Notes under the pieces: generated by a model
Told to the model about the DNA's origin: nothing
The model's database searches: none
What the model saw: the letters and a program-made list of their open reading frames with translations, nothing else
Source: an uncultured Nonlabens sp.
GTDB lineage: Bacteria > Bacteroidota > Bacteroidia > Flavobacteriales > Flavobacteriaceae
Reading direction: 5' to 3'
DNA: 64,000 nucleotides
NCBI RefSeq assembly: GCF_947495285.1
Contig: NZ_CANLXZ010000013.1
Coordinates: 29,741-93,740 of the forward strand
Shown here: piece after piece, positions 1-64,000 of the stretch
Layout of the letters: each line of letters begins with the position of its first letter
Numbering within the stretch: position 1 is the stretch's first letter
Program-made: the position numbers and the translations under genes

Positions 1-174
1 GCTACGGGCCGTATTACATTTAAATGTAATGATGGACTTGGGATTAAAGAGGCGATAGAGAAAACGGTCGCAACTGGAGAAGGACAGACGGTATGGATGA
101 CCTCTCAAGGTGTAAATGAAGACGGTGTACAGGTGAGTGAATTCCAATTTGAGTGGACGGTTAAGAAGAAATAG
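1..174 (+). CDS. 3' end of a DUF4442 / thioesterase-like (hot-dog fold) protein, truncated by the window edge
   Basis: Frame 1 reads ATGRITFKCNDG...GEGQTVWMTSQGVNEDGVQVSEFQFEWTVKKK* with the stop at 172-174. It resembles Flavobacteriaceae DUF4442 C-termini (from memory) and is not in the ORF track. Confidence 0.65.
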   Translation, partial: ATGRITFKCNDGLGIKEAIEKTVATGEGQTVWMTSQGVNEDGVQVSEFQFEWTVKKK

Positions 175-388
175 TTTATAGTCTCAGTGAGCAGTAGACA
201 GGTTGATTTGTGCGCTGTCTCATGTAGTTTATTCACTCTGACCATCCCAGAAAATTTGGCTTGAGCCTAGTTGATTTAAAGAAATAGTCAGTTCCAAATT
301 TATCTGGGATCTGCTGGAAATTTCTCGGAGTTAGTAAAGTTTTCATACTTATACCTACCTTAATGGTTCTATTCTCTATTTTTACTTC

Positions 389-1432
389 ATGAAAGCACAT
401 TTCCAGAAATACGTTTTAGAATTTAAGCAACCAGCAGGAACATCTCGTGGTATTTTAAAAACCAAAAACACTTGGTTTCTTATCATTGATAATGGTAATA
501 AACAAGGTGTAGGAGAGGTGAATATGTTTGCTGGTCTTTCTATAGACGACAGACCAGAATTTAAAAAGCAACTGCAATGGACTTGTGATCATATTAATTT
601 ATCACCGGTAGAGATGATGGAGGCATTAAAAAAATGGCCTTCTATTTTATTCGGTTATGAAACGGCGATGAGGTCCTTGCAATCTAGCGATCCTTTTACA
701 TTGTTTCCAACTATGTTTACAGAAGGGCAAGATGCGATTTCTATTAACGGACTCGTATGGATGGGAAATCAGGATTTTATGATGCAACAGCTAGAAGAAA
801 AACTAGCTGCAGGTTTTGACTGTATTAAAATGAAGATAGGCGCTATCGATTTTGAGTCAGAAATGAGTCTATTGAAATTGATTCGTTCTCGCTTTCGCGA
901 AAGCGAGATCACCATAAGAGTTGATGCAAATGGAGCTTTTACACCTCAAAATGCATTGGGTAAACTAGAAGAAATTGCAAAGTACGATGTACACAGTATA
1001 GAGCAACCTATTAAACAAGGTCAATGGGATGATATGGCACGGCTGTGTGAACAGACGCCGCTAGATATTGCTCTAGATGAAGAATTAATAGGTCTTTATA
1101 GTATAGAAGAAAAGATAGCCTGTCTAGATGTTATTAAACCGCAATATATTATCTTGAAACCTGCTCTGGTAGGTGGTTTTCAAAGTAGTAGAGAATGGAT
1201 AAATCTCGCTACCGAAAGAAATATAGACTGGTGGATCACAAGCGCACTTGAGTCTAATATAGGTCTTAATGCAATTGCACAATTCACGTACACGCTAGGT
1301 AATAAAATGCCACAAGGTCTAGGTACAGGGTCGCTTTATACTAATAATATAAAGGCACCACTAGAGATTAAAGAGGGACAGTTGTGGTGTAACACATCGG
1401 GCAATTGGGATACTAATAAAATAAAGTTTTAA
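389..1432 (+). CDS. menC: o-succinylbenzoate synthase (enolase superfamily)
   Basis: KMKIG, RVDANG, IEQP and LDEEL enolase-superfamily motifs; close to menE. Confidence 0.9.
   Translation: MKAHFQKYVLEFKQPAGTSRGILKTKNTWFLIIDNGNKQGVGEVNMFAGLSIDDRPEFKKQLQWTCDHINLSPVEMMEALKKWPSILFGYETAMRSLQSSDPFTLFPTMFTEGQDAISINGLVWMGNQDFMMQQLEEKLAAGFDCIKMKIGAIDFESEMSLLKLIRSRFRESEITIRVDANGAFTPQNALGKLEEIAKYDVHSIEQPIKQGQWDDMARLCEQTPLDIALDEELIGLYSIEEKIACLDVIKPQYIILKPALVGGFQSSREWINLATERNIDWWITSALESNIGLNAIAQFTYTLGNKMPQGLGTGSLYTNNIKAPLEIKEGQLWCNTSGNWDTNKIKF
890..905. repeat. 16-bp palindrome CGCTTTCGCGAAAGCG, exact, inside menC (encodes RFRES)
   Basis: Read directly; the stem extends to TCTCGCTTTCGCGAAAGCGAGA (887-908). 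Confidence 0.97.
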
Positions 1433-1435
1433 AAT

Positions 1436-2410
1436 ATGTTTATTAAAAGAGGTGCAAACGGTTTTCATGATACGTGGAAGTGGCTGATAGGTGCCGTGGT
1501 AATATTTTTGGGTTGTCAGTTTTTTGGTGCTATGCCATTCACTATTGCTGTAATTTATGAACAATTTACGCTTCATGGGGTAGATGCATTAAATAATCTA
1601 GATGAGTCTACATTAATGAATACCTTTTCAAAAAATGTTACTTTCTTTTTATTGATGTTCAGTTTTGTGGTAGGTACGCTAGTGTGGTGGTTGTGGATTA
1701 AATATATTCATAAGTTAACCTGGACAGCATCTACTACTTCACGAGATAAATTTGATTGGAATAGAGCTTTTTTTGCTTTTAGTATAGTAGGGCTTGTGTC
1801 TATAGCAAGTACTTTAATAGGGTACTACAGCAATCCTGAGGTTTATATATGGAATTATAACGCGAGTAACTTTGCTATTCTTGCAGTCATTGCTATTGCT
1901 TTAGTTCCTATACAAACTACATGGGAAGAGCTTTTTTTTAGAAGTTATGCTATGCAGGGATTGGGAATTATATCTGGTAATCGGGCAGTTCCTTATATTC
2001 TTACATCAGTCGTTTTTGGAATGATGCATATTTTTAATCCAGAAATTGCTACTATGGGGTATATCGTTATGATTTGGTACGTAGGTACTGGTTTTCTACT
2101 AGGTACTTTCACCTTAATGGACGAAGGTACTGAGCTAGCAATAGGTTTTCATGCAGCAAATAATTTATTTATAGCTTTATTAGTTACTGCAGACTGGACA
2201 GCGTTTCAAACAGATTCTTTATTGATAGATACATCAGACCCAACAGCTACCTGGGAAACCTTTATACCTTTATTTATTTATTATCCTGCCTTAATATTAC
2301 TGTTTGCTAAGAAATATAAATGGAACAATTGGAAAAATAAATTGTTCGGAAAAATAGATGTACCAGCTTTAAAAACTAATTATGATACCAAAGATCCATC
2401 CCACATTTAA
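1436..2410 (+). CDS. CPBP (CAAX protease-like) intramembrane glutamic endopeptidase
   Basis: Multi-TM protein with EELFFRSY, FGMMH and GFHAANN motifs. Confidence 0.88.
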   Translation: MFIKRGANGFHDTWKWLIGAVVIFLGCQFFGAMPFTIAVIYEQFTLHGVDALNNLDESTLMNTFSKNVTFFLLMFSFVVGTLVWWLWIKYIHKLTWTASTTSRDKFDWNRAFFAFSIVGLVSIASTLIGYYSNPEVYIWNYNASNFAILAVIAIALVPIQTTWEELFFRSYAMQGLGIISGNRAVPYILTSVVFGMMHIFNPEIATMGYIVMIWYVGTGFLLGTFTLMDEGTELAIGFHAANNLFIALLVTADWTAFQTDSLLIDTSDPTATWETFIPLFIYYPALILLFAKKYKWNNWKNKLFGKIDVPALKTNYDTKDPSHI

Positions 2411-3437
2411 GTTAAATAGTCACTCTCTAGATCATGAAGGCGTCATGACCGTTGCATATAGTTATGTAAAAGAAGGTGAAGAATGGGAAAAACAAGTAGG
2501 AGAATTTTTACTAAGCTGGCTAGACAACTTTGATGTAGTCACGGTTAAGACTAGTGGTTCTACTGGTGTCCCTAAAGAGTATAAACTAGATAAGCAGCAT
2601 ATGCTTAATAGTGCTGTAATGACAGGTAATCGCTTTGATATAGGAGCAGAGAGAGATGTACTTTGCTGCTTGTCTCTAAGTTATATAGCTGGAAAAATGA
2701 TGCTGGTGCGTGCCATGACATTAGGCTGGCACATAGACCTAGTTAAGCCTAGTACCACGCCTTTAAAGAAAGTAGAAAAGCGATATGACTTTACAGCCAT
2801 GTCGCCGTTGCAACTTTCTAAATCTCTAGACCATATACATAAAGTGCGTAAAGTGATCATAGGTGGTGGTGCTGTTTCTCAAGGTTTAATCGATCAGTTA
2901 AATGGAAAACACACGCAAGTATTTCATACCTATGGCATGACAGAAACAGCCTCGCATATAGCGGTAAGACAATTGTATCCTACGTATGAGGAGAATTACT
3001 CTGTTGTTGAAAATGTAACGATTGATAAAGATAAGGAAGGTAAACTAGTTGTTCATGCACCAGATTTTGCTAGGACATCTTTAATAACAAATGATCTAGT
3101 AGACTTAGTAAATAAGAATGAGTTTAAAATACTAGGCAGGGTAGATGATGTAATTAATACAGGCTCTGTAAAAGTGCATCCATCACAAGTAGAACAGAAG
3201 TTATCCATACATATTCTAGAACCTTTCTTTTTATCTGCTAGGGAAGATGAAGAATTAGGCCAAAAGGTTATTCTTGTAATTCAAGGTGAACAAAGAGATC
3301 TAAAATCAGCTTTTAAAAAGTTAGACAAATTTGAAGTGCCTAAGGAAATTTATTTTTTAAAAGAGTTTGCTTTAACGCACACAGGTAAGATAGATAAGAG
3401 AGTAGTTTTAGAAAAATTATTTTCAGATAATAGATAA
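2382..3437 (+). CDS. menE: AMP-binding enzyme, probable o-succinylbenzoate-CoA ligase
   Basis: TSGSTGVPK, YGMTET and GRVDDVINTG adenylation motifs; men context. Confidence 0.8.
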   Translation: MIPKIHPTFKLNSHSLDHEGVMTVAYSYVKEGEEWEKQVGEFLLSWLDNFDVVTVKTSGSTGVPKEYKLDKQHMLNSAVMTGNRFDIGAERDVLCCLSLSYIAGKMMLVRAMTLGWHIDLVKPSTTPLKKVEKRYDFTAMSPLQLSKSLDHIHKVRKVIIGGGAVSQGLIDQLNGKHTQVFHTYGMTETASHIAVRQLYPTYEENYSVVENVTIDKDKEGKLVVHAPDFARTSLITNDLVDLVNKNEFKILGRVDDVINTGSVKVHPSQVEQKLSIHILEPFFLSAREDEELGQKVILVIQGEQRDLKSAFKKLDKFEVPKEIYFLKEFALTHTGKIDKRVVLEKLFSDNR

Positions 3438-3460
3438 AGACTTCTATGAGTCTTAAAAGT

Positions 3461-3497
3461 AAAAAGCCTTTAATACTAGTTGTATTAAAGGCTTTAT
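3461..3497. terminator. Bidirectional intrinsic terminator between convergent menE and the LMW-PTP gene
   Basis: 14-bp perfect stem AAAGCCTTTAATAC-tagtt-GTATTAAAGGCTTT. Confidence 0.85.
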
Positions 3498-3962
3498 TTA
3501 TTCTCTTGTAGGATCTAATTTTTTGGCAATAACATCTGTAGCTCTATCTAACATACGGTATACATTTTCAAAACCTTGTGTACCGCCGTAATATGGATCT
3601 GGTACATCTAGATTTTCTTCAGGAAAAGCTTCATCTAGTATTTTAATAACCTTTTTCTTTTCTTCTTCTGTAGAAGCAAGTGAGATTACATCATCATAAT
3701 TAGACTGATCCATGACATAGATGTAATTAAATTTCTGAAAGTCCTCTTTTAAGAGTTTACGACTTTTTTGCTTTGATATATCTAGTCCATTTTTCTTTGC
3801 AACAGCAATGGATCTTTTATCAGGCGCCTGTCCTTTATGACCACCGCTAGTACCAGCACTATCTATTTTAAATTTTGTAAAATTTAATTTAGATCTCATC
3901 AAGCCTTCAGCGAGAGGAGATCTACAAATGTTACCTAAACATATCATTAATATGTTAGTCAT
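3498..3962 (-). CDS. Low-molecular-weight protein-tyrosine phosphatase
   Basis: CLGNICRS P-loop and DPYYG motif. Confidence 0.95.
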   Translation of the reverse strand: MTNILMICLGNICRSPLAEGLMRSKLNFTKFKIDSAGTSGGHKGQAPDKRSIAVAKKNGLDISKQKSRKLLKEDFQKFNYIYVMDQSNYDDVISLASTEEEKKKVIKILDEAFPEENLDVPDPYYGGTQGFENVYRMLDRATDVIAKKLDPTRE

Positions 3963-3970
3963 AATAGTTT

Positions 3971-5398
3971 CTAATTAGAAAGTTTTTTATGTAAATCCTC
4001 AACATATTTACCGAACTGCTTATCAGTAGCAGCGAGATTGTCAACAGTTTTACAAGCATGTAAAACTGTGGCATGATCGCGTTTACCTATTTGAGTACCT
4101 ATACTTGCTAGAGATGCTTTGGTAAGTTTTTTAGAAAAATACATCGCTAGTTGTCTCGCTTGTACGATATGGCGTTTACGCGTTTTAGATTGCAGTGTTT
4201 CTACATCCATGGAGAAGTAATCGCTTACTACCTGTTGTATTTGATCTATGGATATTTCACGTTTTGTATTCTTTACATAGTTCTCTACAATCTTGCGTGC
4301 GAGATCTATAGTAATATCTTTACGATTAAAAGAAGAATGTGCAATTAAAGAAATTATTGCTCCTTCTAATTCTCTAATGTTGGTCTTAATATTATCAGCT
4401 AGATAGTGAATTACATCATCATCCATTTCTACACCGTCACGGTATAATTTGTTCTTAATAATAGAAACGCGCGTTTCATAGTCAGGGTGATTTAACTCTG
4501 CACTAAGACCCCATTTAAAACGAGAAAGTAGTCGCTGCTCAATATCCTGCATGTCTACTGGTTTCTTATCACTGGTAAGAATTACTTGTTTACCATTTTG
4601 GTGCAGGTGATTGAATATATGGAAGAAAACATCTTGAGTGCTTGATTTACCTGCAAAGAACTGAATATCATCTACAATAAGAACGTCTACGATTTGATAG
4701 AAGTGAATAAAATCATTTCTATTGTTTTTACGTACAGATTCTATGTATTGTTGTGTAAATTTTTCTGCGCTTATATAAAGTACTGTTTTATCTGGGTAGT
4801 TTTCTTTAATTCCTACACCTATGGCATGTGCGAGATGTGTTTTTCCTAAACCTACACCACCGAAGATTAAAAGAGGATTAAAACTAGTTCCACCGGGCTT
4901 GTTAGAAACAGCCATACCTGCACTGCGGGCCAGTCTATTAGAGTCACCTTCTAAGAAACTTTCAAAGTTATAAGAAGGATTAAGTTGTGACTCAATCTTT
5001 ACATTTCTTATTCCCGGTATTATAAATGGGTTTTTAAGCTCTGGGCTTTTACTTCTAACAGGTGCATCTACAGATTGTGAGTTATTTATAGAGCGGTTGC
5101 TACTAGGTATTTTTTCAGTAAAGGCTTCCATACCTTTTGTAGGATTTTCCATCTTGATCGCGTAGATCAATTTTGCGCCCTCACCTAGTTCACGTGTTAA
5201 AGCAGTTTTTAATAATTTTATATAATGTTCTTCTAGCCATTCATAAAAAAAACGACTAGGTACTTGAATACTTAAGGCAGTATCTGTTAGCTTTACCGGT
5301 TTAATAGGTGCAAACCAAGTTTTATAAGCTTGGGGTGCAATATTATCTTTTATAAAAGCTAGACAATTGTCCCATACCGATTCTGCAGTCAGTGTCAT
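3971..5398 (-). CDS. dnaA: Chromosomal replication initiator DnaA
   Basis: GGVGLGKTHL Walker A, DDIQF Walker B, RLLSRFKWGL, and domain IV RDHATVLHA. Confidence 0.99.
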   Translation of the reverse strand: MTLTAESVWDNCLAFIKDNIAPQAYKTWFAPIKPVKLTDTALSIQVPSRFFYEWLEEHYIKLLKTALTRELGEGAKLIYAIKMENPTKGMEAFTEKIPSSNRSINNSQSVDAPVRSKSPELKNPFIIPGIRNVKIESQLNPSYNFESFLEGDSNRLARSAGMAVSNKPGGTSFNPLLIFGGVGLGKTHLAHAIGVGIKENYPDKTVLYISAEKFTQQYIESVRKNNRNDFIHFYQIVDVLIVDDIQFFAGKSSTQDVFFHIFNHLHQNGKQVILTSDKKPVDMQDIEQRLLSRFKWGLSAELNHPDYETRVSIIKNKLYRDGVEMDDDVIHYLADNIKTNIRELEGAIISLIAHSSFNRKDITIDLARKIVENYVKNTKREISIDQIQQVVSDYFSMDVETLQSKTRKRHIVQARQLAMYFSKKLTKASLASIGTQIGKRDHATVLHACKTVDNLAATDKQFGKYVEDLHKKLSN

Positions 5399-5479
5399 AT
5401 ATTTATTACTTTTTCAAGTTAGAATTGAGTCGATTAAGAACTAAAAATTATAAAGAAATTCTGTTGTTGAAATCGAGTA

Positions 5480-5494
5480 CAAATATGTGTATAA
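5480..5494 (-). promoter_or_regulatory. Probable dnaA -7 promoter element overlapped by a DnaA box
   Basis: On the minus strand, TTATACACA (5486-5494) fits TTWTNCACA and overlaps CATATTTG (5480-5487), one mismatch from the Bacteroidetes TAnnTTTG element. Confidence 0.55.
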
Positions 5495-5591
5495 AAAACC
5501 TTAAAAAAAATTTATTTAATGTTTGATTTTTGAAAAAAAAGTCGCAAGCATATTTCTTTTTTTTAAACCTAATTAATAACTATAAATTATT

Positions 5592-5996
5592 ATGAATACT
5601 ATCACAATTAACATAATGCCCAGGTACTCAGAAACAGATCAGATGGGGATTATACATCATGCTAACTATTTGATATACCTAGAACAAGCAAGGTTAGAAT
5701 GGCTCAGGCAACTGGGTTTTTCTTATGTTGAAATGGAAGAAAGTGGTGTATTGCTGCCAGTATACAGTGTCGATATGAAGTATAAAAATCCGATCAAATT
5801 TGGGGAGGAAATTTCTGTCAAAATCAGACTGAAATCACTGCCGACTACTAGGGTTGTTTTTGAGTATGAAATAGTTAACAACAGTGGTGTTGTTTGTGCG
5901 GTATGTGATCTAACATTAGTTTTTACTGATGCAAAAACTTTTAGGCCTAGAAAACCTATTCCAGAATTCCTTAAAGCTTGTGAACAATTATTCTGA
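5592..5996 (+). CDS. Acyl-CoA thioesterase (YbgC/FadM, 4HBT family)
   Basis: RYSETDQMGIIHHANY motif. Confidence 0.92.
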   Translation: MNTITINIMPRYSETDQMGIIHHANYLIYLEQARLEWLRQLGFSYVEMEESGVLLPVYSVDMKYKNPIKFGEEISVKIRLKSLPTTRVVFEYEIVNNSGVVCAVCDLTLVFTDAKTFRPRKPIPEFLKACEQLF

Positions 5997-6087
5997 TTTT
6001 ATAGGTTCTTAACAATTATGGCAATTTGATAAAGTTATAAATCTTGTTTGTTTTAAAAAAAATAAAGCATTTTAAGTAAGGGAATAC

Positions 6088-6693
6088 TTATTCCACTGCT
6101 TTTGCTTTAATAGGATACATCTTATTAAGTTGCGCCGTGACTTGTTCTCGTTTTGAGGCAGGTACTTCTATTTGTATAATACAGCTAGCGGTTAGTTCTT
6201 GTTTTGCTATTCTATAGTTGTTCTCGTCTATAAATCGCATGACTTGACTCATTTGTGGGTATTCAAATTTGATCTCAATAGATGCGGTGATAGTGCGTGT
6301 TTTAATTTGTGCTGTTTCTAGACTTATTTTTGCAGCCTCACGATAAGCGCTTATTAAACCGCCTACACCTAGTTTTGTACCGCCAAATATTCTAGAAACA
6401 ACCACCAGTACATCGCTCAATTCATAAGAGTTGATCTGTCCAAGTATAGGGTCACCAGCGCTGTGGCTGGGTTCTCCATCATCATTTGCTCTATAGTTAT
6501 TATCGTCTGCGCCCAGTTTCCATGCATAGCAATGGTGTCCCGCTTTAGGATGTCTATTGCGCAATGGAGCTATTAAATCATTCACCTCTGTATCACTAGT
6601 AATAGGGAATGAATAGCCGTAAAATTTACTGCCTCTGTCCTTATATAAGATCTCTGGGGTAGGTATTGTTATTGTTTTGTAGGAATCTGCCAA
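6088..6693 (-). CDS. YigZ / IMPACT family protein
   Basis: HHCYAW, DDGEPSHSAG and RIFGGTKLGVGGL motifs; TTG start. Confidence 0.92.
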   Translation of the reverse strand: MADSYKTITIPTPEILYKDRGSKFYGYSFPITSDTEVNDLIAPLRNRHPKAGHHCYAWKLGADDNNYRANDDGEPSHSAGDPILGQINSYELSDVLVVVSRIFGGTKLGVGGLISAYREAAKISLETAQIKTRTITASIEIKFEYPQMSQVMRFIDENNYRIAKQELTASCIIQIEVPASKREQVTAQLNKMYPIKAKAVE

Positions 6694-6779
6694 TTATAAT
6701 ATTATGTTAAAGCAATCTTAAGAACTTGTGAAAGCGATTAGTTAGAATATTTTAGCAAAATAACTATTAAACTTAACCA

Positions 6780-7346
6780 ATGAAAAAGATCTTAGCCTTA
6801 TTATTTTTATCAGTCGCAATAATTAGTTGTGAGACAGAACCTTTAGACCCTAGCTTAAATTCTGGTGCTACAGGCGGTGATGGTAGCGGTAGTGGTTCTG
6901 GTAGTGTAGATACTACTTTGATAGTGGGCTCTTGGGATTATGCAGACACAGAAACAGAGTCGACAACAACATCTGTTGTGATGGGTAATACGGTATCTCT
7001 TACTGTAGTTATTGAGTTCGTGAGTTCTGATGCAGTTTTAGTTTTTAATACAGATGGAACTTATACGGTTAATGGTGATTTAACTGTAGAGACTTTTCTT
7101 GCAGGAGCTTCTCAAGGACAAATTACTAATACTCTAGTTCAGTCTGGCGGCTATACCATTAATGGTTCAGATATCACTTTTACAGCTGATGGACCTGCAA
7201 CAGTTTTTGACACAAATGCGGTTTATACCATCGCAGAATTAACTGCTACAGATTTAGAAATTACTTTGGCCTCAGATGTGACACAAGTAGTAAATGGTGT
7301 TAGTCAGCGCACGGTGGTAGAAGATTTTTTTTCTTTTACTAGATAA
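6780..7346 (+). CDS. Lipoprotein with a Gly/Ser linker and a lipocalin-like beta domain
   Basis: Signal peptide with lipobox IISC, GATGGDGSGSGSGS linker, IVGSW motif and beta-rich sequence. Confidence 0.6.
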   Translation: MKKILALLFLSVAIISCETEPLDPSLNSGATGGDGSGSGSGSVDTTLIVGSWDYADTETESTTTSVVMGNTVSLTVVIEFVSSDAVLVFNTDGTYTVNGDLTVETFLAGASQGQITNTLVQSGGYTINGSDITFTADGPATVFDTNAVYTIAELTATDLEITLASDVTQVVNGVSQRTVVEDFFSFTR

Positions 7347-7368
7347 AGCACATCCCTATAAATAAATC

Positions 7369-7398
7369 AAAGCCTTTCTTTATAGAGAGGTTTTTTTT
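7369..7398. terminator. Intrinsic terminator between convergent genes
   Basis: AAAGCCTTTCT-ttat-AGAGAGG followed by T8. Confidence 0.75.
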
Positions 7399-7401
7399 GT
7401 G

Positions 7402-8268
7402 TTACGCTTTCGCGAAAGCGATCATAAGAATAGCAACTATAGCTACTGTAATACCTATGTAATTCTTTGGAATTAGTTTTTCTTTGAATATAAGAATGCC
7501 CAGAATAGAAGCAAAAAGGACCGTAGCTACATTATTAATAGGGTAAACCACGCTGCTTTCCATGCCGTTTTTTAAAGATTTAATTAAAAAGTAAATGGAG
7601 AAATAGTTAGGAATTCCTAGCAGGATACCTGCGATTATAGATTTTAAATTGATAAGGCGTTTTTGTGTCGTCTCGTAAATAAGAATGATAACCCCTATGA
7701 TAAAGGCAGTGGCAAAACACATGGCGCTGAATAGAGATTCTTCTCCTACTGAGACGTGATTAATTTCGGCATATTTAAGTGTGGTGTCTATTATACCGCT
7801 ACCCAAAAATAATAGGACAGGAAGAATAAGTGTTTTTTTATCCAGCTGAAGCCCTTCCTTACTTTTAACTGATGTAAGATAAACAGAAATAAGAGCGAGT
7901 ATTATACCTGCGATTTTCATCCATCCTATAGATTCTTCATAAAGCCATATTCCTGCAATAACAGGAATAACTAGCGACATTTTTCCAGAGACAGCAGCGA
8001 CAGTAAGTCCATTTTTCTGGCTGGCAAGTGCCATGATGTTAAAAATAAAAATAAAAAGCGCGCCTGTAAAAAAGGAGTAGTAGAGCCAGTCTGCTTGTAA
8101 AATACTCTCCACATGAGGTACCTGTCCATAGGATATGAACCCAGTGACGCTAGCAATAATGTAATTAGTAATGATAGCATGTAAGGTGTTTACCTTAAAA
8201 ATTTCAAAGTATTTGAAAATCACATAGAGTAAACTAGATGTGATAACACTTAATAATAACCAGATCAT
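7402..8268 (-). CDS. EamA/DMT family transporter
   Basis: About 10 TM segments in two repeats; 288 aa. Confidence 0.85.
   Translation of the reverse strand: MIWLLLSVITSSLLYVIFKYFEIFKVNTLHAIITNYIIASVTGFISYGQVPHVESILQADWLYYSFFTGALFIFIFNIMALASQKNGLTVAAVSGKMSLVIPVIAGIWLYEESIGWMKIAGIILALISVYLTSVKSKEGLQLDKKTLILPVLLFLGSGIIDTTLKYAEINHVSVGEESLFSAMCFATAFIIGVIILIYETTQKRLINLKSIIAGILLGIPNYFSIYFLIKSLKNGMESSVVYPINNVATVLFASILGILIFKEKLIPKNYIGITVAIVAILMIAFAKA
7405..7420. repeat. 16-bp palindrome, exact, forming the last five codons (AFAKA) of the EamA gene
   Basis: Read directly; abuts the stop codon. Confidence 0.97.
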
Positions 8269-9272
8269 GCGTTAAGATATGTTTTTAAAACATCTTTATT
8301 TAAAGTAACTCTATCCAGGATGGTGTAGTTGCCATTTAATTTGGGCGCTGGTAGTCCATTATAAAATAAAACTTCAGTTCCTATAAACTGCATCGCTTCA
8401 TCCCATAAATTAGACTCGATAAATTGTTCTATGGTACGGGCGCCGCCTTCTATAATTACTGACTGTATGTGGTTGTTGTAGAGTTTTTTAATTATGGTTT
8501 CAGGATTGTTGGAGTCTATAGTGATCGTAGGAGCTGCAGTGTTAAAAACAGCGTTGTTTTTACCTAGATTATTTCTAGAATCTAGGATTATACGTGTAGG
8601 ATTCATGCCTTGCCAGTCCCTGCAAGTTAGTGATGGGTTATCATCTATTACGGTTTTTGCGCCTATAAGAATTGCGTTTTCTCCGGCTCTTAATCGGTGA
8701 GATAATTGTCTAGAATAAGAATTAGTAATCCATACTGGTTTTTGTTCTTCTTTTTGTACGGGCGCTATGAAACCGTCGGCAGTTTGGGCCCATTTTAAAA
8801 TAATATAAGGGCGTTTTTTTCTATGAAAAGTAAAAAAACGTTTGTTGAGAAAATCGCATTCTTTTTCTAGAACGCCCACTGTGACTTCTATACCTTCTTC
8901 TTTTAATATGGCAACACCTTTTCCTGCTACTTTTTCATGTGGATCTAGAGAGCCTATGACTACTTTTTTAAACCCCTTTTTTATGATCATAGAAGCGCAT
9001 GGTGGAGTTTTCCCTGTGTGAGAACAGGGCTCTAGGTTGACGTATAATACCGCTTTTGCAAAAGCGTCTCTACCATAACCATTTTTCTCAGCATCTAGGA
9101 CTGCGTTAACTTCAGCATGCGGTTCACCAGATTTTTTATGCCATCCTTCTCCAAGAATCTCGTCATTTTCAGAAACGATCACACTTCCCACTAGCGGATT
9201 AGGATACGTGGTTCCTAATCCATTTTGTGCTAGTTGTATGCAACGTTTTATGTATTTCTCATTTGTAGTCAT
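8265..9272 (-). CDS. ribD: Riboflavin biosynthesis deaminase/reductase
   Basis: HAEVNA, LEPCSHTGKTPPC zinc motifs and IIEGG. Start moved from the track GTG (9278) to ATG 9272 because 9278 lies within the -7 element TACTTTTG (9278-9285). Confidence 0.95.
   Translation of the reverse strand: MTTNEKYIKRCIQLAQNGLGTTYPNPLVGSVIVSENDEILGEGWHKKSGEPHAEVNAVLDAEKNGYGRDAFAKAVLYVNLEPCSHTGKTPPCASMIIKKGFKKVVIGSLDPHEKVAGKGVAILKEEGIEVTVGVLEKECDFLNKRFFTFHRKKRPYIILKWAQTADGFIAPVQKEEQKPVWITNSYSRQLSHRLRAGENAILIGAKTVIDDNPSLTCRDWQGMNPTRIILDSRNNLGKNNAVFNTAAPTITIDSNNPETIIKKLYNNHIQSVIIEGGARTIEQFIESNLWDEAMQFIGTEVLFYNGLPAPKLNGNYTILDRVTLNKDVLKTYLNA
9051..9066. repeat. Palindrome variant CGCTTTTGCAAAAGCG inside ribD (still AFAKA, still palindromic)
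   Basis: Two symmetric substitutions relative to the consensus; both are synonymous in the ribD frame. Confidence 0.75.
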
Positions 9273-9427
9273 TAACACAAAAGTAAGGCTGAATTAAAAT
9301 CAAAAAGAGAAATCCTTTTAAAATTAGAACATATTATACCGAATTGTGTTTTGAGAAGTAGATGAATAGTCTCTAATATATTCCTAACTCTAGATAATAA
9401 TTGGAAAGGTAACTTTAAATTCGCATT

Positions 9428-9904
9428 ATGAGAATACGCAAAATACTACCAGAAGATAATCAGGCTATAAAAGACATTATCCAGGAGTCTATCCTAGAAC
9501 ATGGAGCGCCTAAAGTGGGAACTGCCTACAGTGATGCCGCAACACAAGCTATGTATGAGCAGTACCAGCAACCACGTAGTGCGTATTATGTGTTAGAGAT
9601 AGACGGTGTTGTTTTAGGTGGTGCTGGTGTTGCTCCTTTAAATAACTACAAAGGAAATGTGTGTGAGTTGCAAAAAATGTATTTTAAACCAGAAGCGCGT
9701 GGAAAAGGTTATGGTAAAAAAATGATGATGACCTGTCTAGAGTATGCAGCTAATTTAAAATTTGAAAGTATTTATCTAGAGACTATGGATAATATGCATA
9801 AGGCACAAGGTCTATATAAGCACGTAGGATTTGAGTTATTAAAGGCACCACTGGGCGATACCGGGCATTTTTCATGTCCAGTACAGATGTTGAAGAGGTT
9901 TTAG
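9428..9904 (+). CDS. GNAT family N-acetyltransferase (YjgM-like)
   Basis: ELQKMYF..EARGKGYGK acetyl-CoA-binding motif. Confidence 0.88.
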   Translation: MRIRKILPEDNQAIKDIIQESILEHGAPKVGTAYSDAATQAMYEQYQQPRSAYYVLEIDGVVLGGAGVAPLNNYKGNVCELQKMYFKPEARGKGYGKKMMMTCLEYAANLKFESIYLETMDNMHKAQGLYKHVGFELLKAPLGDTGHFSCPVQMLKRF

Positions 9905-9974
9905 TTGATTTATATTTCTAATAGTTTTAACCCTTATATATCTATAATTTGAGTTCAATTTTAATGGAAAAGAA

Positions 9975-10826
9975 ATGACTTTAAATCAATTCAAGACTCT
10001 TTATCAAGAGCAGCTCGCTCCTTTATATCCAGAAAATGAAATTCATAGTATTTTACAAATAGTCTGTGAAGATTTATTGAACTGGTCTCGATCTGACTTT
10101 TTAATTAATGATAGAGAAGAGATGAGTCATCTACAAGAAGAGATTCTCCATAAATCTTTAAGAGAATTATGCACTTCAAAGCCAGTTCAATACATTACCG
10201 GTAAAGCTCATTTTTACGGACATGAATTTGTTGTGAATCCATTTACTTTGATACCGCGACAAGAAACTGAAGAACTAGTTCATATGATTATCGAGAATCA
10301 TAAAAAGGATACTTACCTCAACTTGATTGATATAGGTACGGGAACCGGTTGTATAGGTCTGTCTCTTAAGGCTGCTATGCCTAGTTGTAGTATGACCTTG
10401 ATGGATGTTTCTAGTGAGGCACTAGAAACAGCACAAGCTAATGCTGCTCGACTTAAAACACCTGTAAAATCTTTACAACAAGATGTATTGAGTCTAGATA
10501 AACTGCCAGAACAGTATGATGTTATAGTGAGCAATCCACCATATGTAAGGAATTTAGAAAAGCAAGAAATTCATGATAATGTCCTAGAAAATGAGCCGCA
10601 TCTGGCTTTATTTGTAGAAGATCATGATGCTTTGATTTTTTACCGTAAAATATTAGAACTAGCTCAAAAATCTTTAAAAAAAGACGGTGTTCTTTATTTT
10701 GAAATTAATCAGTACCTGCCAGAAGAGATGAAGAGTCTAGCGACAGAGTTAGGTTTTGAATCTCAAGTATATAAAGATTTAAACGGTAATTATAGAATGA
10801 TGAAGGCTCAAAAAATAGAGCTTTAA
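9975..10826 (+). CDS. prmC: Release-factor glutamine methyltransferase
   Basis: LIPRQETEEL, DIGTGTGCI and NPPY motifs. Confidence 0.96.
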   Translation: MTLNQFKTLYQEQLAPLYPENEIHSILQIVCEDLLNWSRSDFLINDREEMSHLQEEILHKSLRELCTSKPVQYITGKAHFYGHEFVVNPFTLIPRQETEELVHMIIENHKKDTYLNLIDIGTGTGCIGLSLKAAMPSCSMTLMDVSSEALETAQANAARLKTPVKSLQQDVLSLDKLPEQYDVIVSNPPYVRNLEKQEIHDNVLENEPHLALFVEDHDALIFYRKILELAQKSLKKDGVLYFEINQYLPEEMKSLATELGFESQVYKDLNGNYRMMKAQKIEL

Positions 10827-10916
10827 GAATGAAATAAATTGTTGATATAGTCCCAAAATAGTGTTGATATCAAACTGTAAAGAATTAATAAATAAGCGGC
10901 CCTTTTTGTATTTTAG

Positions 10917-13010
<2,094 letters not shown>

Positions 13011-13051
13011 TTTCTGTTTGATGATTTAAAGAACTCTTTTTGTTTTAATTC

Positions 13052-13067
13052 CGCTTTCGCGAAAGCG
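13052..13067. repeat. 16-bp palindrome, exact, intergenic between ligA and the spondin gene
   Basis: Read directly; the stem extends to AATTCCGC...GCGGGATT. Confidence 0.97.
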
Positions 13068-13090
13068 GGATTCATCATGCCATTTACCAT

Positions 13091-13122
13091 AAAAAAAAGA
13101 CGCTCCATCACAGAGCGCCTTT
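13091..13122 (-). terminator. Intrinsic terminator for the spondin-domain gene
   Basis: AGACGCTC/GAGCGCCT stem; the single mismatch is a G-U pair only on the minus strand, where a U8 tract follows. Confidence 0.7.
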
Positions 13123-13144
13123 ACATACTAACTAATTAACTAAA

Positions 13145-13164
13145 ACTTACTTACTTACTTACTT
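13145..13164. repeat. (ACTT)5 microsatellite just after the spondin stop codon
   Basis: acttacttacttacttactt read directly. Confidence 0.85.
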
Positions 13165-13168
13165 GCTT

Positions 13169-14533
13169 TTAGTTTACTAATTCAACAGAAACTTCTATTA
13201 AATTATATCCACCTCTTTCTTCTCTATGTTGAGTTACACCAGCTGTAGAGCTTATAACTCCTTTGCCGAATTGTACATCTTCTAATGATGTTACTCTTCT
13301 AACATTTGTATTAGAATCAGCGGCTACTGGGTTGTTACCTCTCATAGGTTGTCCGTTACCTAATCCTACGATTTCATCTACTTCAGTACCTGAGTCATAT
13401 AAGTAGTTTTTGTTTACATCAAAGGATACTTTAGGGCTACCATCTGCATTATATAGTTCAATACCAGCCTGGTTGTTAGAAATAAACCAGTCATTTGAAG
13501 ACACCAACATAGTTGCAAAGTTTAAACGTTGTCCTTGTGTTGCTTCAATTTCAAAAGAGAAACTTTCTCCTGGAGCTAACGGTGCAGTGCTACGTTGTGC
13601 TGTTATATTTTCCATAGCGTTTAAATAATCAAAAGCTATTTGAGAATTACCATCTTCGGCAAGCTCTTCTAGACCATTTACAGCATTAATAGGTTGATTG
13701 TTTGTGAATAATGGAGTTTGCTCACCATTGTGAACATAAGCCACTGCTGGAGATAATACAGACATAGAAGATGATAATCTTAATGGTGCACCTGCCGTTC
13801 CTGCTTCAGTAAACCAGTCGTATACTGCTGCTGGAGAACCATCTTCTGCTAGACTTTCAAGCCCATTGTTTTTAAGTGGTTGTCCATTTGTAAATAAGGC
13901 ATTATCTAAAGTATGTACTACAAGAATCCCTGGTGTTACAAATCCAGGATTGTGTAAGGATTCTCTATTTGCCTTTGTTATAGTTAGAGTGAACTCTCTA
14001 GCAGTAGTATCATAATCTAAACGTGCTGATAGGTATTGTAAGATGTTACGTCCAGTATTCCTAACCGTATCATCATCATCTGCTGGTCCAGTATTAGGAG
14101 CTGCTTGATTAGGTGCAGTGTTAACCGTGTTAGGGAAATCGGTTAAGAAGGCTTCATCTTCTTCACTTCCTGCATCCCAAACTATAATACGGTCAGAAAT
14201 ATCACCTGTGAGTGGAGTAGTTCCATCCCATAACTCAATACCCCTGCTGCTAGGAGCAAAAAACCAGTCGTTACTTTGTGCAAACATATTTGCAAAGCTT
14301 AGGTAAGTTCCTTGTGTTGCTTTAAAAGTAGTGGTAAATTGTTGTCCAGTTGCGGTGAGTGGAGCGTTTCCTATTTTCTTTACACTTACATAATTGATGG
14401 CGTTACGTAATGTTAATCTAAATGTGTTTTTAGCTACTTCTGGAGTGGTTTCTTGTTCGTTACTATCATCTGAAGAGCAAGAAGCTAAGATTGCTATTAC
14501 AGCTACTGAAAGGGTTAAAATTGTCTTTTTCAT
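13169..14533 (-). CDS. Spondin_N-domain lipoprotein (two spondin-like repeats)
   Basis: Lipobox LASC; duplicated FA(N/T)M..xSNDWF, YD(A/S)G(S/T)E.DE and LE.LAEDG motifs. Confidence 0.75.
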   Translation of the reverse strand: MKKTILTLSVAVIAILASCSSDDSNEQETTPEVAKNTFRLTLRNAINYVSVKKIGNAPLTATGQQFTTTFKATQGTYLSFANMFAQSNDWFFAPSSRGIELWDGTTPLTGDISDRIIVWDAGSEEDEAFLTDFPNTVNTAPNQAAPNTGPADDDDTVRNTGRNILQYLSARLDYDTTAREFTLTITKANRESLHNPGFVTPGILVVHTLDNALFTNGQPLKNNGLESLAEDGSPAAVYDWFTEAGTAGAPLRLSSSMSVLSPAVAYVHNGEQTPLFTNNQPINAVNGLEELAEDGNSQIAFDYLNAMENITAQRSTAPLAPGESFSFEIEATQGQRLNFATMLVSSNDWFISNNQAGIELYNADGSPKVSFDVNKNYLYDSGTEVDEIVGLGNGQPMRGNNPVAADSNTNVRRVTSLEDVQFGKGVISSTAGVTQHREERGGYNLIEVSVELVN

Positions 14534-14721
14534 TTTTAATTATTTAAATTGTTATATTATTTGTTGTTGTTAGACAGTGCAAATATGTGGGTGTTTTAAG
14601 GATAGAAAAACTTTTTATGAGTGATAGGGAAATACAGCCGCTGAAAATGAAAAGATTAAATATAGTTTTAAAACACCTGTAAATCAGTGTTTTAAATAAT
14701 TTTAAAGTTTTTTTTTACTCC

Positions 14722-14751
14722 TAAAAGTGAAAGAATCGCTTTAAAAGTGAA
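14722..14751. promoter_or_regulatory. 10-bp direct repeat TAAAAGTGAA x2 (period 20 bp), candidate LytTR-type operator
   Basis: Exact repeat at 14722-14731 and 14742-14751 upstream of the spondin gene; the function is inferred. Confidence 0.3.
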
Positions 14752-15293
14752 TACAGGAGTCTGATTTTAAAATGGAGATTTTTTTTAAAATGAAATTATC
14801 TTATGTGTAAAATTACCAGATAAGACATCGAGTAAGTGGAAGCATTGCTGCACCATGATGATAAAAGAAAATTTGCCAGTTCGAGCGAGAGTCGAGAACG
14901 TTTACCTAGCGCACCTGATGATCTTCACTATAAAAACCTCTCACTTGTTCTAAATGAAATACACTTGCAACATTAACATAGTAAGTTGTACTCTTATTTT
15001 GAATTTTATATTTCCTGCTCTTCTATTAAAAATATAAAATGCAGACAGTATGCCTAATGTGTTTGAATTTTACTGTGTATGGACTTATTAAAATTGATAT
15101 GAACTTACTCGAGACGGTACTCATTGCAAGCGAGCACTAGCTTCATAAACGGGCGCTAGCTGGTATGGAAATATAGATGGATGAAGTCCCACTTACAGTA
15201 GTGTAAATAAGAGGTGCAAGACAAAGGATAGAGACTAATAGTTCTAGGCTATTACATATAAACTAATAAATCAGGAAGTTTTTATAAATAAAC

Positions 15294-16160
15294 CTAGAGT
15301 TGAAAAGTATAAGTAGCTCTAAACCCAAAGGTCATATTTCTATTTCTCACGTTAAACTCCAGTTGATTACTGGTAATAAACAGATCTTCAGAATACGGCC
15401 TGCTATTAGTAAGCATAAATTGTAATAAAAGGTCACTTACTTCCCAATTTGCTCCTAAAGAAAAAGCGTCAAAAGTCTCCATAGATTCTAATGGATTAAT
15501 TTGATAGAAATATTCTGAGAATAATTCAAAATGTGATGATAATTTATACCTGCCACTCACTCCTATGGCAAACTGATTTGTAGGGTCTACTTTAAATCTA
15601 TTAGAACCTCTATGAATAAAAGTAGGGCTTAATTGAGCGGTAAATTTATCATTCCATTTATGCGCAACTAACAGTTGACTAGTGTAAGCTAGTTTTTCTC
15701 TAAAACTTCCTCTTGTAGTTGTGATATCAAAAAACTCTGATTTGTAATTCAAGGTTTGTACAAAAGTAAAACTTAACGGCAGTTTATCATTATTGCGTTG
15801 TCTTTTTAGTCTATATTTTCCAAAGACATTTGCAGCCGTCATTAAAGTACTGATAGAAGAACCTACCGTTAAATTATCTGTAAAAGCATAATCAAGAGCA
15901 AATGTGGTACATATTTGATCTACTAAAAAGCCTCTACTTTCCTCGTCAGGTGTATTCCAGTATCGCTGGCCTATAGATAGTTCAAATGTGTTACGATCTC
16001 TAGTCTCTATAGAATGACCTAGACCTATGCGAGTGCCTTTAAATGAAAGCGTTACCGCAGTAGTGTCAATTTGCTGTGATGTTAAAACATCTAATAAGCT
16101 TTGTGCATTTCCCAATTGAAAGAAAAAGAAAAAGACAATTAATCCTAGGCTATTTTTCAT
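15294..16160 (-). CDS. Outer-membrane beta-barrel protein (DUF5777-like)
   Basis: Signal peptide, alternating aromatic beta strands, C-terminal YTFQL; typical YceI neighbour. Confidence 0.62.
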   Translation of the reverse strand: MKNSLGLIVFFFFFQLGNAQSLLDVLTSQQIDTTAVTLSFKGTRIGLGHSIETRDRNTFELSIGQRYWNTPDEESRGFLVDQICTTFALDYAFTDNLTVGSSISTLMTAANVFGKYRLKRQRNNDKLPLSFTFVQTLNYKSEFFDITTTRGSFREKLAYTSQLLVAHKWNDKFTAQLSPTFIHRGSNRFKVDPTNQFAIGVSGRYKLSSHFELFSEYFYQINPLESMETFDAFSLGANWEVSDLLLQFMLTNSRPYSEDLFITSNQLEFNVRNRNMTFGFRATYTFQL

Positions 16161-16701
16161 TTAGTGAATGTATTAGATTAAAAGAAGCTTTGATATTGTC
16201 TGCTATATTAGGTCTTAAAATAGGTGGAATGTTAATTTTATAATCTTCTACCTTAAGCTTTGTTTCACCACTTATGGTAATGTTATCATTTATTTTAGAA
16301 ATTTGAGCTTTAATTTCTAAAGGTTTTGAGATTCCTCTCATCGTAAAATCTCCTTTAATAATTCTAGTCTGTATTCCATCAAAGTTTTTATCATAATCAA
16401 TAATCCTACCGTTAAATGTGGCTTTAGGGTATAAATCAGACTCCATGTAACTTTCATTAAAGTGCGATTGCATCAAGGATTTTTTAAATTCAAATGCCTT
16501 CATTAGAATGGATACCGCAATTTCATTTGTTTCTATATCAACAATGCTGTAAACCGTATTGTTTGATGCCTGAATATTTTCAACTGTTGTATATGAGAAA
16601 AAAGTGACTTGACCTTGCTTTGTGATAAATTGCTTTTTAAGGTTGTCATCTTTTGTGCTGTTAAACAGCAATAGTATAAATAGGATAGAATATTTAATCA
16701 T
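16150..16701 (-). CDS. YceI family lipid/polyisoprenoid-binding protein
   Basis: FKKSLMQSHFNESYMESDLYPKATF and GDFTMRGISK motifs. Confidence 0.87.
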   Translation of the reverse strand: MIKYSILFILLLFNSTKDDNLKKQFITKQGQVTFFSYTTVENIQASNNTVYSIVDIETNEIAVSILMKAFEFKKSLMQSHFNESYMESDLYPKATFNGRIIDYDKNFDGIQTRIIKGDFTMRGISKPLEIKAQISKINDNITISGETKLKVEDYKINIPPILRPNIADNIKASFNLIHSLNEK

Positions 16702-17080
16702 AGGTATGATCTAATAGCTCGCAATTTAAAAGAATTAAATCAGATAATTTACCTTTATATATGCCGCGTATTTTTACTCGGTCATTAATTTCTATTTTTT
16801 TTGTTTTTACTATTTGATTTTCATTGAGTTGACATAATATATTTTTTTCATTTCTACCTTCTAGTAACAGCGCGTATTTGCTGTTTGTAGAGAGTTTTTC
16901 TTTTACTGTACCATAAACAATAATAGACTTATCTATTAAAGAATCATGCACGGTTGCTTTATCTACTAGTTCATTTGACATTAATACAACGTCCTCATTA
17001 ATGTTGTTATGATTATATGCTATAATAGCAACCATTACTACAATTAAGGTGATACTTATAAATTTAACTTTCATGTTCAT
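16694..17080 (-). CDS. Membrane-anchored OB-fold protein (tRNA_anti-like)
   Basis: N-terminal TM anchor followed by IIVYGTV...ILCQL...VKIRGIYKG...LLNC OB pattern. Confidence 0.6.
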   Translation of the reverse strand: MNMKVKFISITLIVVMVAIIAYNHNNINEDVVLMSNELVDKATVHDSLIDKSIIVYGTVKEKLSTNSKYALLLEGRNEKNILCQLNENQIVKTKKIEINDRVKIRGIYKGKLSDLILLNCELLDHTYD

Positions 17081-17266
17081 TATAATTACTTTATAAAAAT
17101 CATATCTGTAACTGTAAAAATAGGAGGGTTTTGTATTTTTCTAAAAATTAATACTTTTTAAAGTAGTTTAAAAGATCTAAAGGGAGAATCTATTTTTAAA
17201 AATGATTTTTAGGTAATTGAGATAGAAGTACAATTGCTTTTATATCTTTATAATTTTAATTAATTT

Positions 17267-18409
17267 ATGTTTCTCACACCGTATAAAAAAATAGGTATTA
17301 TAAATATAGCTATTGCATTCATTGTATATATAATAGCGATTTTTTATTTGACTAAGCAAGAGATGATTACTGCTCTAGATGCACAATTGTATCAAACAGA
17401 AAATACTAATGCGCATATTTCCTTAATAATAAGTGATATAGTTGTAAACAATGTGTCTCCTTCACAAATACAACAATCATTACAGAAGGCCTTATCTCAA
17501 ACATCTCATGAATATACATATCTAACCGTTTTTAATTGGTCTGGTAAAATTATTGCTCATCCAGACGCGGTAAAACTAGATGATGATGTGGATTATTATG
17601 ACGCATCCATTTTAAAAAAAGATGATTCTTTCTCCATAGAAAAAATATATAGTGACCTTGGTAACTACAAAGAAGATCAGGTTATTAATATTTCATCTGT
17701 GATAAACACAGACTGGATTATAGCGACGCATATTAAGGTAAAAGCACTGCAAGAATTAGAAAATGACATCTTGTTTAAAAATATTATACTCTTTTTAATC
17801 ATTGGTTTGATATTTACGATGTTAACATTGTTAAGTTTAAGATATTTAAAATCCATATTTGAAAAAGAACTAGAAGAACGACAGTCTGAGATTTCTACAG
17901 GTGTTTCTAACATTGCTTCACTCAATAAAAACCTAGAACTACACCAAGAGAGTCTACTACAGGAACTTGATAAAGTTAAAAAAGGAATGAAAGTTAATAT
18001 TGCACCGCAATCACTAGAACCTAAAGCAACAATGGGTACATATCAAACAGAAAGCCTGGATACTGATAATTATAAATCTCGTGTATTAACCTATGTACGT
18101 AATGAACTAGTTTCTCTGGCTAGTGAAGATATCGCGGTTATATATGTCGATAATACAATAACTTATTTCTTAAGTTTTAACGGTAAGAAATCAACTTCTA
18201 ATGAGAGCCTAGACACTATTTATACTTCCTTGAATCCTAAAATATTTTTTAAAGCAAATAGACAATTTATAGTCTCCATAACAGCTATAGAAAAGATATC
18301 TAAATACGGTAACAGTCAACTTAAATTAAAAACAAAACCAGAATTAGAACACGAAATTATTGTAGGAAAAAATAAAGCAGCTTCCTTTAAAAAATGGCTT
18401 AATATTTAA
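17267..18409 (+). CDS. Membrane-bound one-component regulator: TM-Cache-like-TM-coiled coil-LytTR
   Basis: Two TM helices flank YLTVFNWSGKIIAHPD (Cache hallmark); C-terminal FFKANRQFIV...GKNKAASFKKWL LytTR domain; no receiver domain. Confidence 0.8.
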   Translation: MFLTPYKKIGIINIAIAFIVYIIAIFYLTKQEMITALDAQLYQTENTNAHISLIISDIVVNNVSPSQIQQSLQKALSQTSHEYTYLTVFNWSGKIIAHPDAVKLDDDVDYYDASILKKDDSFSIEKIYSDLGNYKEDQVINISSVINTDWIIATHIKVKALQELENDILFKNIILFLIIGLIFTMLTLLSLRYLKSIFEKELEERQSEISTGVSNIASLNKNLELHQESLLQELDKVKKGMKVNIAPQSLEPKATMGTYQTESLDTDNYKSRVLTYVRNELVSLASEDIAVIYVDNTITYFLSFNGKKSTSNESLDTIYTSLNPKIFFKANRQFIVSITAIEKISKYGNSQLKLKTKPELEHEIIVGKNKAASFKKWLNI

Positions 18410-18481
18410 ATTTTACACAATACTGGCTTAGTCTATATTATTAATAAAAATTGTGATTATCAAAGTGATTTTATCGTGTTC

Positions 18482-18497
18482 CGCTTTCGCGAAAGCG
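18482..18497. repeat. 16-bp palindrome, exact, intergenic downstream of the LytTR gene
   Basis: Read directly (TTCCGCTTTCGCGAAAGCGCAA). Confidence 0.97.
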
Positions 18498-19239
18498 CAA
18501 TCATTTAAATCCATTATCATCCCAGATGATATCATGTTAATTTAATGGGCACTTAGATATCTTTTCACCACTTTTTTTAGAAAATAATATTTTTTTTATG
18601 TAAACAAATATATCGCGTCTGGTATCGATGCCAGAATAGTTAAATTACCATTTCTGTTCTTTTTTCCTTTTTTTCAAAATCACAATAGGCTAAATATGTA
18701 TACGAATTATGATGAGTATTTGAAGTGATGGTTATTAACGATTATGTTAGTAAAGTCCCGTCTTATGATGAAGTGTTTGATACTACTGCTGCTATCGGTC
18801 TTTTTAATGATTTAAAATGGAGTAACTATTATCCAATATGAGAGTTGAAAATAAGGTTTTACGTAAATCCATAAAAAAAAAGGCAACTTAGTATTTCATA
18901 AATTAACCTTTCTAATAAAGAGTCTGTTTTTATCTATAAGAATTTGATAAATGAATATTATCAATGCTTATAGGGTAGATGTAATAATATCTAAACTAGC
19001 TTATAATACGTACCATATTCTAAGGAATTAAGTCTACCGACCATGCCTATTGCAAATGGTCGTGGCATAAGCTGTGGTGGCGATAGAATTTTTACACTCT
19101 ACCTTAAAATTAAGTTTAGATTATAAACTGCTGGAAACTGATATTGCCCGCGTAAATAGTTTTTTTTAGAAAATTCCTTAAATCGCATTTTCCTATAGGG
19201 CTGTTTTTATTGAAAATGGGGTTAAAAATTATTAATGAG

Positions 19240-20523
19240 TTAACTTACCTCTTCTCCGTGCTGGCTTGCGTCTAGACCTCGCTCTTCTTGATCGTCTCTT
19301 ACTCTTATAGGAATTAATAGATCTACAATTTTGTAAAGTGCAAGACTACCAAAAAAGGTAAAAATAGAAACACCTATTAATGCGATAACATGCCACATAA
19401 TGGTATGGGTTGCACCATTTACAAGTCCTACTTCTTTTGCAAATACAGCGGTAAGAATCATTCCTACTATCCCTCCAACACCGTGACTGGGAAAAACGTC
19501 TAGTGTATCATCTATTCCTGTTTTAGAAAACCAGGTAATAGCTAGATTACTGGTTATAGCAGCAAAGAATCCTATAAAAATACTTTGTGATATGGTCACA
19601 AATCCTGCTGCAGGAGTAATAGCGACTAGTCCAACTATGGCGCCTATACATGCTCCCACGGCACTCATCTTGCGATTACTGAATCTTTCATAAAACATCC
19701 AGGTAATCATAGCTGTTGCACTAGCAATATTAGTGTTTGCAAAGGCGATAACAGCATCTGCATTTGCAGCTAGTGCACTACCTGCATTAAAGCCGAACCA
19801 ACCAAACCATAGCAAGCCTGTTCCTAAGATAATGTATGGAACGTTTGCTGGATCGTGTGTTATTTTTTTACGTTTTCCTAGATATACAGCACCTGCTAGG
19901 GCAGCAAATCCTGCACTCATATGAACCACAGTTCCACCTGCAAAATCTAGAACACCTAAATTGCGCAGTAAACCGTCTGGGTGCCAGGTCATGTGGGCTA
20001 GCGGTGTATATATAAATATGGTAAATAGAACCATAAATAAAATATAGCTTCTAAATCGCACACGCTCTGCAAAACTACCTGTAATGAGTGCTGGTGTTAT
20101 GATTGCAAATTTGAGCTGGAATAAGGCAAAAACTAAAAATGGTACTGTTGCTGCAAAGTCTGGATTAGGAGCGAGGCCTACGTTTCTAAAATTGAAAAAA
20201 GTCATAGGGTTTCCAATAATTCCGTGCCAGCTTTCTCCAAAGGCTAGAGAAAACCCTACAAGTACCCATATGATACTCACCACACCTAAAGCTACAAAAC
20301 TTTGTAACATAGTAGAAATCATAGATTTTTTGTTCACCATACCACCATAGAAAAAGGCTAGACCTGGCGTCATTAATAAAACAAATGCCGATGCGATTAA
20401 CATCCACGCAGTATCACCGCTATCTATAGCGCTCATGTCTCCGTTTTCAGTATAAGGACTACTGAAGAATAAACTGATTAGTACTAATACTGCAAGAACT
20501 ATAAAGTTGACCTTTTTACCCAT
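19240..20523 (-). CDS. amt: Ammonium transporter
   Basis: MTPGLAFFYGG, DFAGGTVVH and LLWFGWFGFNAGS motifs. Confidence 0.97.
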   Translation of the reverse strand: MGKKVNFIVLAVLVLISLFFSSPYTENGDMSAIDSGDTAWMLIASAFVLLMTPGLAFFYGGMVNKKSMISTMLQSFVALGVVSIIWVLVGFSLAFGESWHGIIGNPMTFFNFRNVGLAPNPDFAATVPFLVFALFQLKFAIITPALITGSFAERVRFRSYILFMVLFTIFIYTPLAHMTWHPDGLLRNLGVLDFAGGTVVHMSAGFAALAGAVYLGKRKKITHDPANVPYIILGTGLLWFGWFGFNAGSALAANADAVIAFANTNIASATAMITWMFYERFSNRKMSAVGACIGAIVGLVAITPAAGFVTISQSIFIGFFAAITSNLAITWFSKTGIDDTLDVFPSHGVGGIVGMILTAVFAKEVGLVNGATHTIMWHVIALIGVSIFTFFGSLALYKIVDLLIPIRVRDDQEERGLDASQHGEEVS

Positions 20524-20549
20524 TTTGAAATCGTTTGCTTATTTTTTTT

Positions 20550-20557
20550 CAAATATA
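20550..20557 (-). promoter_or_regulatory. Bacteroidetes -7 promoter element (TATATTTG) of amt
   Basis: Exact TAnnTTTG, 26 nt upstream of the ATG. Confidence 0.6.
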
Positions 20558-20748
20558 GGGTATAGCTCTTAAATATTGTGTTTAAATATGGAAAAGCCCT
20601 GTTTAAAATAGGGTATAATTTTTTATGGATAGTTTTTAAGGTGGTAATTTAATGTTTTTGCTGGGGTAGAATGTGAATATATTAGTTTCTGGTAATTTAA
20701 CGATTGCTCTGTTTTTATTTCCTTATTTGATATTTATAAAAACTTGGG

Positions 20749-21675
20749 TTACACGTCATAAACAACATCTACACCTTTATCTATTTTTCCTTCTTTTAAG
20801 TAAAAATCAATGCGACCTAGGTTAATACCATAACAGCCTACTTGATTTACCATTACGTCTTTTCCTATTGCATTTTTTACAATTTCAGGTGCGTCTAAGA
20901 ATGTGTGTGTATGACCACCTATAATTAAATCTATTCCAGATGTAGCTGCAGCAAGAGCAAGGTCAGACACTTTATCACCGCGGTAAGAGTAACCTAAGTG
21001 CGACATGCAAATTACGAGATCACAATTATCTTCTTCTCTTAATAATCTAGCTTGGTCCTTTGCAGTTTCTATAGGGTCGTTATAGATCGTTTCTTTATAC
21101 ATTTTTGGATCTACTAGTCCTTGTAACTGTATCCCCACGCCGAATAATCCTATACGCACGCCATCCTTTATAACCACCTTTCTCGATTTAATATGACCGT
21201 CCATTATGGTGTTAGAAAAATCATAGTTAGAAATCACAAAGTCAAAAGAAGCATTAGGCAGTTGTTTGAATAGTCCATCGATACTGTTGTCAAAATCGTG
21301 ATTACCTATAGTAGCGGCATCATAGCCCATCATAGTCATTAGTTTTATCTCTAATTCTCCACCATAAAAATTAAAATAGGGCGTTCCTTGAAAAATGTCA
21401 CCACAGTCTAGAAGTAGGGTGTTAGGATTTTCTTCTCTAACTGTGTTAATTAAAGCTGCTCTACGGGCTACACCGCCACGACCATCGTTACGGCCGCCAG
21501 AGATAGGTTCTATATGAGAGTGAGTGTCGTTAGTATGTAGTATGGTTATTTTTTTAGTGCCCATTTCTAATTCTGGACCTGTAAAAATACCATTTGCAAG
21601 AGCATAATTAGACCATAAAGCCGTTCCTGCTAGAATCCCTGTGCTCGTATTGCGTATAAATTTTCTTCTTTTCAT
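20749..21675 (-). CDS. 5'-nucleotidase N-terminal metallophosphoesterase half, Tat-exported
   Basis: HTNDTHS, DCGD, GNHDFD and GGHTH motifs; twin-arginine leader MKRRKFIR. Confidence 0.9.
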   Translation of the reverse strand: MKRRKFIRNTSTGILAGTALWSNYALANGIFTGPELEMGTKKITILHTNDTHSHIEPISGGRNDGRGGVARRAALINTVREENPNTLLLDCGDIFQGTPYFNFYGGELEIKLMTMMGYDAATIGNHDFDNSIDGLFKQLPNASFDFVISNYDFSNTIMDGHIKSRKVVIKDGVRIGLFGVGIQLQGLVDPKMYKETIYNDPIETAKDQARLLREEDNCDLVICMSHLGYSYRGDKVSDLALAAATSGIDLIIGGHTHTFLDAPEIVKNAIGKDVMVNQVGCYGINLGRIDFYLKEGKIDKGVDVVYDV

Positions 21676-21691
21676 TTTATTTAGGCTAAAA

Positions 21692-22489
21692 TTATTTTAG
21701 GATATCAAACCTATTATCTCTCTTAAAATTTAACGTGTCTACCTTTTTAAAATAATCAATTAGAGCATTTCTTATTTTATAATCTATTTTAGTCATAGGG
21801 GTATCCTTAAAGAAACTCATGTTGTCGCCACCGTTATATAAATAATCGTTAGTAGCTACGGTATATGTTTTATAGTTGTCTATAGGTTTTTTATTAATGA
21901 GAACCTTGTTGATGGAGTGGTCTTTATTTAATAAAATCTGTAAGCCATCTATAGGGTGTGCACTTTTACGTTCTACCAGGTAATTAATCAATTCATGAAC
22001 CTGTTTACCACTTAATTCTGCAATAACAATCTCGTTATCAAATGGCATTATTTCATATGCGCTACGCATAGTTACTGGGCCCGCGTTAAGACCAGATCGT
22101 ATACCACCGTGATTAAGTAATACCATGTCTAATCTCTTGCCGGTTCTAGAATAATACACAGGTTCTCCTTGTGTTCTAACTATAGCTGCCATCATATTTC
22201 CTATAGGAGTGTTAAGCTTATAGTCGTTCTTGTGCATTGAAGTAGGGTTGTAGCTTATCTGCTCGTTCATTTGTCCGTCTAGAGACTTTTTGAAAGGGGC
22301 AATAAAAGCCTCGATTTCTTCAGTACTTTCTAGAGTTGCGTCTACGGCTGTTTGATTTCCTGAGACTTTTTTAAGCTCATATATTTTCTGGCTGCAAGAA
22401 ACTAGTAAGATGGTGGATAGTAATACCGCTTTCGCGAAAGCGGAATGATTAAATACCACCTTACTGTTTACTAACTTATTTTTTTTCAT
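21692..22489 (-). CDS. 5'-nucleotidase C-terminal (substrate-binding) half, lipoprotein
   Basis: Lipobox LVSC; NHGGIRS, MPFDN and ATNDYL..GGD motifs. Confidence 0.87.
   Translation of the reverse strand: MKKNKLVNSKVVFNHSAFAKAVLLSTILLVSCSQKIYELKKVSGNQTAVDATLESTEEIEAFIAPFKKSLDGQMNEQISYNPTSMHKNDYKLNTPIGNMMAAIVRTQGEPVYYSRTGKRLDMVLLNHGGIRSGLNAGPVTMRSAYEIMPFDNEIVIAELSGKQVHELINYLVERKSAHPIDGLQILLNKDHSINKVLINKKPIDNYKTYTVATNDYLYNGGDNMSFFKDTPMTKIDYKIRNALIDYFKKVDTLNFKRDNRFDILK
22427..22442. repeat. 16-bp palindrome, exact, in the signal-peptide coding region (AFAKA)
   Basis: Read directly. Confidence 0.97.
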
Positions 22490-22509
22490 AAAGCTTCGTG
22501 CTATTGTGC

Positions 22510-22517
22510 TACTTTTG
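22510..22517 (+). promoter_or_regulatory. -7 element TACTTTTG of the DUF6913-dapA unit
   Basis: Exact TAnnTTTG upstream of 22544. Confidence 0.6.
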
Positions 22518-22543
22518 TGTAATAGAATAAGTAGTAAAAGTAC

Positions 22544-23056
22544 ATGATTTTTGACGTTTTAAAAAAGCGATGGTTACGTAAAGAGTTCCATAAATTAGAA
22601 AATAGTTGCAGAGAACGCAAGCAACACTGGCCTAAAACGCTTGTTATAGTTTTTGATGCAAATCAAATATCTGATATACAGATTTTTAAAAAGTGGGCCG
22701 TAACTTTACAGATTCCTGTAGAGAATTTAACGCTTCTAGGTTTTACTAAAGACGCAAATAACGATAATCTAGAGGGAGCTGTTTTGTTTGATAAAAACCT
22801 TATTAAATGGAGTGGCGGTATATCATCAGTAGATTTTAAAAAGATCTTGAGTGCGTCTTATGATTTACAAATTAACCATTTTGAATCTCCTAGTTTAATG
22901 ACCAGGTATGTGTCTTTAAAGTTAAATAGTGGTTTTAAAGTAGGGTATGCTTTTCATGAAGAGTGTTCATATGATCTTGCAGTTAACGTTCCATTAACTA
23001 ATCAAGAACTTTTTATCTCGGAAATTGCAAAATATTTAAAAATTCTTAATAATTAA
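22544..23056 (+). CDS. Conserved Bacteroidetes hypothetical protein upstream of dapA (DUF6913-like)
   Basis: 170-aa ORF 1 nt from dapA; conserved position recalled from relatives. Confidence 0.55.
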
Positions 23057-23057
23057 C

Positions 23058-23936
23058 ATGCAAGATTTAATAGGCACCGGTGTTGCGCTAGTAACACCTT
23101 TTAATGCTCAAGGAGCGATAGATCACGAGGCGTTGTCCCGTATTGTTAACCATCAAATAGATAATGGTGTAGATTATTTAGTGGTTCTAGGTACTACAGG
23201 AGAAAGTGTAACCCTTTCTAAAGAAGAGAAGCAAGAAGTCATTAAAACCATTAAAAATGCAAATGATGGACGTTTACCTTTAGTTCTAGGAATAGGCGGT
23301 AATGACACTGCTGTGGTAGTTAATGAGTTAAAAACTGCAAATTTAGAAAGTTTTGTAGCGATTTTATCTGTGTCGCCGGCATATAATAAGCCTACTCAAG
23401 AAGGAATTTTTCAACATTTCAAAGCTGTGTCTGAGGCTAGTCCTTTGCCGGTTATTTTGTATAATGTCCCAGGAAGAACAGGTTCTAATATGGCTGTAGA
23501 AACCGTAGTTAGATTATCTCAATTTGACAACGTAGTTGCTATAAAAGAGGCTGCAGGTGATCTGGTGCAAGCTATGAATATGATTCAATATACTCCCAAA
23601 GATTTTCTTGTGATATCTGGAGATGATATGATAGCAAATGCAATGACACTAGCAGGAGGTGCCGGTGTAATATCAGTAATAGGTCAGGCTATGGCACAAG
23701 ATTTTTCTGATATGATACGTTATTCCTTAAATGGAGATGTAGGAGAGTCTTATGAATTGCATTATAAAATAGCGGCTAGCATAGATATGATTTTTGAACA
23801 AGGTAATCCTTCTGGAATAAAAACATTATTACATCATCTAGGTTTATGCGATGACGGTGTAAGATTACCGTTAATAAAAGCAGATAAAGACCTAAGTTCA
23901 AGATTAAAATCTTTTTTAGACCAATACGAGAATTAA
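23058..23936 (+). CDS. dapA: 4-hydroxy-tetrahydrodipicolinate synthase
   Basis: GTTGES, YNVPGRT and AIKEA motifs. Confidence 0.97.
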
Positions 23937-23987
23937 AATCATTAAGTTAAGCAGTGTGAACGGGCTTTCTTTTTCCATAGAAAAAGT

Positions 23988-23995
23988 TACATTTG
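23988..23995 (+). promoter_or_regulatory. -7 element TACATTTG of the bamD operon
   Basis: Exact TAnnTTTG, 19 nt before the ATG. Confidence 0.65.
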
Positions 23996-24014
23996 CAGCC
24001 CATTAAAGTTAAGT

Positions 24015-24827
24015 ATGAAAAACCTTGTTGTAGTAGTAATTGTAGCCATAAGCCTGGCTAGTTGTAGTTCTTATCAAAAAGCTCTTAAGTCAGAAGATAA
24101 TGCTGTAAAAGTAGCCATGATAGACACATTGTTTGCAAAAGGTAAGTTCGGGAAAAGTTTAATGCTTTTTGAGCAAATTATACCGGTTTATCGTGGTACA
24201 GACAGTGCTGCGCCTATGGCTATTAAGTATGCCAAAGCTTTATATGAAGATAAAGATTATGTGAATAGCGCTTATCAATATGAGCGTTTTATACAATCTC
24301 ACCCAGCAAATCCTAATGCACAACTTGCTTTATTTATGGCTGCAAAGAGTCATTATCACATGTCTCCTGTATATTCAAAAGACCAAAAGAACACAAATAT
24401 AGCGCTCACTAAACTACAGGAGTATGTTAACCTTTATCCTTCTGGTCAGTTTGCTGAGGAAACGAACGTACTGGTAGATGAATTGAGGTCTAAGTTAGAT
24501 AGAAAAGCATATGAGACGGCAAAACAGTACCATCATTTCGGTAACTTTAGAGGCGGTTATATATCGGCAATAAGTGCGTTTGAGAATTTTATACTAGATC
24601 ATCCAGGTTCAGAATATCAAGATGATGCTCAATATTATTTGCTAGAATCTCAATATGAATATGCTATGAATAGTTTTTCTAACTTAGTTCCAGAAAGACT
24701 GGCTCTCGCTAAGAAATATTATGATACCTTTGCACAACGTTATCCTAATAGTGAGTATAAAGAAAATGCTGACGATATACTCGCTAAAATAGAGGATTAT
24801 AATTCTAAGAATACAAGTAAAATATAA
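24015..24827 (+). CDS. bamD: Outer-membrane assembly lipoprotein BamD
   Basis: Lipobox LASC, TPR repeats and conserved position before rpoZ-coaBC. Confidence 0.92.
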   Translation: MKNLVVVVIVAISLASCSSYQKALKSEDNAVKVAMIDTLFAKGKFGKSLMLFEQIIPVYRGTDSAAPMAIKYAKALYEDKDYVNSAYQYERFIQSHPANPNAQLALFMAAKSHYHMSPVYSKDQKNTNIALTKLQEYVNLYPSGQFAEETNVLVDELRSKLDRKAYETAKQYHHFGNFRGGYISAISAFENFILDHPGSEYQDDAQYYLLESQYEYAMNSFSNLVPERLALAKKYYDTFAQRYPNSEYKENADDILAKIEDYNSKNTSKI

Positions 24828-24829
24828 CA

Positions 24830-25156
24830 ATGGATACTAAAAACCTAACAGCTCCTAACACGACTATTACTTATAACCGTGATGCATTAACTGCTCCTAC
24901 AGGTAATATGTATGAGGCGATTTCTATTATCGCAAAACGTGCTGAACAGATCAATACAGATGTAAGAGAAGAACTTGTTGAAAAACTAGAAGAATTTGCT
25001 ACTTATAACGACTCTCTAGAAGAAGTCTTTGAAAATAAAGAACAAATTGAGGTTTCTAAATTTTATGAACGCTTACCTAAACCTGCTGCTATCGCAGTTG
25101 AAGAATGGTTAGAAGGGAAAATCTACTTTAGAGATACAAGCGTTACTCAAGGATAA
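24830..25156 (+). CDS. rpoZ: RNA polymerase omega subunit (Bacteroidetes type)
   Basis: GNMYEAISIIAKRAEQI and ERLPKP motifs; synteny. Confidence 0.85.
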   Translation: MDTKNLTAPNTTITYNRDALTAPTGNMYEAISIIAKRAEQINTDVREELVEKLEEFATYNDSLEEVFENKEQIEVSKFYERLPKPAAIAVEEWLEGKIYFRDTSVTQG

Positions 25157-25169
25157 TTTACAAATAATT

Positions 25170-26378
25170 ATGTCTGTATTAAGTGGTAAAAATGTATTGC
25201 TAGGTGTAACCGGTGGTATAGCCGCTTATAAAGCTACTTATCTAGTGCGCCTGCTTGTAAAAGCGGGCGCTGCTGTTAAGGTGGTTATGACACCAGCTGC
25301 AAGAGAGTTTGTGACACCACTTACCTTATCTACACTCTCTAAAAATCCTGTTTTAAGTCATTTTACAAATCAAGAAGACGATAATGATACCTGGAATAAT
25401 CATGTAGAATTAGGGCTCTGGGCTGACTTAATGATTATAGCACCTGCTACCGCAAATACCATGAGTAAAATGGTGAACGGGACTATAGATAATTTATTAC
25501 TAGCAGTCTACTGTAGTGCAAAATGTCCTGTTTATTATGCTCCAGCAATGGATCTGGACATGTATAAACACCCATCTACACAATGCAATTTTGATCAACT
25601 CAACGTCTATGGTAATCTCATGATTCCTGCAGGTGATGGAGAACTAGCTAGTGGGTTATCTGGTAAAGGCCGCATGGCAGAGCCTGGAGAGATACTTAGT
25701 TTTGTTGAAAAAGACATTTCTAATAAATTACCATTAAAAGATAAAGTTTGCCTAATTACCGCCGGCCCGACATACGAGTCTATCGATCCTGTGCGTTTTA
25801 TAGGCAATTATAGTAGTGGTAAAATGGGGGCTGCCATAGCGCTAGAATTAGCAAATCGAGGCGCGTCAGTAAAATTAATTATGGGACCCAGTCATGTTAA
25901 GACAGATCATGAACTCATAGACAGAATAGACGTAAAAAGTGCGCAACAAATGTACGATGCAGTACATTCTATCGTTGCTACTACAGATGTCGCAATATTT
26001 AGTGCTGCGGTTGCAGATTATAGACCTAAAAACCCTGTTGATCAAAAAATAAAAAAGAAGTCTAATACGTTAACTATAGAGTTAGTCAAGAATCCGGATA
26101 TTTTAGCTAGTGTAGGAGCTATGGTGAAAAAACCATTTTTAGTAGGTTTTGCTTTAGAAACAGAAAATGAATTAGAACACGCTTTCGCGAAAGCGGAAAA
26201 GAAACAAACTGATTTACTAGTATTAAATTCTACGCGGGATAAAGGTGCTGGTTTTGGAGTAGATACTAATAAAATTGCGATTATAGATAAGAATAAAAAT
26301 GTTTCAAGATATGAGACAAAACTGAAAACCGAAGTAGCAAAAGATATCGTAGATGAAATTATTAAAAGGATTTTATAG
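25170..26378 (+). CDS. coaBC: Phosphopantothenoylcysteine decarboxylase/ligase
   Basis: GGIAAYK, PAMDLDMY, TAGPT.E.IDPVRFIGN.SSGKMG and GFALETEN motifs. Confidence 0.97.
   Translation: MSVLSGKNVLLGVTGGIAAYKATYLVRLLVKAGAAVKVVMTPAAREFVTPLTLSTLSKNPVLSHFTNQEDDNDTWNNHVELGLWADLMIIAPATANTMSKMVNGTIDNLLLAVYCSAKCPVYYAPAMDLDMYKHPSTQCNFDQLNVYGNLMIPAGDGELASGLSGKGRMAEPGEILSFVEKDISNKLPLKDKVCLITAGPTYESIDPVRFIGNYSSGKMGAAIALELANRGASVKLIMGPSHVKTDHELIDRIDVKSAQQMYDAVHSIVATTDVAIFSAAVADYRPKNPVDQKIKKKSNTLTIELVKNPDILASVGAMVKKPFLVGFALETENELEHAFAKAEKKQTDLLVLNSTRDKGAGFGVDTNKIAIIDKNKNVSRYETKLKTEVAKDIVDEIIKRIL
26180..26195. repeat. 16-bp palindrome, exact, inside coaBC (AFAKA)
   Basis: Read directly. Confidence 0.97.
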
Positions 26379-27255
26379 TTTTCTTGTTTTATTTTGTGCA
26401 GTGTCAACTGTAAATGCTCAAGAACTTAATTTTACTGTAAAGGTAAATGCGCAGAATGTTGCACAGCCCGATCAAACTATTTTTACTACTTTAGAAACTT
26501 CAATTCAAGAGTTTTTAAATAATACAAAATGGACAGATCAAAAATTTAAGGACATTGAAAAAATTAATGCTTCTCTAGTTTTTGTTGTTACTAATTATGA
26601 TAACGACAGATTTAGTGGCAATTTTCAAATATCTGTTTCTAGACCAGTTTATAACTCTTCTTATACGACTCCCATATTTAATTTTAAGGATAACGATATC
26701 GCCTTTGAATATGTTGAATATGCACCCTTTTTTTATAATGCAAATCAATTTGAGAATAACTTAATATCGCTTATTTCTTTTTACGCTTATACGACACTAG
26801 GTATAGATGCTGATACCTTTGAACAAAGAGGTGGGCAGCAATTTCACGAGCAAGCGCAGACTATAGTAAGTCTAGCCCAGGGCTCGCAAGGAGTCGCTGG
26901 GTGGAAAGCAAGTGATGGGCTGCTTAGTAGATTTAGGCTTAATGACGACATCCTTTCAGATACTTATAAAGAATATAGAAACGTAATGTATGATTACCAT
27001 TTAAATGGGTTAGATACTTTTTCTAAAGACTCTAAGAGTGGTAAAATTACATTAAAGAAGTACATCATGCAATTTGAAGAATTACATAGTCGCCGACCTA
27101 ACAGTTTGTTACAGCGTACATTCTTTGATGCAAAGGCAGACGAGATATTGAGTATTTACTCTTCTGGACCGGCTGTAGATATAAGGGATATAAAAACCTC
27201 CCTGCAAAAACTTGCACCTAATCAGTCTTCAAAATGGCGCAATATTAAGGTGTAA
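26353..27255 (+). CDS. porD: DUF4835 family, type IX secretion system component PorD
   Basis: Signal peptide ending AQELN; SRPVYNSSYTTP and FYAY..LG.DADTF motifs; coaBC-recN synteny. Confidence 0.78.
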   Translation: MKLLKGFYSFLVLFCAVSTVNAQELNFTVKVNAQNVAQPDQTIFTTLETSIQEFLNNTKWTDQKFKDIEKINASLVFVVTNYDNDRFSGNFQISVSRPVYNSSYTTPIFNFKDNDIAFEYVEYAPFFYNANQFENNLISLISFYAYTTLGIDADTFEQRGGQQFHEQAQTIVSLAQGSQGVAGWKASDGLLSRFRLNDDILSDTYKEYRNVMYDYHLNGLDTFSKDSKSGKITLKKYIMQFEELHSRRPNSLLQRTFFDAKADEILSIYSSGPAVDIRDIKTSLQKLAPNQSSKWRNIKV

Positions 27256-27339
27256 CTTCTTTTTTACGTCCCTCTTTTTGCCTAGATTTATGTTTTATAA
27301 ACTGGTAGTTCTTTAACTGCTCAAATAGCTGTAAACAAA

Positions 27340-29019
27340 TTGCTTAAACATATTCAAATAGAGAATTTTGCACTGATCGATTCACTAGAATTAGATCTTA
27401 AAAATGGGCTTACCATGATTACCGGTGAAACTGGTGCTGGTAAATCAATTTTATTAGGTGCATTAGGATTGATATTAGGTAACCGTGCAGATTTAAGCGC
27501 CATAAGAGACACCTCACGTAAATGTGTTGTAGAAGCCCAGTTTGATATTTCTGATTTAGAGCTCAATACTTTATTTGAAGCAGCAGATCTGGATTATGAA
27601 AACTTGAGTTTTTTGCGCAGAGAGATTCTACCTTCTGGTAAAAGTAGAGCGTTTATCAACGACACTCCTGTGACACTTTCTGTTATGAATACTATAGGTA
27701 AGCGTCTTATAGATATTCATTCCCAGCACCAGACATTGCAACTTTCTAAAGATACTTTTCAAATAGAGGTCTTAAATGCTTTTCTTATAGAAAACACTAA
27801 AGACTCAAAAAAGCCTGCATCCCAACTATTCAATAGTTATAAGGATGAATTACTTGTTTACAATAATGCAAAGAAAGAACTCAAAAAATTACAAGGTCAG
27901 GAAGCTCAGTTATCTAAAGACTTAGATTACAATAATTTTTTACTATCAGAATTAGAAGAGGCTGGCTTAGATCAATTAGATCAAAAAGCGCTAGAAGAAG
28001 AGAATGAGCAGTTGAGTAATGTAGAGAGTATTACTGAAGTTTTTACAGAATTTAACAACACAATTTCTCAAGACGATCTAGGAATGTTAGATCAATTAAG
28101 GCATTTACAAAATAATTTTTCTAAAATAAGTGAATTCTCTAAGGTGTATTCTTCTTTAAAGGAACGACTTTCTTCAGTTCTTTTAGAGCTAGAAGATATA
28201 TATCAAGAATCTTCTCTAGAGGCCGATAAGATAGAAGCAGATCCAGAACGTTTACTTCAAATTAATAATTCTATACGGTTATTAGAAGATCTGTATAGAA
28301 AGCACCAAGTAGATACAGTAGATTCTTTAAAAGAGCTTAGAGATGAGCTTGCAGATAAAGTCTTTATTTCACAAGGTCTTGATAAAAAGATACAACAGCA
28401 AGAAAAGAAATTAAATGATGCTCAAGTAAGTCTAACAAAATTAGGATCTAAAATATCTAAGGAAAGAAGTCAGTACAAAACAGCTCTAGAAAAAGAAGTT
28501 TTGAGTGTAGTAAAGGCGTTAGGCATGCCAGATGCTCAATTTAAAGTAGATATAACACCGCTAGGTGCCTTTGGGCAAACAGGGATAGATCAAATACAAT
28601 TTCTTTTTACTGCAAATAAAGGTTCTCAGCTATTGTCGTTAGATAAAGCAGCGTCTGGAGGAGAGTTGTCCAGGTTAATGTTAGCTATTAAATCTATACT
28701 CGCAAGATGCAAAAAATTACCTACTATAATATTTGATGAGATTGATACCGGTGTCAGTGGTTCTATAGCTACTATGATGGCAGTTATTATGAAATCTATG
28801 AGTACAGGAATGCAGGTAATGGCTATCACCCATTTGCCACAAATTGCTGCATCAGGAAATGATCATTTAATCGTTAAAAAAATAACAGCAAACAATAAGA
28901 CAGTAAGCACTATTCAACGACTTAATGAAGAGGAGAGACTAGAAGAAATAGCCCAGATGTTAAGTGGTGGGACTATTTCTGATGCTGCAAGAGAAAATGC
29001 TCGTGCGCTACTCAATTAG
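27340..29019 (+). CDS. recN: DNA repair protein RecN
   Basis: GETGAGKS, ASGGELSR and IFDEIDTGVSG motifs; TTG start. Confidence 0.97.
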   Translation: MLKHIQIENFALIDSLELDLKNGLTMITGETGAGKSILLGALGLILGNRADLSAIRDTSRKCVVEAQFDISDLELNTLFEAADLDYENLSFLRREILPSGKSRAFINDTPVTLSVMNTIGKRLIDIHSQHQTLQLSKDTFQIEVLNAFLIENTKDSKKPASQLFNSYKDELLVYNNAKKELKKLQGQEAQLSKDLDYNNFLLSELEEAGLDQLDQKALEEENEQLSNVESITEVFTEFNNTISQDDLGMLDQLRHLQNNFSKISEFSKVYSSLKERLSSVLLELEDIYQESSLEADKIEADPERLLQINNSIRLLEDLYRKHQVDTVDSLKELRDELADKVFISQGLDKKIQQQEKKLNDAQVSLTKLGSKISKERSQYKTALEKEVLSVVKALGMPDAQFKVDITPLGAFGQTGIDQIQFLFTANKGSQLLSLDKAASGGELSRLMLAIKSILARCKKLPTIIFDEIDTGVSGSIATMMAVIMKSMSTGMQVMAITHLPQIAASGNDHLIVKKITANNKTVSTIQRLNEEERLEEIAQMLSGGTISDAARENARALLN

Positions 29020-29022
29020 TTT

Positions 29023-29030
29023 TATATTTG
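29023..29030 (+). promoter_or_regulatory. -7 element TATATTTG of fabI
   Basis: Exact TAnnTTTG, 17 nt before the ATG. Confidence 0.65.
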
Positions 29031-29047
29031 CTGCCTAATCAAGAATT

Positions 29048-29854
29048 ATGGCTTACAATTTATTAAAAGGAAAAAGAGGAATAATATTTGGTGCTCTAGA
29101 TGAAAACTCTATCGCATGGAAAACAGCTCAATTAGCTCATGATGAAGGAGCTACCTTTGTACTCACTAATGCACCAGTTGCTATGCGTATGGGGCAAATT
29201 AAAGAACTCGCCGAAAAAACAGGTAGTGAAATAATTCCTGCAGATGCGACAAGTATTGAAGATCTTGAAAACTTAGTAAAAAAGTCTGTAGAGATTTTAG
29301 GAGGTAAATTAGACTTTGTCCTTCACTCCATAGGTATGAGCGTAAACGTGCGTAAAGGAAATCTATACACAGATCAAAACTACAAGTACACTGAAAAAGG
29401 ATGGGACGTTAGCGCTGTTTCCTTTCATAAAGTAATGCAAACGTTACATAAGAATGACGCTATGAATGAATGGGGTAGTATCGTAGCTTTAACTTATATG
29501 GCTGCACAACGTACTTTCCCAGATTACAACGATATGGCAGATAATAAGGCCTATCTAGAATCTATTGCACGTAGTTTCGGTTATTTCTTTGGTAAAGATA
29601 AAAAAGTGCGAGTAAATACCATCTCTCAATCACCTACACCTACAACAGCCGGTAGTGGGGTTAAAGGCTTTGATGGTTTTATAAACTATGCCGAAAAGAT
29701 GAGTCCGTTAGGTAATGCTACTGCACAAGATTGTGCTGAGTATACCATGACTCTATTTTCTGACTACACTAAAAAAGTTACCATGCAAAACCTTTTCCAT
29801 GATGGAGGATTTTCTAATACTGGAGTTAGTCAAGAAGTAATTGAAAAGTTCTAA
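29048..29854 (+). CDS. fabI: Enoyl-ACP reductase
   Basis: SIAW, Y.DMADNKAYLES, RVNTISQSP and FHDGGFS motifs. Confidence 0.92.
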   Translation: MAYNLLKGKRGIIFGALDENSIAWKTAQLAHDEGATFVLTNAPVAMRMGQIKELAEKTGSEIIPADATSIEDLENLVKKSVEILGGKLDFVLHSIGMSVNVRKGNLYTDQNYKYTEKGWDVSAVSFHKVMQTLHKNDAMNEWGSIVALTYMAAQRTFPDYNDMADNKAYLESIARSFGYFFGKDKKVRVNTISQSPTPTTAGSGVKGFDGFINYAEKMSPLGNATAQDCAEYTMTLFSDYTKKVTMQNLFHDGGFSNTGVSQEVIEKF

Positions 29855-29880
29855 ATAAAAGAAATTCATTTTAAATAATT

Positions 29881-29908
29881 AAAAGCCTTATCTGTGGATA
29901 AGGCTTTT
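29881..29908 (+). terminator. fabI intrinsic terminator that contains a consensus DnaA box
   Basis: AAAAGCCTTATC-tgtg-GATAAGGCTTTT perfect stem; TGTGGATAA (29893-29901) is the reverse complement of TTATCCACA. Confidence 0.8.
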
Positions 29909-29918
29909 TCTGTTTTAT

Positions 29919-29934
29919 CGCTTTCGCGAAAGCG
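29919..29934. repeat. 16-bp palindrome, exact, intergenic just after the fabI terminator
   Basis: Read directly; arms extend TTTTAT...GATAAAA with a one-base bulge. Confidence 0.97.
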
Positions 29935-30045
29935 GATAAAATCAATAAACAGCTATGAAAATGCAATTATTTTATTAAATTATTGTTAATAACAATTGAA
30001 AATCATTACATTAGCACGCAATTATCTAATCCAAAACAAACCTAA

Positions 30046-33000
30046 ATGAAAACAAAACTACTTTTATTATTAATGTCTTTAATAACAACTGTGTCAGTGG
30101 CACAATGTGATTATACGTTAGAACTTACCGATAATTTTGGAAGTGAATGGGACTCAGGTGACAACCTGAACGCAAATGCAGGAGTTGACGTGACAATAGC
30201 AGGAACGACAACAACTTATTTGATTATGGATCCAGCAGCAGTTAGCGGTGAGCCAGCTGTAGAAAATTATACCATAACAGTTAATGATGGTGATGCAATC
30301 GATATCGATTATCGAGCACCATTCTTCTCAGGAGATGGTAGCTTTAGATTTATAGATTCAGAAGGTATAGAGGTTTATGCCTCTCCTGCAAATCAAGAGT
30401 CTATGATGGATATCTATGTAGACACAGCAAATTGTCCTACATGTTTTATGGTTTCCTCATTAACCGCTGATAATTTCACGGCTGCAGGAGCACAGATAGG
30501 ATGGACGGCAACCGGTGCAGAAACAGCATGGGAGGTAGAGTATGGGCCAGTAGGTTTTGTACCAGGTTCAGGTACCATAGATAACGCAACTACAAATCCT
30601 TGGATTATAAATGGATTATCTGCCAGTACATCTTATGATGTATATGTGAGAGCTGACTGTGGAATGGGTGATATAAGTAGTAATCAAGGACCTTTAAATT
30701 TTACAACTACAGACTCCTGCCCAACACCTAGTGCTTTTAATCTTATTTCTGAGACAGAAGACACTATACAGTTTACGTGGGATGTAAATGGAAATCTTTC
30801 TACTAATTATGAAATTGAATACGGGCCTTCACCATATGCGCAAGGAGCAGGTGGGACTTCTATTCTTGCTTCCTCAGCACCATTTGCTTCAGTAAACAGC
30901 CTTGCTTCAAATACTTCTTATGACTTTTACATAAAAATAGATTGTGGAATGGGTGACTTCAGTGATTGGGCAGGTCCTTTTACAGCAACTACGTTACAAT
31001 CCTGTCTAGATGTCTCGGCAATAGCTTTTTCTAATATAGAGCAAAACAGTATAGATATCTCGTGGTCTAATGGTGGTACTGAAACAGAATGGGAAATAGA
31101 ATACACTACAGATTTAGGTGTTAATACTTTAGTTAATGCTACTTCTAACCCTTTTACATTAACAGGTCTTTCATCAGGTACTTCGTATGATATTTGTGTA
31201 ACTGCAGTTTGTTCTTCAACAGACAGATCTACGTCGGTTTGTGATAGTATATCAACACCAGCAGATTGTGGAGATACAATTTATGATACTGGTTCTTCAA
31301 CTGGTAATTATCAAAATAATGAGGATTATACAATTACTTATTTTCCAGAAAATGTAGGTGATGTAGTGACCTTAAATTTTACCTCAGTTGATTTAGAAAA
31401 TTGTTGTGATACTTTAGAAGTATTTGATGGTGTAGATGTCACAGCCACTGCGTTTTCAAATGATTTAGAAGAGCCTGCTACTTTCAGAGCAACTAACCCT
31501 GATGGGGCAATAACCATACGTTTTAATTCTGATGTTTCTGTTACAAGAGCAGGTTGGGTTGCAGAATATACTTGTGGAGCACCACCTTCTTGTTTAGAGC
31601 CTTCTGATTTAACTGTGGCAAATGTAACCTTTGAATCTGCACAGTTATCATGGATTTCTGGTGGAAGTGGTGAGGCTTCTTGGGATGTAGAGATTGTTCT
31701 TGCAGGAACAACTCCTACTGGCATTCCAACTGACGTAGTCACTACTAATTCCTATCTTGCTACAGGGCTTTCTATAGCTACATCTTATGATTTTTACGTA
31801 CGAGCTGACTGTGGTACTGGGACAAGTGTTTATATAGGACCTTTAAATTTTGCAACTACTGCTGCTTGTGGAGATATGATTTATGATACTGGTGCTTTAA
31901 CCGATAATTATCAAAATAATGAGGATTATACAATTACTTATTTTCCAGAAAATGTAGGCGATGTAGTAACCTTAAACTTTACCTCAGTTGAAGTAGAAAA
32001 TTGTTGCGATACTTTAGAAGTATTTGATGGTGTAGATGTTACAGCCACTGCGTTTTCAAATGATTTAGAAGACCCTGCTACTTTTAGAGCAACTAATCCT
32101 GATGGGGCAATAACCATACGTTTTAGTTCTGATGGTTCTATTACAAGAGCTGGTTGGGTTGCAGAATATACTTGTGGAGCACCACCTTCTTGTTTAGAGC
32201 CTACTAGCGTGGTAATTGATACAATAGATGCTACTTCAGCAAGTGCTTCGTGGTCTTCCTTAAGTGATGCGACAGTTTGGCAAGTTGAAGTGCAACCTAC
32301 AACTATCCCGCAAGGTACAACAGGTGCGATTTATGAAAATCTTACTTCTACAAATCCTCAAGCGATCTCTGGACTATCACCACAATCTACTTATGATTTA
32401 TATGTAAGAGCTGATTGTGGAGCTGGTGATTTTTCAAGCTGGGTGGGACCGATTACTTTTACGACTTTATGTGGTGTTGTTACTCAATATCCATATGTTA
32501 CAGATTTTATGATGAATGCACCTAATCAATGTTGGAATGAGGCTATAGATGGCGAGATAGTAGACGGGCCTATAGGATTAGGAACTTCAGACTGGAGAAC
32601 TGGTTCTTATGAAAATACAGCAGGTGTTGCTGTGCCTTCTAATACTATAAATCTATGGCAAAACATAGACAGAGAATGGTTGATCTCAGAGCAATTTGAT
32701 ATGTCTGGTTCAAGCAATGATGTGTTAACTGTAGAAGTAGCTGTAACTAATTATTCTTTTACAGGTGTTTCAACTGCTACAGATACGGATTCTATGGGTT
32801 CTGATGATCAAGTAGATTTATTAATAACAACAGATAGCGGGATTACATGGACTTCTTTGATGACGTGGAATCTCGCAAATCAACCAGATGTTACAGGTAC
32901 TAACTTAACTTTTGATCTGTCATCTTATACCGGTACAGTTCAATTTGCGTTCATGGCTAGTGACGGAGATATAGCTGACACTGAGGATTATGACTTCCAT

Positions 33001-33276
33001 GTTGGTGTATTTGAAATAGATGGTACTGCTGGTAATAACGATTTTGAAAAAACGGAATTTACAATTTATCCTAACCCAGTATCTTCTATACTTTATGTGC
33101 AAACTGATGCTTCTCTTAAAAAGCTGATTATTTATAATCTCATGGGACAAATAGTGAGGTCTAGAGAAGTAGAAAACAGAGCAGAAATTAATGTTCAAGA
33201 ATTACCTTCTGGTATGTATCTAATTGAAATGATAAGCGATACAACAACAGAAACTGTTAGGTTTATAAAGGAATAG
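30046..33276 (+). CDS. T9SS (type A CTD) surface protein with FN3 repeats and two CUB domains
   Basis: Signal peptide, FN3 motifs (W..EYG...Y.VYVRADCG), CUB motifs (CCDTLEVFDG, F.SD.S.TRAGW) and C-terminal IYPNPV...LPSGMYLI. Confidence 0.9.
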   Translation: MKTKLLLLLMSLITTVSVAQCDYTLELTDNFGSEWDSGDNLNANAGVDVTIAGTTTTYLIMDPAAVSGEPAVENYTITVNDGDAIDIDYRAPFFSGDGSFRFIDSEGIEVYASPANQESMMDIYVDTANCPTCFMVSSLTADNFTAAGAQIGWTATGAETAWEVEYGPVGFVPGSGTIDNATTNPWIINGLSASTSYDVYVRADCGMGDISSNQGPLNFTTTDSCPTPSAFNLISETEDTIQFTWDVNGNLSTNYEIEYGPSPYAQGAGGTSILASSAPFASVNSLASNTSYDFYIKIDCGMGDFSDWAGPFTATTLQSCLDVSAIAFSNIEQNSIDISWSNGGTETEWEIEYTTDLGVNTLVNATSNPFTLTGLSSGTSYDICVTAVCSSTDRSTSVCDSISTPADCGDTIYDTGSSTGNYQNNEDYTITYFPENVGDVVTLNFTSVDLENCCDTLEVFDGVDVTATAFSNDLEEPATFRATNPDGAITIRFNSDVSVTRAGWVAEYTCGAPPSCLEPSDLTVANVTFESAQLSWISGGSGEASWDVEIVLAGTTPTGIPTDVVTTNSYLATGLSIATSYDFYVRADCGTGTSVYIGPLNFATTAACGDMIYDTGALTDNYQNNEDYTITYFPENVGDVVTLNFTSVEVENCCDTLEVFDGVDVTATAFSNDLEDPATFRATNPDGAITIRFSSDGSITRAGWVAEYTCGAPPSCLEPTSVVIDTIDATSASASWSSLSDATVWQVEVQPTTIPQGTTGAIYENLTSTNPQAISGLSPQSTYDLYVRADCGAGDFSSWVGPITFTTLCGVVTQYPYVTDFMMNAPNQCWNEAIDGEIVDGPIGLGTSDWRTGSYENTAGVAVPSNTINLWQNIDREWLISEQFDMSGSSNDVLTVEVAVTNYSFTGVSTATDTDSMGSDDQVDLLITTDSGITWTSLMTWNLANQPDVTGTNLTFDLSSYTGTVQFAFMASDGDIADTEDYDFHVGVFEIDGTAGNNDFEKTEFTIYPNPVSSILYVQTDASLKKLIIYNLMGQIVRSREVENRAEINVQELPSGMYLIEMISDTTTETVRFIKE
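31266..32202 (+). repeat. Intragenic duplication: 31266-31602 vs 31866-32202 (337 bp, offset 600 bp)
   Basis: Manual alignment gives 20 mismatches in 337 bp (~94%) and no indels. Confidence 0.95.
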
Positions 33277-33295
33277 TTCTCAATAAAAATTATTT

Positions 33296-33328
33296 AAAAA
33301 GGGTCACTTAACGGTGATCCTTTTTTTT
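33296..33328 (+). terminator. Intrinsic terminator of the T9SS gene
   Basis: AAAAAGGGTCAC-ttaacg-GTGATCC followed by T8. Confidence 0.85.
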
Positions 33329-33540
33329 AATTAACATAAGTCTATTTAAAACTATATAAATAATTGCAGTAGATCACGGCTTATAATTAATTTGTCTATG
33401 CATGTAATGCTTGTTATTGCAAGTTTGAATGCTCTACCACAAAACAGCTGTCGATAGTAATTAAGTAATAATTATTTTAATCATTCTTTTACTACGATTA
33501 ACTTATTCTAAGGTATTTATATAATGTCGTATGTATTTAT

Positions 33541-33790
33541 ATACGTAAAAAACGGCATATTCAGATATCAAAAAATCAATTATCGAACTCAAAACACTCT
33601 TCGGTAAAAAGACCAGTCTTAAGAAGGAAAAGCGGTTGAAGAGTTTCTTATTAATAAAGAATGGGAAATTTAAGACTCGCCAGGAAGCAGCAGATAGTGT
33701 CTTTGTCCATATTATATTTTAGAGCGCTGGTTAAGTAATTATAAGGAAGGTGGTATGGAGCTGATGATTACAGATAAACCAAATTAAAGT
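33541..33790 (+). pseudogene. Frameshifted N-terminal HTH fragment of an IS630-like transposase
   Basis: Joining frames gives (I)RKKRHIQ/IKKSIIELKTLFGKKTSLKKEKRLKSFLLIKNGKFKTRQEAADSVFVH../LERWLSNYKEGGMELMITDKP, the HTH pattern of Bacteroidetes IS630 ORFs (from memory). No catalytic domain follows. Confidence 0.6.
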
Positions 33791-34024
33791 TGCCATATTT
33801 TTTAACTATAAGCACAAAGTTGAGCTCATTTAAATACCATATTTCTCTTAAGCTTCAACTCTTTTAAGTGATCCATGTTTTTTTTCATGGATATCTTCAA
33901 GTTTAAAAGAAATTAAGTAAACCTTTTTGCAGCTTTTACATATCCAGTCTTTTCAGTAGTTTTTATTACACTTGTGTCTGTGTACATCATTATTCTAGGG
34001 CGGGACTTCCAGTCATATAAAATA

Positions 34025-34057
34025 AAAAGGTCACTCTTTACAGAATGGCCTTTTTTT
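34025..34057 (+). terminator. Hairpin plus T7 tract just upstream of the GT2 promoter
   Basis: AAAAGGTCACTCT-ttac-AGAATGGCC-TTTTTTT. Confidence 0.55.
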
Positions 34058-34076
34058 ATTGACTATTTTTGACAGC

Positions 34077-35078
34077 GTGAACGCTATTTACTACTCTATT
34101 ATTATTCCTGTTTTCAATAGGCCAGACGAGATTGAAAAACTTCTCCATAGTATTTCTGTTTTAAAATTTGACGATAAATTTGAGGTGGTTGTTATAGAAG
34201 ATGGTTCTACTTTGAGTAGTGAGGCTGTTTGTTCTCGCTTTCGCGAAAGCGTAAACATCAACTATCTTTTTAAATCTAATTCTGGCCCAGGAGATTCTAG
34301 AAATTATGGCATGCGTAATGCTGTAGGAGATTATTTCTTAATTCTAGACAGCGATTGTATACTTCCAGAAGATTATTTAAAGAATGTGGATAGGTATTTA
34401 AAGCAAAATTATGTAGACTGTTTTGGAGGTCCTGATGCCGCGCATGATACATTTACTGATTTACAAAAATCTATAAATTATTCAATGACTTCTTTTCTTA
34501 CCACTGGTGGTATAAGAGGTGGAGGAGAGCAGCTAGGTAAATTCCAGCCTCGCAGCTTTAACATGGGAATAAGTAAAAAGGCATTTATTGCCACGGGAGG
34601 TTTTGGTAAGATTCATCCTGGTGAAGATCCAGATTTAAGTATTAGATTATGGAATAAAGGTTTTAAAACGGTCTTAATTAAGGATGCTTACGTCTATCAT
34701 GAAAGACGTATCTCATGGAAATTATTTTATAGGCAGGTAAATAAATTTGGTAAAGTGAGGGTAATCTTGAATAAATGGCATCCAGAGACTAGAAAAATAA
34801 CCTATTGGTTTCCTACCTTATTTAGTTTGTTTTTTATTATTTCTTTAATCTTAAGCATATTAGGGTATGGTTTACCTATATTTTTGTATTTCATTTATAT
34901 AGTAGCTATTTTTATACATGCAAGTATTAAAAATGGATTAAAAGTAGGTTTAGGGGCGACTATAGCAGCTATGATTCAGCTAGTAGGTTACGGCACTGGT
35001 TTTCTATATTCTTGGTTTAAGATTTATGTTTTAGGTGTAGATGAGAGAAAAGCGTTTCCAAAACTTTTTTTCAATTAA
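34077..35078 (+). CDS. Glycosyltransferase family 2
   Basis: SIIIPVFNR, EDGS, LDSDC and GEDPDL motifs. Start moved to the in-frame GTG 34077 because the track TTG lies upstream of the -7 element TATTTTTG (34064-34071). Confidence 0.9.
   Translation: MNAIYYSIIIPVFNRPDEIEKLLHSISVLKFDDKFEVVVIEDGSTLSSEAVCSRFRESVNINYLFKSNSGPGDSRNYGMRNAVGDYFLILDSDCILPEDYLKNVDRYLKQNYVDCFGGPDAAHDTFTDLQKSINYSMTSFLTTGGIRGGGEQLGKFQPRSFNMGISKKAFIATGGFGKIHPGEDPDLSIRLWNKGFKTVLIKDAYVYHERRISWKLFYRQVNKFGKVRVILNKWHPETRKITYWFPTLFSLFFIISLILSILGYGLPIFLYFIYIVAIFIHASIKNGLKVGLGATIAAMIQLVGYGTGFLYSWFKIYVLGVDERKAFPKLFFN
34236..34251. repeat. 16-bp palindrome, exact, inside the GT2 gene (RFRES)
   Basis: Read directly. Confidence 0.97.
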
Positions 35079-35087
35079 TAGACGAGA

Positions 35088-36014
35088 ATGAGGTATAAAA
35101 AATATATAGGTTTTCCACTAGTTGTTATCGCTGTGGCTAGTTTGTGGTTTATATCAAAGTATAAAGATGTTTATAAGGAAGAGATAGAATTTAATGTTAG
35201 TTTTATAAATGTACCAGAAGATGTAGTTATAAGTTCTACAGTTAATGAATTGAAAATTCCTATTGAGATAAGTGCTAGTGGGTTTACTCTTATATGGGAA
35301 AAAACTTTTGGACATAGTCTGCTTCTAGACTTTAAGAAAAATACATATAGTAGAAATGATTCCTTGTTTTTTAATCCATCCAGGAGTTTAAAAAACATGA
35401 AACGTTCTAAAGAGATTTCTTATGAGATTCTTAATATTGAAGATCAAGAGATTTCTATTGATATGAAACGGTTTGATTCTAAAAGAGTGCCTCTCGTTAA
35501 TAATTTAAAAATTGAATATAGTTCAAATTATGTAGCTATAAAAGATCCTGCTTTTACAGTAGACAGTGTTACCGTAACTGGAAATGACGCTGCAGTAGCT
35601 GCTCTTAAAGAAATAAAAGTAAGCGGTGAACCAATAATGGTTAAGGATTCTATAACTTCTATCAATGTGAATCTTAATGAATCATATCCCGACTTGAGAT
35701 TTAATAATGCTCATGTTACCCTATCTATAGTCGCTACTGAGATGACAGAAGGTAGTGTAGAATCTTATGTGCATTTAATTAATGCACCTATCGATGCAGA
35801 GATTAAGCTTATACCTGAAAAAGTGACTGTGGTTTATTCTACTCCGATAGCTCATTTTGATAAGATAAAAGATAGTGACGTTAGGGTAATAGTTGATTAT
35901 AAACAGGTAAATGATCTTAATACAGCAATAATTCCGGAGGTGAAATTAATGAATCCAAATATGGTTTCTTCTCGTATTTCTCCTAAACAAATTCAAGTTC
36001 TAACTATTAAGTAA
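35088..36014 (+). CDS. YbbR/CdaR-like domain protein
   Basis: N-terminal TM anchor, repeated beta domains (SVTVTG, IPEKVTV) and conserved position before coaE. Confidence 0.7.
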   Translation: MRYKKYIGFPLVVIAVASLWFISKYKDVYKEEIEFNVSFINVPEDVVISSTVNELKIPIEISASGFTLIWEKTFGHSLLLDFKKNTYSRNDSLFFNPSRSLKNMKRSKEISYEILNIEDQEISIDMKRFDSKRVPLVNNLKIEYSSNYVAIKDPAFTVDSVTVTGNDAAVAALKEIKVSGEPIMVKDSITSINVNLNESYPDLRFNNAHVTLSIVATEMTEGSVESYVHLINAPIDAEIKLIPEKVTVVYSTPIAHFDKIKDSDVRVIVDYKQVNDLNTAIIPEVKLMNPNMVSSRISPKQIQVLTIK

Positions 36015-36611
36015 ATGAAGATAATAGGGTTAACAGGTGGTATAGGTAGTGGTAAAACTACAGTAGCAAAGGAATTTGAAAAACTAAATATACCCCTTTT
36101 TATAGCAGACAATGTTTCTAAAATGCTACTTGCTACCGATGAAACCGTTATAGACGCTGTTACAACTATGCTAGGAGAAAGATCTTATTACACTGATAAT
36201 AAAGGGGAATTAGTACCTAATAAAAAATTCATAGCTTCAAAGGTTTTTAATGATCCAGAATTATTAAAATCTTTAAATAAGATACTTCATCCTGCTGTTA
36301 GACACTATTTTGATACCTGGATAAAAGAACAAAAAGCTCCCTATGTAATTTATGAAGCTGCTATATTATTTGAGACTAATGGAAATGAATTTTGCGATCA
36401 TGTTATTTTAGTAACTGCATCTTTAAAAGAAAGATATCGCAGAGTAATGGCTCGAGATAAAGTGTCTGAAAAAGAGGTGAGATTGAGGATGAGTAAACAA
36501 TGGTCTGATTCTCAAAGAATAATATTAAGTGATTTTGTTATAGTAAATGAAGATCTTCAAAAATTAAAGGGTTTTGTGAGAAGTATTCACGATGTTTTGT
36601 TAAAAAATTAG
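36015..36611 (+). CDS. coaE: Dephospho-CoA kinase
   Basis: GLTGGIGSGKT, LNKILHP and EAAILFE motifs. Confidence 0.97.
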   Translation: MKIIGLTGGIGSGKTTVAKEFEKLNIPLFIADNVSKMLLATDETVIDAVTTMLGERSYYTDNKGELVPNKKFIASKVFNDPELLKSLNKILHPAVRHYFDTWIKEQKAPYVIYEAAILFETNGNEFCDHVILVTASLKERYRRVMARDKVSEKEVRLRMSKQWSDSQRIILSDFVIVNEDLQKLKGFVRSIHDVLLKN

Positions 36612-36688
36612 AGACGATTGTTAATTTTACAAAGTTAATATATGGTTAAAGAGTTTTTAACACTTTGGCTATATGTTAAATTTGCACT

Positions 36689-38248
36689 GTGCAGAAACGA
36701 GTTTTATATTCATTAATAGCTTTGATGAGCTTATCCCTAGCAGGTATTGTTATGGTCCAGTTGTACTGGATTGTTAATAGTGTTAATGATAAGGAAGATC
36801 AATTTTCATTTGCGGTTAGTCAGACGCTAGTTTCTGTATCTTCAGAACTGGATAACCGTGAGGTAGAAAAAGTATATAATGTTTTAGATCATATTAGAGA
36901 TAGTCTAGGTGTGCAGCCAGATTCTAGAACCATAAGTGAATTAATGCTTATCCAGCGCAATCAAAATCTAGATGAAAGGTCTGCATACAGTAATAGTTTA
37001 ATAAATGAGAACTATAAGTTGAATCCTCAATTATTGGATCTAGATCTAGATAGTCTTACTTTTAATCAACTTCTCAATAAAAAGAGCTCGTTAATTAAAG
37101 GCTCTGATTCTATAAAGAAAAAGAAAACCCTTAAAGAGTTATCGCAGTTAGATAAATATAAAAAGGAACTAGATGCTGAAATTATAAGTAATTATAATAG
37201 CTTACTTCCTATTTCTCAACGTGTAAGTATAGAAGAATTACAGTCTATTATTAAAGAAGAGTTAGTAAATCGATCTATAAAGACCGATTTTGAGTTTGCT
37301 ATCTATCAAGATGGATTTGCTACACGTATACAGTCAGATGACTTTGATTTTATTCCTAGTGGTACATGGGCTTATTCTATTTATAAGAATAGTAATTTAG
37401 ATACAGAGCCTTATGAGTTGTACATAAGTATGCCAGATAGAAAAATTTACATTCTTTCTTCTATTACAGGTATGGCTTTATTGTCTCTTATATTCACCAC
37501 AGTAATAGTTGTAGCTTATTCTAACGCCATTAAACAAATTTATAAGCAAAGACAAATATCTCAAATAAAAACAGATTTTATAAATAACATGACGCATGAG
37601 TTTAAGACACCTATAGCTACCATTAATTTAGCTCTAGATTCCTTAAAGCATCCTAAAATATCTTCAGACCCTGAGAAAGTAGCAAACTACCATAGAATGA
37701 TACGTGAAGAAAATAAGCGCATGCACAGTCAGGTAGAGAATGTCTTGCGCATTTCTAAACTAGAGAAAGATAATTTAAACATAGATAAAGAACGTCATGA
37801 TATGGATGATATCATGATAGACGCTATCTCCCATATTCAATTGATACTAGAAGAAAGAGGTGGTGTGGTAAAAACTCATTTTGGAGCTTTGAGAACAGAG
37901 GTTCTAGTTAACGAGAGTCATATTACTAATGTTATAGTAAACGTTTTAGAGAATGCTATCAAATACACAGAGGGCAGTCCTATTATAGATGTATTTACAG
38001 AAAATGTAAAAGATAAGCTTGTAATCAAAATAAGAGATCAAGGAATAGGAATGAGTAAGCAAGCGCAACGTAAAGTATTTCAAAAGTTTTTTAGAGAACA
38101 TACTGGAGATATTCACAATGTAAAAGGACACGGTCTAGGTCTAGCTTATTCAAAAAGAATTTTAGACGATTGTAATGGAGAAATCCATGTGGAGAGCACA
38201 AAAGGTAAGGGTAGTACATTTAGTATTCATTTACCTGTAATAACATAA
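36689..38248 (+). CDS. rprX: Sensor histidine kinase (RprX-like)
   Basis: Two TM helices, HEFKTP H-box, NAIKY, DQGIG and GHGLGL boxes; GTG start 4 nt after TAAATTTG. Confidence 0.9.
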   Translation: MQKRVLYSLIALMSLSLAGIVMVQLYWIVNSVNDKEDQFSFAVSQTLVSVSSELDNREVEKVYNVLDHIRDSLGVQPDSRTISELMLIQRNQNLDERSAYSNSLINENYKLNPQLLDLDLDSLTFNQLLNKKSSLIKGSDSIKKKKTLKELSQLDKYKKELDAEIISNYNSLLPISQRVSIEELQSIIKEELVNRSIKTDFEFAIYQDGFATRIQSDDFDFIPSGTWAYSIYKNSNLDTEPYELYISMPDRKIYILSSITGMALLSLIFTTVIVVAYSNAIKQIYKQRQISQIKTDFINNMTHEFKTPIATINLALDSLKHPKISSDPEKVANYHRMIREENKRMHSQVENVLRISKLEKDNLNIDKERHDMDDIMIDAISHIQLILEERGGVVKTHFGALRTEVLVNESHITNVIVNVLENAIKYTEGSPIIDVFTENVKDKLVIKIRDQGIGMSKQAQRKVFQKFFREHTGDIHNVKGHGLGLAYSKRILDDCNGEIHVESTKGKGSTFSIHLPVIT

Positions 38249-38264
38249 TTTAAATTAATTACTT

Positions 38265-38981
38265 ATGGAAACTGAGAATAAAAAAATACTTCTTGTAGAA
38301 GATGACCCAAATTTTGGAACTGTATTAAAAGATTATCTTTTAATGAATGACTTTGATGTTACACATGCTAAAAACGGTATGGAAGGGTTTGAAAAATTTA
38401 AGAAAGATAACTATGATCTATGTATTCTTGATGTAATGATGCCATATAAAGATGGTTTTACACTTGCAAAAGAGATTAGAGAAAAAAATGAAGAAGTACC
38501 TATCATTTTCTTAACCGCAAAGGCGATGAAAGAAGATGTATTAAGAGGTTATAAAGTAGGAGCAGATGACTATCTTAACAAGCCTTTTGATAGTGAAGTG
38601 CTACTTATGAAGATAAGAGCAATCATGCAGCGTAAAGGACAAGATAGTCTAGCAGATTCAAAAGAATTTGAATTTCAAATAGGTAGTTTCCATTTGAATT
38701 CTAAATTAAGATTCTTATCAGTTGGTGAAAATGAACCTGTAAAACTCTCCCCTAAGGAGAATGAATTATTACGTTTACTTGCACTGCACCTTAACGATCT
38801 AATGCCTAGAGAACTAGCATTAACAAAAATATGGAGAGATGATAATTACTTTACGTCTAGATCTATGGATGTTTATATAGCAAAGTTGCGTAAATATCTT
38901 AAAGAAGATGATAATGTAGAGATCGTTAACATACATGGAGAAGGTTTCCGTTTGTTAGTTAAAGATCAAGTAGATTATTAA
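38265..38981 (+). CDS. rprY: OmpR-family response regulator (RprY-like)
   Basis: LDVMMP and KPFD receiver motifs; RSMDVYIAKLRK winged helix. Confidence 0.92.
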   Translation: METENKKILLVEDDPNFGTVLKDYLLMNDFDVTHAKNGMEGFEKFKKDNYDLCILDVMMPYKDGFTLAKEIREKNEEVPIIFLTAKAMKEDVLRGYKVGADDYLNKPFDSEVLLMKIRAIMQRKGQDSLADSKEFEFQIGSFHLNSKLRFLSVGENEPVKLSPKENELLRLLALHLNDLMPRELALTKIWRDDNYFTSRSMDVYIAKLRKYLKEDDNVEIVNIHGEGFRLLVKDQVDY

Positions 38982-39901
38982 TTAAGATTGTTTCTCATAA
39001 GTAAAACATTAACTCGCTCTACAATTTCTGTATGGCGAGTTTTGTAATGATACCATTTTACAGAGATATCCTTGCGATACCAGGTTAATTGACGTTTTGC
39101 AAATCTACGAGTATTGCGTTTTATTAATCGCACCGCTTCTTCATAACCATGCTCTTTATTAAAGAACCCAAAAAATTCTTTATAACCTACAGTTTGTAAA
39201 GCATTAAGTTCTTGGTGGGCTATAAGTTGGCGAGCTTCTTCTTCAAGTCCTCTCTCTAACATGATGTCCACACGACGATTTATGCGATCATAAAGATCTT
39301 CACGACTGGCCTCGAGTCCTATTTTTATGACTTTAAAATCTCGTTGTTGAGCAGTTCCAGATCTTAAGTCACTCATTTTTTTGCCGCTAGCGCGATATAT
39401 TCCTACGGCTCTAAGTAATCTATGAGCATTGTGAATATCTACCGTGCTGTAATACTCTGGATCTATGTGTTCTAATTCTTTTTGTAACCAGGTAATTCCT
39501 TTAATCTCAAATTCTTCTCTCAAGAAATCTTGAATCTCTATGGAAACATCAGGAAATATATCTAGTCCATGAGTAACTGCCTTTTCATAAAGTGCACTAC
39601 CACCTACCATAACAACGACATCATTTTTCTCAAAAAGAGTTGGTAATAGATCCATTACATCTCTTTCAAAATCTCCTACAGAATAATCATCCAGAATACT
39701 TCTATCCTGAATAAAATAGTGAGTTGCAGCTGCCAGTTCTTCTGGTTCTGGGACAGCAGTTCCTATGGTCATTTCTTTATAAAACTGTCTGGAGTCTGAC
39801 GATATGATGGATGTGTTGTACGCTTTCGCGAAAGCGATACTCAAAGCAGTCTTTCCTATTCCAGTAGGGCCTACGATACATAGTAGAGTCTTGTTATTCA
39901 T
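38978..39901 (-). CDS. miaA: tRNA dimethylallyltransferase
   Basis: GPTGIGKT, DSRQFY, GGSALY and TRRFAKRQLTW motifs. Confidence 0.97.
   Translation of the reverse strand: MNNKTLLCIVGPTGIGKTALSIAFAKAYNTSIISSDSRQFYKEMTIGTAVPEPEELAAATHYFIQDRSILDDYSVGDFERDVMDLLPTLFEKNDVVVMVGGSALYEKAVTHGLDIFPDVSIEIQDFLREEFEIKGITWLQKELEHIDPEYYSTVDIHNAHRLLRAVGIYRASGKKMSDLRSGTAQQRDFKVIKIGLEASREDLYDRINRRVDIMLERGLEEEARQLIAHQELNALQTVGYKEFFGFFNKEHGYEEAVRLIKRNTRRFAKRQLTWYRKDISVKWYHYKTRHTEIVERVNVLLMRNNLN
39821..39836. repeat. 16-bp palindrome, exact, inside miaA (AFAKA, in the helix after the P-loop)
   Basis: Read directly. Confidence 0.97.
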
Positions 39902-40757
39902 CTAATGGGTATCCACATTTATGACAGAAAGCAGCACCGTCTTGATGCTTTTTAGAGTGACAATTTTGACAAATTTGAGTGTTTACGTGTCTGTATTCAG
40001 GATCTTCTTTTAGTCTATTATTTTCTTTTTTACTCTGTGAATATTCTGCACTCACTATTCCTGTAGGAACAGCTATGATTCCATAACCCATAATCATGAT
40101 TAAAGTGGCAAGAAACTGTCCTAAAGGTGTTACAGGTGCAATGTCACCAAAACCTACCGTGGTTAATGTTACTATACACCAGTAAATAGATACTGGTATG
40201 CTTACAAAACCACTCTCAGGACCTTCTACTAGATACATGAGGGTTCCCATAATTATAGAAACTACCAGTACAGCAAATAGAAAAACGGCAATCTTAGGGC
40301 CACTAGATCGTATGGCTTTACTAAGCTTATCTGCCTCTCCTATGTAACGAGTTACTTTTAATATTCTAAATACTCTAAGCAATCTTAATGATCTCACTGC
40401 TAGTAGAGCGTTAAGTCCACCGAAGAAGAACGTTAAGTAAAGTGGTATAGTAGATAGTAAATCTATTATACCATAAAAGCTAAAAATATACTTAGCCGGT
40501 TTATTTATAGAAATCACTCTCAATATATATTCTATGGTAAAGAATATGGTAATGATCCACTCTGCAACAATAAATTCATCAGCATATTTTTTTCCATAGG
40601 CTGGGACACTTTCCATCATTACCAGCACAAGACTGATTATGATAATAACTAAGAGTATAATATCAAAAATCTTTCCTCCAGGCGTGTCTGCTTCATAAAT
40701 AACTTCATGAATTTTGCGACGCCATTTACTGGAAATATGTCTATCGTTCACAGCCAT
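39894..40757 (-). CDS. Voltage-gated-type K+ channel with a C-terminal Zn ribbon
   Basis: RSLRLLRVFRILK S4 segment, TTVGFGD filter and CQNC...FCHKC. Confidence 0.9.
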   Translation of the reverse strand: MAVNDRHISSKWRRKIHEVIYEADTPGGKIFDIILLVIIIISLVLVMMESVPAYGKKYADEFIVAEWIITIFFTIEYILRVISINKPAKYIFSFYGIIDLLSTIPLYLTFFFGGLNALLAVRSLRLLRVFRILKVTRYIGEADKLSKAIRSSGPKIAVFLFAVLVVSIIMGTLMYLVEGPESGFVSIPVSIYWCIVTLTTVGFGDIAPVTPLGQFLATLIMIMGYGIIAVPTGIVSAEYSQSKKENNRLKEDPEYRHVNTQICQNCHSKKHQDGAAFCHKCGYPLDE

Positions 40758-40760
40758 AAA

Positions 40761-43187
40761 TTAGCTATGCTTAGGGAATTTAGTTGGATTTACTTCATTC
40801 ATAATGTCATAAACTTTTTCAAAAACATCGTCTACACTAGGTTTTGAGAAGTAATCACCATCTGTTCCATAAGCTGGTCTGTGTGGTTTTGCGGTGATAC
40901 ACTGCGGTTTGCTATCTAGGTGTGGCCATGCATTTTGTATATCTACAATCTCTTGTAATATGTAGGAGCTAGCACCACCAGGTACATCTTCATCAATAAC
41001 TAATATTCTGTTGGTTTTCTTAACGCTTTCTAGAATTTCATGATTTAAATCAAATGGTAAAAGAGATTGTACATCGATAATTTCTACATCTATACCAGCT
41101 CTTTCTAATTCTATCGCTGCTTCATCCACTATTCTCAAAGTAGAACCATAAGATACTAGAGTAATGTCTTTTCCTTCTCTTAAAGTTTCTACTTTACCTA
41201 TAGGTGTTTTAAATTCTCCAAGATTAACCGGTAATTTTTCTTTTAATCGGTAACCGTTAAGGCACTCTACAACTAGTGCAGGCTCATCGCTTGCTATAAG
41301 AGTGTTATAAAAGCCTGCTGCCTGGGTCATGTTTCTAGGTACTAAAACATGAATACCACGCACTAGATTAATAATTCCACCCATTTGAGAGCCGCTGTGC
41401 CATATACCTTCTAGTCTATGACCTCTAGTTCTTATAATTACTGGAGATTTTTGTTTACCTGCTGTACGGTATTGTACCGTAGCGAGGTCGTCACTCATTA
41501 ATTGTAAACAGTAAAGTAAGTAGTCTAGGTATTGAATCTCTGCTATAGGTCTTAGTCCACGCATAGCTAGTCCTATCCCTTGACCTAGTATGGTAGCTTC
41601 TCTTATTCCAGTATCTGCCACTCTTAACTCGCCATACTTTTCTTGCATGCCTTCTAGACCTTGATTTACATCACCTATACGACCGGCGTCTTCACCGAAA
41701 ACCATAATTTCTGGATGGGTTGCAAATAATACGTCAAAGTTATCACGCATGATAAGTCTTGCATCTACATATTTACTAGTCTCGTCATAAATAGGGGCAA
41801 CAGTCTCTACGTTAACGGCGCTTTTTACAGACTCACTATGTAAATTACTGCTGTATTTTTCTTGTATTCTATTTTTATTTTCTGTGAGCCAGTTGTTTAG
41901 AGCTGTAATAGCGTCGTGCTTTTCTTGAAGAGTAAATCTTAAAGTTTTTCTTACAGCCTCAAAGATATCTTTGCGGTACGGTTCTTTTTCTGCTTTAAGG
42001 TTTTGAGCCAGTGGTTTAATAAACACACCATTAGAAGAAATATCTGCGACAGCATTGATAAGAGTTACAGCCTCATCGCGCTCGCTATTAATAGGATTTA
42101 AATAAGCATTCCATGCAGCTTTTTTTCCTTCTCTAACTTGTTTTTTTATAGATTTTTCCAGTTCAGAAAGTTCTTCTTCTGTCGCAAAATCATTATCGAT
42201 CAACCATTTTCTAAATTGAACGTTACAGTCATACTCGCGTTCCCATTTAAGACGGTCTTCATCTTTATAACGCTCATGAGATCCACTCGTACTGTGTCCT
42301 TGTGGTTGTGTAAGTTCGTCCACGTGTATCAATACCGGCACGTGTTCTTCTCTTGAAATTTTGCTTGCTTTTTCATAAGTGTCTACTAGAGCCACATAAT
42401 CCCAACCCTTAACCACCATAATTTCAAAACCATCATGCTGGTCATCTCTTTGAAAACCTGCTTGTATTTTACTTATACTCTCTTTGGTAGTCTGGTGTTT
42501 TGCATGTACTGAGATTCCATAGTCGTCATCCCATACACTTATTACCATAGGTACTTGTAGAACACCGGCAGCATTAAATGTCTCCCAGAAATGGCCTTCA
42601 CTTGTACTGGCATTACCTATGGTACCCCAGGCAACCTCGTTTCCTTTATTAGAAAAACCGTTGTCTGTAGCAATAAGTTCATTATTTCTATATACTTTAG
42701 ATGCTTGTGCTAGGCCTAATAATCTAGGCATTTGCCCAGCTGTAGGAGAGATGTCTGCACTAGAATTTTTCTGGTCTACCAGTCTTTTCCAGCTTCCATC
42801 TTCATTTAAACTATGCGTAGCAAAGTGTCCACCCATCTGTCGACCGGCACTCATGGGCTCATCATTAATATCGGTGTTTGCATAAAGCCCAGCAAAAAAT
42901 TGCTCTATAGTAAGTTCTCCTATCGCCATCATAAAAGTCTGATCGCGATAATAACCACTTCTAAAATCTCCATTTTTAAAAGATCTTGCCCATGCGAGCT
43001 GTGGTAATTCTTTACCATCACCAAATATTCCAAACTTAGCTTTTCCAGTAAGAACTTCTCGGCGACCTAAGAGACTACATTCTCTACTGGTTACCGCCAC
43101 CTTATAATCACTAATTAGTTCTTCTTTAAAGTCTTTTCTAGCTAGTTGTTGCTGTCCGTTAACTGAGTTTTGCATCATTTTTTCCAT
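40761..43187 (-). CDS. Fused 2-oxoacid dehydrogenase E1 alpha+beta (branched-chain type)
   Basis: YYRD, GNASTSEG TPP motif, FGEDAG..G, REATILG and AEIQYLDY motifs. Confidence 0.92.
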   Translation of the reverse strand: MEKMMQNSVNGQQQLARKDFKEELISDYKVAVTSRECSLLGRREVLTGKAKFGIFGDGKELPQLAWARSFKNGDFRSGYYRDQTFMMAIGELTIEQFFAGLYANTDINDEPMSAGRQMGGHFATHSLNEDGSWKRLVDQKNSSADISPTAGQMPRLLGLAQASKVYRNNELIATDNGFSNKGNEVAWGTIGNASTSEGHFWETFNAAGVLQVPMVISVWDDDYGISVHAKHQTTKESISKIQAGFQRDDQHDGFEIMVVKGWDYVALVDTYEKASKISREEHVPVLIHVDELTQPQGHSTSGSHERYKDEDRLKWEREYDCNVQFRKWLIDNDFATEEELSELEKSIKKQVREGKKAAWNAYLNPINSERDEAVTLINAVADISSNGVFIKPLAQNLKAEKEPYRKDIFEAVRKTLRFTLQEKHDAITALNNWLTENKNRIQEKYSSNLHSESVKSAVNVETVAPIYDETSKYVDARLIMRDNFDVLFATHPEIMVFGEDAGRIGDVNQGLEGMQEKYGELRVADTGIREATILGQGIGLAMRGLRPIAEIQYLDYLLYCLQLMSDDLATVQYRTAGKQKSPVIIRTRGHRLEGIWHSGSQMGGIINLVRGIHVLVPRNMTQAAGFYNTLIASDEPALVVECLNGYRLKEKLPVNLGEFKTPIGKVETLREGKDITLVSYGSTLRIVDEAAIELERAGIDVEIIDVQSLLPFDLNHEILESVKKTNRILVIDEDVPGGASSYILQEIVDIQNAWPHLDSKPQCITAKPHRPAYGTDGDYFSKPSVDDVFEKVYDIMNEVNPTKFPKHS

Positions 43188-43230
43188 TATCGCAAAGGTA
43201 CAATTTTAACCTGCGAGTTGCAATGCAAAG

Positions 43231-46056
43231 CTAATACCACCTTCTGGTAAAAAGTTTTACAAAAGTGTTAATGTCTAGAGTAACTATAAAACGTATTTTT
43301 TCGTCATATTTATCTTGTCCCATTTCCCAGCCATTATTACTGTAAACAGGGAAATACAGCTCAAAATAATCTTGCAAAAAATTTAAACGTATTCCAGAAT
43401 CATAGACAAATTTTGCATCGCGATCTCTGTTTTTTACAAACCCCACGTCTCCATAAACATGAATATAATTCCATAAACTGTACGATCCATTTACCGTGGT
43501 AATCCACTGATTTGCAAATGCTGGTTCTAATTGTGATTTAAAACCACCTTCGGCCACGATTAATTGTTGAGAGAATATACCGCTATCCTCAGATCTACCG
43601 TAGTAGTTGTAATCAAATAAATAGTCTGTAGGTCTATCTAGTGCAAAGGAGAAAAAATCGCCGTTAGATGCGCTATTGTTGGATAGAAAAGCACCAGCAA
43701 AAACTCTAAAATCTAGTTGTCTATTATTTTTAAATAACTTTCGCCATCGCAATCTGTATGTTGCTTTAGTAAATTTACTAGAGATTTCTGTTCCTATATT
43801 ATAATTAAATACGCGTTTTAAATTATTATCAGAATGTGAGAAATTTATGCTGAATACGTTGTAATCTGGCTCGTCTACTGGGCTTAATGGGTCTCGATCA
43901 CGGTCTACATAAATATTTCTAAAACTTAAGGACTGGATCTTATTACTACGTAAATCTTCAGGACGGTAACTAAATTGTAAAAAGCCGCTCGCACGTCGGT
44001 ACAATAGATCATCAGCATAAGAAAAGGTATTTGCACTCACTCCATACCTCACACGATACAGTCTTTCTTCTCGATTTTGAACAGGATGTGCATAGCTCAG
44101 ACTAATAGATCCCACCAGCTTGTTAGAGTTAGTCCCATATCCAGGTTTAATGCTATATCGCAATGGTTTAGGTAATAGATTTCCATTGTAAAATCTTGTT
44201 CCTAGAGTAAGACCGTCATAGATGTTAAATTCTATATCGGGCATTAAAAATATTTGAGAACGTTCTGGATCTTCCACATCTTTAAATAAACGGAATTCTA
44301 ACGGACGGTTCAATGAAGGGAATCCCTTTAGGGTCTTGTAATTATCACGTGGATTAAACTCGGTTATGAGTTTTTCATAGTTTATGGCTATTCTGTTAGC
44401 ACGCTTTCGCGAAAGCGAGATCACACTATCACCTCTCACACCTTCTATCCATCTCTTATCTATAATGCTGTTGTTATCTAGTAAATAGACAGGAATAGGA
44501 ATGTTAAGTTGCGACTTATTCTTGATTCTGAATGAAACGGAGTCTTTGGTTTTATGAACGTTTCTTATCGTCCAGTCCAGCTGTTTATGGGTAGTGATGT
44601 AGTCGTCAAAAAACCAGTTGACATCTTTGGGAGCGTCTTGTTGCACTATTTTTCTAAAATCAGAAACGTCTGTGTAAGCGTTATGATTTGCGGTGTAATA
44701 ATCTCTTATAGATTGTTCTAGGCTGCTGTCTTCTAGATAATCGTTTAAGAAATTTAGTCCTATGGCGGCTTTAAAAGGTATTCCTAATTGCTGATTGTAC
44801 TTTACCAGCTGGTCTGCAGGCGTGTTGACAGCCTCGTCCAGATTGCGTCTTGCGCTGTTAAGGTAGAGTAGTGGATAACTCTCGCTAAATTTGAGTTGCG
44901 TGACATTAAAACCTCTCAATCCCCATACATTACTAAGTTTACCACTTATTTTAAGATCTGGATAGTAAAGTTGCTGGTATTGCATCATTAAATACACCAT
45001 GATAGATTGTTGTATCCAGGCTTCTTTTCTAGGATTAACGTGTACACCGTTTTCTACCCATTTGCGTGTTAGTGCTTTGAGCATTTTAATTTCATAAGTA
45101 AAACCGGCAGGAAAAGGATTTATAAAACTAGGTAAAGAACTTAACCCATAAACTGGATTCTCTCGATAATAACGGTCGGATACAAAGACATCTTTTTCTC
45201 GATAATCACCCAGTCTAGTCTGAAGAAAGCTAGCAATTCTATCGTTAAAAATTACTTTCATTTCTAGAGGTACATCGCTGTCATCTATATCTGTGATAAT
45301 GTTAATGCCTGGTACACTGTAGGTTTTAAAAATATCGATGTCGTTGAGCACATGAAGAATAACACCACGATTATGGCTTGCTGTAAATAAATAACTATGA
45401 CGCGTGTCTGGTAACGCCTCTTGTGCAGTGGTAATATTACTTATCGCTCGATGTGTTGCTGGTATGTGTAGAGAGATCGAAAAATCCATGGGTGCGCCAT
45501 AGAAATCATCTAGATCTTTATGAGAATAATAATCCCATGCTCCATCTTTAAACGGTGCAGGGTGCAGATACCAGTGTTTTAGAGTGTATTCTCCTTTAGA
45601 ATTTTTTCCATAGCCGGTAAAATCGTCTTCTGGTATTTTAACCGTATAATTTAAATCTATGTTGCGAGTAGCGCCTGGTGGCAATGGCTCTTTAAAATAA
45701 AGTTTTATAATATCTTGTTGACCATCTAGTCGCTCGATGCGATAATGTTGATCAAAGTTAGAGTCTGTGGTGATAGTTGTTCTACCTCGCTCTTGATCAT
45801 TTGCAAACTGAAATTTGTTTTTAAAATCTTCGGCAAAGCGTGTTGCAAGCGGTGTTTGTGTAGAAGAAAATGCATTTGCCCAATCTAGAAGTATGATGTA
45901 ATCCCAGGCTGCATCGCTATCGTTATAAATTTCTAGATCTTGATTTATAGACAGCAAGTCTTTATCGCTATCTAGATGTGCGATAATGTCTGTTTTGTAC
46001 TGTGCGTGTAGGACACAAGTAAACAAAAGCAAAAGAAGAACTAGCTTTTTAGTCAT
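43231..46056 (-). CDS. M1/gluzincin-like protein lacking HExxH, with a probable C-terminal beta-barrel region
   Basis: Signal peptide and an M1-like N-terminal layout. The Zn-motif position reads KALTRKW...EAWIQQS; the last ~380 aa show amphipathic beta-strand alternation. Confidence 0.6.
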   Translation of the reverse strand: MTKKLVLLLLLFTCVLHAQYKTDIIAHLDSDKDLLSINQDLEIYNDSDAAWDYIILLDWANAFSSTQTPLATRFAEDFKNKFQFANDQERGRTTITTDSNFDQHYRIERLDGQQDIIKLYFKEPLPPGATRNIDLNYTVKIPEDDFTGYGKNSKGEYTLKHWYLHPAPFKDGAWDYYSHKDLDDFYGAPMDFSISLHIPATHRAISNITTAQEALPDTRHSYLFTASHNRGVILHVLNDIDIFKTYSVPGINIITDIDDSDVPLEMKVIFNDRIASFLQTRLGDYREKDVFVSDRYYRENPVYGLSSLPSFINPFPAGFTYEIKMLKALTRKWVENGVHVNPRKEAWIQQSIMVYLMMQYQQLYYPDLKISGKLSNVWGLRGFNVTQLKFSESYPLLYLNSARRNLDEAVNTPADQLVKYNQQLGIPFKAAIGLNFLNDYLEDSSLEQSIRDYYTANHNAYTDVSDFRKIVQQDAPKDVNWFFDDYITTHKQLDWTIRNVHKTKDSVSFRIKNKSQLNIPIPVYLLDNNSIIDKRWIEGVRGDSVISLSRKRANRIAINYEKLITEFNPRDNYKTLKGFPSLNRPLEFRLFKDVEDPERSQIFLMPDIEFNIYDGLTLGTRFYNGNLLPKPLRYSIKPGYGTNSNKLVGSISLSYAHPVQNREERLYRVRYGVSANTFSYADDLLYRRASGFLQFSYRPEDLRSNKIQSLSFRNIYVDRDRDPLSPVDEPDYNVFSINFSHSDNNLKRVFNYNIGTEISSKFTKATYRLRWRKLFKNNRQLDFRVFAGAFLSNNSASNGDFFSFALDRPTDYLFDYNYYGRSEDSGIFSQQLIVAEGGFKSQLEPAFANQWITTVNGSYSLWNYIHVYGDVGFVKNRDRDAKFVYDSGIRLNFLQDYFELYFPVYSNNGWEMGQDKYDEKIRFIVTLDINTFVKLFTRRWY
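44402..44417. repeat. 16-bp palindrome, exact, inside the M1-like gene (LSRKR)
   Basis: Read directly. Confidence 0.97.
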
Positions 46057-46183
46057 AATCTGTATAAGATTTGCTTTTGGTAGAATAAAAAATAATTTAA
46101 AATGAAGTTCAAGTCTAGTTATAAAATATCACAGGAGTTTCCTGTTTATATAACAAAGACTTGAACTTTTAATTGCAATAACC

Positions 46184-46873
46184 CTAGAAATTAGGACTCA
46201 GGCTGTATTTAGAATAGAACTCATTGATAATTTCAATAGCCTCGTCACTAGTATCTACTACATGTAGTAAATCAATATCTTGTGGCGAGATGGTAAAGAA
46301 CTTTTTATCAAGAGTAGATTTGATCCAGTCTAGTAAACCACTCCAGAAATCTGTACCTACCAGTATGATAGGGAATTTACCTATTTTGTTAGTTTGAATT
46401 AATGTAATTGCTTCAAACAGCTCATCTAGGGTGCCAAAACCACCTGGCATCACAACAAAACCTTGAGAGTATTTTACAAACATTACTTTACGAGCAAAGA
46501 AATAATCAAAATCAAGACTCTTATCATGATCGATATAAGGGTTATCATGTTGCTCAAATGGCAATGCGATATTAAGACCTACAGAGGTACCACCAGCTAG
46601 ATGAGCACCTTTATTACCAGCCTCCATAATACCAGGTCCACCACCTGTAATAACTCCATAACCATTATCCACTATTTTACCAGCAATCTCTGTCGCTAGT
46701 TGATAGTATTCATTATCTGGTTTTAATCTAGCACTACCAAAAATGGATACACATGGCCCGATACGACTCATGCGTTCAAATCCCATTACAAATTCAGATA
46801 ATATTTTAAAGGTTGCCCAGCTATCGTTAGTCTTTAAATCATTCCAACCTTTTTCTCTTATTTCTTTTCTCAT
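46184..46873 (-). CDS. LOG family (TIGR00730) nucleotide phosphoribohydrolase
   Basis: TGGGPGIMEA, YFFARK and PGGFGTLDE motifs. Confidence 0.92.
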   Translation of the reverse strand: MRKEIREKGWNDLKTNDSWATFKILSEFVMGFERMSRIGPCVSIFGSARLKPDNEYYQLATEIAGKIVDNGYGVITGGGPGIMEAGNKGAHLAGGTSVGLNIALPFEQHDNPYIDHDKSLDFDYFFARKVMFVKYSQGFVVMPGGFGTLDELFEAITLIQTNKIGKFPIILVGTDFWSGLLDWIKSTLDKKFFTISPQDIDLLHVVDTSDEAIEIINEFYSKYSLSPNF

Positions 46874-47061
46874 TATTAAACTTTAAGTTTTTATTGTAAT
46901 TTTCTAAATCTATAACTTCATAGACCTACTTACAAACATAACGACTATGCTTTTATAAATAATCAGTTTACTGTAAATTTTAGCAATTATTAATGTTGTA
47001 AAATCGTTGATTTCCCTCTAATTATTTTTAATATCGCAGTTCATGAATAGTATCTTTTAAA

Positions 47062-47661
47062 ATGTCAGTTTTAGAAAAATATCTTCCTAAACTTGCCACG
47101 GCACCATTAACTGCGTTATTGCAGCAAAATCAGGTGCATCTTAAAATTGTAAATGAGCGCAAGACCAGACATGGAGATTATCGTAAAAACCCAGACGGTT
47201 CTCATGCAATAACCATAAATTCAAATCTTAATAAATACCGGTTTTTAATAACCCTAGTGCATGAAATAGCACACCTAGTGGCGTTTCAAAAATATGGTAG
47301 ACAGATAAAACCCCATGGAGTAGAGTGGAAACATACGTTTCAAAAACTCATGCTTCCCTTTTTAAGGCCAGACATTTTTCCCAAAGATTTACTGCCTGTA
47401 CTAGCACGACATTTTAAAAACCCTAAAGCGAGTAGCGATACAGATGCAATGATGAGTGTCGCCCTAAAATCATACGACCCAGAAAGTGATAAAAGCTATA
47501 TCTTTGAAATACAAGAAGGGACTACCTTTTTAGGACCTAGCGGTAGAAAATTCCAAAAAGGAAGTAAATTGCGTAAACGCTACCGTTGTGTAGAAATAAG
47601 TACTGGAAAAGTGTATCTTTTCCAACCTAACGCGCAAGTAGAAGTATTAAAAACAATATGA
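47062..47661 (+). CDS. SprT-like metalloprotease-domain protein
   Basis: HEIAH and PHGVEWK motifs. Confidence 0.87.
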   Translation: MSVLEKYLPKLATAPLTALLQQNQVHLKIVNERKTRHGDYRKNPDGSHAITINSNLNKYRFLITLVHEIAHLVAFQKYGRQIKPHGVEWKHTFQKLMLPFLRPDIFPKDLLPVLARHFKNPKASSDTDAMMSVALKSYDPESDKSYIFEIQEGTTFLGPSGRKFQKGSKLRKRYRCVEISTGKVYLFQPNAQVEVLKTI

Positions 47662-48737
47662 ATAACAACAACTACGCAGTAATTATGGCTGGCGGTGTTG
47701 GTTCTCGATTCTGGCCAGTAAGTAAGCAATCTTTTCCTAAACAATTTCACGATATGTTAGGAATAGGTAAGTCACTCTTACAGATGACCTTTGATCGATT
47801 AAAGCATCAAATTCCAGCACAGCACATACTAGTATTAACTAACCATGCCTATGTAGACCTAGTAAAGGAGCAATTGCCCGACATGAACTTTGACAACATA
47901 GTTGCAGAGCCTGCTATGCGCAATACCGCTCCATGTATTTTACTGGCTGCTTTAAAGATTCAGAAAATGAACGCGCAGGCCAGTATGATAGTTGCACCTA
48001 GCGATCATTACATTGCCCAAGAGGACATCTTTAACGAAGACCTTAATACTGCATTTGATTTCTGTAAATTACATCCAGACGCGTTAATGACCTTAGGAAT
48101 ACAACCTACGTTTCCTAATACTGGTTATGGATATATTGAATTTAATAAGGAGGAAAGTGAGGTAAAAAAGGTATCTCAATTTAGAGAAAAACCAGATCTT
48201 AAAACGGCTCAAGAATTTATCGCTGCAGGTAATTTTTTATGGAATGCAGGGATTTTTATTTGGAATGTAGATAGTGTCGTTTCCGCTTTCGCGAAAGCGC
48301 AACCACAATTAACCTCTTTATTTAAAAATGGATTATCTGTTTTAAATACCAACAATGAAACACAATGGCTAGAAGAAAATTATCCAAAAGCCGATAATAT
48401 TTCTGTCGATTATGCGATCATGGAAAAAAGTGAAGACGTGTATGTATTACCTGCACGTTTTTCATGGAATGATCTAGGTACATGGGGCTCGCTTTATGAA
48501 AAACTAGATAAAAATGATAAGCAAAGTGCTGTAGTAAATGCGTCTGTGACAGAGATAGATTCTAGTAAAAATATGATAAGAACGGCAGCTGGTAAGAAGG
48601 TAATCGTTCAAGGGCTAGAAAATTACATAGTAGTAGATCAAGACGATGTATTAATGATTATCCCTATGACTGAAGAGCAGGAAATCAAACAAATACGTAA
48701 TAAAGCCATGGAAAAATATGGCAATAATATAGGTTAA
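47658..48737 (+). CDS. manC: Mannose-1-phosphate guanylyltransferase
   Basis: MAGGVGSRFWP..PKQF, EPAMRNTAP, FREKP and WNDLGTW motifs. Confidence 0.93.
   Translation: MNNNNYAVIMAGGVGSRFWPVSKQSFPKQFHDMLGIGKSLLQMTFDRLKHQIPAQHILVLTNHAYVDLVKEQLPDMNFDNIVAEPAMRNTAPCILLAALKIQKMNAQASMIVAPSDHYIAQEDIFNEDLNTAFDFCKLHPDALMTLGIQPTFPNTGYGYIEFNKEESEVKKVSQFREKPDLKTAQEFIAAGNFLWNAGIFIWNVDSVVSAFAKAQPQLTSLFKNGLSVLNTNNETQWLEENYPKADNISVDYAIMEKSEDVYVLPARFSWNDLGTWGSLYEKLDKNDKQSAVVNASVTEIDSSKNMIRTAAGKKVIVQGLENYIVVDQDDVLMIIPMTEEQEIKQIRNKAMEKYGNNIG
48284..48299. repeat. 16-bp palindrome, exact, inside manC (AFAKA)
   Basis: Read directly. Confidence 0.97.
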
Positions 48738-50182
48738 TGGAAGAGCAGAATGTGAATAAAGTAGACGAGAATCTACTCGAGGATAACAAACAAAAGATAA
48801 CCGGTATATGGGAGAATATTATGGAGTTTTTACACAATCTTCTAGATATACGTGAGGACTCTGACCGTCATGAAACCATAGACTCTGTAAGAAAGGATAT
48901 CTCTTTTCAAGGACACAATGCCTGGATTTTGATATTTTCTATCATGGTGGCATCTATAGGTCTTAATGCAAATTCTACTGCCGTGGTAATAGGCGCCATG
49001 CTTATCTCTCCACTTATGGGACCTATAGTAGGTATGGGATTAGGTACGGCTATTAATGACAGTAATATGTTGCGTCGTTCTCTTACTAATCTAGGTGTTA
49101 TGGTAGGACTATCGCTTCTTACAGCGACCTTGTACTTTTTTATCTCTCCTATTAAAGAGGCAGAAAGTGAGATACTCGCGAGAACTGCGCCTAACATTCT
49201 AGATGTATTGGTCGCTATATTTGGTGGTCTAGCGCTTATAGTTGCTAAGGCAAAAAAAGGAACTATTTCTAACGCCATTGCAGGTGTAGCTATTGCGACA
49301 GCCTTAATGCCGCCGCTGTGTACGGCAGGTTTTGGTATTGCAAATGGAGAATGGGGATTCTTTGGTGGGGCGATGTACTTATTTTGTATCAACGCTGTAT
49401 TTATTGCACTTACTACCTATGTGGTCTGTAAATTATTGCAGTTTCCTATGGTGAAATATGCAAATGAGGCAAAAAGAAAACGTACCTCTCGTATAGCGGC
49501 TCTAGTAGGTTTTATAGTTTTAGCTCCTTCTATTTGGTTTTTTATACAATTGTATGAAAAGCAAAAATTCATCATTGATTCAAAGAAATTTGTTCAAGAA
49601 AATATGATTTATGAAGGTACTCGAGCAACACCAGAATGGGATCAAGAAAAGAAACAGCTAGATGTGACTATTATAGGTAAAGAAGTACCAGAGTCGTTAA
49701 TCAATGACTGGAAAGCAAGATTTGCAAAAATAGACGGTTTTGAAGATAGTAAAATAGAGATTTATCAAGGTAGCCGTACGATTTTAAATTCAGGAAATGA
49801 GAATTTTGAAAAACTGCAAGAAGAGCGTATCAACGATATAAAGCAATTGCAAAATAAAGACCAGCGCATTATCGCTTTACAAAATGAGTTGAATATTTTA
49901 AATAGTAAAACTCAAAAAATAGAGATGATAAGTGAAGAGGCAGCATTGATCTATCCGCAATTATCTAGTATAGCACATGCCCATGAGATTAAGAAAGATC
50001 TATTAACACAAACCTATGACACCACAGACGTGTTTACGGTAAGTTACAAAGATTCTACCCTAACCGGTAACGATACACAGACCATGAAAAAAAACATGGC
50101 AAACTGGCTTTCTTACCGCATGAAGCCCCACAAAATTAAAGTCAACGAGTCTTTTCCTGTAATAGAAAAAACAGCGAAGTAG
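48737..50182 (+). CDS. DUF389 / TIGR00341 membrane protein
   Basis: SIGLNANSTAVVIGAMLISPLMGP and GVAIATALMPP motifs. Confidence 0.87.
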   Translation: MEEQNVNKVDENLLEDNKQKITGIWENIMEFLHNLLDIREDSDRHETIDSVRKDISFQGHNAWILIFSIMVASIGLNANSTAVVIGAMLISPLMGPIVGMGLGTAINDSNMLRRSLTNLGVMVGLSLLTATLYFFISPIKEAESEILARTAPNILDVLVAIFGGLALIVAKAKKGTISNAIAGVAIATALMPPLCTAGFGIANGEWGFFGGAMYLFCINAVFIALTTYVVCKLLQFPMVKYANEAKRKRTSRIAALVGFIVLAPSIWFFIQLYEKQKFIIDSKKFVQENMIYEGTRATPEWDQEKKQLDVTIIGKEVPESLINDWKARFAKIDGFEDSKIEIYQGSRTILNSGNENFEKLQEERINDIKQLQNKDQRIIALQNELNILNSKTQKIEMISEEAALIYPQLSSIAHAHEIKKDLLTQTYDTTDVFTVSYKDSTLTGNDTQTMKKNMANWLSYRMKPHKIKVNESFPVIEKTAK

Positions 50183-50193
50183 TAGGTAGTTGG

Positions 50194-50250
50194 TAGAAGT
50201 AAAAAAAAGCTCTCAAGAACTTTATTCTAGAGAGCTTTTTTTTACTTCTA
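50194..50250. terminator. Long bidirectional terminator at the left edge of the R-M island
   Basis: TAGAAGT-A8-GCTCTC...GAGAGC-T8-ACTTCTA inverted repeat. Confidence 0.85.
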
Positions 50251-50251
50251 A

Positions 50252-50362
50252 TTAAAGATAATGAATTCCTTTTTCTGCTGTTTTAGCGGTGTAAAGCGAT
50301 ACAAATTCTTTGTTATGTATGGCATCTTTGTAGGATGCTGCAACTAAGTATTTAATAGTTAC
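50252..50362 (-). pseudogene. Possible orphan 3' fragment of a displaced gene
   Basis: Start-less open frame VTIKYLVAASYKDAIHNKEFVSLYTAKTAEKGIHYL* ending directly at the terminator. Confidence 0.3.
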
Positions 50363-50363
50363 T

Positions 50364-51140
50364 CTATGCTTTAATTTGAAAATTTAATTTAATGAAAGAA
50401 CCATGTTCATTCTTATAAACACTTCCATATCCCATTTTTGAGCCTGAAGGGTTGTCAAGTCTTGCAGAGTTTTTTAAATATTGTTTGAACTTATTAAAGT
50501 CTATTAAATGATAACAAAGCATTTCTGCATTTGGTTTAATAATAATAATACCTCCGACTATATCATATTTGCCAGACCATACTGCTTTTGAGGTCATTCC
50601 TAAAGCAGCTTCAACTAAAAAATTCACTAATCTATATTCGTAAAACTTATGACCTTGAGAAAGGTTATAATTCATAGGGTTATCTTCTCTAATTTTTTTA
50701 ATTACATCATTTATCTTAACTATACTGCTAATATACTTGTCTTTGACTATATGAGCTATTATCTCAGGTAAATCACTATCAATTACTTGAAGATTTAACT
50801 TAAAAGTATCGTCATCAAAAGAGTCAAAATTAACTTGGTAACCTAGTTCTGTTAATTTTGAAATTCGTTTTATATACTTATGGCCTTTCGTAATTGAGTT
50901 TACCTCAATTAAATCATCATCAGAAATAGGTTTACCATTATCATCAACTATTTTAAATGTAATGTTTGTTGTTTCGTTAAGTTTTAAAATTTTTGGATTA
51001 TTATCCAAAAAAGATTTTATACTTACTTCTTTTGAAATTATATGACCATCAGTTTTGTCATATTTCCTTATATGTGAGTAATTCTCATTTAAAGAGCGTT
51101 TGATGAAATATCCAGAATGTATATTATCAATTATATTCAT
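50364..51140 (-). CDS. HpaII-family restriction endonuclease-like protein, short N-terminus
   Basis: SIKS..., LQVIDSDLPEI, NPMNYNLS..H.FYEY, ALGM...W.G.YD..GG and CYH...KLNFQI match R.HpaII motifs as I recall them; about 100 N-terminal aa are missing. Confidence 0.78.
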   Translation of the reverse strand: MNIIDNIHSGYFIKRSLNENYSHIRKYDKTDGHIISKEVSIKSFLDNNPKILKLNETTNITFKIVDDNGKPISDDDLIEVNSITKGHKYIKRISKLTELGYQVNFDSFDDDTFKLNLQVIDSDLPEIIAHIVKDKYISSIVKINDVIKKIREDNPMNYNLSQGHKFYEYRLVNFLVEAALGMTSKAVWSGKYDIVGGIIIIKPNAEMLCYHLIDFNKFKQYLKNSARLDNPSGSKMGYGSVYKNEHGSFIKLNFQIKA

Positions 51141-51888
51141 TGTTTTTAAATTTGGAATAGTGGTCTTTTAAAAATTCTAAATTTGGAAGAAATTTTTCTG
51201 GAAGTTTAATCTTTTTATTTTTGTATTGAGTGAAATAGAAATCATTCTCTCCTTTTTCATAATCCAAAAGGTATTTAGAAACGGTGATTTTGTAATTCGT
51301 ATCAATACTTATTAATCCTTTATCAAAAGCCTTATCGTGAAGATTATTTAAGCAAAGACCATTTCTAGGGTTTGTTCTTTCAACGTTTTCACTCCAGGGA
51401 ATTATATGACTTGCAATTAGAAGCTCTGGAATTTTGATTCCAGTAATACAGCAAGTCAAATTATATGCCGATAAGACTGAACTTCTAAAAAAAGATTGAT
51501 TGACCCTTGTTTTCACTAATTTTAGTTTGTCTTTCCCAGTTGGAAAATTTTCTACTATAACTTCGTCTTCAATATTTTTACCTTGAAATTTAGATATAAT
51601 CTTTTCACTTTCGAAAGCTAAATCATCCCAATTTCCGTGAAATTCATTCCAAATAATTTCTTCTAACTGACTTCCGTTTACTAAACCTGTTATTCCTTTT
51701 TTCTTAAGTTCTGGGTCTAATCTACCTAAATTTCCAATCTTCATATTTAAGGCAGAAGGTGAACGCCCAATAATATTTGCATATTTAATTATAGTAGGAT
51801 TTGTTTTACTGCTATTTTTAAATGGTATTTTGCAATAAACGTTGAATGCAACTATAGTTTCTTCTCTTGACCAGTTTTTTCTTGACAT
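51127..51888 (-). CDS. HNH endonuclease (HNH_2, putative restriction endonuclease type)
   Basis: RVNQSFFRSSVLSAY..TCCITG, ASHIIPWS and NGLCLNNLHDKAFD motifs. Confidence 0.9.
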   Translation of the reverse strand: MSRKNWSREETIVAFNVYCKIPFKNSSKTNPTIIKYANIIGRSPSALNMKIGNLGRLDPELKKKGITGLVNGSQLEEIIWNEFHGNWDDLAFESEKIISKFQGKNIEDEVIVENFPTGKDKLKLVKTRVNQSFFRSSVLSAYNLTCCITGIKIPELLIASHIIPWSENVERTNPRNGLCLNNLHDKAFDKGLISIDTNYKITVSKYLLDYEKGENDFYFTQYKNKKIKLPEKFLPNLEFLKDHYSKFKNNEYN

Positions 51889-51890
51889 TC

Positions 51891-52772
51891 TTAAGATGCG
51901 TTAGTGATAGAAGTGGAAAGCCCACAGCGAGGCACGAGCGAGGACTTGAAACGGATAGCCCGACCCTTTAGGGTAACGCCCAAATCTTTTCGGAAACCAA
52001 CAATGAAAATCCGTTCACGATTTTGGGGAACGCCAAACTCTTTTGCATTTAGGATTTTAGGCTCAGGAATATAATAACCAAGATCTTCTCGAAGTACATT
52101 AAGTATGGTTTTTAAAGTTTTTCCTTTGTCATGATTTCTTAATCCCTTTACATTTTCTAGAAATACGGCTTTTGGTTTTTTATTTTTTATAATTTCAGCT
52201 ACATCGAAAAATAGTGTTCCGCGAGTATCTTCAAATCCTCCTCGTCTACCAGCAATGGAAAATGCTTGACAAGGAAAACCTGCACATAATACATCAAAAT
52301 CATCTGGAATGTAACTTTTTGTTTTAGCTTTAGTGATGTCACCAAATGGTATTTCTCCAAAGTTGACACGATACGTTTGTTTAGAGTATTTATCCCATTC
52401 ACTTGTAAATACACATTTACCTTGTAAATTTTGAAATGCTAATCTAAAACCACCAATACCAGCAAAAAGATCTATGAATTTAAATTTAGGCTTTATTGGA
52501 GCTGGAAAAGGAAGTGTCTTATCTGAATCGAAAATTAAATATTGAAGAGCCTCTTCGGCAACTTTGTTAGTTATTTTATTGGCTGGATATTCTTTAGATA
52601 ATTTTTCTTTAACAAATTCTACTGCGTCTCTTTTATAGAATTTAGACACGCCGTTTTTATGATTATGAATATAATGAGTAAAAGAAGCTGGTTTGGAATT
52701 TCCTTCTTCAATAATATTTACTTCAAAAAGCTGACCATCAATATTTTCTATATGTATACTTTCTTTTGACAT
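51891..52772 (-). pseudogene. C-terminally truncated C5-cytosine DNA methyltransferase (M.HpaII-like)
   Basis: Motifs I (FAGIGG), IV (GFPCQ), VI (ENV) and VIII (QNRERIF) are present. The TRD and motifs IX-X are absent and replaced by read-through of a GC-rich element. Confidence 0.88.
51898..51979. mobile_element. 82-bp GC-rich MITE/REP-like element at the methyltransferase breakpoint
   Basis: Terminal inverted repeats GCGTTA (51898-51903) / TAACGC (51974-51979); 46/82 = 56% GC in an AT-rich island; internal repeats GCGAGG x2 and AAAGCCC/ATAGCCC. Confidence 0.6.
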
Positions 52773-53130
52773 TTGTCTATCTGATTCTGTAAAGCAAGTT
52801 AAATAAGTTGTTTTTATAGAAGTACGTTTTTGATTTTTAATTGTTCACATTTTTAATTATATATTGAATGATGGTATATGTTTTTAACTAATTCGAGAAA
52901 GTAATATTATTCTAATGCATTTCAATTCATTCAATACCAAATGATTTCTAAGAACTATTACGATTAGTGAGATGTGAAATCTTGTATTACTATTGTAGTT
53001 TTATAACTTTTATTTGTCTATTCTGTTGAAATAACCTTGGATGATCATCTTAACTACGGAAGCACTGATGGAGATGAGATGTATAAAATTGAATTATGTA
53101 TTTAATACAGTGATTAAATATTATTTCTAT

Positions 53131-53394
53131 TTAAAGGTAACTTTCATCTGAAGAGTTTTCACCTATTTGCTTAGTGATAATTTCAATAGCCTCTTGTTTT
53201 CCTAAAATATTTCCAAACTCCAACAAGGAATCTGTATCACGATAAACACCGTTTCTATCATTCCATGATAACCAATCTATCAAGTCTAATCGTGTCCATA
53301 AATTTAATTCAGTTTTAAGCTCATTCTTATTGAGCTCCATTATTTTATAATTAGGATCTCTAAACTTTTGTTCTTCTTGAAACGTTGGATACAT
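53131..53394 (-). CDS. Small hypothetical protein (87 aa)
   Basis: Protein-like WTRLDLIDWLSWNDRNGVYRD core; ATG at 53394 is more plausible than the AT-rich track start at 53454. Confidence 0.55.
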   Translation of the reverse strand: MYPTFQEEQKFRDPNYKIMELNKNELKTELNLWTRLDLIDWLSWNDRNGVYRDTDSLLEFGNILGKQEAIEIITKQIGENSSDESYL

Positions 53395-53570
53395 AGTTAT
53401 GCGTTTTATTTTAATTAAAGATAATTGATTTGTGATTAAAAATCTAATAATCAATTATTTAAATTAAATGAAGTTTGAATATAAGATTAGATGAAAAACA
53501 GTTTACCTTTCTTTTAAAAATACGCAAATCAGAAATGTCATAATCAGACTTAAGCTTTCTAAAAGTTTTT

Positions 53571-54335
53571 TTACAACCCCTTATTCTGTGCAATACGAAC
53601 CTTCTTAAACAGGTTAGAGCTATATACAAAGTCGGTTACGGTTTCATTATCGGTTTTAAAGATCTCTTGGTTCGTTCCTTTCCAGGCCAGTTTACCATCT
53701 TTTAAGAAGACTATGGTTTCACCTATTTCCATTACAGAGTTCATATCATGCGATATGATTACTGTGGTGATATCGCGCTCGTGTGTGATTTCTTGAATTA
53801 AGTTATCGATTACCGTTGCCGTTTTAGGATCGAGTCCAGAATTTGGCTCATCACAAAATAAAAATCTAGGGTTGTTTACTACCGCTCTCGCTAGTGCCAC
53901 ACGTTTTTGCTGTCCGCCAGATATCTCACTAGGCATTTTTTTATTAAGACCTACTAGATTAACACGTTCTAAAATCTCGTTTGCGTTTTCCTGTCGCTCT
54001 TTTAAACGCATTTTTGTAAACATGCGTAAAGGGAACATTACATTTTCTTCTACAGTAAGCGAGTCGAATAAAGCACTGTGCTGGAAAAGCATCCCCATTT
54101 CTTTACGCAAATTACTCTTGCGTTCTATTTCCATTTCATTAAGAGGCTCACCGTCATAAATAATCTCACCACTATTAGGAACAAATAGCCCCAACATATT
54201 TTTAAGAAAAACAGATTTACCAGATCCACTGGCGCCTATAATCATATTAGTTTTTCCTTTTTCAAATGTTGCGGTAATTCCCTTTAGAATTTCTTCATCG
54301 CCAAAACTCTTGCGCAAATCGTTTACTTGTATCAT
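53571..54335 (-). CDS. mlaF: ABC ATPase of the Mla/Mkl phospholipid transport system
   Basis: GASGSGKS, ISGGQQKR and CDEPNSGLDP motifs; the ATG overlaps the mlaE stop (TAATG). Confidence 0.92.
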   Translation of the reverse strand: MIQVNDLRKSFGDEEILKGITATFEKGKTNMIIGASGSGKSVFLKNMLGLFVPNSGEIIYDGEPLNEMEIERKSNLRKEMGMLFQHSALFDSLTVEENVMFPLRMFTKMRLKERQENANEILERVNLVGLNKKMPSEISGGQQKRVALARAVVNNPRFLFCDEPNSGLDPKTATVIDNLIQEITHERDITTVIISHDMNSVMEIGETIVFLKDGKLAWKGTNQEIFKTDNETVTDFVYSSNLFKKVRIAQNKGL

Positions 54336-55072
54336 TAGCTTAAAAGTAATTGAGTTAGAATATAATTTGCTATAATGATGGCGACACAAGTCCAGACAAA
54401 GCTGGTCGTGCTCGCTTTACCTACTTCTAGGGCACCACCTTCCATATAATAACCATGGTAACTGGGTATAGTGGCCAGCATTAAACCGAAGACCATGGTT
54501 TTTATAAAAGCATAAGCTACATGCCATGGTATAAAACTATCTTGTAATCCTATAATAAAATCTTCAGAGCTAGCAAGACCGCCATAGACAGACGCTAGAT
54601 AACCACCAGCTATTCCTACGAACATGATAATAGCAATCAAGAACGGATAGAAAAGCAGGGCTATGATTTTAGGGAAAATCAAGTAATTTAAAGGGTTGAT
54701 ACCCATAACTTCTAGTGCATCTATTTGCTCAGTAACACGCATAGAACCTATACTAGAGGTAATATAAGAGCCTACCTTACCGGCCATAATAACCGATATA
54801 AATGTAGGGGCAAATTCTAGAATTATAGATTGCTTTGTAGCAAAACCTATTAATGATTTAGGAATCAATGGGTTATCTAGATTAAGCGCAGTCTGTAAGG
54901 CAACAACGGCACCCATAAATAGAGAGATAAATGCGGTGATGCCTAGAGAACCAATAATAAGGTCGTCTATTTCTTTAAGGATTAACTCCTTTAGAACTAT
55001 TGCTTTAGTCGGTCGTTTAAAAACGCCGTACAACATGATCATATAACGTCCTATGTGTTTTAAAAATTTCAT
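54335..55072 (-). CDS. mlaE: MlaE family ABC permease
   Basis: LEFAP, AGKVGS and MRVTEQIDALEVMG motifs; start set at ATG 55072. Confidence 0.93.
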   Translation of the reverse strand: MKFLKHIGRYMIMLYGVFKRPTKAIVLKELILKEIDDLIIGSLGITAFISLFMGAVVALQTALNLDNPLIPKSLIGFATKQSIILEFAPTFISVIMAGKVGSYITSSIGSMRVTEQIDALEVMGINPLNYLIFPKIIALLFYPFLIAIIMFVGIAGGYLASVYGGLASSEDFIIGLQDSFIPWHVAYAFIKTMVFGLMLATIPSYHGYYMEGGALEVGKASTTSFVWTCVAIIIANYILTQLLLS

Positions 55073-55168
55073 CGTGGTAAAAATAGATAAAAATAATTCC
55101 ACATAATTTAATGCTTTATTAAACTTGTTCATTTTTTCATAGTTTACTTTTGTGAAAAATATTTTTCT

Positions 55169-56848
55169 ATGAAGAATTTACTTTCTCTGATACTTCTTTT
55201 TGTCTTGTTGACTTCTTGTAGCACGCTTTCGCCAAAGCGAGACTACCATCCATCTACGTCCTCCATGACAGAATCGAGTGCGCCAGAAAAAGCTCCTAAA
55301 CTAGTAGTAGGTATAGTAGTAGATCAAATGAGGTATGATTATTTATCTAGATTTTATGACCGCTATACAGATGGTGGGTTTAAAAGACTTATGAATGAGG
55401 GTTTTAACCTGACTAATAATCATTATAATTATGTACCTACTTATACTGCGCCAGGACATGCGTCTATTTATACAGGTACATCACCTATGAATCATGGAAT
55501 TATAGGTAACAACTGGTACGATAAATTTGAGGGTAAGGTTATTTATAACGCAAGTGATGACCAGGTGAGTGGTGTAGGTTCTTTAAGTAACGACGGTAAA
55601 ATGTCACCACGTAGAATGTTAACCACTACAGTGACAGATCAACTAGAATTGCACACTCAAGGTAAAGCAAAGGTGATAGGAATTTCTGTAAAAGATAGAG
55701 GTGCTATTTTACCAGCAGGGCACGCCGCAGATGCTGCTTACTGGTTTGAAGGTGGTGATAAAGGAAGTTTTATTTCTAGCACATTTTATCTAGAACGATT
55801 ACCTAAATGGGCGGCAGATTTTAACGCCTCTAGAAAAGCAGACGATTATCTTAAAACCTGGAATACCCTTTACCCATTAGAAACCTATACAGCTAGTGGT
55901 ACAGATCTTAATAAATTTGAAAAAGCACCTAAAGGTAAGACTAACGCTGTTTTTCCTTATGATTTAAATTATTTGAGAGAAAAAAATGATAATTACAGCC
56001 TTATCAAAGCGACTCCATATGGTAATAGCATAGTCGCAGATTTTGCTATCGCAGCAATAAAAGCAGAAAATATGGGGCAGGATGAGGTGACTGATTTTCT
56101 TGCGGTGAGTTTTTCTAGCACCGATTATATAGGACATCAATACGGTGTAAACTCGGTAGAGATAGAAGATACCTATTTGAGACTGGATAAAGATTTAGAG
56201 CGTCTTTTCATGACTCTCGATAAAGAAGTAGGTAATGGGAATTATACTATTTTCTTAACCGCAGATCATGGTGCGATTAATAACCCAGTTTACCTCCAGA
56301 CTAGAAGAATAAACGCAGGTTACTTTAATAGATCTGACTTTAAGAATAATCTATATAAAGCTATACAGGATAAGTATGGTGTAAATGATTTAGTTTCTAA
56401 CATTTCTAACGACCAGATATTCTTTAATAAAGCAAACCTGATTAAAAATAATATCAATCCTATCGATCTAGAGAACTTTATAGCAATGACTATAGTAGAT
56501 TATAAACATATCGATAAGGTATTTACTAGAAATGCGTTAGTATCTGGTACTATGCAAGATGGCACAGGAAAGTTGATTCAAAATGGTTTTCATCACAAGC
56601 GTAGTGGTGATGTGATCTATGTTCTAGAACCAGCTGTTATTTCTTACTCTAAAACGGGCTCTACGCACGGTAGTTCTCAAAGTTATGATACTCATGTACC
56701 ATTATTGTTTTATGGTAATGGAATTAATAAAGGATCTAGCAGTAAGCGCACAGAGATCATAGATATAGCACCGACTGTATCGAGTCTTTTAAAAATAGGG
56801 TTTCCTAATGGATCTACTGGTAATCCTATAAGCGATGCTTTAAAATAA
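55169..56848 (+). CDS. pafA: PafA-type alkaline phosphatase, lipoprotein
   Basis: Lipobox LTSC; VDQMRYDYL, TYTAPGH, KDRGAILPAGH, TDYIGH and TADHG motifs. Confidence 0.92.
   Translation: MKNLLSLILLFVLLTSCSTLSPKRDYHPSTSSMTESSAPEKAPKLVVGIVVDQMRYDYLSRFYDRYTDGGFKRLMNEGFNLTNNHYNYVPTYTAPGHASIYTGTSPMNHGIIGNNWYDKFEGKVIYNASDDQVSGVGSLSNDGKMSPRRMLTTTVTDQLELHTQGKAKVIGISVKDRGAILPAGHAADAAYWFEGGDKGSFISSTFYLERLPKWAADFNASRKADDYLKTWNTLYPLETYTASGTDLNKFEKAPKGKTNAVFPYDLNYLREKNDNYSLIKATPYGNSIVADFAIAAIKAENMGQDEVTDFLAVSFSSTDYIGHQYGVNSVEIEDTYLRLDKDLERLFMTLDKEVGNGNYTIFLTADHGAINNPVYLQTRRINAGYFNRSDFKNNLYKAIQDKYGVNDLVSNISNDQIFFNKANLIKNNINPIDLENFIAMTIVDYKHIDKVFTRNALVSGTMQDGTGKLIQNGFHHKRSGDVIYVLEPAVISYSKTGSTHGSSQSYDTHVPLLFYGNGINKGSSSKRTEIIDIAPTVSSLLKIGFPNGSTGNPISDALK
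55224..55239. repeat. Palindrome variant CGCTTTCGCCAAAGCG (1 mismatch) in pafA (LSPKR)
   Basis: Read directly; lies just after the lipobox Cys. Confidence 0.85.
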
Positions 56849-56874
56849 TAAGTTCTTTTAAAATTGTATAATCT

Positions 56875-56882
56875 TATATTTG
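56875..56882 (+). promoter_or_regulatory. -7 element TATATTTG
   Basis: Exact TAnnTTTG upstream of 56908. Confidence 0.6.
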
Positions 56883-56907
56883 CGATCGCAAAATTAAAAC
56901 TTATCCC

Positions 56908-57399
56908 ATGAAAAAATTATTACTTATCGCGGCTCTTATAGCTGGTGTAACTCTTAATGCCCAAGTATTTGCAGGTAAAGGAGATCAAAAAGTACAAATA
57001 GGTGCAGATTTTCAAAGTAACGCATCTGGTATACAATGGACTTATGATTATGGTCTTGCAGAGAATTTTTCTATGGGTATAGGAGCTAACTATGCACTGG
57101 GTCTAGAAGATAGTATAGACGCAAGCTTTGATGAAAGAGCAACCATAAAATTACGTTTTAATGCAAACATAGGTAACGTGATCAACATAGATCCTATGTT
57201 TGATTTTTATCCAGGTCTTGCTTTTAGTACAAAAAACTTTGGTGGTCATGTAGGTGCTAGATATTTCTTTACAGACGGTTTTGGTCTCTATACAGAGGCT
57301 GCTTTTCCACTAGCAAAATATAAATCTGGAAACCTAACAGTCCAGGAAGAGCTTTATAATCAGTTCAACGTGAGTGTAGGACTTGCTTTTAATTTCTAA
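56908..57399 (+). CDS. Small outer-membrane beta-barrel protein (DUF6646-like)
   Basis: Signal peptide, about 8 amphipathic strands and C-terminal Phe. Confidence 0.7.
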   Translation: MKKLLLIAALIAGVTLNAQVFAGKGDQKVQIGADFQSNASGIQWTYDYGLAENFSMGIGANYALGLEDSIDASFDERATIKLRFNANIGNVINIDPMFDFYPGLAFSTKNFGGHVGARYFFTDGFGLYTEAAFPLAKYKSGNLTVQEELYNQFNVSVGLAFNF

Positions 57400-58247
57400 A
57401 ACCCTAGTTTAGACTTTATACCGTTCCAGCGGTAATTTCTTATAAAACGACCTTGCTCTTCTGTTACCAGTGGAGTAAGGTTCTTTTTTTGTGCCAGTCG
57501 GTACCCTTTTAAATAATCGGTAATAAGTGAGAATTGCTTTTTATTCCATGCCATTTTTATGGCTGTAATAAAAGTGAGTGTCCTGCCATAATTCATTTTG
57601 TAAAAAGCCTCTCCTTGTAGGTATTTAGATCTAGAATTATATGCCGCTCCAGTAGGTTTTAAATGTTTTACATGCAAACCGGTAATAGTAAAGACTTGCC
57701 ATCCATAAAACCGCGCCAGCATCTCATCGATCGTATCCCAACCTATACTGGCCTTGAGACCACCTATTTGTTGAAAACACTCTGTTCTGTACGCTTTTAA
57801 AGCACCTCTTATGTGATCAGGATTATTTAGACTTTCTACTTGCCATGTTCCACCTTTATCGATAGTACAATGTCCTGCTGTCATTCCTATTGTTTCGCTT
57901 TCGCGAAAGCGAGTCACCACATCTTTTAAATAGTTTTCAGGAAAAATTAAGTCCGAATCGTATTTACAGACTATGTCATAATCTTCTATATCTATTTGAG
58001 ATAACCCATAATTAAAGGCATGAATCACTTTAGAGCCTGGTATATTTTGCGCACTGGAAGAGGTTTTTACCACATGAATAGGTAGCACAGTAGCATAGGA
58101 GCAAGCTATGTCATAAGTAGCGTCTGTAGAGTTATCATCTACCACCACTATTTGTGCTGCCTTATAAGTTTGCTGTGCTAGACTGTCTAAGGTTAATTTA
58201 ATGAATTGTTCTTCATTATGTGCAGGTATGATAATGACTATTTTCAA
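57396..58247 (-). CDS. Glycosyltransferase family 2
   Basis: IIIPAHNEE, VDDNSTD, DSD and GWDTID motifs. Confidence 0.9.
   Translation of the reverse strand: MKIVIIIPAHNEEQFIKLTLDSLAQQTYKAAQIVVVDDNSTDATYDIACSYATVLPIHVVKTSSSAQNIPGSKVIHAFNYGLSQIDIEDYDIVCKYDSDLIFPENYLKDVVTRFRESETIGMTAGHCTIDKGGTWQVESLNNPDHIRGALKAYRTECFQQIGGLKASIGWDTIDEMLARFYGWQVFTITGLHVKHLKPTGAAYNSRSKYLQGEAFYKMNYGRTLTFITAIKMAWNKKQFSLITDYLKGYRLAQKKNLTPLVTEEQGRFIRNYRWNGIKSKLGF
57896..57911. repeat. 16-bp palindrome, exact, inside the GT2 gene (RFRES)
   Basis: Read directly. Confidence 0.97.
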
Positions 58248-58250
58248 CGG

Positions 58251-58781
58251 CTATGAAGGATTTACTTTTTCACAATAGACTAAATAATAGCGGTCTGTAA
58301 ATTTTCTTAGTAAGGGACGTATTCCTATTTTTTTAACAGGATTTGTAAATTTCATGCGGTCCACTACTTTCCAGCCTGCTTTTTCTAGAACGTAATCCAG
58401 TTGCCAGGGCTCAAATTCATGATAGTGTTGATCTCTAATGTCGTTTTTATTACGGTAAGCGCTAGAAAACCATAGTTTTAAAGGTACACTTATCACGGCT
58501 TTATTACTTTTAATTGCTTTTAAAGAAGTATAAGGACTTACTAGGTGTTCAAAAATTTCAAAGGCAGTAACGACATCGCCATTAAAATCATTAATTTCAC
58601 TTACATCGTCATCTAGGTCCAGTCCCGTAGTGTTTTGTACTTCATAACCAGCATCTTTCATAATCATAGAAAACGGATTTTCAACACCTAAATCTAGAAT
58701 GGTATCTGTTTTAGGGATGTGTTTTTCTAGAAACTCTAGAGTTAATCTAAATCTTTTATGAGGAAAACTGTTCTCGTACAA
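58251..58781 (-). CDS. Class I SAM-dependent methyltransferase-like protein
   Basis: ILDLG and FEIFEHL motifs; TTG start. Confidence 0.8.
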   Translation of the reverse strand: MYENSFPHKRFRLTLEFLEKHIPKTDTILDLGVENPFSMIMKDAGYEVQNTTGLDLDDDVSEINDFNGDVVTAFEIFEHLVSPYTSLKAIKSNKAVISVPLKLWFSSAYRNKNDIRDQHYHEFEPWQLDYVLEKAGWKVVDRMKFTNPVKKIGIRPLLRKFTDRYYLVYCEKVNPS

Positions 58782-58939
58782 TGTCGTTTAATTTAAGTTA
58801 CGAAAATAGAGATTTATACTCGTAGAGTAAGATCAGTTTCTTAAAACTTTATGCGGTAGCGATAGTCTTATCGTTAATGAAGGTTAAGCATGACTCGCTA
58901 GGAGTTAATTGCGGTACATCTTTTGTATTTTTCGCCCTT

Positions 58940-61036
58940 ATGAAATGGATCACACTAGTTGCTCTTTTTGGAGCTTATTTTTCTCAATCACAAAACACGC
59001 CTAGTCAGTTAACAACGGTAGATTATAAAAAGGCTGATGTGTCTATACATCTAGATGCAAATTCTAATGAGATAGAAGGTACAGTAGACTATAATCTTGA
59101 AATCTTAAATGATGCGTCATCTATTTTTCTGGATGCAAAAAATCTAGTTTCTTACAACGCCTTATTAGATAATAAGGAAGTGAAAATGATTTATGACGGT
59201 AAGAAACTTGTAGTACAAGCACCTTTTAAGGCAGGAGAGGAGCACGTGCTGCATATCTCTTTTACCAGTTACCCATCAAAGGCTATGTACCATATAGATA
59301 TAGATGATGATGGTTTGTGGGATCAACTATGGACGCAGGGACAAGGTAAATATACCAGCAACTGGTTGCCTAGTATGGATGATATGAATGATAAGATCAT
59401 CTGGAATACGTCTATTACCGCACCTGCTTCTAAGCTTGCAGTTTCTAACGGTGTGCTGTCACAAGTCATTGATGGTAAAGATGTGAAAACATGGAAATAC
59501 ATCATGCAAAAACCTATGTCTAGTTACTTGCTGGCCGTGGTTGTAGGAGATTATGAGGTAAAAAAAGAAAGTAGTTCTTCTGGTTTACCGCTGGAATATT
59601 ACTATTATAAAAATCAAGGAGATAAAGTAGCTTCTACCTATCAACACTCTAAAGAGATTTTTGATTTCTTAGAAGGCGAGATAGGAGTAGCATTTCCATG
59701 GCAAGCTTATAAGCAAATTCCTGTAAAAGACTTTTTATATTCTGGGATGGAAAATACAGGTTTAACCGTTTTTAGCGATGTGTTTTTTACCGATGCGCTG
59801 GGAGCAAATGACCGCAGTTATGTAAACGTAAATGCGCACGAGCTAGCGCATCAATGGTTTGGTAATTTAGTTACCGAGACAGATGCAAAACACCACTGGT
59901 TGCATGAAGGATTTGCTAGTTATTATGCATTGCTAGCCGAAAAGAATCTATACGGTAATTCTCATTTTCAACATCAATTATATGAGTATGCCGAGGCTTT
60001 GAACCAGCAGACTGCTAGAGGGAAAAGTACCGCTTTGTTAGATCCCAAAGCAAACTCGCTTACATTCTATCAACATGGAGCATGGGCTTTACATGCGTTA
60101 AAGGATACGGTTGGAGAGTTCAGCTTTCGCGAAAGCGTAACACGTTACCTCATAAAAAATAAATACAAGAATGTAACTACAAATGATTTTCTAGATATAG
60201 TAGAAGAAGTAAGCAATAAAAATCTAGACGAGTTTAAAGCCACATGGTTAACATCTACTACATTTCCTGCTGCTGCAGCTTTACAAATCTTGAGAAAAGA
60301 ACCTATTATGGAAAACTTTTTACAACTGGCGGCACGACGTATATCCAATTTTGATGAGTCTTATTATTCTTATAAAGAAACGCTAGAAAAGCCTATAGAA
60401 TTAGAACTGGTTAAAGAAATGGTGGCGCAATTAAGTATTCATAATACAAATAAGAAATATGAGTTATTGAGAGAGGCCGCAACACTGGATAATGTAGAGG
60501 TAAATCAATTAATAGTTTTAAGTACGCCTAGTATTAATGTAGAAAATAGAGAGTTAATAAAAAGCATGCTCAACGATGATTCTTACGTAACTAGAGAGTC
60601 TGCCTTATTTCTTTTATGGAATGATGTGAGTGATAAAAGAACCTTTTTAGAAGAAACAAAACAGCAATGGAAAGAAATGAATTATAGTCTAGATATGGCG
60701 TGGATAGTTTTGGCACTCAATTCTAGTGGGTATAGTAACGAAGAGTTACTGCCGTTACTAACTAGATTACAGTCTTATACGGGACTTATTTATAGTACGG
60801 AGACTAGAACAGCAGCGTTTGATTATTTAATAAACCTAGATGCGATGAGTCAGCAAAATTACATGGACCTCATGCAGGCTAGTTTACACCACGTATGGAG
60901 ATTTTATGAAAATGCGCGAGATATTTTAAAAGCTCAATATAAAAGAGAGCATGGTAAATTTCTTATAGATCAGTCTTTTACGCATTTTAATACAGAAAGT
61001 AAGAAACGTTTGAAGAAAATATTAGAGGTAAAATGA
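58940..61036 (+). CDS. M1 family aminopeptidase, exported
   Basis: GMEN and HELAHQW-x-HEGFASY motifs intact; start set at ATG 58940 (signal peptide). Confidence 0.93.
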   Translation: MKWITLVALFGAYFSQSQNTPSQLTTVDYKKADVSIHLDANSNEIEGTVDYNLEILNDASSIFLDAKNLVSYNALLDNKEVKMIYDGKKLVVQAPFKAGEEHVLHISFTSYPSKAMYHIDIDDDGLWDQLWTQGQGKYTSNWLPSMDDMNDKIIWNTSITAPASKLAVSNGVLSQVIDGKDVKTWKYIMQKPMSSYLLAVVVGDYEVKKESSSSGLPLEYYYYKNQGDKVASTYQHSKEIFDFLEGEIGVAFPWQAYKQIPVKDFLYSGMENTGLTVFSDVFFTDALGANDRSYVNVNAHELAHQWFGNLVTETDAKHHWLHEGFASYYALLAEKNLYGNSHFQHQLYEYAEALNQQTARGKSTALLDPKANSLTFYQHGAWALHALKDTVGEFSFRESVTRYLIKNKYKNVTTNDFLDIVEEVSNKNLDEFKATWLTSTTFPAAAALQILRKEPIMENFLQLAARRISNFDESYYSYKETLEKPIELELVKEMVAQLSIHNTNKKYELLREAATLDNVEVNQLIVLSTPSINVENRELIKSMLNDDSYVTRESALFLLWNDVSDKRTFLEETKQQWKEMNYSLDMAWIVLALNSSGYSNEELLPLLTRLQSYTGLIYSTETRTAAFDYLINLDAMSQQNYMDLMQASLHHVWRFYENARDILKAQYKREHGKFLIDQSFTHFNTESKKRLKKILEVK
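60122..60137. repeat. Palindrome variant AGCTTTCGCGAAAGCG (1 mismatch) in the M1 aminopeptidase gene (SFRES)
   Basis: The 14-bp core 60123-60136 is perfect. Confidence 0.9.
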
Positions 61037-61142
61037 CTTACGTACTTCACAACTATAATTTATAATTTATTGAAAATATGAACTATAAAAACTATAGATC
61101 TTAAACAAATTTATATTTTTTATCGCTAGGGTAAGTTTTTAC

Positions 61143-61661
61143 TTAGAACAAGTCATTAACTTCGGCCTTTAAGAAGCTTATCGCAGTGGCGCTAGGTGTA
61201 GGTTTATCCATAAGGTCATTAAGAATAGCCTGTCGCAATCCGTCTGCTGTAGTTAGTTTGTCTGTCATAGACACTTGACGTAATTTTTGTATGGTTGCGT
61301 TTTTTGCGGCACGTATGATATTCCAGCATTCTTCACTCACATATACTTGTTGTGCTATATTATGTTCAAACTCATGTTCTATAGCCGCAATTAGTGCCTG
61401 CTCATACTCAGACTTTGATAAATTATTAGATTTAGTTCTCACGATAAGGCTAGCAGGTTTTATGCGTTCAAGAAAAAGGACTAATCTCTCATAGGCAGCC
61501 ATGCGAGTAGGAAGTGTTTTTGCTTGAGATTCTCTTACAGTGATAAAACGTCTTCTTTTTTCTTCATTCTTCATAAAAGTCGAAAAGAAATAATAAGAGA
61601 TTATTGCAATAATAAATGAGGGTAATAAGGACTGGATTAAAGAAAAAATAGCTTCTTGCAT
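61143..61661 (-). CDS. Conserved Bacteroidetes hypothetical protein with an N-terminal TM helix
   Basis: RMAAYERLVLFLERI, EFEHNIAQQVYVS and WNIIRAAK conserved-looking blocks. Confidence 0.75.
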   Translation of the reverse strand: MQEAIFSLIQSLLPSFIIAIISYYFFSTFMKNEEKRRRFITVRESQAKTLPTRMAAYERLVLFLERIKPASLIVRTKSNNLSKSEYEQALIAAIEHEFEHNIAQQVYVSEECWNIIRAAKNATIQKLRQVSMTDKLTTADGLRQAILNDLMDKPTPSATAISFLKAEVNDLF

Positions 61662-61933
61662 GATGGAGTTTTAATTTTGTGGAACGTTCAAAAATAATAG
61701 GATATTGTTATTTGACAAATAATTTTATAGTGCTTTTCCTGTTTATCTATTCATACTAATAATTTTATAGTATAAAGGTGTGGTTTCCTATGTTGCTTTT
61801 ATCCATATACCAGACTGCTTTATGCTTGTAAAATAACACTCCATTTAAATCACATCGAGTTTAACTGTTATATGATGGAGTGTTATCTGGTTAGTTTTTA
61901 CAGTAAGTTGCTCTTTTCATTGAGCAGCTTATT

Positions 61934-63484
61934 TTATTTACCACCTAGATGTATGCAGTCTTTTAATTCTTGCATACCATTAAATGGAACGACCGTTTTT
62001 TGATATTTATAAGTATGCTCTAGAGTTTGTGTCATATTGCTATCTCCTATATTCACATCTACATCTCTCATATCAAACTGACATGGATGTTCATAACCAG
62101 CTGCGTGAGTAATTTCTAGCACTTCTTTATTGAATTTCTTAAAATAGCTAGCCAGTCTACCAGCTTTTTCTGGAACGACTATACCGCGTTGCAACCATTT
62201 ATTTTGAGTAGCAATACCAGTAGGACAGGTGTTGTTGTGACATGCTTTTGCTTGTATACAACCTATAGAAATCATTGCTTCACGAGCCACATTAATAACA
62301 TCTGCTCCCATAGAAAATGCCATCGCAGCTTTGGCAGGAAAACCCAATTTTCCAGAAGCAATAAAAACTAAATCTTCCGTCATTTGTCTGTTCTGAAAAA
62401 CCTGATAAAGATCTTTAAAACCATACACCCATGGAAGCGATACATGGTCTGCAAAACTAGGTGGTGCAGCACCAGTGCCACCTTCACCACCATCTACAGT
62501 GATAAAATCAGGACCTTTTCCTGTAGCTTTCATAATATCTGCCAGTTCTTCCCATTGATCTAGTTTACCTATTGCAGCTTTTATACCAGTAGGTAGTCCA
62601 GTTTCTTGAGCTATTTTTTCAACAAAGTCTACAAGGCCTTGTACACCTTTAAAAGCGCTGTGAGTAGGTGGAGAGAGAACATCTTTCCCCATAGGTACGT
62701 TGCGTATCTCACTTATCTCTTGGGTAATTTTAGAACCAGGTAATACGCCACCTTTTCCAGGTTTTGCCCCTTGAGATAGTTTCACCTCTATAGCTCTTAC
62801 TTGTGGATGGTCTTTAACCAGTTGTTTTAATTTTTCCATAGAAAAATTACCCTCGTCATCACGTACACCAAAGTATCCCGTACCGAAATGAAAAACCACA
62901 TCAGCCCCAGTTTTATGATAAGGAGATAATCCGCCTTCACCAGTATTATGGTAAGCATGTACTTCCTTACAGCCAGTGTTTAAAGCCTCAATAGCCTTGG
63001 CACTTAAACTACCATAACTCATCGCGCTCACATTAATCACACTTCTAGGTCTAAAAGGTCTTTTTCTATTTTTTGCAGCTCCCATAACCTTTGCACAAGG
63101 CAAAAATCCAGGATCTTTAGCAGTAACATGATTTTCATCAAGTTTAAAAGGCATCATCGCATTATTGATAAAAATATACTGGTGCGAGTAAATGTCACGA
63201 TCAGTTCCAAACCCTTCATAATTATTTTCATTCTTTGCACTAGCATAAATCCAGCCACGCTCAATTCTATTGAAAGGAAGTTCTTCACGATTATTTGCCA
63301 CAATGTATTGACGCAATTCTGGACCTATACTTTCTAGCCAGTACCTTATATGTCCTACAACAGGGAAATTCCTGAGTATTATATGTTTCTTATTAAAAAT
63401 ATCAAAAAGTGCAACTATAATTATAAAAGCGATGAGGTACCAGTACCATGCTATGTTTGCAATAAAATCCCAAATTTGTTCCAT
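61934..63484 (-). CDS. FMN-binding glutamate synthase family protein
   Basis: SAMSYGSLS, NTGEGG, KLSQGAKPGKGG, DGGEGGTGAAP and C-x5-C-x4-C motifs. Confidence 0.93.
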   Translation of the reverse strand: MEQIWDFIANIAWYWYLIAFIIIVALFDIFNKKHIILRNFPVVGHIRYWLESIGPELRQYIVANNREELPFNRIERGWIYASAKNENNYEGFGTDRDIYSHQYIFINNAMMPFKLDENHVTAKDPGFLPCAKVMGAAKNRKRPFRPRSVINVSAMSYGSLSAKAIEALNTGCKEVHAYHNTGEGGLSPYHKTGADVVFHFGTGYFGVRDDEGNFSMEKLKQLVKDHPQVRAIEVKLSQGAKPGKGGVLPGSKITQEISEIRNVPMGKDVLSPPTHSAFKGVQGLVDFVEKIAQETGLPTGIKAAIGKLDQWEELADIMKATGKGPDFITVDGGEGGTGAAPPSFADHVSLPWVYGFKDLYQVFQNRQMTEDLVFIASGKLGFPAKAAMAFSMGADVINVAREAMISIGCIQAKACHNNTCPTGIATQNKWLQRGIVVPEKAGRLASYFKKFNKEVLEITHAAGYEHPCQFDMRDVDVNIGDSNMTQTLEHTYKYQKTVVPFNGMQELKDCIHLGGK

Positions 63485-63597
63485 AAAAAATAATTAAGAT
63501 CTAAAAATACAATAGTTGTCATATAAGATCAGATATAACTGCAATGAATTTATACTTTAAAAAATTTTAATGTTGAAAAAACGCTAGATTTTTATTC

Positions 63598-63613
63598 CGC
63601 TTTCGCAGAAGTG
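63598..63613. repeat. Degenerate palindrome copy CGCTTTCGCAGAAGTG (3 mismatches), intergenic
   Basis: Retains the TTCCGCTTTCGC left arm seen in other intergenic copies. Confidence 0.55.
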
Positions 63614-63658
63614 AGAACAGCACAAGCCTTATCTTTATACTCTATAAAATGAAGACCT

Positions 63659-64000
63659 GTGCAAGATTATATTTCCCAACTTAACGACGCCCAAAGAGAA
63701 CCAGTTTTACAAAAGGAAGGTCCTATGATCATCATTGCTGGTGCAGGTTCTGGGAAGACTCGTGTGCTTACCATACGTATTGCATATTTGATGCAACAAG
63801 GTGTAGATCCGTTTAATATTTTATCTCTTACGTTTACAAATAAAGCGGCCAAAGAGATGAAAAAACGTATCGGTGATATCGTGGGTGCCGGACAGGCTAA
63901 AAATTTGTGGATGGGGACTTTTCACTCTGTCTTTGCAAAACTATTGCGTATGGAGGCAGATAAACTAGGCTATCCATCTAACTTTACTATTTACGATTCT
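63659..64000 (+). CDS. uvrD: UvrD/PcrA/Rep superfamily 1 helicase, 5' part truncated by the window edge
   Basis: GTG start; LNDAQ, IAGAGSGKTRVLT, TFTNKAAKEMK and GTFHS motifs. Not in the ORF track. Confidence 0.93.
   Translation, partial: MQDYISQLNDAQREPVLQKEGPMIIIAGAGSGKTRVLTIRIAYLMQQGVDPFNILSLTFTNKAAKEMKKRIGDIVGAGQAKNLWMGTFHSVFAKLLRMEADKLGYPSNFTIYDS

Follow-up and report, generated by a model that had tools for sequence, protein, structure and literature searches.

What maintains a 16-bp palindrome that recurs, in all reading frames, through otherwise ordinary genes of an uncultured Nonlabens sp.? A sequence-only reading of a 64,000-nucleotide window (the whole stretch of DNA analyzed here) had listed 12 exact and 4 near copies and proposed that they form an actively maintained cis-element, naming no mechanism. 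All 12 exact starts were reproduced, against 0 expected from 100 dinucleotide-preserving shuffles, and all four near copies are present; with up to three mismatches allowed, the window holds 16 matches where 0.09 are expected. Twelve of the 16 lie within long ORFs, in the frames originally given: AFAKA in six, RFRES or SFRES in four, and LSRKR or LSPKR in two. Among the named host genes, Pfam confirmed RibD, CoaBC, and an enolase-superfamily (MenC-like) protein, and alignment identified a MiaA-like P-loop protein; Pfam further identified an EamA transporter, a 5'-nucleotidase, two GT2 glycosyltransferases, an NTP-transferase, and an M1 peptidase.

The exact 16-mer reads AFAKA at the 3' end of the EamA transporter gene (7405..7420 in 7402-8268, minus strand), where a stop codon follows and the copy comes directly after a terminator-like hairpin that belongs to the convergent gene; close to the 5' end of the 5'-nucleotidase-like gene (22427..22442 in 21692-22489, minus); in coaBC (26180..26195 in 25170-26378, plus); in miaA (39821..39836 in 38978-39901, minus; orthologous site in nine species); and in the NTP-transferase gene (48284..48299 in 47658-48737, plus; orthologous site in five species). 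It reads RFRES in the MenC-like gene (890..905 in 389-1432, plus) and in the two GT2 genes (34236..34251 in 34059-35078, plus, with an orthologous site in eight Nonlabens species; 57896..57911 in 57396-58247, minus), and LSRKR in a 941-aa gene that has no Pfam match (44402..44417 in 43231-46056, minus; orthologous site in seven species). Three near copies are also genic: CGCTTTTGCAAAAGCG in ribD (9051..9066 in 8265-9278, minus), whose two mismatches form a symmetric double transition; CGCTTTCGCCAAAGCG, with one mismatch, near the 5' end of an ORF, where it reads LSPKR (55224..55239 in 55169-56848, plus); and AGCTTTCGCGAAAGCG in the M1 peptidase gene, with one mismatch outside an exact 14-mer core, read as SFRES (60122..60137 in 58877-61036, plus). 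The intergenic exact copies lie between convergent ORFs (13052..13067, between 10953-13010, plus, and 13169-14533, minus), downstream of ORF 17267-18409 on the plus strand (18482..18497), and ~20 nt past a terminator hairpin and T-run (29919..29934); a degenerate copy with three mismatches (63598..63613) lies between divergent ORFs.

Abundance and distribution across the clade

The Nonlabens genome (3.2 Mb, 35% GC) contains the exact 16-mer 498 times and its 14-mer core GCTTTCGCGAAAGC 581 times, the core occurring on all large contigs with ~0 copies expected; 335 of 578 copies (58%) are inside coding DNA (ORFs of at least 360 nt). Spacing of the core is even (mean gap, 5.2 kb; CV, 0.52), with 25 gaps shorter than 2 kb against 168 expected, and over-dispersed spacing with short-range exclusion is also found in two sister genera. 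All 24 congeners and the two sister genera carry 300 to 860 copies, ~300 other Flavobacteriaceae genera carry 0 to 16, and an RpoC tree allows the motif to have arisen once. With 581 copies genome-wide, a clade-wide distribution, and none arising in the shuffles, the motif is neither a background artifact nor confined to one region, two doubts that the sequence-only reading had raised about its own list. The motif is lacking on low-GC, probably foreign contigs and on a restriction-modification (R-M) island, is kept on an island exported to other genera, and occurs on phage contigs at 1 per 6 to 10 kb; Chi-using phages reportedly do the same in the 2013 work of Bobay et al. We found no published description of the element in the literature, and we regard it as a real, undescribed genome-wide signal of Nonlabens and two sister genera, in which an exact 14- to 16-base palindrome recurs about every 5 kb in ordinary genes.

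Copies made in place and held by selection

At four orthologous sites compared across 5 to 9 Nonlabens species, the core is fully identical (1.000) and the ±30-nt flanks have an identity of 0.715; synonymous positions within the core show no variation. One lineage has kept the AFAKA peptide while losing the DNA word through synonymous changes, and its flank bias is being lost. The MiaA alignment records how a site arose: AFAKA replaces ancestral x-L-A-K/Q-x codons through at least 4 substitutions, one of them amino acid changing, and because the alignment length is the same as in 35 outgroups, the copy was written into existing sequence by point substitution and not by insertion, as copies of this palindrome are in general. 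Flanks are unique except for ~6 copies inside another repeat, and the palindrome is not a mobile repeat. Decay consists mostly of C>T and G>A changes at the central CpGs; its commonest form is the symmetric double transition seen at 9051, with 10 copies genome-wide, and interior single-mismatch copies number 55 against 581 perfect ones. Purifying selection holds the core at fixed, evenly spaced positions, and the proposal of an actively maintained cis-element is upheld by the invariant core at orthologous sites, the invariant synonymous positions, the over-dispersion, and the clade restriction.

A symmetric element around the core

Around the 16-mer core extends a chromosomal cis-element of ~130 bp, with two-fold symmetry, that Nonlabens has in common with the two sister genera. 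On each strand, the ~30-nt 5' flank is C-poor (6% C), GT-rich, and triplet-phased, with T at -4, -7, -10, and -13 whether a copy is intergenic or read in any of the three frames, the architecture being independent of frame; G is scarce in the 3' flank, at 6% (5 to 7%, with 23% C, over ~30 nt). Flank words such as TTGTTG and TGGTTG are enriched, and the bias is repeated at non-orthologous sites in the two sister genera. Beyond this flank, A/T blocks phased at ~10 bp extend to ~60 nt, a wave of T/A blocks that is present in deep-CDS copies too. From the dyad, the inner zone extends ~21 bp and the arms ~64 bp; the GC/AT period of the arms is ~9.75 bp, at poor resolution, with a power of 0.44, 5 times the highest value among 60 random sets (0.089). 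Positions -k and +k (k = 1 to 20) show no complementarity, and no longer hairpin has therefore been selected.

Both strands of every core copy contain d(GCGAAAGC), which agrees with the mini-hairpin DNA sequence GCGNNAGC, and the genome has 637 GCGAAAGC words, of which 581 fall within the motif. This oligonucleotide is ultra-stable (Tm, 76.5°C), resistant to 3'-exonuclease, and poorly bound by SSB (Hirao and co-workers; PMC13037366); the mini-hairpin occurs at primase-dependent single-strand origins such as that of phage G4, and the commonest decay form of the motif, GCAAAAGC, is listed as not forming the structure (PMC13037366). Nearest-neighbor folding gives 0 kcal/mol for the mini-hairpin, a structure that standard parameters do not model, and its presumed relevance is taken from published oligonucleotide experiments. 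Known mini-hairpins are isolated, at phage and plasmid origins and at promoters, whereas here the sequence recurs in a genome-wide lattice of back-to-back palindrome pairs; to our knowledge, the mini-hairpin has never been described in such a lattice or in such pairs. Neither it nor the symmetric flank architecture figured in the sequence-only reading, and both are new here.

Candidate functions and their rivals

Our best reading, a tentative one, is that of a selected "self-DNA" signal of the class of HIP1, Chi, and uptake sequences, acting in single-strand DNA processing. Such a signal would be used when either strand becomes single-stranded, in recombinational repair or DNA exchange. The core would give each strand d(GCGAAAGC), resisting 3'-exonuclease and excluding SSB, and the flanking G-R-R-A could extend the mini-hairpin stem by pairing with the core TTT. 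The ~30-nt near-C-free tract 5' of the core would be unable to fold on itself, and its GT-rich composition, with T every third base, is of the kind that RecA-type recombinases may favor; RecA prefers GT-rich, TGG-type repeats. Degradation in the 3'-to-5' direction would then be halted by the hairpin, and the protected 3' end that remained would adjoin a loading pad; since the site is palindromic, the outcome would not depend on the direction of approach. The ~10-bp-phased A/T blocks suggest a putative dimeric protein that also bends or wraps the duplex form. Against single-strand action, an invariant palindrome of 28 to 32 bits in duplex DNA is more typical of base-specific reading of double-stranded DNA by a homodimer, the ~10-bp-phased arms point to duplex wrapping, and the flank purines G-R-R-A fit protein contacts at half-sites equally well.

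The closest analogue is HIP1 (GCGATCGC) of cyanobacteria, likewise a hyper-abundant exact palindrome found within and between genes and clade-wide. Here as there, copies are far above expectation, orthologous sites are conserved between species by selection, and the distribution is nonrandom and quasi-periodic; the reader and function of HIP1 were also long unknown (PMC5861425, PMC4390886, PMC13756078). HIP1 belongs to another phylum, its core is 8 bp rather than 14 to 16 bp, the density here is 10 to 20 times lower, and the strict short-range exclusion lattice and large symmetric flanks are features of the present element. HIP1 has been reported to be Chi-like and uptake-like in action (bioRxiv 10.1101/2024.09.10.611283), and an origin by biased repair was once proposed for it. 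Its readers are the orphan methylases DmtA and DmtC; here there is no conserved C5 methyltransferase, which disfavors a HIP1-type modification site, one of the functions suggested earlier. Chi (RecBCD/AddAB) shares with our motif a frequency of about once per 5 kb, enrichment in core DNA, absence from recent imports, presence on some phages, and a GT-rich neighborhood on the side destined to form the 3' tail. Chi is 5 to 8 nt long, asymmetric, oriented with replication, and read as single-stranded DNA inside the enzyme, whereas the word here is a 14- to 16-bp palindrome on an even lattice, with neither asymmetry nor orientation. Chi also attenuates RecBCD/AddAB and promotes the loading of RecA, an effect that the motif here may share.

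Several candidate readers or drivers were rejected: a conserved C5 methyltransferase (PF00145 is absent from the motif-rich genomes G013, G014, G044, G296, and G316), a second ParB/Noc (each genome has a single ParB_N gene, and canonical parS has 2 copies, on contig C16), Wadjet (sporadic), and a RAYT transposase (patchy presence, pseudogenes, and a different flanking repeat). The type IV pilus ATPase was rejected as well, and no reader or nuclease was identified among these candidates; a UvrD/AddA-like helicase of 1,051 aa is encoded on contig C8.

The main rival, possible rather than probable, is a duplex site at which a dimeric protein reads the double-stranded palindrome and wraps ~130 bp; a clade-specific nucleoid protein, or DNA gyrase at built-in strong sites, would place anchors or supercoil-relief points in a lattice with intervals of 4 to 5 kb. 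The perfect dyad with a 4-bp CGCG center, the dimensions and period of the inner zone and arms, and the T/A block wave in deep-CDS copies all favor it, the even spacing and exclusion distance fit a domain-organizing role, and the geometry matches the Escherichia coli gyrase motif, which spans 130 bp symmetric about a 4-bp stagger, with a center from -16 to +19 and periodic arms to ±63/66 (PMC6379681). That motif and strong gyrase sites (Mu SGS, REP/BIME-2) share with our element the 130-bp extent, the 4-bp-centered two-fold symmetry, and a central zone of ~36 to 40 bp with two arms of helical GC/AT periodicity (PMC6379681), but the gyrase motif is highly degenerate while the core here is invariant, and a 28-bit invariant word is unexpected of an enzyme that reads DNA indirectly. 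Taking CGCG as the stagger, only -1T/+5A fits among the three symmetric type IIA cleavage determinants (-4G/+8C, -2A/+6T, and -1T/+5A; PMC10117906), which come from E. coli and are reported to differ between species (PMC10117906, PMC12324340); the poorly resolved arm period is ~9.75 rather than 10.75 bp, and GyrA (841 aa) and GyrB (645 aa) are of ordinary length. Also against a duplex site, a second ParB/Noc paralogue is absent, Wadjet is sporadic, and C avoidance in the 5' flank of each strand, 3-nt phasing, and carriage of the word by phages are left unexplained. Compared with ParB/Noc sites (parS, NBS), 16-bp palindromes whose reader is a ParB-family protein, the TTTC/GAAA half-sites are 2 bp apart, not 4 bp. 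It is unlikely that the palindrome is a true DNA uptake sequence, with a surface receptor that prefers word-bearing DNA in natural transformation and with biased uptake and recombination spreading the copies and keeping their spacing even. The word is specific to the clade, occurs at even intervals, and is written into coding sequence in every frame, as the 2010 uptake-drive models of Maughan, Wilson and Redfield reportedly predict, and the phased A/T tracts beside the core resemble the Haemophilus USS. The genome has ComEC, a case is now made for HIP1 as an uptake signal (PMC13756078), and some Flavobacteriales (Riemerella) are naturally competent, with their own DNA preferred (PMC7965970). 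However, ComEC (PF03772) does not discriminate, because it occurs in all 21 genomes, including 12 of 12 motif-free genera, and no PilB/PilT/GspE-type ATPase (PF00437) was found in this genome or in two sister genera (G000, G296, and G316); the usual pilus uptake machine is missing, and pilus-dependent uptake, another of the functions first suggested, is thereby disfavored. The DUS of Neisseriaceae and the USS of Pasteurellaceae are also clade-specific words in coding DNA spaced more evenly than chance, with phased A/T flanks (USS), marking of resident DNA, and persistence on exported DNA; the word here differs in being a perfect palindrome ~5 times sparser, and interior one-mismatch variants are few where drive equilibria yield many.

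An RNA-level signal is distinctly unlikely: in transcripts from both directions, a hairpin capped by C(GAAA)G would precede a ~30-nt C-rich, G-poor unstructured tract, a rut-like Rho loading site that stops untranslated or antisense transcription. The composition of the 3' flank agrees with this, the palindrome yields identical RNA in both directions, and the hairpin UUUCGC-GAAA-GCGAAA is predicted at -6.3 kcal/mol; against it, the stem is invariant without compensatory changes, unlike RNA structure evolution, no Rfam family matches, convergent gaps are not favored among the intergenic copies, and the ~60-nt phased arms on both sides and the lattice are hard to derive from transcription. Very unlikely is a functionless by-product of biased repair, in which a methyltransferase with a very-short-patch-type enzyme, or a sequence-specific nickase, converts near-matches. 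The CpG-centered decay favors it, and the direction of the flank bias (on each strand, C>T and A>G in the 5' flank) is that expected from deamination of exposed single strands, but the five motif-rich genomes named above lack a C5 methyltransferase, the MiaA site needed its several substitutions including an amino acid change, and drive gives no fixed orthologous positions, exclusion distance, or position-specific 3-nt and ~10-nt periodic flanks. Most improbable, and for the bulk of copies already refuted, is a miniature mobile element, REP/RAYT- or MITE-like, that spreads by copying. The ~600 copies resemble the number of REPs in E. coli, and RAYT-like Y1 transposase genes occurred only in motif-bearing genomes (22 tested), but these genes are absent from 4 of 10 motif-rich genomes (G003, G013, G014, and G316), are often pseudogenes, and are bordered by a different inverted repeat, CCCCTGCTGGCGCG..., and the majority of copies are coding, with existing codons overwritten rather than a copy inserted and with flanks nearly always unique. 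Both systems comprise hundreds of palindromic repeat copies, with RAYT-like genes in some of these genomes, but REPs lie outside genes, are imperfect, and multiply by copying, whereas the copies here arose in place, are exact, and lie mostly within genes.

Abundance, spacing, and placement of the palindrome

All 12 exact copies of the 16-nt palindrome CGCTTTCGCGAAAGCG that the sequence-only reading had placed in the window were reproduced at their reported positions, against none expected from 100 dinucleotide-preserving shuffles, and its four near copies were confirmed with 2, 1, 1, and 3 mismatches; at up to 3 mismatches, the window holds 16 matches against 0.09 expected. Twelve copies fall inside long open reading frames (ORFs), where the three reading frames of the motif encode AFAKA (6), RFRES/SFRES (4), or LSRKR/LSPKR (2), and Pfam confirms that the hosts include RibD, CoaBC, a MenC-like member of the enolase superfamily, and further enzymes of ordinary kinds. 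The window corresponds to C13:29741-93740 of the source assembly (3.2 Mb, 34.6% GC). This assembly, placed in Nonlabens by a MiaA search in which N. xylanidelens was closest (90% amino acid identity), contains 498 exact 16-mers and 581 copies of the 14-nt core GCTTTCGCGAAAGC, the most common word of at least 10 nt in the genome. The concern that the motif might be confined to one region or be a background artifact fails on both counts: it is genome-wide and clade-wide, with zero copies expected in dinucleotide shuffles. The word TTCGCGAA falls within the motif in 598 of its 600 genomic occurrences, and the information content of the core is 28 to 32 bits. One-mismatch variants in the interior are scarce (n = 55), and most are C>T or G>A changes affecting the central CpGs; 10 genomic copies have the symmetric double change CGCTTTTGCAAAAGCG. 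The most common 24-mers in the genome derive from a heptamer tandem repeat, (ATGAGCG)n, with ~17 overlapping matches.

The spacing of the copies is far from random. Gaps average 5198 bp (coefficient of variation, 0.52), and only 25 are shorter than 2 kb, compared to 168 expected under a Poisson process; contig ends, inspected as a check on assembly breakpoints, are not enriched for the motif. The genome holds just seven pairs of copies less than 1 kb apart, one of which is intergenic and upstream of recA on contig C9 (13818 and 14469, 651 bp apart), with both copies lying ~20 nt past a terminator hairpin and T-run. Of all copies, 58% fall in ORFs of at least 360 nt, whereas 85% of the genome is coding, and noncoding DNA is thus favored ~2.8-fold per base. 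Among intragenic copies, the AFAKA frame is twice as frequent as either alternative frame. Intergenic copies track the available base pairs with no bias toward convergent gaps, and a preference for terminators or convergent regions was rejected; many intergenic copies nevertheless lie just past a terminator T-run. Contigs lacking the motif are low in GC (30 to 31%), and a palindrome-free R-M-like island of 29% GC (50364-53454; C5 methyltransferase fragment, HNH, and HpaII-like genes) sits in the widest interval that separates copies within the window.

Conservation, origin, and distribution across the clade

The palindrome is a selected, clade-wide, and chromosome-wide cis-element that was created by substitution. 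The earlier proposal that it is actively maintained is borne out by the invariance of the core at orthologous sites, the even spacing, and the presence of the motif throughout the clade. Four sites near miaA are orthologous in 5 to 9 Nonlabens species, among which MiaA identity falls to 55%; across all species pairs the core at these sites is 100% identical, compared to 71.5% for the ±30-nt flanks, and the chance that a 14-mer would stay unchanged at the flank rate in a given pair is 0.009. The stretch of MiaA from the P-loop to DSRQ has equal length in Nonlabens and 35 outgroups, and the sequence at the motif site is I-x-L-A-K/Q-x-F/Y in the outgroups versus IAFAKAY in Nonlabens, so that creation of the site required at least 4 substitutions, L>F among them. 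Flanks of the copies are unique, except for ~6 copies inside another repeat near group II introns; the bulk of copies therefore did not spread by copying, and duplicative spread was rejected. On contig C27, group II intron RNA domains are found at 9567-9644, 10111-10222, and 13718-13795 (locus L179; at least two copies), and the palindromes at 12065 and 17568 belong to a multicopy element, since their flanks are identical to those of copies on C12, C62, C81, and C94.

One Nonlabens metagenome-assembled genome (MAG; locus L004, genomes G014/G041) retains the AFAKA peptide in MiaA but spells it GCT TTT GCA AAA GCG, which shows that the constraint is on the DNA rather than on the peptide. The three neighboring sites have decayed as well, so that each of the four orthologous sites within this 20-kb stretch carries 1 to 3 changes, mainly CpG transitions, and flank codons are reverting to T-ending forms. 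We rejected G014 as a natural knockout: 312 copies remain, the smallest number in the genus, and therefore only regional decay can be claimed. Relaxation confined to the region, recombination with a relative lacking the motif, and a chimeric MAG are possible causes.

All 24 congeners carry the motif at 312 to 858 copies each, and its count is zero in 16 other families of the order. In a survey of one genome for each of ~300 Flavobacteriaceae genera, the only rich genomes outside Nonlabens were those of two further genera (G296, 409 copies; G316, 797 copies), with 0 to 16 copies in the remainder. A maximum-likelihood tree of RpoC recovered G296 and G316 as sisters (support, 100/98) and split Nonlabens plus these two from 17 other genera (support, 82/69), a topology compatible with a single origin of the motif. 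Neither G296 nor G316 shares the MiaA site, and motif positions therefore turn over on the deepest timescale. A literature search turned up no account of the motif sequence, of a Nonlabens palindrome, or of iterated palindromes among Flavobacteria.

In other genera, the motif's few copies map to a single shared heavy-metal-resistance island, which is present in at least five other Flavobacteriaceae genera (loci L123 to L132 in genomes G149, G163, G325, G186, and G311; 78 to 95% nucleotide identity) as well as in the source genome (C21:12373-13306), and which encodes RND efflux, an outer-membrane factor, P-type ATPases, a multicopper oxidase, and an AraC regulator. Its palindromes stand at a spacing like that of the chromosomal lattice, with one conserved pair separated by 933 bp, so the island probably arose in the motif-bearing clade, and the word therefore persists on exported DNA. 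In IMG/VR, ~30 viral contigs carry the word, several with 3 to 6 copies per 24 to 40 kb; one encodes a baseplate hub and a phage thymidylate synthase, and the flank bias of viral copies is weaker than that of the host's.

A 130-bp symmetric element with an embedded mini-hairpin word

The element is far larger than 16 bp, with a symmetric architecture of ~130 bp. Out to ~30 nt, each strand has a 5' flank that is poor in C (6% versus 17%) and in A and enriched in T and G, and the 3' flank is its mirror image. Intergenic copies have T at positions -4 (90%), -7 (60%), -10 (78%), and -13 (61%) and A at the mirror-image positions of the opposite side, and the T/A pattern is identical in all three reading frames; a codon artifact was rejected as the source of the bias because the pattern holds in both settings. 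Flank words such as TTGTTG, TGGTTG, and GATGGAT are 5- to 15-fold enriched. Farther out, T-rich blocks at 4 to 14, 25 to 32, and 46 to 50 nt alternate with A-rich blocks at 17 to 21, 35 to 39, and 54 to 57 nt; GC content along the arms oscillates with a period of ~9.75 bp (power of 0.44, compared to at most 0.089 for 60 sets of random sites), and the T/A wave persists in copies at least 130 nt deep inside genes. No statistical dependence or complementarity links the left and right flanks at k = 1 to 20; there is therefore no selection for a longer hairpin, which was rejected. At non-orthologous sites in the two sister genera (400 kb each), the 5' flank is again C-poor and GT-rich, and short gaps are again underrepresented.

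Both strands of the core contain d(GCGAAAGC), the "extraordinarily stable mini-hairpin" of Hirao and co-workers, which has a Tm of 76.5°C, withstands 7 M urea without denaturing, resists 3'-exonuclease, binds SSB poorly, and is found at the primase-dependent origin of phage G4 (PMC13037366). In the genome, 581 of 637 occurrences of GCGAAAGC lie within the motif, and the flank consensus G-R-R-A (purine at 77 to 86%) can pair with the invariant TTT of the core to give a 6-bp stem with a GAAA cap. The most common decay form of the motif is GCAAAAGC, which is listed as not forming the mini-hairpin structure (PMC13037366). Standard folding parameters fail to capture the d(GCGAAAGC) hairpin, so its possible relevance to motif function is a lead from published chemistry rather than a result obtained here.

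Possible mechanisms and candidate readers

We tentatively suggest that the motif is a strand-symmetric, Chi-like signal for single-stranded DNA processing in recombination or DNA exchange, a mechanism that we infer from the nuclease-resistant hairpin, the GT-rich and triplet-phased 5' tract that is C-free and therefore structure-free, the mirror symmetry, the absence from imported DNA, and the presence in phages. A more specific and rather improbable version is that the lattice acts as a protein-independent, structure-encoded, bidirectional "Chi." Every 4 to 5 kb, a d(GCGAAAGC) mini-hairpin on each strand would physically block 3'-to-5' degradation and exclude SSB, and the tract directly 5' of it would nucleate recombinase; broken or imported clade DNA would be cut back as far as the next lattice point and passed to recombination, while foreign DNA without the word would be degraded.

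The main rival, in which a dimeric protein would wrap the site as duplex DNA, is in our estimation only slightly less probable than the Chi-like signal. The dimensions of the element match the published E. coli gyrase motif (PMC6379681), but of three cleavage determinants it agrees with one only (PMC10117906). Unusual gyrase subunits were rejected as a driver, GyrA and GyrB being of ordinary length. Ranked lower are classical pilus-dependent uptake, an RNA or Rho signal, a repair drive, and a mobile repeat. A type IV pilus or type II secretion ATPase (PilB/PilT/GspE-type) was rejected because neither the source genome nor the two sister genera have one; ComEC occurs in all genomes tested and so is uninformative on the motif. 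No known RNA family matches the element, and this class was also rejected.

"Self" words distributed genome-wide (Chi, DUS/USS, and HIP1) are among the few cases of chromosome-wide selection on raw DNA sequence. The closest known system is HIP1 of cyanobacteria, which went unexplained for 30 years. Its function is only now being linked to transformation (PMC13756078; bioRxiv 10.1101/2024.09.10.611283). Compared to HIP1, the motif is a second, independent example from another phylum and is much richer in information. Its strict spacing rule and ~130-bp symmetric architecture constrain the mechanism, and the embedded, chemically characterized mini-hairpin makes it directly testable at the bench. 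Because the motif imposes short peptides (AFAKA, RFRES, and LSRKR) on hundreds of proteins, it offers a clean measure of how far DNA-level selection overrides protein-level selection. The word also marks clade-derived DNA, having traced the metal-resistance island through five other genera, and so is a practical marker of horizontal transfer.

Several other candidate readers, that is, proteins recognizing the motif, or drivers were considered. A conserved C5 methyltransferase, as in the HIP1 model, was rejected because it is absent from five motif-rich genomes, and a second ParB/Noc paralogue because ParB is single-copy, with canonical parS present. Wadjet JetABCD was rejected as sporadic, occurring in only 2 of 21 related genomes; the source genome has a complete anti-plasmid system of this type at C10:6662-13227 (L220:3662-10227), comprising JetA/DUF3375, JetB/DUF4194, an SMC-like JetC, and JetD, adjoined by a DUF2779 protein and then an SF1 helicase. 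Y1/RAYT-like transposase genes occur in 6 of 10 motif-bearing versus 0 of 12 motif-free genomes, and were rejected because their distribution is patchy, they are often pseudogenes, and the inverted repeat beside them is a different one. In the source genome they lie at C36:236-796 and 1697-2257 and at C3:135721-136290, with fragments on C33, C121, C12, and C32, and encode proteins of 186 to 189 amino acids with the HUH motif SHVHL and YIHNNP. Bordered by the GC-rich inverted repeat CCCCTGCTGGCGCGAG.../...CTTGCGCCAGCAGGGG, they form with it a separate REP/RAYT-type system, seen, across the 22 genomes tested, solely within the motif-bearing clade and with many copies being pseudogenes. Two tandem, near-identical IS200-type TnpA genes (138 amino acids; Y1_Tnp match, E of ~4e-29) are located at C6:112353-113243. 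Finally, TCGCGA is not avoided outside the motif, and TTCGAA occurs 92 times in the genome compared to ~1100 expected from base composition, which suggests past or present restriction at TTCGAA.

What the first reader, a model, noticed from the sequence alone, without database searches (positions are those of the whole stretch)
890..57911. Palindrome copies form a near-regular ~4-kb lattice with an apparent exclusion distance
SEEN (hand-computed): gaps between the 12 exact copies are 6515, 5647, 5430, 3945, 3753, 3739, 4317, 5585, 4581, 3882 and 9612 bp, so none is below 3.7 kb. Under random placement, the chance that all 11 gaps exceed 3739 bp is about (1-11*3739/57006)^10, or 3e-6; this test is post hoc. 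With all 16 copies the mean gap is ~4.2 kb and the CV ~0.35, against ~1 for random placement. The three gaps under 3 kb (7405-9051, 55224-57896, 57896-60122) each involve an imperfect copy. INFERENCE: selection or the generating mechanism favours about one site per 4-5 kb, and redundant close neighbours decay. This fits a nucleoid-organising, replication/repair or DNA-uptake role better than random mobile-element insertion.
Basis: partly seen in the sequence, partly recalled or inferred. Interest (0 to 1): 0.9.

Follow-up and report, generated by a model that had tools for sequence, protein, structure and literature searches.

The report
Evenly spaced genome-wide palindrome tag
A 16-letter DNA palindrome occurs about every 4-6 kb through this marine flavobacterium's chromosome; copies almost never lie within 2 kb of each other and crowded copies decay, so each copy seems to serve a stretch of DNA a few kilobases long, as DNA-uptake tags do in other bacteria.

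Summary

- **Genome-wide spacing.** The 3.2-Mb Nonlabens genome has 498 exact copies. The gap CV is 0.61, or 0.49 with 1-2-mismatch copies, against 0.97-0.99 for random nulls. Five gaps are under 1 kb, where 68 are expected.
- **Not a lattice.** Successive gaps are uncorrelated and the pair-correlation function shows no oscillation. There is a soft exclusion zone of about 2-2.5 kb, plus a deficit of long gaps.
- **The ruler is base pairs, not genes.**
- **Crowded copies decay.** 47% are imperfect when a neighbour lies under 1.5 kb away, and 10% when it lies over 5 kb away (rho = -0.25, p = 2e-10).
- **Origin and maintenance.** Copies arise by substitution, not insertion. They sit at orthologous positions across the genus and evolve about 5 times slower than their flanks.
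- **Where they are missing.** The ribosomal-protein cluster and foreign islands lack them.
- **Taxonomic range.** Only 3 of 266 sampled Flavobacteriaceae genera have hundreds of copies. The exclusion recurs in the other two, and in the one I compared, at mostly different positions.

My best reading is a DUS/USS/HIP1-class self-DNA tag whose upkeep depends on local redundancy. Uptake and recombination drive is the likeliest process (about 40%). The protein that reads it is unknown. I found no published description.

The parts
890..905 (.). Exact 16-bp palindrome, inside ORF 389..1432 (+)
7405..7420 (.). Exact copy at the 3' end of ORF 7402..8268 (-)
9051..9066 (.). Imperfect copy CGCTTTTGCAAAAGCG with two mirror-image changes, 1646 bp from the copy at 7405. 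This variant occurs 10 times in the genome.
13052..13067 (.). Exact copy in an intergenic spacer
18482..18497 (.). Exact copy in an intergenic spacer
22427..22442 (.). Exact copy in ORF 21692..22489 (-)
26180..26195 (.). Exact copy in ORF 25170..26378 (+)
29919..29934 (.). Exact copy in an intergenic spacer
34236..34251 (.). Exact copy in ORF 34059..35078 (+). The 14-mer core is kept at the orthologous position in 12 of the 15 related loci aligned there.
39821..39836 (.). Exact copy in ORF 38978..39901 (-). The 14-mer core is kept at the orthologous position in 13 of the 14 Nonlabens loci aligned there.
44402..44417 (.). Exact copy in the 941-aa protein gene (43231..46056, -), read as LSRKR. 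The position is orthologous across Nonlabens down to 56-58% amino-acid identity. Other genera have a same-length, unrelated peptide there.
48284..48299 (.). Exact copy in ORF 47658..48737 (+). The 14-mer core is kept at the orthologous position in 10 of the 11 loci aligned there.
55224..55239 (.). Copy with 1 mismatch (CGCTTTCGCCAAAGCG), 2672 bp from the copy at 57896. The core is intact in relatives L001, L002, L003 and L029, so this is a recent decay.
57896..57911 (.). Exact copy in ORF 57396..58247 (-)
60122..60137 (.). Copy with 1 mismatch at the outermost base; the 14-mer core is intact
63598..63613 (.). Copy with 3 mismatches, CGCTTTCGCAGAAGTG

Best explanation
SHOWN. GCTTTCGCGAAAGC, usually extended to CGCTTTCGCGAAAGCG, is a lineage-specific, genome-wide iterated sequence tag of the same class as DUS/USS and HIP1. 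It has roughly 30-bp flanks that are T-rich and C-poor on the 5' arm of each strand. It is written into genes and spacers by point substitution. The sequence is maintained at the DNA level. The strength of that maintenance depends on local redundancy: a copy with another copy within about 2-2.5 kb is poorly maintained and decays, while isolated copies stay perfect. Stretches longer than about 12 kb without a copy are rare outside foreign islands and the ribosomal-protein cluster. The result is a renewal process with gamma shape 3-4, a mean gap of 4.4 kb over all copies, and a ruler measured in base pairs.

INFERRED. The tag is read as duplex DNA by an unidentified sequence-specific, probably dimeric, protein. 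That protein acts in a process whose working unit is a DNA segment of a few kilobases, so one tag per segment is enough.

MOST LIKELY PROCESS (about 40%). Cells preferentially take up and/or recombine conspecific DNA fragments that carry the tag. A fragment or conversion tract with one tag gains nothing from a second. Drive or selection therefore fills gaps and relaxes on crowded copies, which sets the exclusion distance near the typical tract length.
For: **Spacing.**

**Crowding and decay.** See, the comparative test, and the polarity check.

**Base-pair ruler.** The CV is 0.49 in bp against 0.60 in gene counts, and genes of 3 kb or more carry two copies.

**Substitution origin.**

**Constraint on the tag.** Divergence inside the 16-mer is 1.7%, against 8.3-9.3% in the flanks.

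**Sequence reading rather than structure.**
- The four central bases are as conserved as the arms.
- No compensatory double changes occur at stem positions 1-5.
- The hairpin is weak, at -4.3 kcal/mol.
- Arm complementarity does not exceed what column composition predicts.

**Taxon specificity.** All 19 genomes of the genus hold 175-738 copies. Only 3 of 266 sampled genera have hundreds.

**Recurrence of the exclusion.** It appears in three other Nonlabens genomes and in two other genera. In G284 only 3 of 28 mapped sites share a position with Nonlabens. The spacing is therefore regenerated by the process, not inherited as an accident.

**DUS-like ecology.**
- Copies are absent from an R-M/integrase island, a low-GC polysaccharide cluster and the ribosomal-protein cluster.
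- Small clusters of copies in otherwise copy-free genera lie in a shared metal-resistance island, which reads as an HGT footprint.
- Intergenic density is 3-4 times higher, yet 54% of copies are genic.

**Literature.**
- USS show significant even spacing (Karlin, cited in PMC1939737).
- DUS spacing matches conversion-tract length, and DUS are under-represented in recently acquired DNA (PMC2397512).
- Riemerella columbina, in the same order, is naturally competent and prefers its own DNA (PMC7965970).
- HIP1 raises transformation efficiency in a cyanobacterium (bioRxiv 10.1101/2024.09.10.611283).

ComEC is present in every Nonlabens genome searched.
Against: - No reader protein was identified.
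- Competence has not been shown for Nonlabens, as far as I know.
- The type IV pilus/T2SS ATPase family is absent from this genome and from 16 of 19 Nonlabens genomes, so the canonical uptake machine is missing.
- Known uptake sequences are asymmetric, 9-12 bp long and about 4 times denser.
- Between-species divergence is flat with distance from a copy, so there is no visible recombination hot or cold spot.
- A few contigs that look like temperate phages carry copies at host-like density. Uptake drive does not predict this for phage DNA.
- The crowding effect in the two-genome comparison is weak (p = 0.04, 35 events).
Confidence: 0.4

Rival explanations
1. Chromosome-architecture sites. The palindromes are loading or anchoring sites for a nucleoid protein that spreads, bridges or extrudes loops over about 2 kb on each side (Noc/ParB-like, SMC-loader-like). 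Selection then favours one site per domain of about 4 kb.
For: - The ruler is in base pairs, with both exclusion and gap filling.
- A 14-16-bp perfect palindrome is the typical form of a dimer binding site such as parS or the Noc binding site (my own knowledge).
- HIP1 periodicity has been read as architectural (PMC5861425).
Against: - Each genome has only one ParB-family gene, as in palindrome-free families.
- A 20-kb ribosomal-protein region and whole islands do without sites.
- The system exists in only 3 of 266 genera, which is odd for a core architectural function.
- There is no long-range periodicity.
Confidence: 0.2
2. Intracellular recombination/repair or self-recognition tag. The site works like Chi, or as a programmed nick or break site. 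A nuclease or repair complex that travels a few kilobases needs to meet one tag to switch to repair or to spare self DNA.
For: - The density of 1 per 4-6 kb is close to that of Chi in E. coli (my own knowledge).
- The 5' arm of each strand is G+T-rich and C-poor for about 30 nt. This is the composition RecA prefers on the 3' tails that a break at the centre would leave (inference).
- Copies are absent from foreign islands.
- Some temperate-phage-like contigs carry copies, as expected if tags protect DNA inside the cell.
Against: - Known Chi sites are short, asymmetric and orientation-biased, and a palindrome cannot encode direction.
- Divergence shows no signal around the sites.
- No nuclease was identified.
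Confidence: 0.15
3. Exclusion comes from harmful interactions between nearby identical palindromes, such as slipped deletion, inversion or snap-back. Close pairs are purged whatever the tag does.
For: Short-gap depletion and decay of crowded copies are what purging of close pairs would give. Each copy is both a direct and an inverted repeat of every other copy.
Against: - The exclusion reaches 2-2.5 kb, far beyond the range at which 16-bp repeats interact appreciably (my own knowledge).
- It does not explain the deficit of long gaps: 2 gaps over 14 kb, against about 26 on an exponential estimate.
- It does not explain why the tag exists at all.
Confidence: 0.08
4. A methyltransferase and mismatch-repair ratchet, as proposed for HIP1. 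A cognate methylase together with very-short-patch-type repair converts near-matches into the palindrome.
For: - The commonest core change is C>T at the outer CpG of the central CGCG (22 of 55 non-terminal single changes).
- The mirror-image double variant occurs 10 times.
- HIP1 is tied to orphan methylases (PMC4390886).
Against: - Seven palindrome-rich genomes, including both other genera, have no C5-methyltransferase family gene.
- A ratchet acting on near-matches cannot create a 16-mer from unrelated sequence.
- It predicts no distance dependence.
- N4 and N6 methylases were not tested.
Confidence: 0.04
5. Miniature mobile element (REP/RAYT-like or MITE) with target immunity that prevents insertions near an existing copy.
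For: There are hundreds of short palindromic copies, and target immunity would give exclusion.
Against: - Copies replace codons with no length change.
- 54% of copies are genic.
- All turnover between species is by point mutation.
- The Y1 transposase family is absent from palindrome-rich G003, G008 and G284 and common in palindrome-free genomes.
- No stem covariation is seen.
Confidence: 0.01

Closest known systems
DNA uptake sequences: Neisseriaceae DUS and Pasteurellaceae USS
   Same: - Taxon-specific oligomer with hundreds to thousands of copies.
- Sits in genes and spacers by substitution, with enrichment in spacers.
- Conserved at orthologous positions.
- More evenly spaced than random (PMC1939737), with spacing tied to conversion-tract length (PMC2397512).
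- Scarce in recently acquired DNA.
- Traceable in other genera after HGT.
- Has an AT-rich flank signature.
   Different: - A perfect 14-16-bp palindrome rather than an asymmetric 9-12-mer.
- About 4 times sparser.
- Phylum Bacteroidota.
- No type IV pilus ATPase in most genomes.
- Uptake bias is untested.
- Nearest-neighbour exclusion is much sharper (CV 0.5).
HIP1 (GCGATCGC) of cyanobacteria
   Same: - Hyper-abundant palindrome inside genes in all frames.
- Conserved by selection at the DNA level, with single-mismatch variants also partly conserved.
- Non-random spatial distribution (PMC5861425).
- Recently linked to transformation (bioRxiv 10.1101/2024.09.10.611283).
   Different: - Twice as long and 5-10 times sparser.
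- Confined to three genera rather than a phylum.
- No conserved C5-methylase partner.
- The spatial signal is a 2-kb nearest-neighbour exclusion, not a periodicity of tens of kilobases.
parS and Noc-binding sites (ParB family)
   Same: Both are palindromes of about 16 bp read by a dimer. The protein spreads over kilobases from each site, which would naturally give each site a domain (my own knowledge).
   Different: parS and Noc sites number a handful to about 70 per genome, not 500-800. No extra ParB paralogue is present here.
Chi sites
   Same: Both are genome-wide self tags at about one per 4-5 kb, read by a machine that travels along the DNA (my own knowledge).
   Different: Chi is a short, asymmetric, strand- and orientation-biased site read on single-stranded DNA.

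Membership tests
DUS/USS uptake sequences | Strong over-representation of one oligomer, restricted to a taxon | tested here: met
   498 exact copies against about 0 expected. 3 of 266 genera have hundreds.
DUS/USS uptake sequences | Copies lie in coding and non-coding DNA, arise by substitution and avoid recently acquired DNA | tested here: met
DUS/USS uptake sequences | Competent cells preferentially take up DNA that carries the motif | not testable with these tools
   This needs uptake or competition assays. The only related evidence is R. columbina, which prefers its own DNA (PMC7965970).
DUS/USS uptake sequences | Type IV pilus-based uptake machinery with a motif receptor | tested here: not met
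   The T2SSE/PilB family (PF00437) is above cut-off in only 3 of 19 Nonlabens genomes and not in G000. ComEC is present in all.
HIP1-type iterated palindrome | Hyper-abundant palindrome conserved at orthologous sites beyond codon needs | tested here: met
HIP1-type iterated palindrome | Cognate orphan DNA methyltransferases that recognise the motif | tested here: inconclusive
   The C5-MTase family is absent from 7 palindrome-rich genomes. N4 and N6 families and the modification itself were not tested.
HIP1-type iterated palindrome | Periodicity over tens of kilobases | tested here: not met
   g(r) shows no oscillation up to 20 kb and gaps are serially uncorrelated. The draft assembly limits longer scales.
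REP/RAYT (REPIN) elements | Extragenic hairpin repeats with a linked single-copy Y1 transposase | tested here: not met
   54% of copies are genic. PF01797 does not track the palindrome. No stem covariation is seen.
MITE / inserted mobile element | Presence or absence comes with an insertion and a target-site duplication | tested here: not met
   Alignments with and without the site have the same length. Turnover is by point change only.
ParB/Noc binding sites | A ParB-family reader dedicated to the sites | tested here: not met
   Each genome has one ParB_N gene, the same as in palindrome-free families.
Intrinsic terminators | Stable hairpin followed by a U-tract, enriched between convergent genes | tested here: not met
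   Convergent spacers hold 29 copies against about 46 expected. The flanks are T-rich upstream and A-rich downstream, the reverse of a terminator. The hairpin is only -4.3 kcal/mol.

The most novel reading that the evidence does not exclude
The tag belongs to an undescribed system in Bacteroidota that physically measures DNA. Examples are a sliding or loop-extruding clamp, a resection and recombination complex, or site-initiated packaging or export of DNA pieces of about 4 kb.
Probability: 0.15. Interest if true: 0.9.

Novelty: new variant of a known kind. Interest (0 to 1): 0.72.

Why it matters
What genome-wide iterated motifs such as DUS, USS and HIP1 are for, and whether selection or selfish drive maintains them, is a long-standing open question. 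This case gives an unusually clean quantitative handle on it.

- The motif is long and unambiguous.
- It has a sharp exclusion distance of about 2 kb.
- Decay depends measurably on crowding.
- Three genera carry the same motif, and in the one compared with Nonlabens the positions are mostly different.

These properties make concrete predictions. The exclusion distance should equal the fragment or tract length, or the reach, of the reading machinery. If uptake is confirmed, this would be the first uptake-sequence system outside Proteobacteria, and a palindromic one. The tag is also a practical tracer of gene transfer out of these genera, for example the metal-resistance island.

Tried and rejected
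- **Chance or post hoc artefact:** rejected by the genome-wide nulls and by replication in five other genomes.
- **Heterogeneous site propensity (intergenic against coding):** this null still gives a CV of 0.99.
- **One site per gene or operon:** regularity is weaker in gene units, and long genes hold two copies.
- **True lattice:** no serial correlation or oscillation.
- **Terminator role:** rejected.
- **Extended hairpin:** the arms are not complementary beyond what column composition predicts.
- **Mobile element or RAYT:** rejected.
- **Noc-like ParB paralogue:** none found.
- **C5-methylase partner:** no correlation.
- **Recombination footprint in between-species divergence:** flat.
- **A Nonlabens lineage that lost the system, for gene-content subtraction:** locus L005 looked decayed, but its genome still holds 312 cores.
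- **Literature searches** for the motif and for Nonlabens or Dokdonia with 'palindrome': nothing relevant.
Full report
**What is there.** The palindrome is CGCTTTCGCGAAAGCG. The imperfect copies are at 9051, 55224, 60122 and 63598.

**Organism.** The window is C13:29741-93740 of a 3.2-Mb draft genome with 34.6% GC. A 941-aa protein encoded in the window is 95% identical to Nonlabens xylanidelens DSM 16809 and has orthologues in many Nonlabens records.

**Genome-wide spacing.**
- There are 498 exact copies, and 439 gaps within contigs.
- The gap CV is 0.61, against 0.97 +/- 0.04 for uniform placement.
- Five gaps are under 1 kb where 68 are expected, and 17 are under 2 kb where about 126 are expected.
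- The mode is 3-5 kb and the gamma shape 3.3.
- A null that keeps the 4.2-fold higher intergenic density still gives a CV of 0.99.
- Adding copies with 1 or 2 mismatches makes the pattern more regular, not less: CV 0.49 and mean gap 4.4 kb.
- Those imperfect copies themselves avoid exact copies. Between 0.8% and 3.3% lie within 1 kb of an exact copy, against 31% of random points.

**This window is unusually tidy.** Among 140 runs of 12 consecutive exact copies the median CV is 0.45. Only 5.7% of runs have a minimum gap of 3739 bp or more.

**Lattice or exclusion?**
- Successive gaps are uncorrelated (Pearson 0.03, Spearman -0.01).
- The variance of sums of n gaps matches a renewal process.
- The pair-correlation function is 0.04-0.16 below 1.5 kb, reaches about 1 at 2.5-3 kb and does not oscillate.
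- The hazard rises from 0.016 per kb at 0-1 kb to 0.45-0.5 per kb at 5-7 kb.
- Only 2 gaps exceed 14 kb, where an exponential distribution with the observed mean gap would give about 26.

The pattern is a soft exclusion zone of about 2-2.5 kb plus gap filling, not a lattice with long-range order. Regularity is stronger in base pairs (CV 0.49) than in gene counts (CV 0.60), and genes of 3 kb or more carry two copies. The ruler is therefore physical distance.

**Do redundant neighbours decay?** Within the genome, mismatch number falls as nearest-neighbour distance rises (Spearman -0.25, p = 2e-10).

| Nearest neighbour | Imperfect copies | Copies with 2 or more mismatches |
|---|---|---|
| under 1.5 kb | 47% | 33% |
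| over 5 kb | 10% | 0% |

For a less circular test I fetched 800 kb of N. xylanidelens. Of this, 81% aligns to the window's genome at 90.3% identity.
- 182 orthologous copies were found.
- 118 are exact in both genomes, 23 only in N. xylanidelens and 12 only in this genome.
- Every difference is a set of 1-4 point changes in a pre-existing copy.
- Copies degraded in one genome have closer neighbours (one-sided p = 0.04).
- The fraction degraded is 28% when the nearest neighbour is under 3 kb away, 13% at 4-6 kb, and 0 of 4 beyond 6 kb.

The comparative effect is weak but runs in the predicted direction. The window's 1-mismatch copy at 55224 has an intact core in four relatives, so it is a decay and not a nascent site.

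**Nature of the copies.**
- 54% lie inside called genes, and intergenic density is about 3-4 times higher.
- All three reading frames are used, with xxC GCT TTC GCG AAA GCG (AFAKA) favoured, at 170 of 302.
- In the 941-aa protein, Nonlabens reads LSRKRA where other genera have an unrelated peptide of the same length, so the site is written by substitution.
- The same positions are kept in species with only 56-58% amino-acid identity and 68-80% local nucleotide identity.
- Conditioning on exactness in one genome, the 16-mer diverges by 1.7% while flanks at every distance diverge by 8.3-9.3%.
- The conserved unit is the 14-mer (581 copies). The outermost base is the most variable position, accounting for 79 of 134 single-mismatch copies.
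- The four central bases are as constrained as the arms.
- No compensatory double changes occur at stem positions 1-5.
- The single-strand hairpin is worth only -4.3 kcal/mol.
- Each strand has a T-rich, C-poor 5' arm of about 30 nt, seen also in intergenic copies. The arms of individual copies are no more complementary than column composition predicts.

This points to sequence-specific reading of duplex DNA, probably by a dimer, rather than to an RNA or DNA structure. Intergenic copies are not enriched between convergent genes (29 against about 46 expected), and the flank polarity is the reverse of a terminator.

**Where copies are missing.** There are three main copy-free stretches:
- the ribosomal-protein/EF-G/SecY/RpoA cluster (C5, 19.9 kb);
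- an R-M/integrase island (C24);
- a low-GC polysaccharide cluster (C14).

Strong protein constraint and foreign origin therefore both exclude the tag.

**Taxonomic range.**
- All 19 genomes of the genus hold 175-738 exact copies, and 12 other families hold none.
- Across 266 Flavobacteriaceae genera, only this genus and two others (G284 with 409 cores, G304 with 797) have hundreds. All the rest have 22 or fewer.
- Where other genera have a few copies, these are clustered.
- The three genera whose clusters I fetched (G131, G145, G168) carry a czc/cus/copper-resistance island homologous to C21:8-32 kb of this genome. This reads as a footprint of gene transfer from a tag-bearing genus.

**Recurrence of the exclusion.** Short-gap exclusion recurs in three other Nonlabens genomes and in both other genera: 0 against 12.5 expected, and 1 against 9.9 expected, gaps under 1 kb. 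Positions are mostly not shared between genera. Only 3 of 28 mappable G284 sites fall within 12 nt of a Nonlabens copy, against 1 of 180 control points. In the 941-aa protein orthologue, G284 carries the core 2 nt out of register (AFAKA instead of LSRKR) with no indel. The spacing rule is therefore regenerated by the underlying process in each lineage.

- ComEC is present in all Nonlabens genomes.
- The pilus/T2SS ATPase family is missing from this genome and from 16 of 19 Nonlabens genomes.
- Each genome has a single ParB, as in palindrome-free families.
- C5-methyltransferases and Y1 transposases do not track the palindrome.

**Viral contigs.** In IMG/VR the 16-mer occurs in only 42 stretches. 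A few contigs have 4-6 copies and encode baseplate, tape-measure or integrase proteins.

**Interpretation.** Four things are shown:
- The motif is a lineage-specific tag written by substitution.
- It is maintained at the DNA level.
- Its maintenance relaxes when another copy lies within about 2 kb.
- Long gaps are filled except where protein constraint or recent acquisition forbids it.

I infer that each copy serves a DNA segment of a few kilobases. The known systems with this full set of properties are uptake sequences.
- USS are significantly evenly spaced (Karlin, cited in PMC1939737).
- DUS spacing matches conversion-tract length, and DUS avoid recently acquired DNA (PMC2397512).
- A competent member of the same order prefers its own DNA (PMC7965970).
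- HIP1 has recently been tied to transformation (bioRxiv 10.1101/2024.09.10.611283) and shows a non-random spatial distribution (PMC5861425).

I therefore favour an uptake and recombination tag, at about 40%. The rivals are an architectural loading site (about 20%), an intracellular repair or self tag (about 15%) and pair toxicity as a contributor (about 8%). Against uptake stand the missing pilus ATPase, the palindromic form, the flat divergence profile and the phage-borne copies.

**Prior description.** I found no published description. Earlier notes from this scan, made on other genomes, describe the same motif. I re-tested their main claims independently.

Noticed in passing
G000 C21:8000-32000 (loci L039, L040); L033-L038 from G131, G145, G168: A metal-resistance island of about 25 kb carries czcCBA/cus-type RND efflux genes, a multicopper oxidase and P-type ATPases. 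It is shared at 68-79% nucleotide identity with three other genera (G131, G145, G168) that otherwise lack the palindrome. There it still carries 3-6 copies, including a recurring pair 933 bp apart in the outer-membrane factor gene. This looks like a tracer of gene transfer out of a tag-bearing genus.
   Followed up: partly
L126 (G284:C1:2251265-2254066) versus window 44402-44417: In the orthologue of the 941-aa protein, another genus has the 14-mer core 2 nt out of register with the Nonlabens copy. It reads AFAKA instead of LSRKR, with no indel, and both flanks align best at a +2 shift. This is either an independent rewriting at nearly the same spot or a site that moved.
   Followed up: partly
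genome-wide; window 9051-9066: The mirror-image double variant CGCTTTTGCAAAAGCG occurs 10 times, against 22 single C>T variants at the same position. That is far more than independent hits would give. No C5-methylase is conserved that could explain a methyl-CpG hotspot.
   Followed up: partly
flanks of all copies, about 30 nt on each side: The flanks show a palindromic composition signature. The 5' arm on each strand is T-rich and C-poor (C 6-10%), with T peaks at -3, -6, -9 and -12. The signature is also present in intergenic copies, yet individual flank bases diverge at nearly the background rate.
   Followed up: partly
IMG/VR loci L050, L082 (contigs 3300036669_000050 and 3300040781_000495): Contigs that look like temperate phages (integrase, tape measure, baseplate hub) carry 4-6 copies in 24-37 kb, which is host-like density.
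   Followed up: partly
G001:C1:131677-225871 and G003:C4:297970-332468: Two other Nonlabens genomes have copy-free stretches of 94 kb and 34 kb. These are probably large islands. They were not fetched.
   Followed up: no
G003, G007, G009: Only 3 of 19 Nonlabens genomes have a full-length T2SSE/PilB-type ATPase, so a pilus or T2SS-like system is accessory in the genus.
   Followed up: no
G000 C5:48492-68406: The ribosomal-protein/EF-G/SecY/RpoA cluster is the longest copy-free stretch in the genome (19.9 kb). Protein and expression constraint therefore outweighs whatever maintains the tag.
   Followed up: partly
G284 (400 kb fetched, L128-L147): In the genus with 45.5% GC the 14-mer is the conserved unit. 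There are 12 exact 16-mers and 33 copies with one mismatch, consistent with variation at the outermost base (per-copy positions not checked).
   Followed up: partly

Follow-up and report, generated by a model that had tools for sequence, protein, structure and literature searches.

The genome of an uncultured Nonlabens sp. carries a palindromic DNA word with the 14-mer core GCTTTCGCGAAAGC, which occurs in 581 copies over 3.2 Mb (34.6% G+C) and is usually extended by C/G at each end, from 14 to 16 bp. We consider it quite likely that this word is selected or driven genome-wide at the level of the DNA, neither as a peptide nor as a mobile insert, and that its abundance reflects a transferable factor and a mutation-selection or drive balance. 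A non-coding DNA signal would thereby override codon choice, and even amino acids, in hundreds of housekeeping proteins, throughout the history of the genus and independently in three genera. In the searchable literature, we found no description of the 14-mer, of a HIP-type palindrome in Flavobacteria or of a non-CRISPR palindrome in Nonlabens, and the word has apparently not been described there before.

The copy in miaA and the other copies in the window

The stretch analysed here, referred to as the window, spans 64 kb of the source genome (G000) and contains 13 exact copies of the core, compared with 0.00 in 100 dinucleotide-preserving shuffles (Table 1). Ten of them lie in credible ORFs, rather than in the 12 host proteins counted in an initial annotation of the window, and those at 13053, 18483 and 29920 are intergenic by the ORF proxy. 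Nearly all 13 sites are found at the same position in five congeners of 67-90% nucleotide identity, where the core is exact and the flanks are drifting.

Table 1. Copies of the word in the 64-kb window, and the miaA gene that hosts one of them
Feature	Position	Strand	Remarks
menC-like gene copy (RSRFRESE)	891..904	n/a	exact core match
C-terminal copy, last five residues AFAKA* of ORF 7402..8268	7406..7419	n/a	exact core match
decayed copy GCTTTTGCAAAAGC	9052..9065	n/a	symmetric C>T, both outer CpGs; G005 and G016 have the perfect word
intergenic copy	13053..13066	n/a	left edge of a 6.15-kb segment (13073-19221) missing from the closest relative, G007
intergenic copy	18483..18496	n/a	within this G000-specific segment
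lipoprotein signal-peptide copy (..HSAFAKAVLLSTILLVSC)	22428..22441	n/a	directly precedes lipobox LLVSC
coaBC copy (EHAFAKAEKK)	26181..26194	n/a	exact core match
intergenic copy	29920..29933	n/a	directly follows a terminator-like hairpin
GT2 glycosyltransferase copy (CSRFRESVN)	34237..34250	n/a	exact core match
miaA (tRNA dimethylallyltransferase)	38978..39901	-	ORF whose product starts MNNKTLLCIVGPTGIGKTALSIAFAKAYNTSIISSDS; hosts the 39821 copy
extended footprint of the miaA copy	39797..39860	n/a	left arm gatatgatggatgtgttgta C-free; right arm G-poor
miaA palindrome copy CGCTTTCGCGAAAGCG	39821..39836	n/a	minus-strand codons (I)AFAKA
941-aa ORF copy, third frame (SLSRKR)	44403..44416	n/a	exact core match; ORF 43231..46056
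manC copy (VSAFAKAQP)	48285..48298	n/a	exact core match
one-off copy GCTTTCGCCAAAGC	55225..55238	n/a	perfect in G007, G005 and G016
second GT2 copy (TRFRESET)	57897..57910	n/a	ancestral in the genus; disrupted by in-frame central insertions in three lineages
M1 peptidase copy (EFSFRESV)	60123..60136	n/a	exact core match

The miaA copy is a perfect 16-bp palindrome within the gene (...GKTALSIAFAKAYNTSIISSDS on the minus strand), exactly where the initial annotation had placed it. That annotation had argued, from the E. coli sequence, that the distance between the P-loop and the DS motif is unchanged and that the palindrome consequently replaces residues instead of adding them. The sequence it quoted agrees with PDB 2zm5, the distance from GK[TS] to DS is 16 residues in all 80 loci compared (Nonlabens and about 70 other Flavobacteriaceae), and the enzymes of E. 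coli, Bacillus and Staphylococcus align to the query MiaA without gaps. Since about 70 motif-free outgroup Flavobacteriaceae read x-L-A-K/N/Q-x-F/Y at this site (e.g. KLAKHF, ALAKAY, AIAKAF), AFAKA is not ancestral, but derived by substitution, including at least one L->F change. The two other carrier genera described below, represented by genomes G556 and G536, read IQLAQHF and IKVAQHL, without AFAKA. The motif thus changes the protein sequence, as had been proposed: besides L->F, the replacements E->S and C->S are found in its flanks. The closest named MiaA is that of N. xylanidelens DSM 16809, with 90% identity.

Among 29 species of the genus, whose MiaA identities reach down to about 60%, about 25 have an exact word at identical codons of miaA, and this copy is older than the Nonlabens radiation. 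Over the 29 species, the entropy of third codon positions amounts to 0-0.5 bit within the word, as opposed to 0.9-2.0 bit in adjacent conserved codons; the frozen positions include a rare GCG codon, and third positions upstream of the word are likewise frozen.

For all eight testable intragenic copies, alignments with distant homologs are free of insertions at the motif. MiaA, CoaBC, ManC, MenC, the two GT2 enzymes (34059 and 57396) and the M1 peptidase align without gaps through the motif peptide; for instance, HAFAKAEKK is opposed to HARAKLERK in CoaBC, RSRFRESE to RESFSPQQ in MenC, CSRFRESVN to CEEYAKIDN in the GT2 enzyme at 34059 and EFSFRESV to PENFQKGC in the M1 peptidase. For the 941-aa host, we found no solved homolog. 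These alignments bear out the normal spacing that had been claimed for the copies in coaBC (ELEHAFAKAEKK), manC (VVSAFAKAQP), menC (IRSRFRESEI), GT2 and the M1 peptidase, all of which are present as listed. An insertion of 15-18 bp is absent, and the proposed distinction from Rickettsia RPE insertions holds, in that no residue is added to any of the tested host proteins. Likewise, the copies assigned to a C-terminus and to a signal peptide are real, but none was found just after a lipobox, where one had been reported. Of the two modes of origin that had been offered, substitution is what the data show, and a templated overwrite in one step would be the less probable one.

The word and its flanking arms across genomes

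The inner 10-mer occurs 598 times in the genome, compared with 581 times for the 14-mer, and decayed copies are therefore rare; by mismatch class, 581 copies are perfect, 87 are one-off and 57 are two-off, where about 0.003, 0.16 and 3.7 are expected. With ORFs of at least 100 aa as the gene proxy, 340 copies (59%) fall within genes, where all three reading frames are used (AFAKA 179, RFRES 80 and LSRK 81, with an N-terminal excess of the frame-0 copies), and 241 (41%) are intergenic. Among spacers, divergent ones have the highest density (0.75 per kb), followed by tandem (0.63) and convergent ones (0.40). These 241 copies and the frozen synonymous sites contradict selection on the peptide, and the conserved entity is accordingly the DNA word. 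Along the chromosome, the copies are over-dispersed at distances of about 5 kb: their mean spacing is 5.2 kb (about 1 per 5.5 kb), with a coefficient of variation of 0.52 compared with 0.96 for random placement, and only 25 of 522 gaps are shorter than 2 kb.

The functional unit is larger than the 16-bp palindrome, as it comprises about 25 nt on each side, and the affected stretch measures about 50-60 bp. On each strand, C is nearly excluded 5' of the core over about 25 nt (1-8%, background 17%), and the genome-wide profile shows T peaks at -3/-4, -7, -10 and -13, i.e. at about every third base. The 241 intergenic copies show the signature most strongly, which led us to reject a codon artefact as its source; within genes, the arms strip C from all three codon positions over about six codons, and G on the opposite side. 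This rule explains why MiaA reads ...YNTSIISS where outgroups read ...FNTEIISC. Between copies, the arms share a composition, not a sequence. Furthermore, mirrored positions around the core pair no more than the composition of their columns predicts and show no covariation, and copies fold no better with their own arms (-12.4 kcal/mol) than with swapped ones (about -12.7 kcal/mol). Given this lack of excess complementarity and of any gain in folding, we reject an extended hairpin or cruciform and read the arms as two independent half-sites, arranged with strand symmetry. A role as terminator, structured RNA or REP was rejected as well, on the grounds that the density is lowest in convergent spacers, that covariation is absent and that an Rfam search of the window returned zero matches. 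The arms (TTAC|core|GTAA) recur in G556 and are nearly absent in G536 (46.5% G+C), and it is accordingly uncertain whether they are necessary.

The word was found in all 39 Nonlabens genomes sampled, with 175-738 copies of the 16-mer in the 18 genomes that were counted; G014, G005 and G016 form a clade with few copies. Among the genera searched, 92 of the order and 266 of the family, bulk copies occurred elsewhere only in G556 (549 copies) and G536 (154 copies of the 16-mer, and 17 of the 14-mer in 80 kb). Judging by MiaA, which is 47-50% identical to that of Nonlabens in these two genomes and 52-58% in motif-free genera, neither is closer to Nonlabens than the motif-free genera are. The sites also differ: in miaA, coaBC and GT2, G556 and G536 do not have the word where Nonlabens has it, and conversely, G000 does not have it at 19 of the 21 intragenic sites of G556 and G536 that could be aligned; 15 of the 21 show no gap within +-6 aa. 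Two sites are common to the genera, and one of them is the repeat peptide RFRESGKW of a ComEA-like protein. Because the positions in the other two genera are non-orthologous, the copies were made in place and separately in each lineage, and the three non-sister genera acquired the word independently, each at positions of its own.

The word also extends to phage DNA. One contig of 37 kb, a genuine tailed (pro)phage, has at least six copies at a host-like density, some of them inside the terminase and portal genes. Recently acquired DNA, for example a restriction-modification (R-M) island, is free of the word.

Gain, loss and decay of copies

Our comparisons between genomes cover one contig pair of 470 kb (G007 versus G000) and one region of 64-80 kb for each other genome. 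In the 470 kb, 68 sites are shared, 16 are found in G007 only and two in G000 only, with clean indels of the motif at none of the 18 polymorphic sites. Nine of the 16 G007-only sites differ by 1-2 bases. Of the seven sites that differ by at least three bases, six had an ancestral copy that G000 has lost through 5-9 changes, mostly GC->AT and without a change in length, and one is a gain in G007. This gain, the only recent one that could be polarised, is intergenic and makes up the final 14 bases of an inserted segment of 1.14 kb. No recent intragenic gain in place was observed, so that the process of birth is inferred. Most copies are ancient and maintained rather than newly written.

The sequences at orthologous sites without the word suggest where it came to lie. 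At the miaA site, the 14-mers of 71 outgroups have on average 7.5 mismatches to the word, compared with a background of 10.7; they are nearer to it than about 97% of positions, and in eight of the 71 loci they are the best match within about 7 kb. The 15 cross-genus sites average 8.7 mismatches. Copies thus sit where the ancestral sequence was already nearer to the word than average.

C>T at an outer CpG, on one strand or the other, accounts for most one-off variants (31 copies), and the central GC is never hit. The symmetric double variant GCTTTTGCAAAAGC is present in 21 copies, compared with about two expected under independent hits, and is nearly absent in G007. The outer-CpG decay hints at methylation of the word, yet a methyltransferase of the island was rejected as the cause of the C>T decay in G000: the C5-methyltransferase in the window is a truncated M.HhaI-like enzyme (GCGC), and the general frequency of CGCG is unchanged, at 0.77-0.79 observed/expected in all congeners.

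Where copies differ in length, the difference stems from secondary insertions into the centre of the palindrome. At 57897, the short form SRFRESE occurs throughout the genus, and the longer alleles are derived insertions, with seven additional codons in G005, G016 and G014, six in G015 and four in G050; in the +7 clade, the insertion splits the palindrome at its centre (CACTTTCGC-[21 nt]-GAGAGC). G005 has a comparable central insertion of 18 nt at another site. Homology breaks between G007 and G000 may likewise be enriched at copies: 10 of 115 block ends lie within 20 nt of one, where 1.3 are expected at random and about four if all breakpoints were intergenic, which is suggestive, but not conclusive.

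Known systems and competing explanations

In our proposal, the word would be read by a sequence-specific, probably dimeric DNA-binding factor, which could be horizontally transferable. The number of copies would be held by a mutation-selection or drive balance, as for the uptake sequences DUS/USS and for the cyanobacterial palindrome HIP1; new copies would come from substitutions at permissive near-matches or be imported by recombination. Copies are lost through point decay or insertions into the centre. As to the role of the reader, a signal for recombination, DNA-end processing or uptake is possible, though hardly established, and a role of some other kind is possible to the same degree; the organisation of the chromosome or nucleoid is a slightly less probable candidate. 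The C-free, G/T-rich, triplet-phased arms, the breaks and insertions at the word and its carriage by a phage would fit a recombination or DNA-end-processing signal, and the even spacing would fit a role in uptake or in nucleoid structure equally well.

The nearest known analogues of the word are DUS/USS and HIP1. DUS show a bimodal mismatch pattern, occupy permissive locations and are absent from new genes, and at polymorphic sites, the opposite allele is either a one-off variant or an unrelated sequence (PMC2397512). The DUS of Neisseriaceae and the USS of Pasteurellaceae resemble the Nonlabens word in being taxon-specific and over-represented, in occurring both inside genes, in every frame, and in spacers, in their conserved, permissive sites in core genes, their regular spacing and their absence from newly acquired DNA, and in arising without the insertion of residues, with polymorphic alleles that are one-off or unrelated. 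However, they are asymmetric and 9-12 bp long, whereas the Nonlabens word forms a perfect 14-16-bp palindrome, is about five times rarer (1 per 5.5 kb) and is not concentrated in terminators; moreover, most motif-rich genomes, G000 among them, have no pilus/T2SS-type ATPase. We know of no competence in the carrier genera.

HIP1 (GCGATCGC) is likewise a palindrome found in coding and non-coding DNA and conserved beyond its codon context. It is conserved between genomes by selection, not replenishment, and spaced non-randomly (PMC5861425), and the function of HIP1 and of variant highly iterated palindromes is unresolved, with no role as peptide or RNA (PMC5861425, PMC4390886). With 8 bp, about one copy per gene and a phylum-wide distribution, HIP1 differs from the Nonlabens word, which has 14-16 bp plus arms of about 25 nt, a frequency of 1 per 5.5 kb, a short-range exclusion distance and a range of three genera within a single family. 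Orphan methyltransferases are linked to HIP1, and the C>T decay at the outer CpG is the only, indirect hint of methylation here; the proposed generator of HIP1, Vsr-type T:G repair, is absent from 11 of the 12 motif-rich genomes.

The Nonlabens word is a cleaner model than HIP1 or DUS/USS for the creation, reading and loss of self-DNA words, because it is long (14-16 bp plus arms), essentially never arises by chance and is evenly spaced. Every copy is informative, gains, losses and horizontal transfers can be followed at single-base resolution, and the word can serve as a barcode for Nonlabens-type DNA in other genomes and phages.

A further comparison concerns Chi sites, which in E. coli have a density similar to that of the Nonlabens word. 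Known Chi sites are 5-8 nt long, asymmetric and co-oriented with replication. Like Chi, the Nonlabens word acts as a self-DNA word; it is present in a phage of the host, and homology breaks appear enriched at its copies. It differs from Chi in being a perfect palindrome of 14-16 bp with symmetric arms and even spacing. By analogy, its C-free, G/T-rich 5' side may be where a Chi-terminated 3' tail would get RecA loaded. A bolder version of our proposal holds that a transferable reader/writer installs the palindrome with its arms about every 5 kb in any genome that it enters and overprints proteins in doing so, that the dyad is nicked or cut, and that a RecA-like filament in triplet register is loaded outward; this we regard as speculative and rather unlikely. 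If true, the word would be a palindromic, bidirectional entry signal for recombination or repair of an undescribed kind.

In search of a reader or writer, we conducted co-occurrence tests on 12 carrier (motif-rich) and 16 non-carrier genomes. A retron-like writer was rejected, as reverse transcriptase is absent from six motif-rich genomes, and so was a Vsr-driven ratchet (the absences noted above refer to PF03852). Pilus-dependent uptake was rejected because the pilus/T2SS ATPase PF00437 scores above the cut-off in only two of the 12 motif-rich genomes, G000 not among them, and a RAYT/Y1 transposase because G033, G034 and G536 lack PF01797, which many motif-free genomes contain. A ComEA-like protein is present, but not carrier-specific, and closely spaced motif pairs, considered as markers of reader genes, revealed nothing convincing.

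Among the alternatives to a maintained DNA word, a templated overwrite in one step survives best, though we consider it improbable. Here, a dedicated writer would act by short-patch gene conversion, oligonucleotide-templated repair or self-templating of the palindrome through template switching, and thereby preserve the length. A copy takes 4-11 specific substitutions, more than unaided point mutation readily gives; some of these are non-synonymous and intermediates are few, so that a purely gradual build-up is hard to picture. The very sharp split between perfect and near copies and the identical word in three non-sister genera would also suit a writer, and arm-to-arm templating would fit the excess of the symmetric double variant. 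This excess is explained equally well, however, by relaxed constraint together with a hypermutable CpG. An in-place gain in one step was not observed, and six of the seven multi-substitution differences are losses in G000. Furthermore, neither reverse transcriptase nor Vsr tracks the motif, and the arms differ among copies, which limits any template to at most 16-22 nt.

A neutral by-product of biased mutation or repair, i.e. a HIP1-style 'ratchet' that leaves behind a word without function, is less probable still, and in our estimate poorly placed to account for the data. It would accommodate the host-like density of copies in the (pro)phage, their lack in the recently acquired R-M island and the differences among lineages in copy number and decay. 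Even spacing with few copies less than 2 kb apart, on the other hand, is unexpected from a repair bias, Vsr is lacking in nearly all motif-rich genomes, and the conservation of positions throughout the genus argues for retention over replenishment, as has been reasoned for HIP1 (PMC5861425).

There is next to no chance that the word is a miniature mobile element inserted in frame, similar to Rickettsia RPEs, MITEs or REPs. It shares its palindromic, dispersed and multi-copy nature with such elements, the sole recent gain came within inserted DNA and homology breaks appear enriched near copies. RPEs, in-frame palindromic repeats inside protein-coding genes as well, are inserts of 100-150 bp that add residues, but the Nonlabens word brought no residue gain in any of the eight tested host proteins. 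REPs are extragenic imperfect hairpins, and REP/BIME elements, like the word, are dispersed in hundreds of palindromic copies per genome; the word, however, is not confined to extragenic space (59% of copies lie in ORFs), is not selected for a hairpin and is not co-distributed with the Y1 transposase/RAYT. Orthologous positions that are fixed throughout the genus, and arms that are alike in composition only, also speak against a mobile origin.

Just as remote is the reading of AFAKA, RFRES and LSRK as selected protein motifs with a secondary DNA identity: AFA suits signal-peptidase sites, the frame-0 copies are in N-terminal excess and RFRESGKW is a conserved ComEA repeat peptide, but three frames are in use, 241 copies are intergenic, synonymous positions down to the rare GCG codon are frozen, and AFAKA is kept with altered codons in only four of the 29 species. 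For annotators, a word maintained at the DNA level would mean that AFAKA, RFRES and LSRK tracts in these proteomes are unrelated to protein function.

Segments of the window without a counterpart in the closest relative

Two stretches of the window set the source Nonlabens genome (G000) apart from its closest relative (G007), and their positions are listed in the table together with those of features in other contigs and genera. The first, a segment of 6.15 kb, carries a Cache-LytTR regulator as well as OB-fold, YceI and beta-barrel genes. Its left edge lies 6 nt past one motif copy (13053), and a further copy, at 18483, falls inside the segment. The second is an island that encodes a C5-methyltransferase, an HNH nuclease and an HpaII-like endonuclease that is short at its N-terminus. 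The methyltransferase matches motifs I-VIII of M.HhaI and ends ahead of the target-recognition domain. Within this island, there are no copies of the motif.

Genome-specific segments, the efflux gene and motif clusters
Feature	Location	Genes	Remark
Segment	window 13073-19221		missing in G007
G000-specific island	window 50241-53551	50364-52772	unrelated DNA in its place in G007
TolC-like gene	G000 C21:12331-13548 (outside window)		
Motif cluster	G611:C1:119473-147445		
Motif cluster	G425:C1:2826984-2837721		
Motif cluster	G435:C1:2543036-2562674		

Motif copies in otherwise motif-poor genera

Two motif copies, read as VSAFAKAQQ in the signal peptide and as ESAFAKAQS, are located 933 bp apart in a metal-efflux operon of the CzcA type, within its gene for a TolC-like outer-membrane protein. 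This 933-bp pair recurs in four motif-poor genera (G231, G425, G435 and G453). Evidently, this metal-efflux cassette has been transferred between genera, with its motif copies serving as a barcode. Three genera that are otherwise free of the motif harbor clusters of 4-5 copies spread over 11-28 kb, which look like islands acquired from a motif-bearing donor.

Copy number and tetranucleotide usage within Nonlabens

Copies of the 16-mer, which number 500-738 in most other genomes of the genus, are lowest in G014 (175), G005 (355) and G016 (427), and the upkeep of the word may be weakening in this clade. The same three genomes share a +7-codon insertion at the motif site 57897 in the second GT2 gene. 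The tetranucleotide CTAG is in excess in the whole G000 genome and in contig C3 of G007 (observed/expected 1.24-1.26), with no such excess in G005, G016, G001 and G041 (0.86-1.05); CCGG is under-represented in all six alike (0.67-0.9).

A ComEA-like gene, the spacer upstream of recA and a tailed (pro)phage

The motif-rich genus G556 (region L218-L221, position 73034) encodes a ComEA-like protein that contains three helix-hairpin-helix repeats and has an orthologue in G000; in both proteins, which are only 33% identical, the motif lies at the conserved repeat peptide RFRESGKW. Upstream of recA on G000 contig C9, the spacer is flanked by motif copies at 13818 and 14469, only 651 bp apart, and recA starts about 88 nt beyond the end of the nearer copy. 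Such close pairs are scarce in this genome, where 7 of 522 gaps are below 1 kb. Finally, IMGVR_UViG_3300040781_000495 (L191/L208/L211), a 37-kb tailed (pro)phage contig with terminase, portal, protease, major head, sheath and baseplate hub genes, holds at least six copies of the 16-mer, some of them within structural genes, at a host-like density.

Follow-up and report, generated by a model that had tools for sequence, protein, structure and literature searches.

Three tightly packed ORFs on the minus strand of a 64,000-nucleotide stretch of DNA from an uncultured Nonlabens sp. (the whole stretch that was analysed, referred to as the window) raise the question of whether a C5-cytosine methyltransferase (M), an HNH endonuclease and an HpaII-like restriction protein (R) act together in restriction-modification (R-M) or defence, or whether they have another origin. 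The features on which the answer depends are the following:

51891-52772, minus strand: truncated C5-cytosine methyltransferase ORF (M'), 293 aa
51890-51985, plus strand: Flavo-1-type structured repeat, left end of the putative cassette (Rfam match 51890-51969; homology to other copies reaches 51985)
51127-51888, minus strand: intact HNH_2 endonuclease gene, 253 aa
51032-51972, minus strand: segment of 941 bp lacking homology to the intact operon at the DNA level (blastn breakpoints against loci L007 and L006)
50364-51140, minus strand: chimeric HpaII-like ORF (short R), 258 aa
50195-50264, no strand: hairpin with T and A runs, probable bidirectional terminator (sequence reading)

The three minus-strand ORFs, the 14-nt overlap between the HNH and the HpaII-like ORF and the short N-terminus of the HpaII-like protein, all of which had been described in an earlier note on this DNA, are real according to ORF coordinates, Pfam matches and alignments; M' and the HNH ORF are separated by 2 nt. 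The locus forms a low-GC island (GC 0.26-0.33 compared to 0.35-0.38 in the surrounding DNA). The hairpin at 50195-50264 separates the R remnant from a convergent gene (48737-50182) and probably represents the terminator closing the former operon; an Rfam scan of this stretch returned only spurious sub-threshold matches of the hairpin type.

The assignment of M' to the C5-methyltransferase family, as made in the earlier note, holds, but the enzyme is a stub and not the intact methyltransferase that the note had assumed. The Pfam profile DNA_methylase (PF00145, E 2.9e-74) is matched at positions 1-167 of 324 only, and the NCBIfam profile dcm at positions 1-164 of 329. Codons 1-267 (51972-52772) are M-derived and encode the N-terminal extension and motifs I-VIII, with FAGIGG, PCQ, ENV and QNRER present in the translation, i.e. 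both the FxGxG motif and the PCQ motif with the catalytic Cys, and blastn aligns this DNA with the intact M of L007 from 52773 to 51973 and no further. The TRD as well as motifs IX and X are missing; where the profile match stops, the ORF enters the repeat and then terminates, its last ~26 codons being the inserted GC-rich Flavo-1-like repeat that is read through. A search for the C-terminal part of an HpaII-type M elsewhere in the genome revealed no complementing fragment. Judged by its lost motifs, the M stub should be incapable of the original methyltransferase role. The only other C5-methyltransferase of the genome is part of a separate, intact C-M-R system (contig C63) and was discarded as a candidate second source of CCGG methylation.

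The HpaII-like ORF is truncated at the other end. It matches the Pfam profile RE_HpaII (PF09561, E 2.8e-69, 234.6 bits) at positions 105-358 of 359 only, and also PADLOC REase_II (E 1.4e-46). Compared to full-length relatives, about 100 N-terminal residues are gone, and with them the invariant N4/G6/E7/S9/E10 (GEWSE). S141/K143 (SIKS) and the C-terminal part are retained, in agreement with the earlier note; in addition, the invariant K120-G121-D122 is replaced by N-Y-S at the site that the note had read as SHI. Neither the full-length architecture of RE_HpaII (~359 aa) nor an adjacent complete cognate C5-methyltransferase is present. According to the junction alignment with orf80 of locus L037 and the intact R of L007, the first ~13 codons (51102-51140) are the 5' end of a small downstream ORF of the cassette, and the remainder is HpaII-family R from codon ~114 to the native stop. 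Residues 14-36 are recognizable as R-derived by protein alignment only, and blastn homology to intact R restarts at 51031, so that the 36 codons located within the non-homologous segment comprise ~13 cassette-derived codons and ~23 R-derived codons that are too diverged for blastn. The frame stays open because the small-ORF codons continue in frame into R codon ~114. The overlap with the HNH gene, which had been taken to suggest translational coupling, is inherited from the pair of HNH gene and small ORF (orf80) within the cassette.

Without its N-terminal third and the invariant KGD, the R stub is predicted to be incapable of its original restriction role. In an AF2 model of full-length R (pLDDT 87), the part that is missing includes helix 1 together with five strands that precede the catalytic ones, and it is therefore doubtful that the remainder folds independently. 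Foldseek searches with this model gave only insignificant matches to HinP1I (prob 0.18-0.28) and no sequence relatives of HpaII R were found in the PDB, which is why the catalytic assignment of R is based on invariant columns only.

What has been replaced becomes apparent from the comparison with intact HpaII-type operons. In the window, 941 bp (51032-51972) stand in place of 871 bp in the M-R operons of L007 and L006 (blastn). The replaced 871 bp encode M codons 268-420 and about the first 137 codons of R; the 941-bp segment contains the Flavo-1-type repeat, the intact HNH_2 gene and the 36 codons without DNA-level homology to R. L006, which originates from a Nonlabens MAG, carries M and R without HNH at the same chromosomal site, with flanks matching window positions 47063-49972, and thus represents the intact state of a presence/absence polymorphism at an orthologous site that is filled and decayed in the window. 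Among 31 HpaII-family loci of species-representative genomes, 19 encode a full-length R without HNH, HNH accompanies a truncated R in 7, and the other 5 are fragmentary; a full M of ~420 aa precedes R in 18 of the 19 HNH-free loci with full-length R (L006 is cut at the contig end).

The locus shares with the HpaII Type IIP system the order M then R and the Pfam families PF00145 and PF09561, and its retained parts are 83-94% identical to the closest full-length relatives. It differs from that system in the loss of the TRD and motifs IX and X from M, in the loss of residues 1 to ~113 and KGD from R, and in the foreign 941 bp in between. Of all 4-bp palindromes in the genome, CCGG shows the strongest depletion (O/E 0.67), which is consistent with past activity of an HpaII-type system, whereby the CCGG specificity of this locus is inferred from family membership. 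We conclude that the locus is probably a disarmed HpaII-type Type II system that was invaded by a mobile HNH cassette. The suggestion in the earlier note that a Type II system had been disarmed while an orphan HNH stayed intact is thereby borne out with regard to the disarming, with M and R both truncated on the sides facing HNH and L006 and the 18 further loci being intact without HNH; the HNH gene, however, would belong to the inserted cassette and would not be an orphan of the system itself.

The Flavo-1 RNA motif corresponds to Rfam RF01705 (Weinberg et al. 2010, PMC2864571), and its function has so far been unassigned (PMC9723704). The repeat of the window matches this covariance model over its full length (1-76), with a closing stem and a variable central hairpin, at a score of 29.1 bits (E 0.0027), which is below the gathering score of 42. 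It is the only RF01705 match genome-wide, a single copy adjoining HNH. Copies flanking HNH in other genomes pass the gathering score with 55-60 bits, inverted Flavo-1-type pairs bracket the HNH cassette in L047, L053 and L081, and the only two copies of genome G092, one of them scoring 59.7 bits, flank HNH. Across 12 HNH-linked repeat copies, compensatory double changes were found in 8 of 20 predicted pairs, which supports a conserved secondary structure. In the window and in related loci, the repeat forms the boundary of a gene cassette. However, many genomes, some of them without HNH, carry 2-34 scattered Flavo-1 repeats, which could represent independent MITEs rather than dedicated cassette ends. 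Other origins of the GC-rich tail of M', i.e. a genome-wide repeat, a tRNA fragment or an attC-like hairpin, were discarded: the tail is single copy and is explained by the Rfam match together with the homologous copies. The minus strand of this tail alone folded no better than shuffled sequences (z +1.55).

The arrangement recurs in Bacteroidota. Colinear M stub, repeat, HNH and short R were found in the independent assemblies of L063, L064 and L060/L061 at 77-81% DNA identity, and dozens of other loci show variants of it; for this reason, an assembly artefact or one-off accident without wider meaning, which the draft state of the genome (123 contigs) might suggest, can be dismissed. In a census of 107 HNH loci, 91 of which could be assessed for an HpaII-family R, HNH is located upstream of R and co-oriented with it in every case, and M fragments end anywhere between positions 41 and 414. 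The same kind of replacement affects an unrelated R-M system in L059, as seen by comparison with the intact C-M-R system of the genome under study. In L053, HNH adjoins an R of the MvaI/BcnI family in which ~31 positions at the N-terminal end of the profile are missing, and in L055 an M split at motif IX adjoins an NgoFVII-type R. Taken together, the targets are C5-methyltransferase genes of five R-M families, hit at differing codons.

The least-decayed relatives, L080 and L081, show the order M-N, repeat, orf68, HNH, inverted repeat, M-C (53 aa) and a full R of 359 aa; here 1182 bp stand in place of 57 bp, and M-N and M-C together hold all motifs. By their sequence, we take these loci to be the primary insertion state, which leads to the following model. 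The ancestral state was an HpaII-type operon, M followed by R on one strand, at a chromosomal site where a related Nonlabens remains intact, and its centre is now occupied by a foreign cassette consisting of a Flavo-1-type repeat followed by an HNH_2 gene. This cassette would be a selfish mobile element measuring about 1.1-1.2 kb, whose complete copies comprise repeat, small ORF, HNH and inverted repeat; within R-M operons it would insert into the C5-methyltransferase gene, and always with the same orientation as M. Insertion between the TRD and motif IX, as in L080/L081, would split M into two ORFs and leave R at full length, and subsequent deletions would eliminate the remaining M sequence together with the start of R. 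Formation of the left junction in the window was probably aided by the imperfect microhomology that the repeat shares, at its 5' end, with M codons ~263-268. No empty/filled pair with near-identical flanks was found among the loci compared, and recent movement of the cassette is therefore not demonstrated; a small number of old insertions, spread by recombination, may account for many of the loci in which HNH is linked to R. The cassette appears not to have been described before: a literature search for HNH or Flavo-1 cassettes in R-M genes found none, which is weak evidence of novelty given its incomplete coverage.

Free-standing HNH homing endonuclease genes are reported to split host genes, such as mobE in nrdA of the Aeromonas phage Aeh1 and the mob genes of T4. 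The cassette is similar to such genes in pieces in that a small HNH ORF resides inside a conserved enzyme gene, in that M-N and M-C of L080/L081 jointly carry all motifs, and in that the flanks form a mosaic as co-conversion predicts. It differs from mobE and the mob genes in its HNH_2 type, which is related to Type IV enzymes, in its bacterial chromosomal R-M target and in its structured Flavo-1 bounds. The HNH gene is the sole intact nuclease gene of the locus and likely the only one of the three that is active. The 253-aa protein matches Pfam HNH_2 (PF13391, E 3.5e-14, 52.8 bits against a cutoff of 21) and PADLOC PDLC04132 (E 6e-88), its catalytic columns H161, N176/N181 and H184 are invariant in 39 HNH sequences, and its dN/dS is 0.06-0.10 compared to relatives. 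A role as classical Type II partner of M was rejected, as most loci lack a complete M. Its most plausible function, which we propose tentatively, is that of a homing-type or mobility nuclease of the cassette itself; a cargo defence nuclease of the Type IV kind is a somewhat less likely alternative. Against a purely selfish homing role, HNH persists on its own in many loci, intact and under strong purifying selection, which is more in keeping with a nuclease that benefits the host.

The relationship to Type IV enzymes leads to the strongest competing explanation, which we nevertheless consider unlikely. HNH could be a Type IV enzyme that is unable to coexist with HpaII-type C5 methylation, so that the surviving genomes would be those in which its arrival destroyed M and hence R, and the position within R-M operons would reflect selection rather than targeting. 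Indeed, the HNH domain follows an all-alpha N-terminal domain (residues ~1-105) and is of the type found in modification-dependent restriction enzymes: the PDB profile match is VcaM4I (6yex, E 3.5e-19), the AF2 model (pLDDT 89, with a confident beta-beta-alpha fold) has significant Foldseek matches only to VcaM4I and TagI, and the NCBIfam match is a phosphorothioate-DNA restriction enzyme. The family is moreover patchy (16 of 401 family genomes) and frequently solitary, as defence genes are, and M is broken in most HNH-linked loci. However, while VcaM4I (EVE-HNH, PDB 6yex) and TagI (SRA-HNH, PDB 6ghs) share a homologous HNH domain, their reader is replaced here by the helical domain of ~105 residues without structural match; no SRA, EVE or other reader-like match to it was found in Pfam, PDB-sequence and Foldseek searches, and the protein thus lacks the modified-base reader by which a Type IV enzyme (EVE/SRA/SBD-HNH) is recognized. 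In L080/L081 the cassette is present alongside a split but complete M and a full-length R, which implies tolerated methylation, and the genome under study itself encodes HNH plus another intact C5-methyltransferase system. Selection alone also does not explain the constant orientation and the position in or after M in five R-M families.

Even less probable is an exapted two-subunit nuclease, as put forward in the earlier note, in which the C-terminal part of a dead HpaII fold would read the sequence and a translationally coupled HNH would cut, independently of a methyltransferase and perhaps in a methylation-dependent manner. In heterodimeric Type II enzymes such as BspD6I, one of the large and small subunits reads and the other cuts; the locus resembles them in that two neighbouring ORFs overlap and one of them encodes a nuclease domain, and deviates from them in lacking a cognate methyltransferase, a fixed boundary of the reading subunit and a consistent partnership. 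The neighbourhood of HNH and short R is conserved, so that the idea survives the refuting condition of absent linkage set in the earlier note, with a truncated HpaII-family R next to HNH in 42 of the 91 assessable loci and an open ORF whose start overlaps the HNH stop in many diverged copies, whereas the intact methyltransferase that the note had expected beside them is absent from most HNH loci. Against a partnership, 39 of the 91 loci have no HpaII-family R nearby, the HNH family also adjoins truncated restriction genes of unrelated families, R starts form a continuum from residue 16 to 326 without a domain boundary, and several short-R copies are stubs, frameshifted or without a start. The overlap derived from the HNH/orf80 pair and the doubtful independent fold of the R remainder likewise argue against it.

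The selection signals are ambiguous with respect to this alternative. The dN/dS of the short R is low (0.04-0.2). Between L003 and L069 it amounts to 0.14 at a dS of 0.89, with HNH co-diverged at a dS of 0.87, and evolution is faster in the former catalytic region, with a w of 0.27-0.38, than over the C-terminal 206 codons, with a w of 0.04-0.06; both observations favour the two-subunit reading. However, the dN/dS of the dead M stub is equally low (0.05-0.09, with 0.05 at the lower end), and the flanks are mosaics that arose by recombination with intact alleles: sliding identity revealed patches of 96-98% common to flanks and intact alleles, and the tree of the C-terminal 205 aa of R requires at least 10 changes between full and short forms. 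Because the flanks recombine with intact alleles, dN/dS is uninformative on short-R function, and we rejected it as proof thereof. Independently of this, the short-R frame is open in at least 8 diverged copies that share one junction, and given this and the dN/dS of 0.14 between L003 and L069, a residual role of the short R is still conceivable.

With the disarmed and invaded HpaII-type system as the preferred reading, the annotation of the locus is corrected to neither a working R-M system nor a three-gene defence module, and CCGG sites in this genome are predicted to be unmethylated. The census suggests that HpaII-family R-M operons, in all stages of decay, contain or adjoin about half of the close HNH relatives and that related cassettes occur in at least four other R-M families. 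A practical trap follows for annotation: gene fragments adjacent to such cassettes mimic functional short forms, since recombination with intact alleles can provide them with open frames and very low dN/dS. As a broader and more speculative proposal, Flavo-1, so far an orphan RNA motif of Flavobacteria, might be the terminal repeat of mobile HNH cassettes of ~1.1-1.2 kb specialised in Type II C5-methyltransferase genes, which first split M into two still-working pieces and then seed decay, making the cassette a dedicated R-M parasite and a recurrent means of disarming Type II loci, with a solitary HNH nuclease taking their place. If the cassette is indeed mobile and methyltransferase-targeting, it would represent a novel type of genetic element that parasitises, or takes over from, R-M systems, would provide the first functional context for the Flavo-1 motif and would have generated natural C5-methyltransferases that are split between the TRD and motif IX.

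The locus is a disarmed HpaII-type restriction-modification (R-M) operon, the centre of which is occupied by a foreign cassette consisting of a repeat and an HNH endonuclease gene. It comprises three open reading frames (ORFs), whose positions are exactly those given in an earlier note on this DNA:

51891-52772, minus strand: stub of the C5-methyltransferase gene (M), 293 aa; Pfam DNA_methylase, profile positions 1-167 of 324 only
51127-51888, minus strand: HNH gene, 253 aa; Pfam HNH_2
50364-51140, minus strand: HpaII-like restriction gene (R), 258 aa; Pfam RE_HpaII, profile positions 105-358 of 359 only

The M stub and HNH are separated by 2 nt, and HNH overlaps the HpaII-like ORF by 14 nt. 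Because coverage of both Pfam profiles is partial, we conclude that M and R are each cut on the side facing HNH. The region forms a low-GC island (GC 0.26-0.33 vs 0.35-0.38 in the surroundings), to which the AT-rich stretch upstream of the M stub (52773-53570, GC ~0.26-0.29) probably also belongs as part of the same import; its one ORF of 107 aa (53131-53454) has no match in Pfam or NCBIfam.

The M stub still has motifs I-VIII preceded by the N-terminal extension; beyond them its frame continues across the inserted element until a stop codon, and the TRD and motifs IX and X are missing. The 258-aa ORF is devoid of the invariant N-terminal GEWSE helix and shows N-Y-S in place of the K-G-D that is invariant in 48 full-length relatives, while S141/K143 and the C-terminal 200 residues are retained. 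Its first 13 codons match the 5' end of orf80, a small ORF of related cassettes, and not R, from which we conclude that codons 1-13 of orf80 have been joined in frame to R at codon ~114. Since orf80 follows HNH with the identical 14-nt overlap in loci without any R (L037), the overlap, once read as evidence of translational coupling, came with the cassette.

DNA-level comparison with the intact M-R operon of Aquimarina (L007) revealed homology from 52773 to 51973 (M codons 1-267) and again from 51031 to the R stop, so that 871 bp of the intact operon are replaced by 941 bp, which contain a GC-rich element of ~90 nt, HNH and 36 codons that show no homology to R at the DNA level. The left junction (M codon ~267 to the repeat) also occurs in L113, whose cassette and R subtype differ from those of the window; at this junction M and the 5' end of the repeat match at 10 of 13 positions, a microhomology that is a plausible substrate for deletion. 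L006, a contig from a Nonlabens MAG, carries the 3' end of M and an intact R ahead of the housekeeping genes that lie downstream in the window; the M-R operon therefore occupied this chromosomal site before it was broken. The R remnant (50364-51031) shares 86% DNA identity with the intact R (L006:936-1602), whereas these housekeeping genes share only 73% (over 47063-49972), which indicates that R-M alleles were exchanged more recently than the species diverged. The window's genome was searched for another HNH gene of the family, for a separate N-terminal fragment of R and for a C-terminal fragment of an HpaII-type M, and none was found.

The C5-methyltransferase genes of several R-M families contain or adjoin cassettes of the same family, and every stage of decay is represented. 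The least-decayed insertions, on two metagenome contigs (L080 and L081), show the order M codons 1-349, repeat, small ORF orf68, HNH, inverted repeat, 53-aa ORF and R, with just 57 bp of M, the linker between TRD and motif IX, replaced by 1182 bp. The 53-aa ORF uses the native Met of motif IX as its start and includes motif X, and its stop is overlapped by the start of a full-length HpaII-family R (359 aa). M is thus split between TRD and motif IX into ORFs of 385 and 53 aa (L081:1623-5092, and likewise L080), which may form a working two-piece methyltransferase. Two more lineages, with an HNH dS of 0.7-1.1 between them, have the same right-hand junction and later damage (R frameshifted in L090; N-terminal piece of M cut at codon 292 in L076), and in L055 the M of an NgoFVII-type system is split at motif IX. 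Over all loci, the M fragment ends at codons 41 to 414, and HNH always lies upstream of R in the same orientation.

The GC-rich element matches Rfam Flavo-1 over its full length, albeit below threshold (29 bits vs 42; E 0.0027), and is the single match in its genome. Elsewhere, repeat copies flank HNH, forming an inverted pair around a small ORF and HNH in L047, L053 and L081, and across 12 copies linked to HNH, 8 of the 20 predicted pairs are supported by compensatory changes. Flavo-1, for which a literature search revealed no assigned function, is also scattered through genomes, some of them without HNH, in 2-34 copies each. Where a genome has one or two copies, some or all adjoin HNH (the single copy of G000, one of the two in G324, and the pair in G092, which flanks HNH); where copies are many, most do not. 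This pattern suggests that a new genome can acquire Flavo-1 repeats from the HNH cassette.

Purifying selection acts on the HNH gene (dN/dS 0.06-0.10), which is intact. The HNH family has a patchy distribution: within the taxonomic family, 16 of 401 genomes have a member. The C-terminal domain of the protein shares homology with the HNH domain of two modification-dependent enzymes, VcaM4I and TagI, with a profile E-value of 3.5e-19; these are its sole significant Foldseek matches, and the likeness lies in the HNH domain. The N-terminal ~105 residues are confidently predicted to form an all-alpha domain, for which no match was found, including with Foldseek. HNH could be either the mobility nuclease of the cassette or a cargo Type IV-like defence enzyme. 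A ParD/ParE toxin-antitoxin pair lies immediately upstream of HNH in L037 (3451-4985) and a 477-aa MutH/Sau3AI-type gene upstream of it in L065 (385-3623) and L067, settings that look like defence islands. In loci without R, HNH is followed by members of a family of small acidic ORFs (79-112 aa, motif F-x-Y-x-Y...GN; L052:3791-4105, L058:4837-5175, L037:4746-4985, L041:4753-4998), which overlap its stop, have no match in Pfam or PADLOC and may encode a protein that confers immunity to the nuclease or assists it. A distinct conserved ORF of 68-70 aa precedes HNH in other loci (L043, L003, L081).

The earlier note had proposed, as one of two options, a nuclease of two subunits, HNH and the short R, and the pairing does recur, which at first appeared favourable; however, five results speak against it. 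First, among 107 non-redundant HNH loci, 93 of which were found via HNH and hence without bias towards intact R, 91 were assessable: R is truncated in 42, with starts anywhere from residue 16 to 326, begins at or near the native start in 10, and no HpaII-family R is present in 39. Several remnants are short stubs, frameshifted or without a start. Second, the same HNH family lies beside truncated restriction genes of other families, namely an MvaI/BcnI-type gene missing ~31 N-terminal profile positions (L053) and, in L059, an orthologue of the restriction gene of an intact C-M-R system on contig C63 of the window's own genome, where a 1033-bp repeat-plus-HNH segment stands in place of 735 bp (R codons 1-27 and the preceding 3' part of M). 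Third, a tree of the C-terminal 205 residues of R scatters short among full-length forms, its well-supported branches requiring at least 10 full/short changes, and the window's short R is 94% identical to a full-length enzyme. Fourth, the low dN/dS of short R (0.04 for window vs L063, 0.14 for L003 vs L069, 0.2 for L065 vs L067) says little about stubs, because recombination with functional alleles has made mosaics of the flanks: the M stub has a dN/dS of 0.05-0.09 though unable to methylate, patches of 96-98% sliding-window identity are common to the window, L063 and the intact L006, and the C-terminal part of the L063 R has a dS of 0.36 to L006 and 0.73 to the window, with which its cassette-proximal part groups. 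Fifth, the part missing from short R is predicted to comprise helix 1 and five strands ahead of the D122/K143 strands, as positioned in an AF2 model of a full-length relative (pLDDT 87). That the short R retains some residual role is improbable, even though at least 8 diverged copies have preserved the reading frame across the common HNH/short-R junction. A simple incompatibility of HNH with C5 methylation is argued against by the complete, if split, M and intact R of L080/L081 and by another intact C5-methyltransferase system in the window's genome.

On contig C63 (L045:388-3136), a complete R-M system distinct from the HpaII-type operon encodes an HTH controller (110 aa), a C5 methyltransferase (452 aa) and a restriction protein (351 aa, PD...EVK motif) without a Pfam match; its orthologue L059, in another Flavobacteriaceae genome, carries a 40%-identical HNH cassette and is interrupted like the window's operon. 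Of the sixteen 4-bp palindromes, CCGG shows the strongest depletion over the whole genome (O/E 0.67), followed by TCGA (0.78) and GGCC (0.80), while CTAG is over-represented (1.24), which is unusual among bacteria. The CCGG depletion fits a trace of a past CCGG-specific system, with the specificity presumed from family membership.

No description of such an HNH/Flavo-1 cassette was found in the literature, which our search covered incompletely, and no pair of empty and filled sites with near-identical flanks was found among the compared loci. From the sequence comparisons we infer that the cassette is a mobile, selfish unit, which would enter a methyltransferase gene in a manner akin to free-standing homing-endonuclease genes, which create genes in pieces, and that subsequent deletions would disarm the R-M system. 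Solitary HNH genes have persisted for a long time, which speaks for some benefit to the host.
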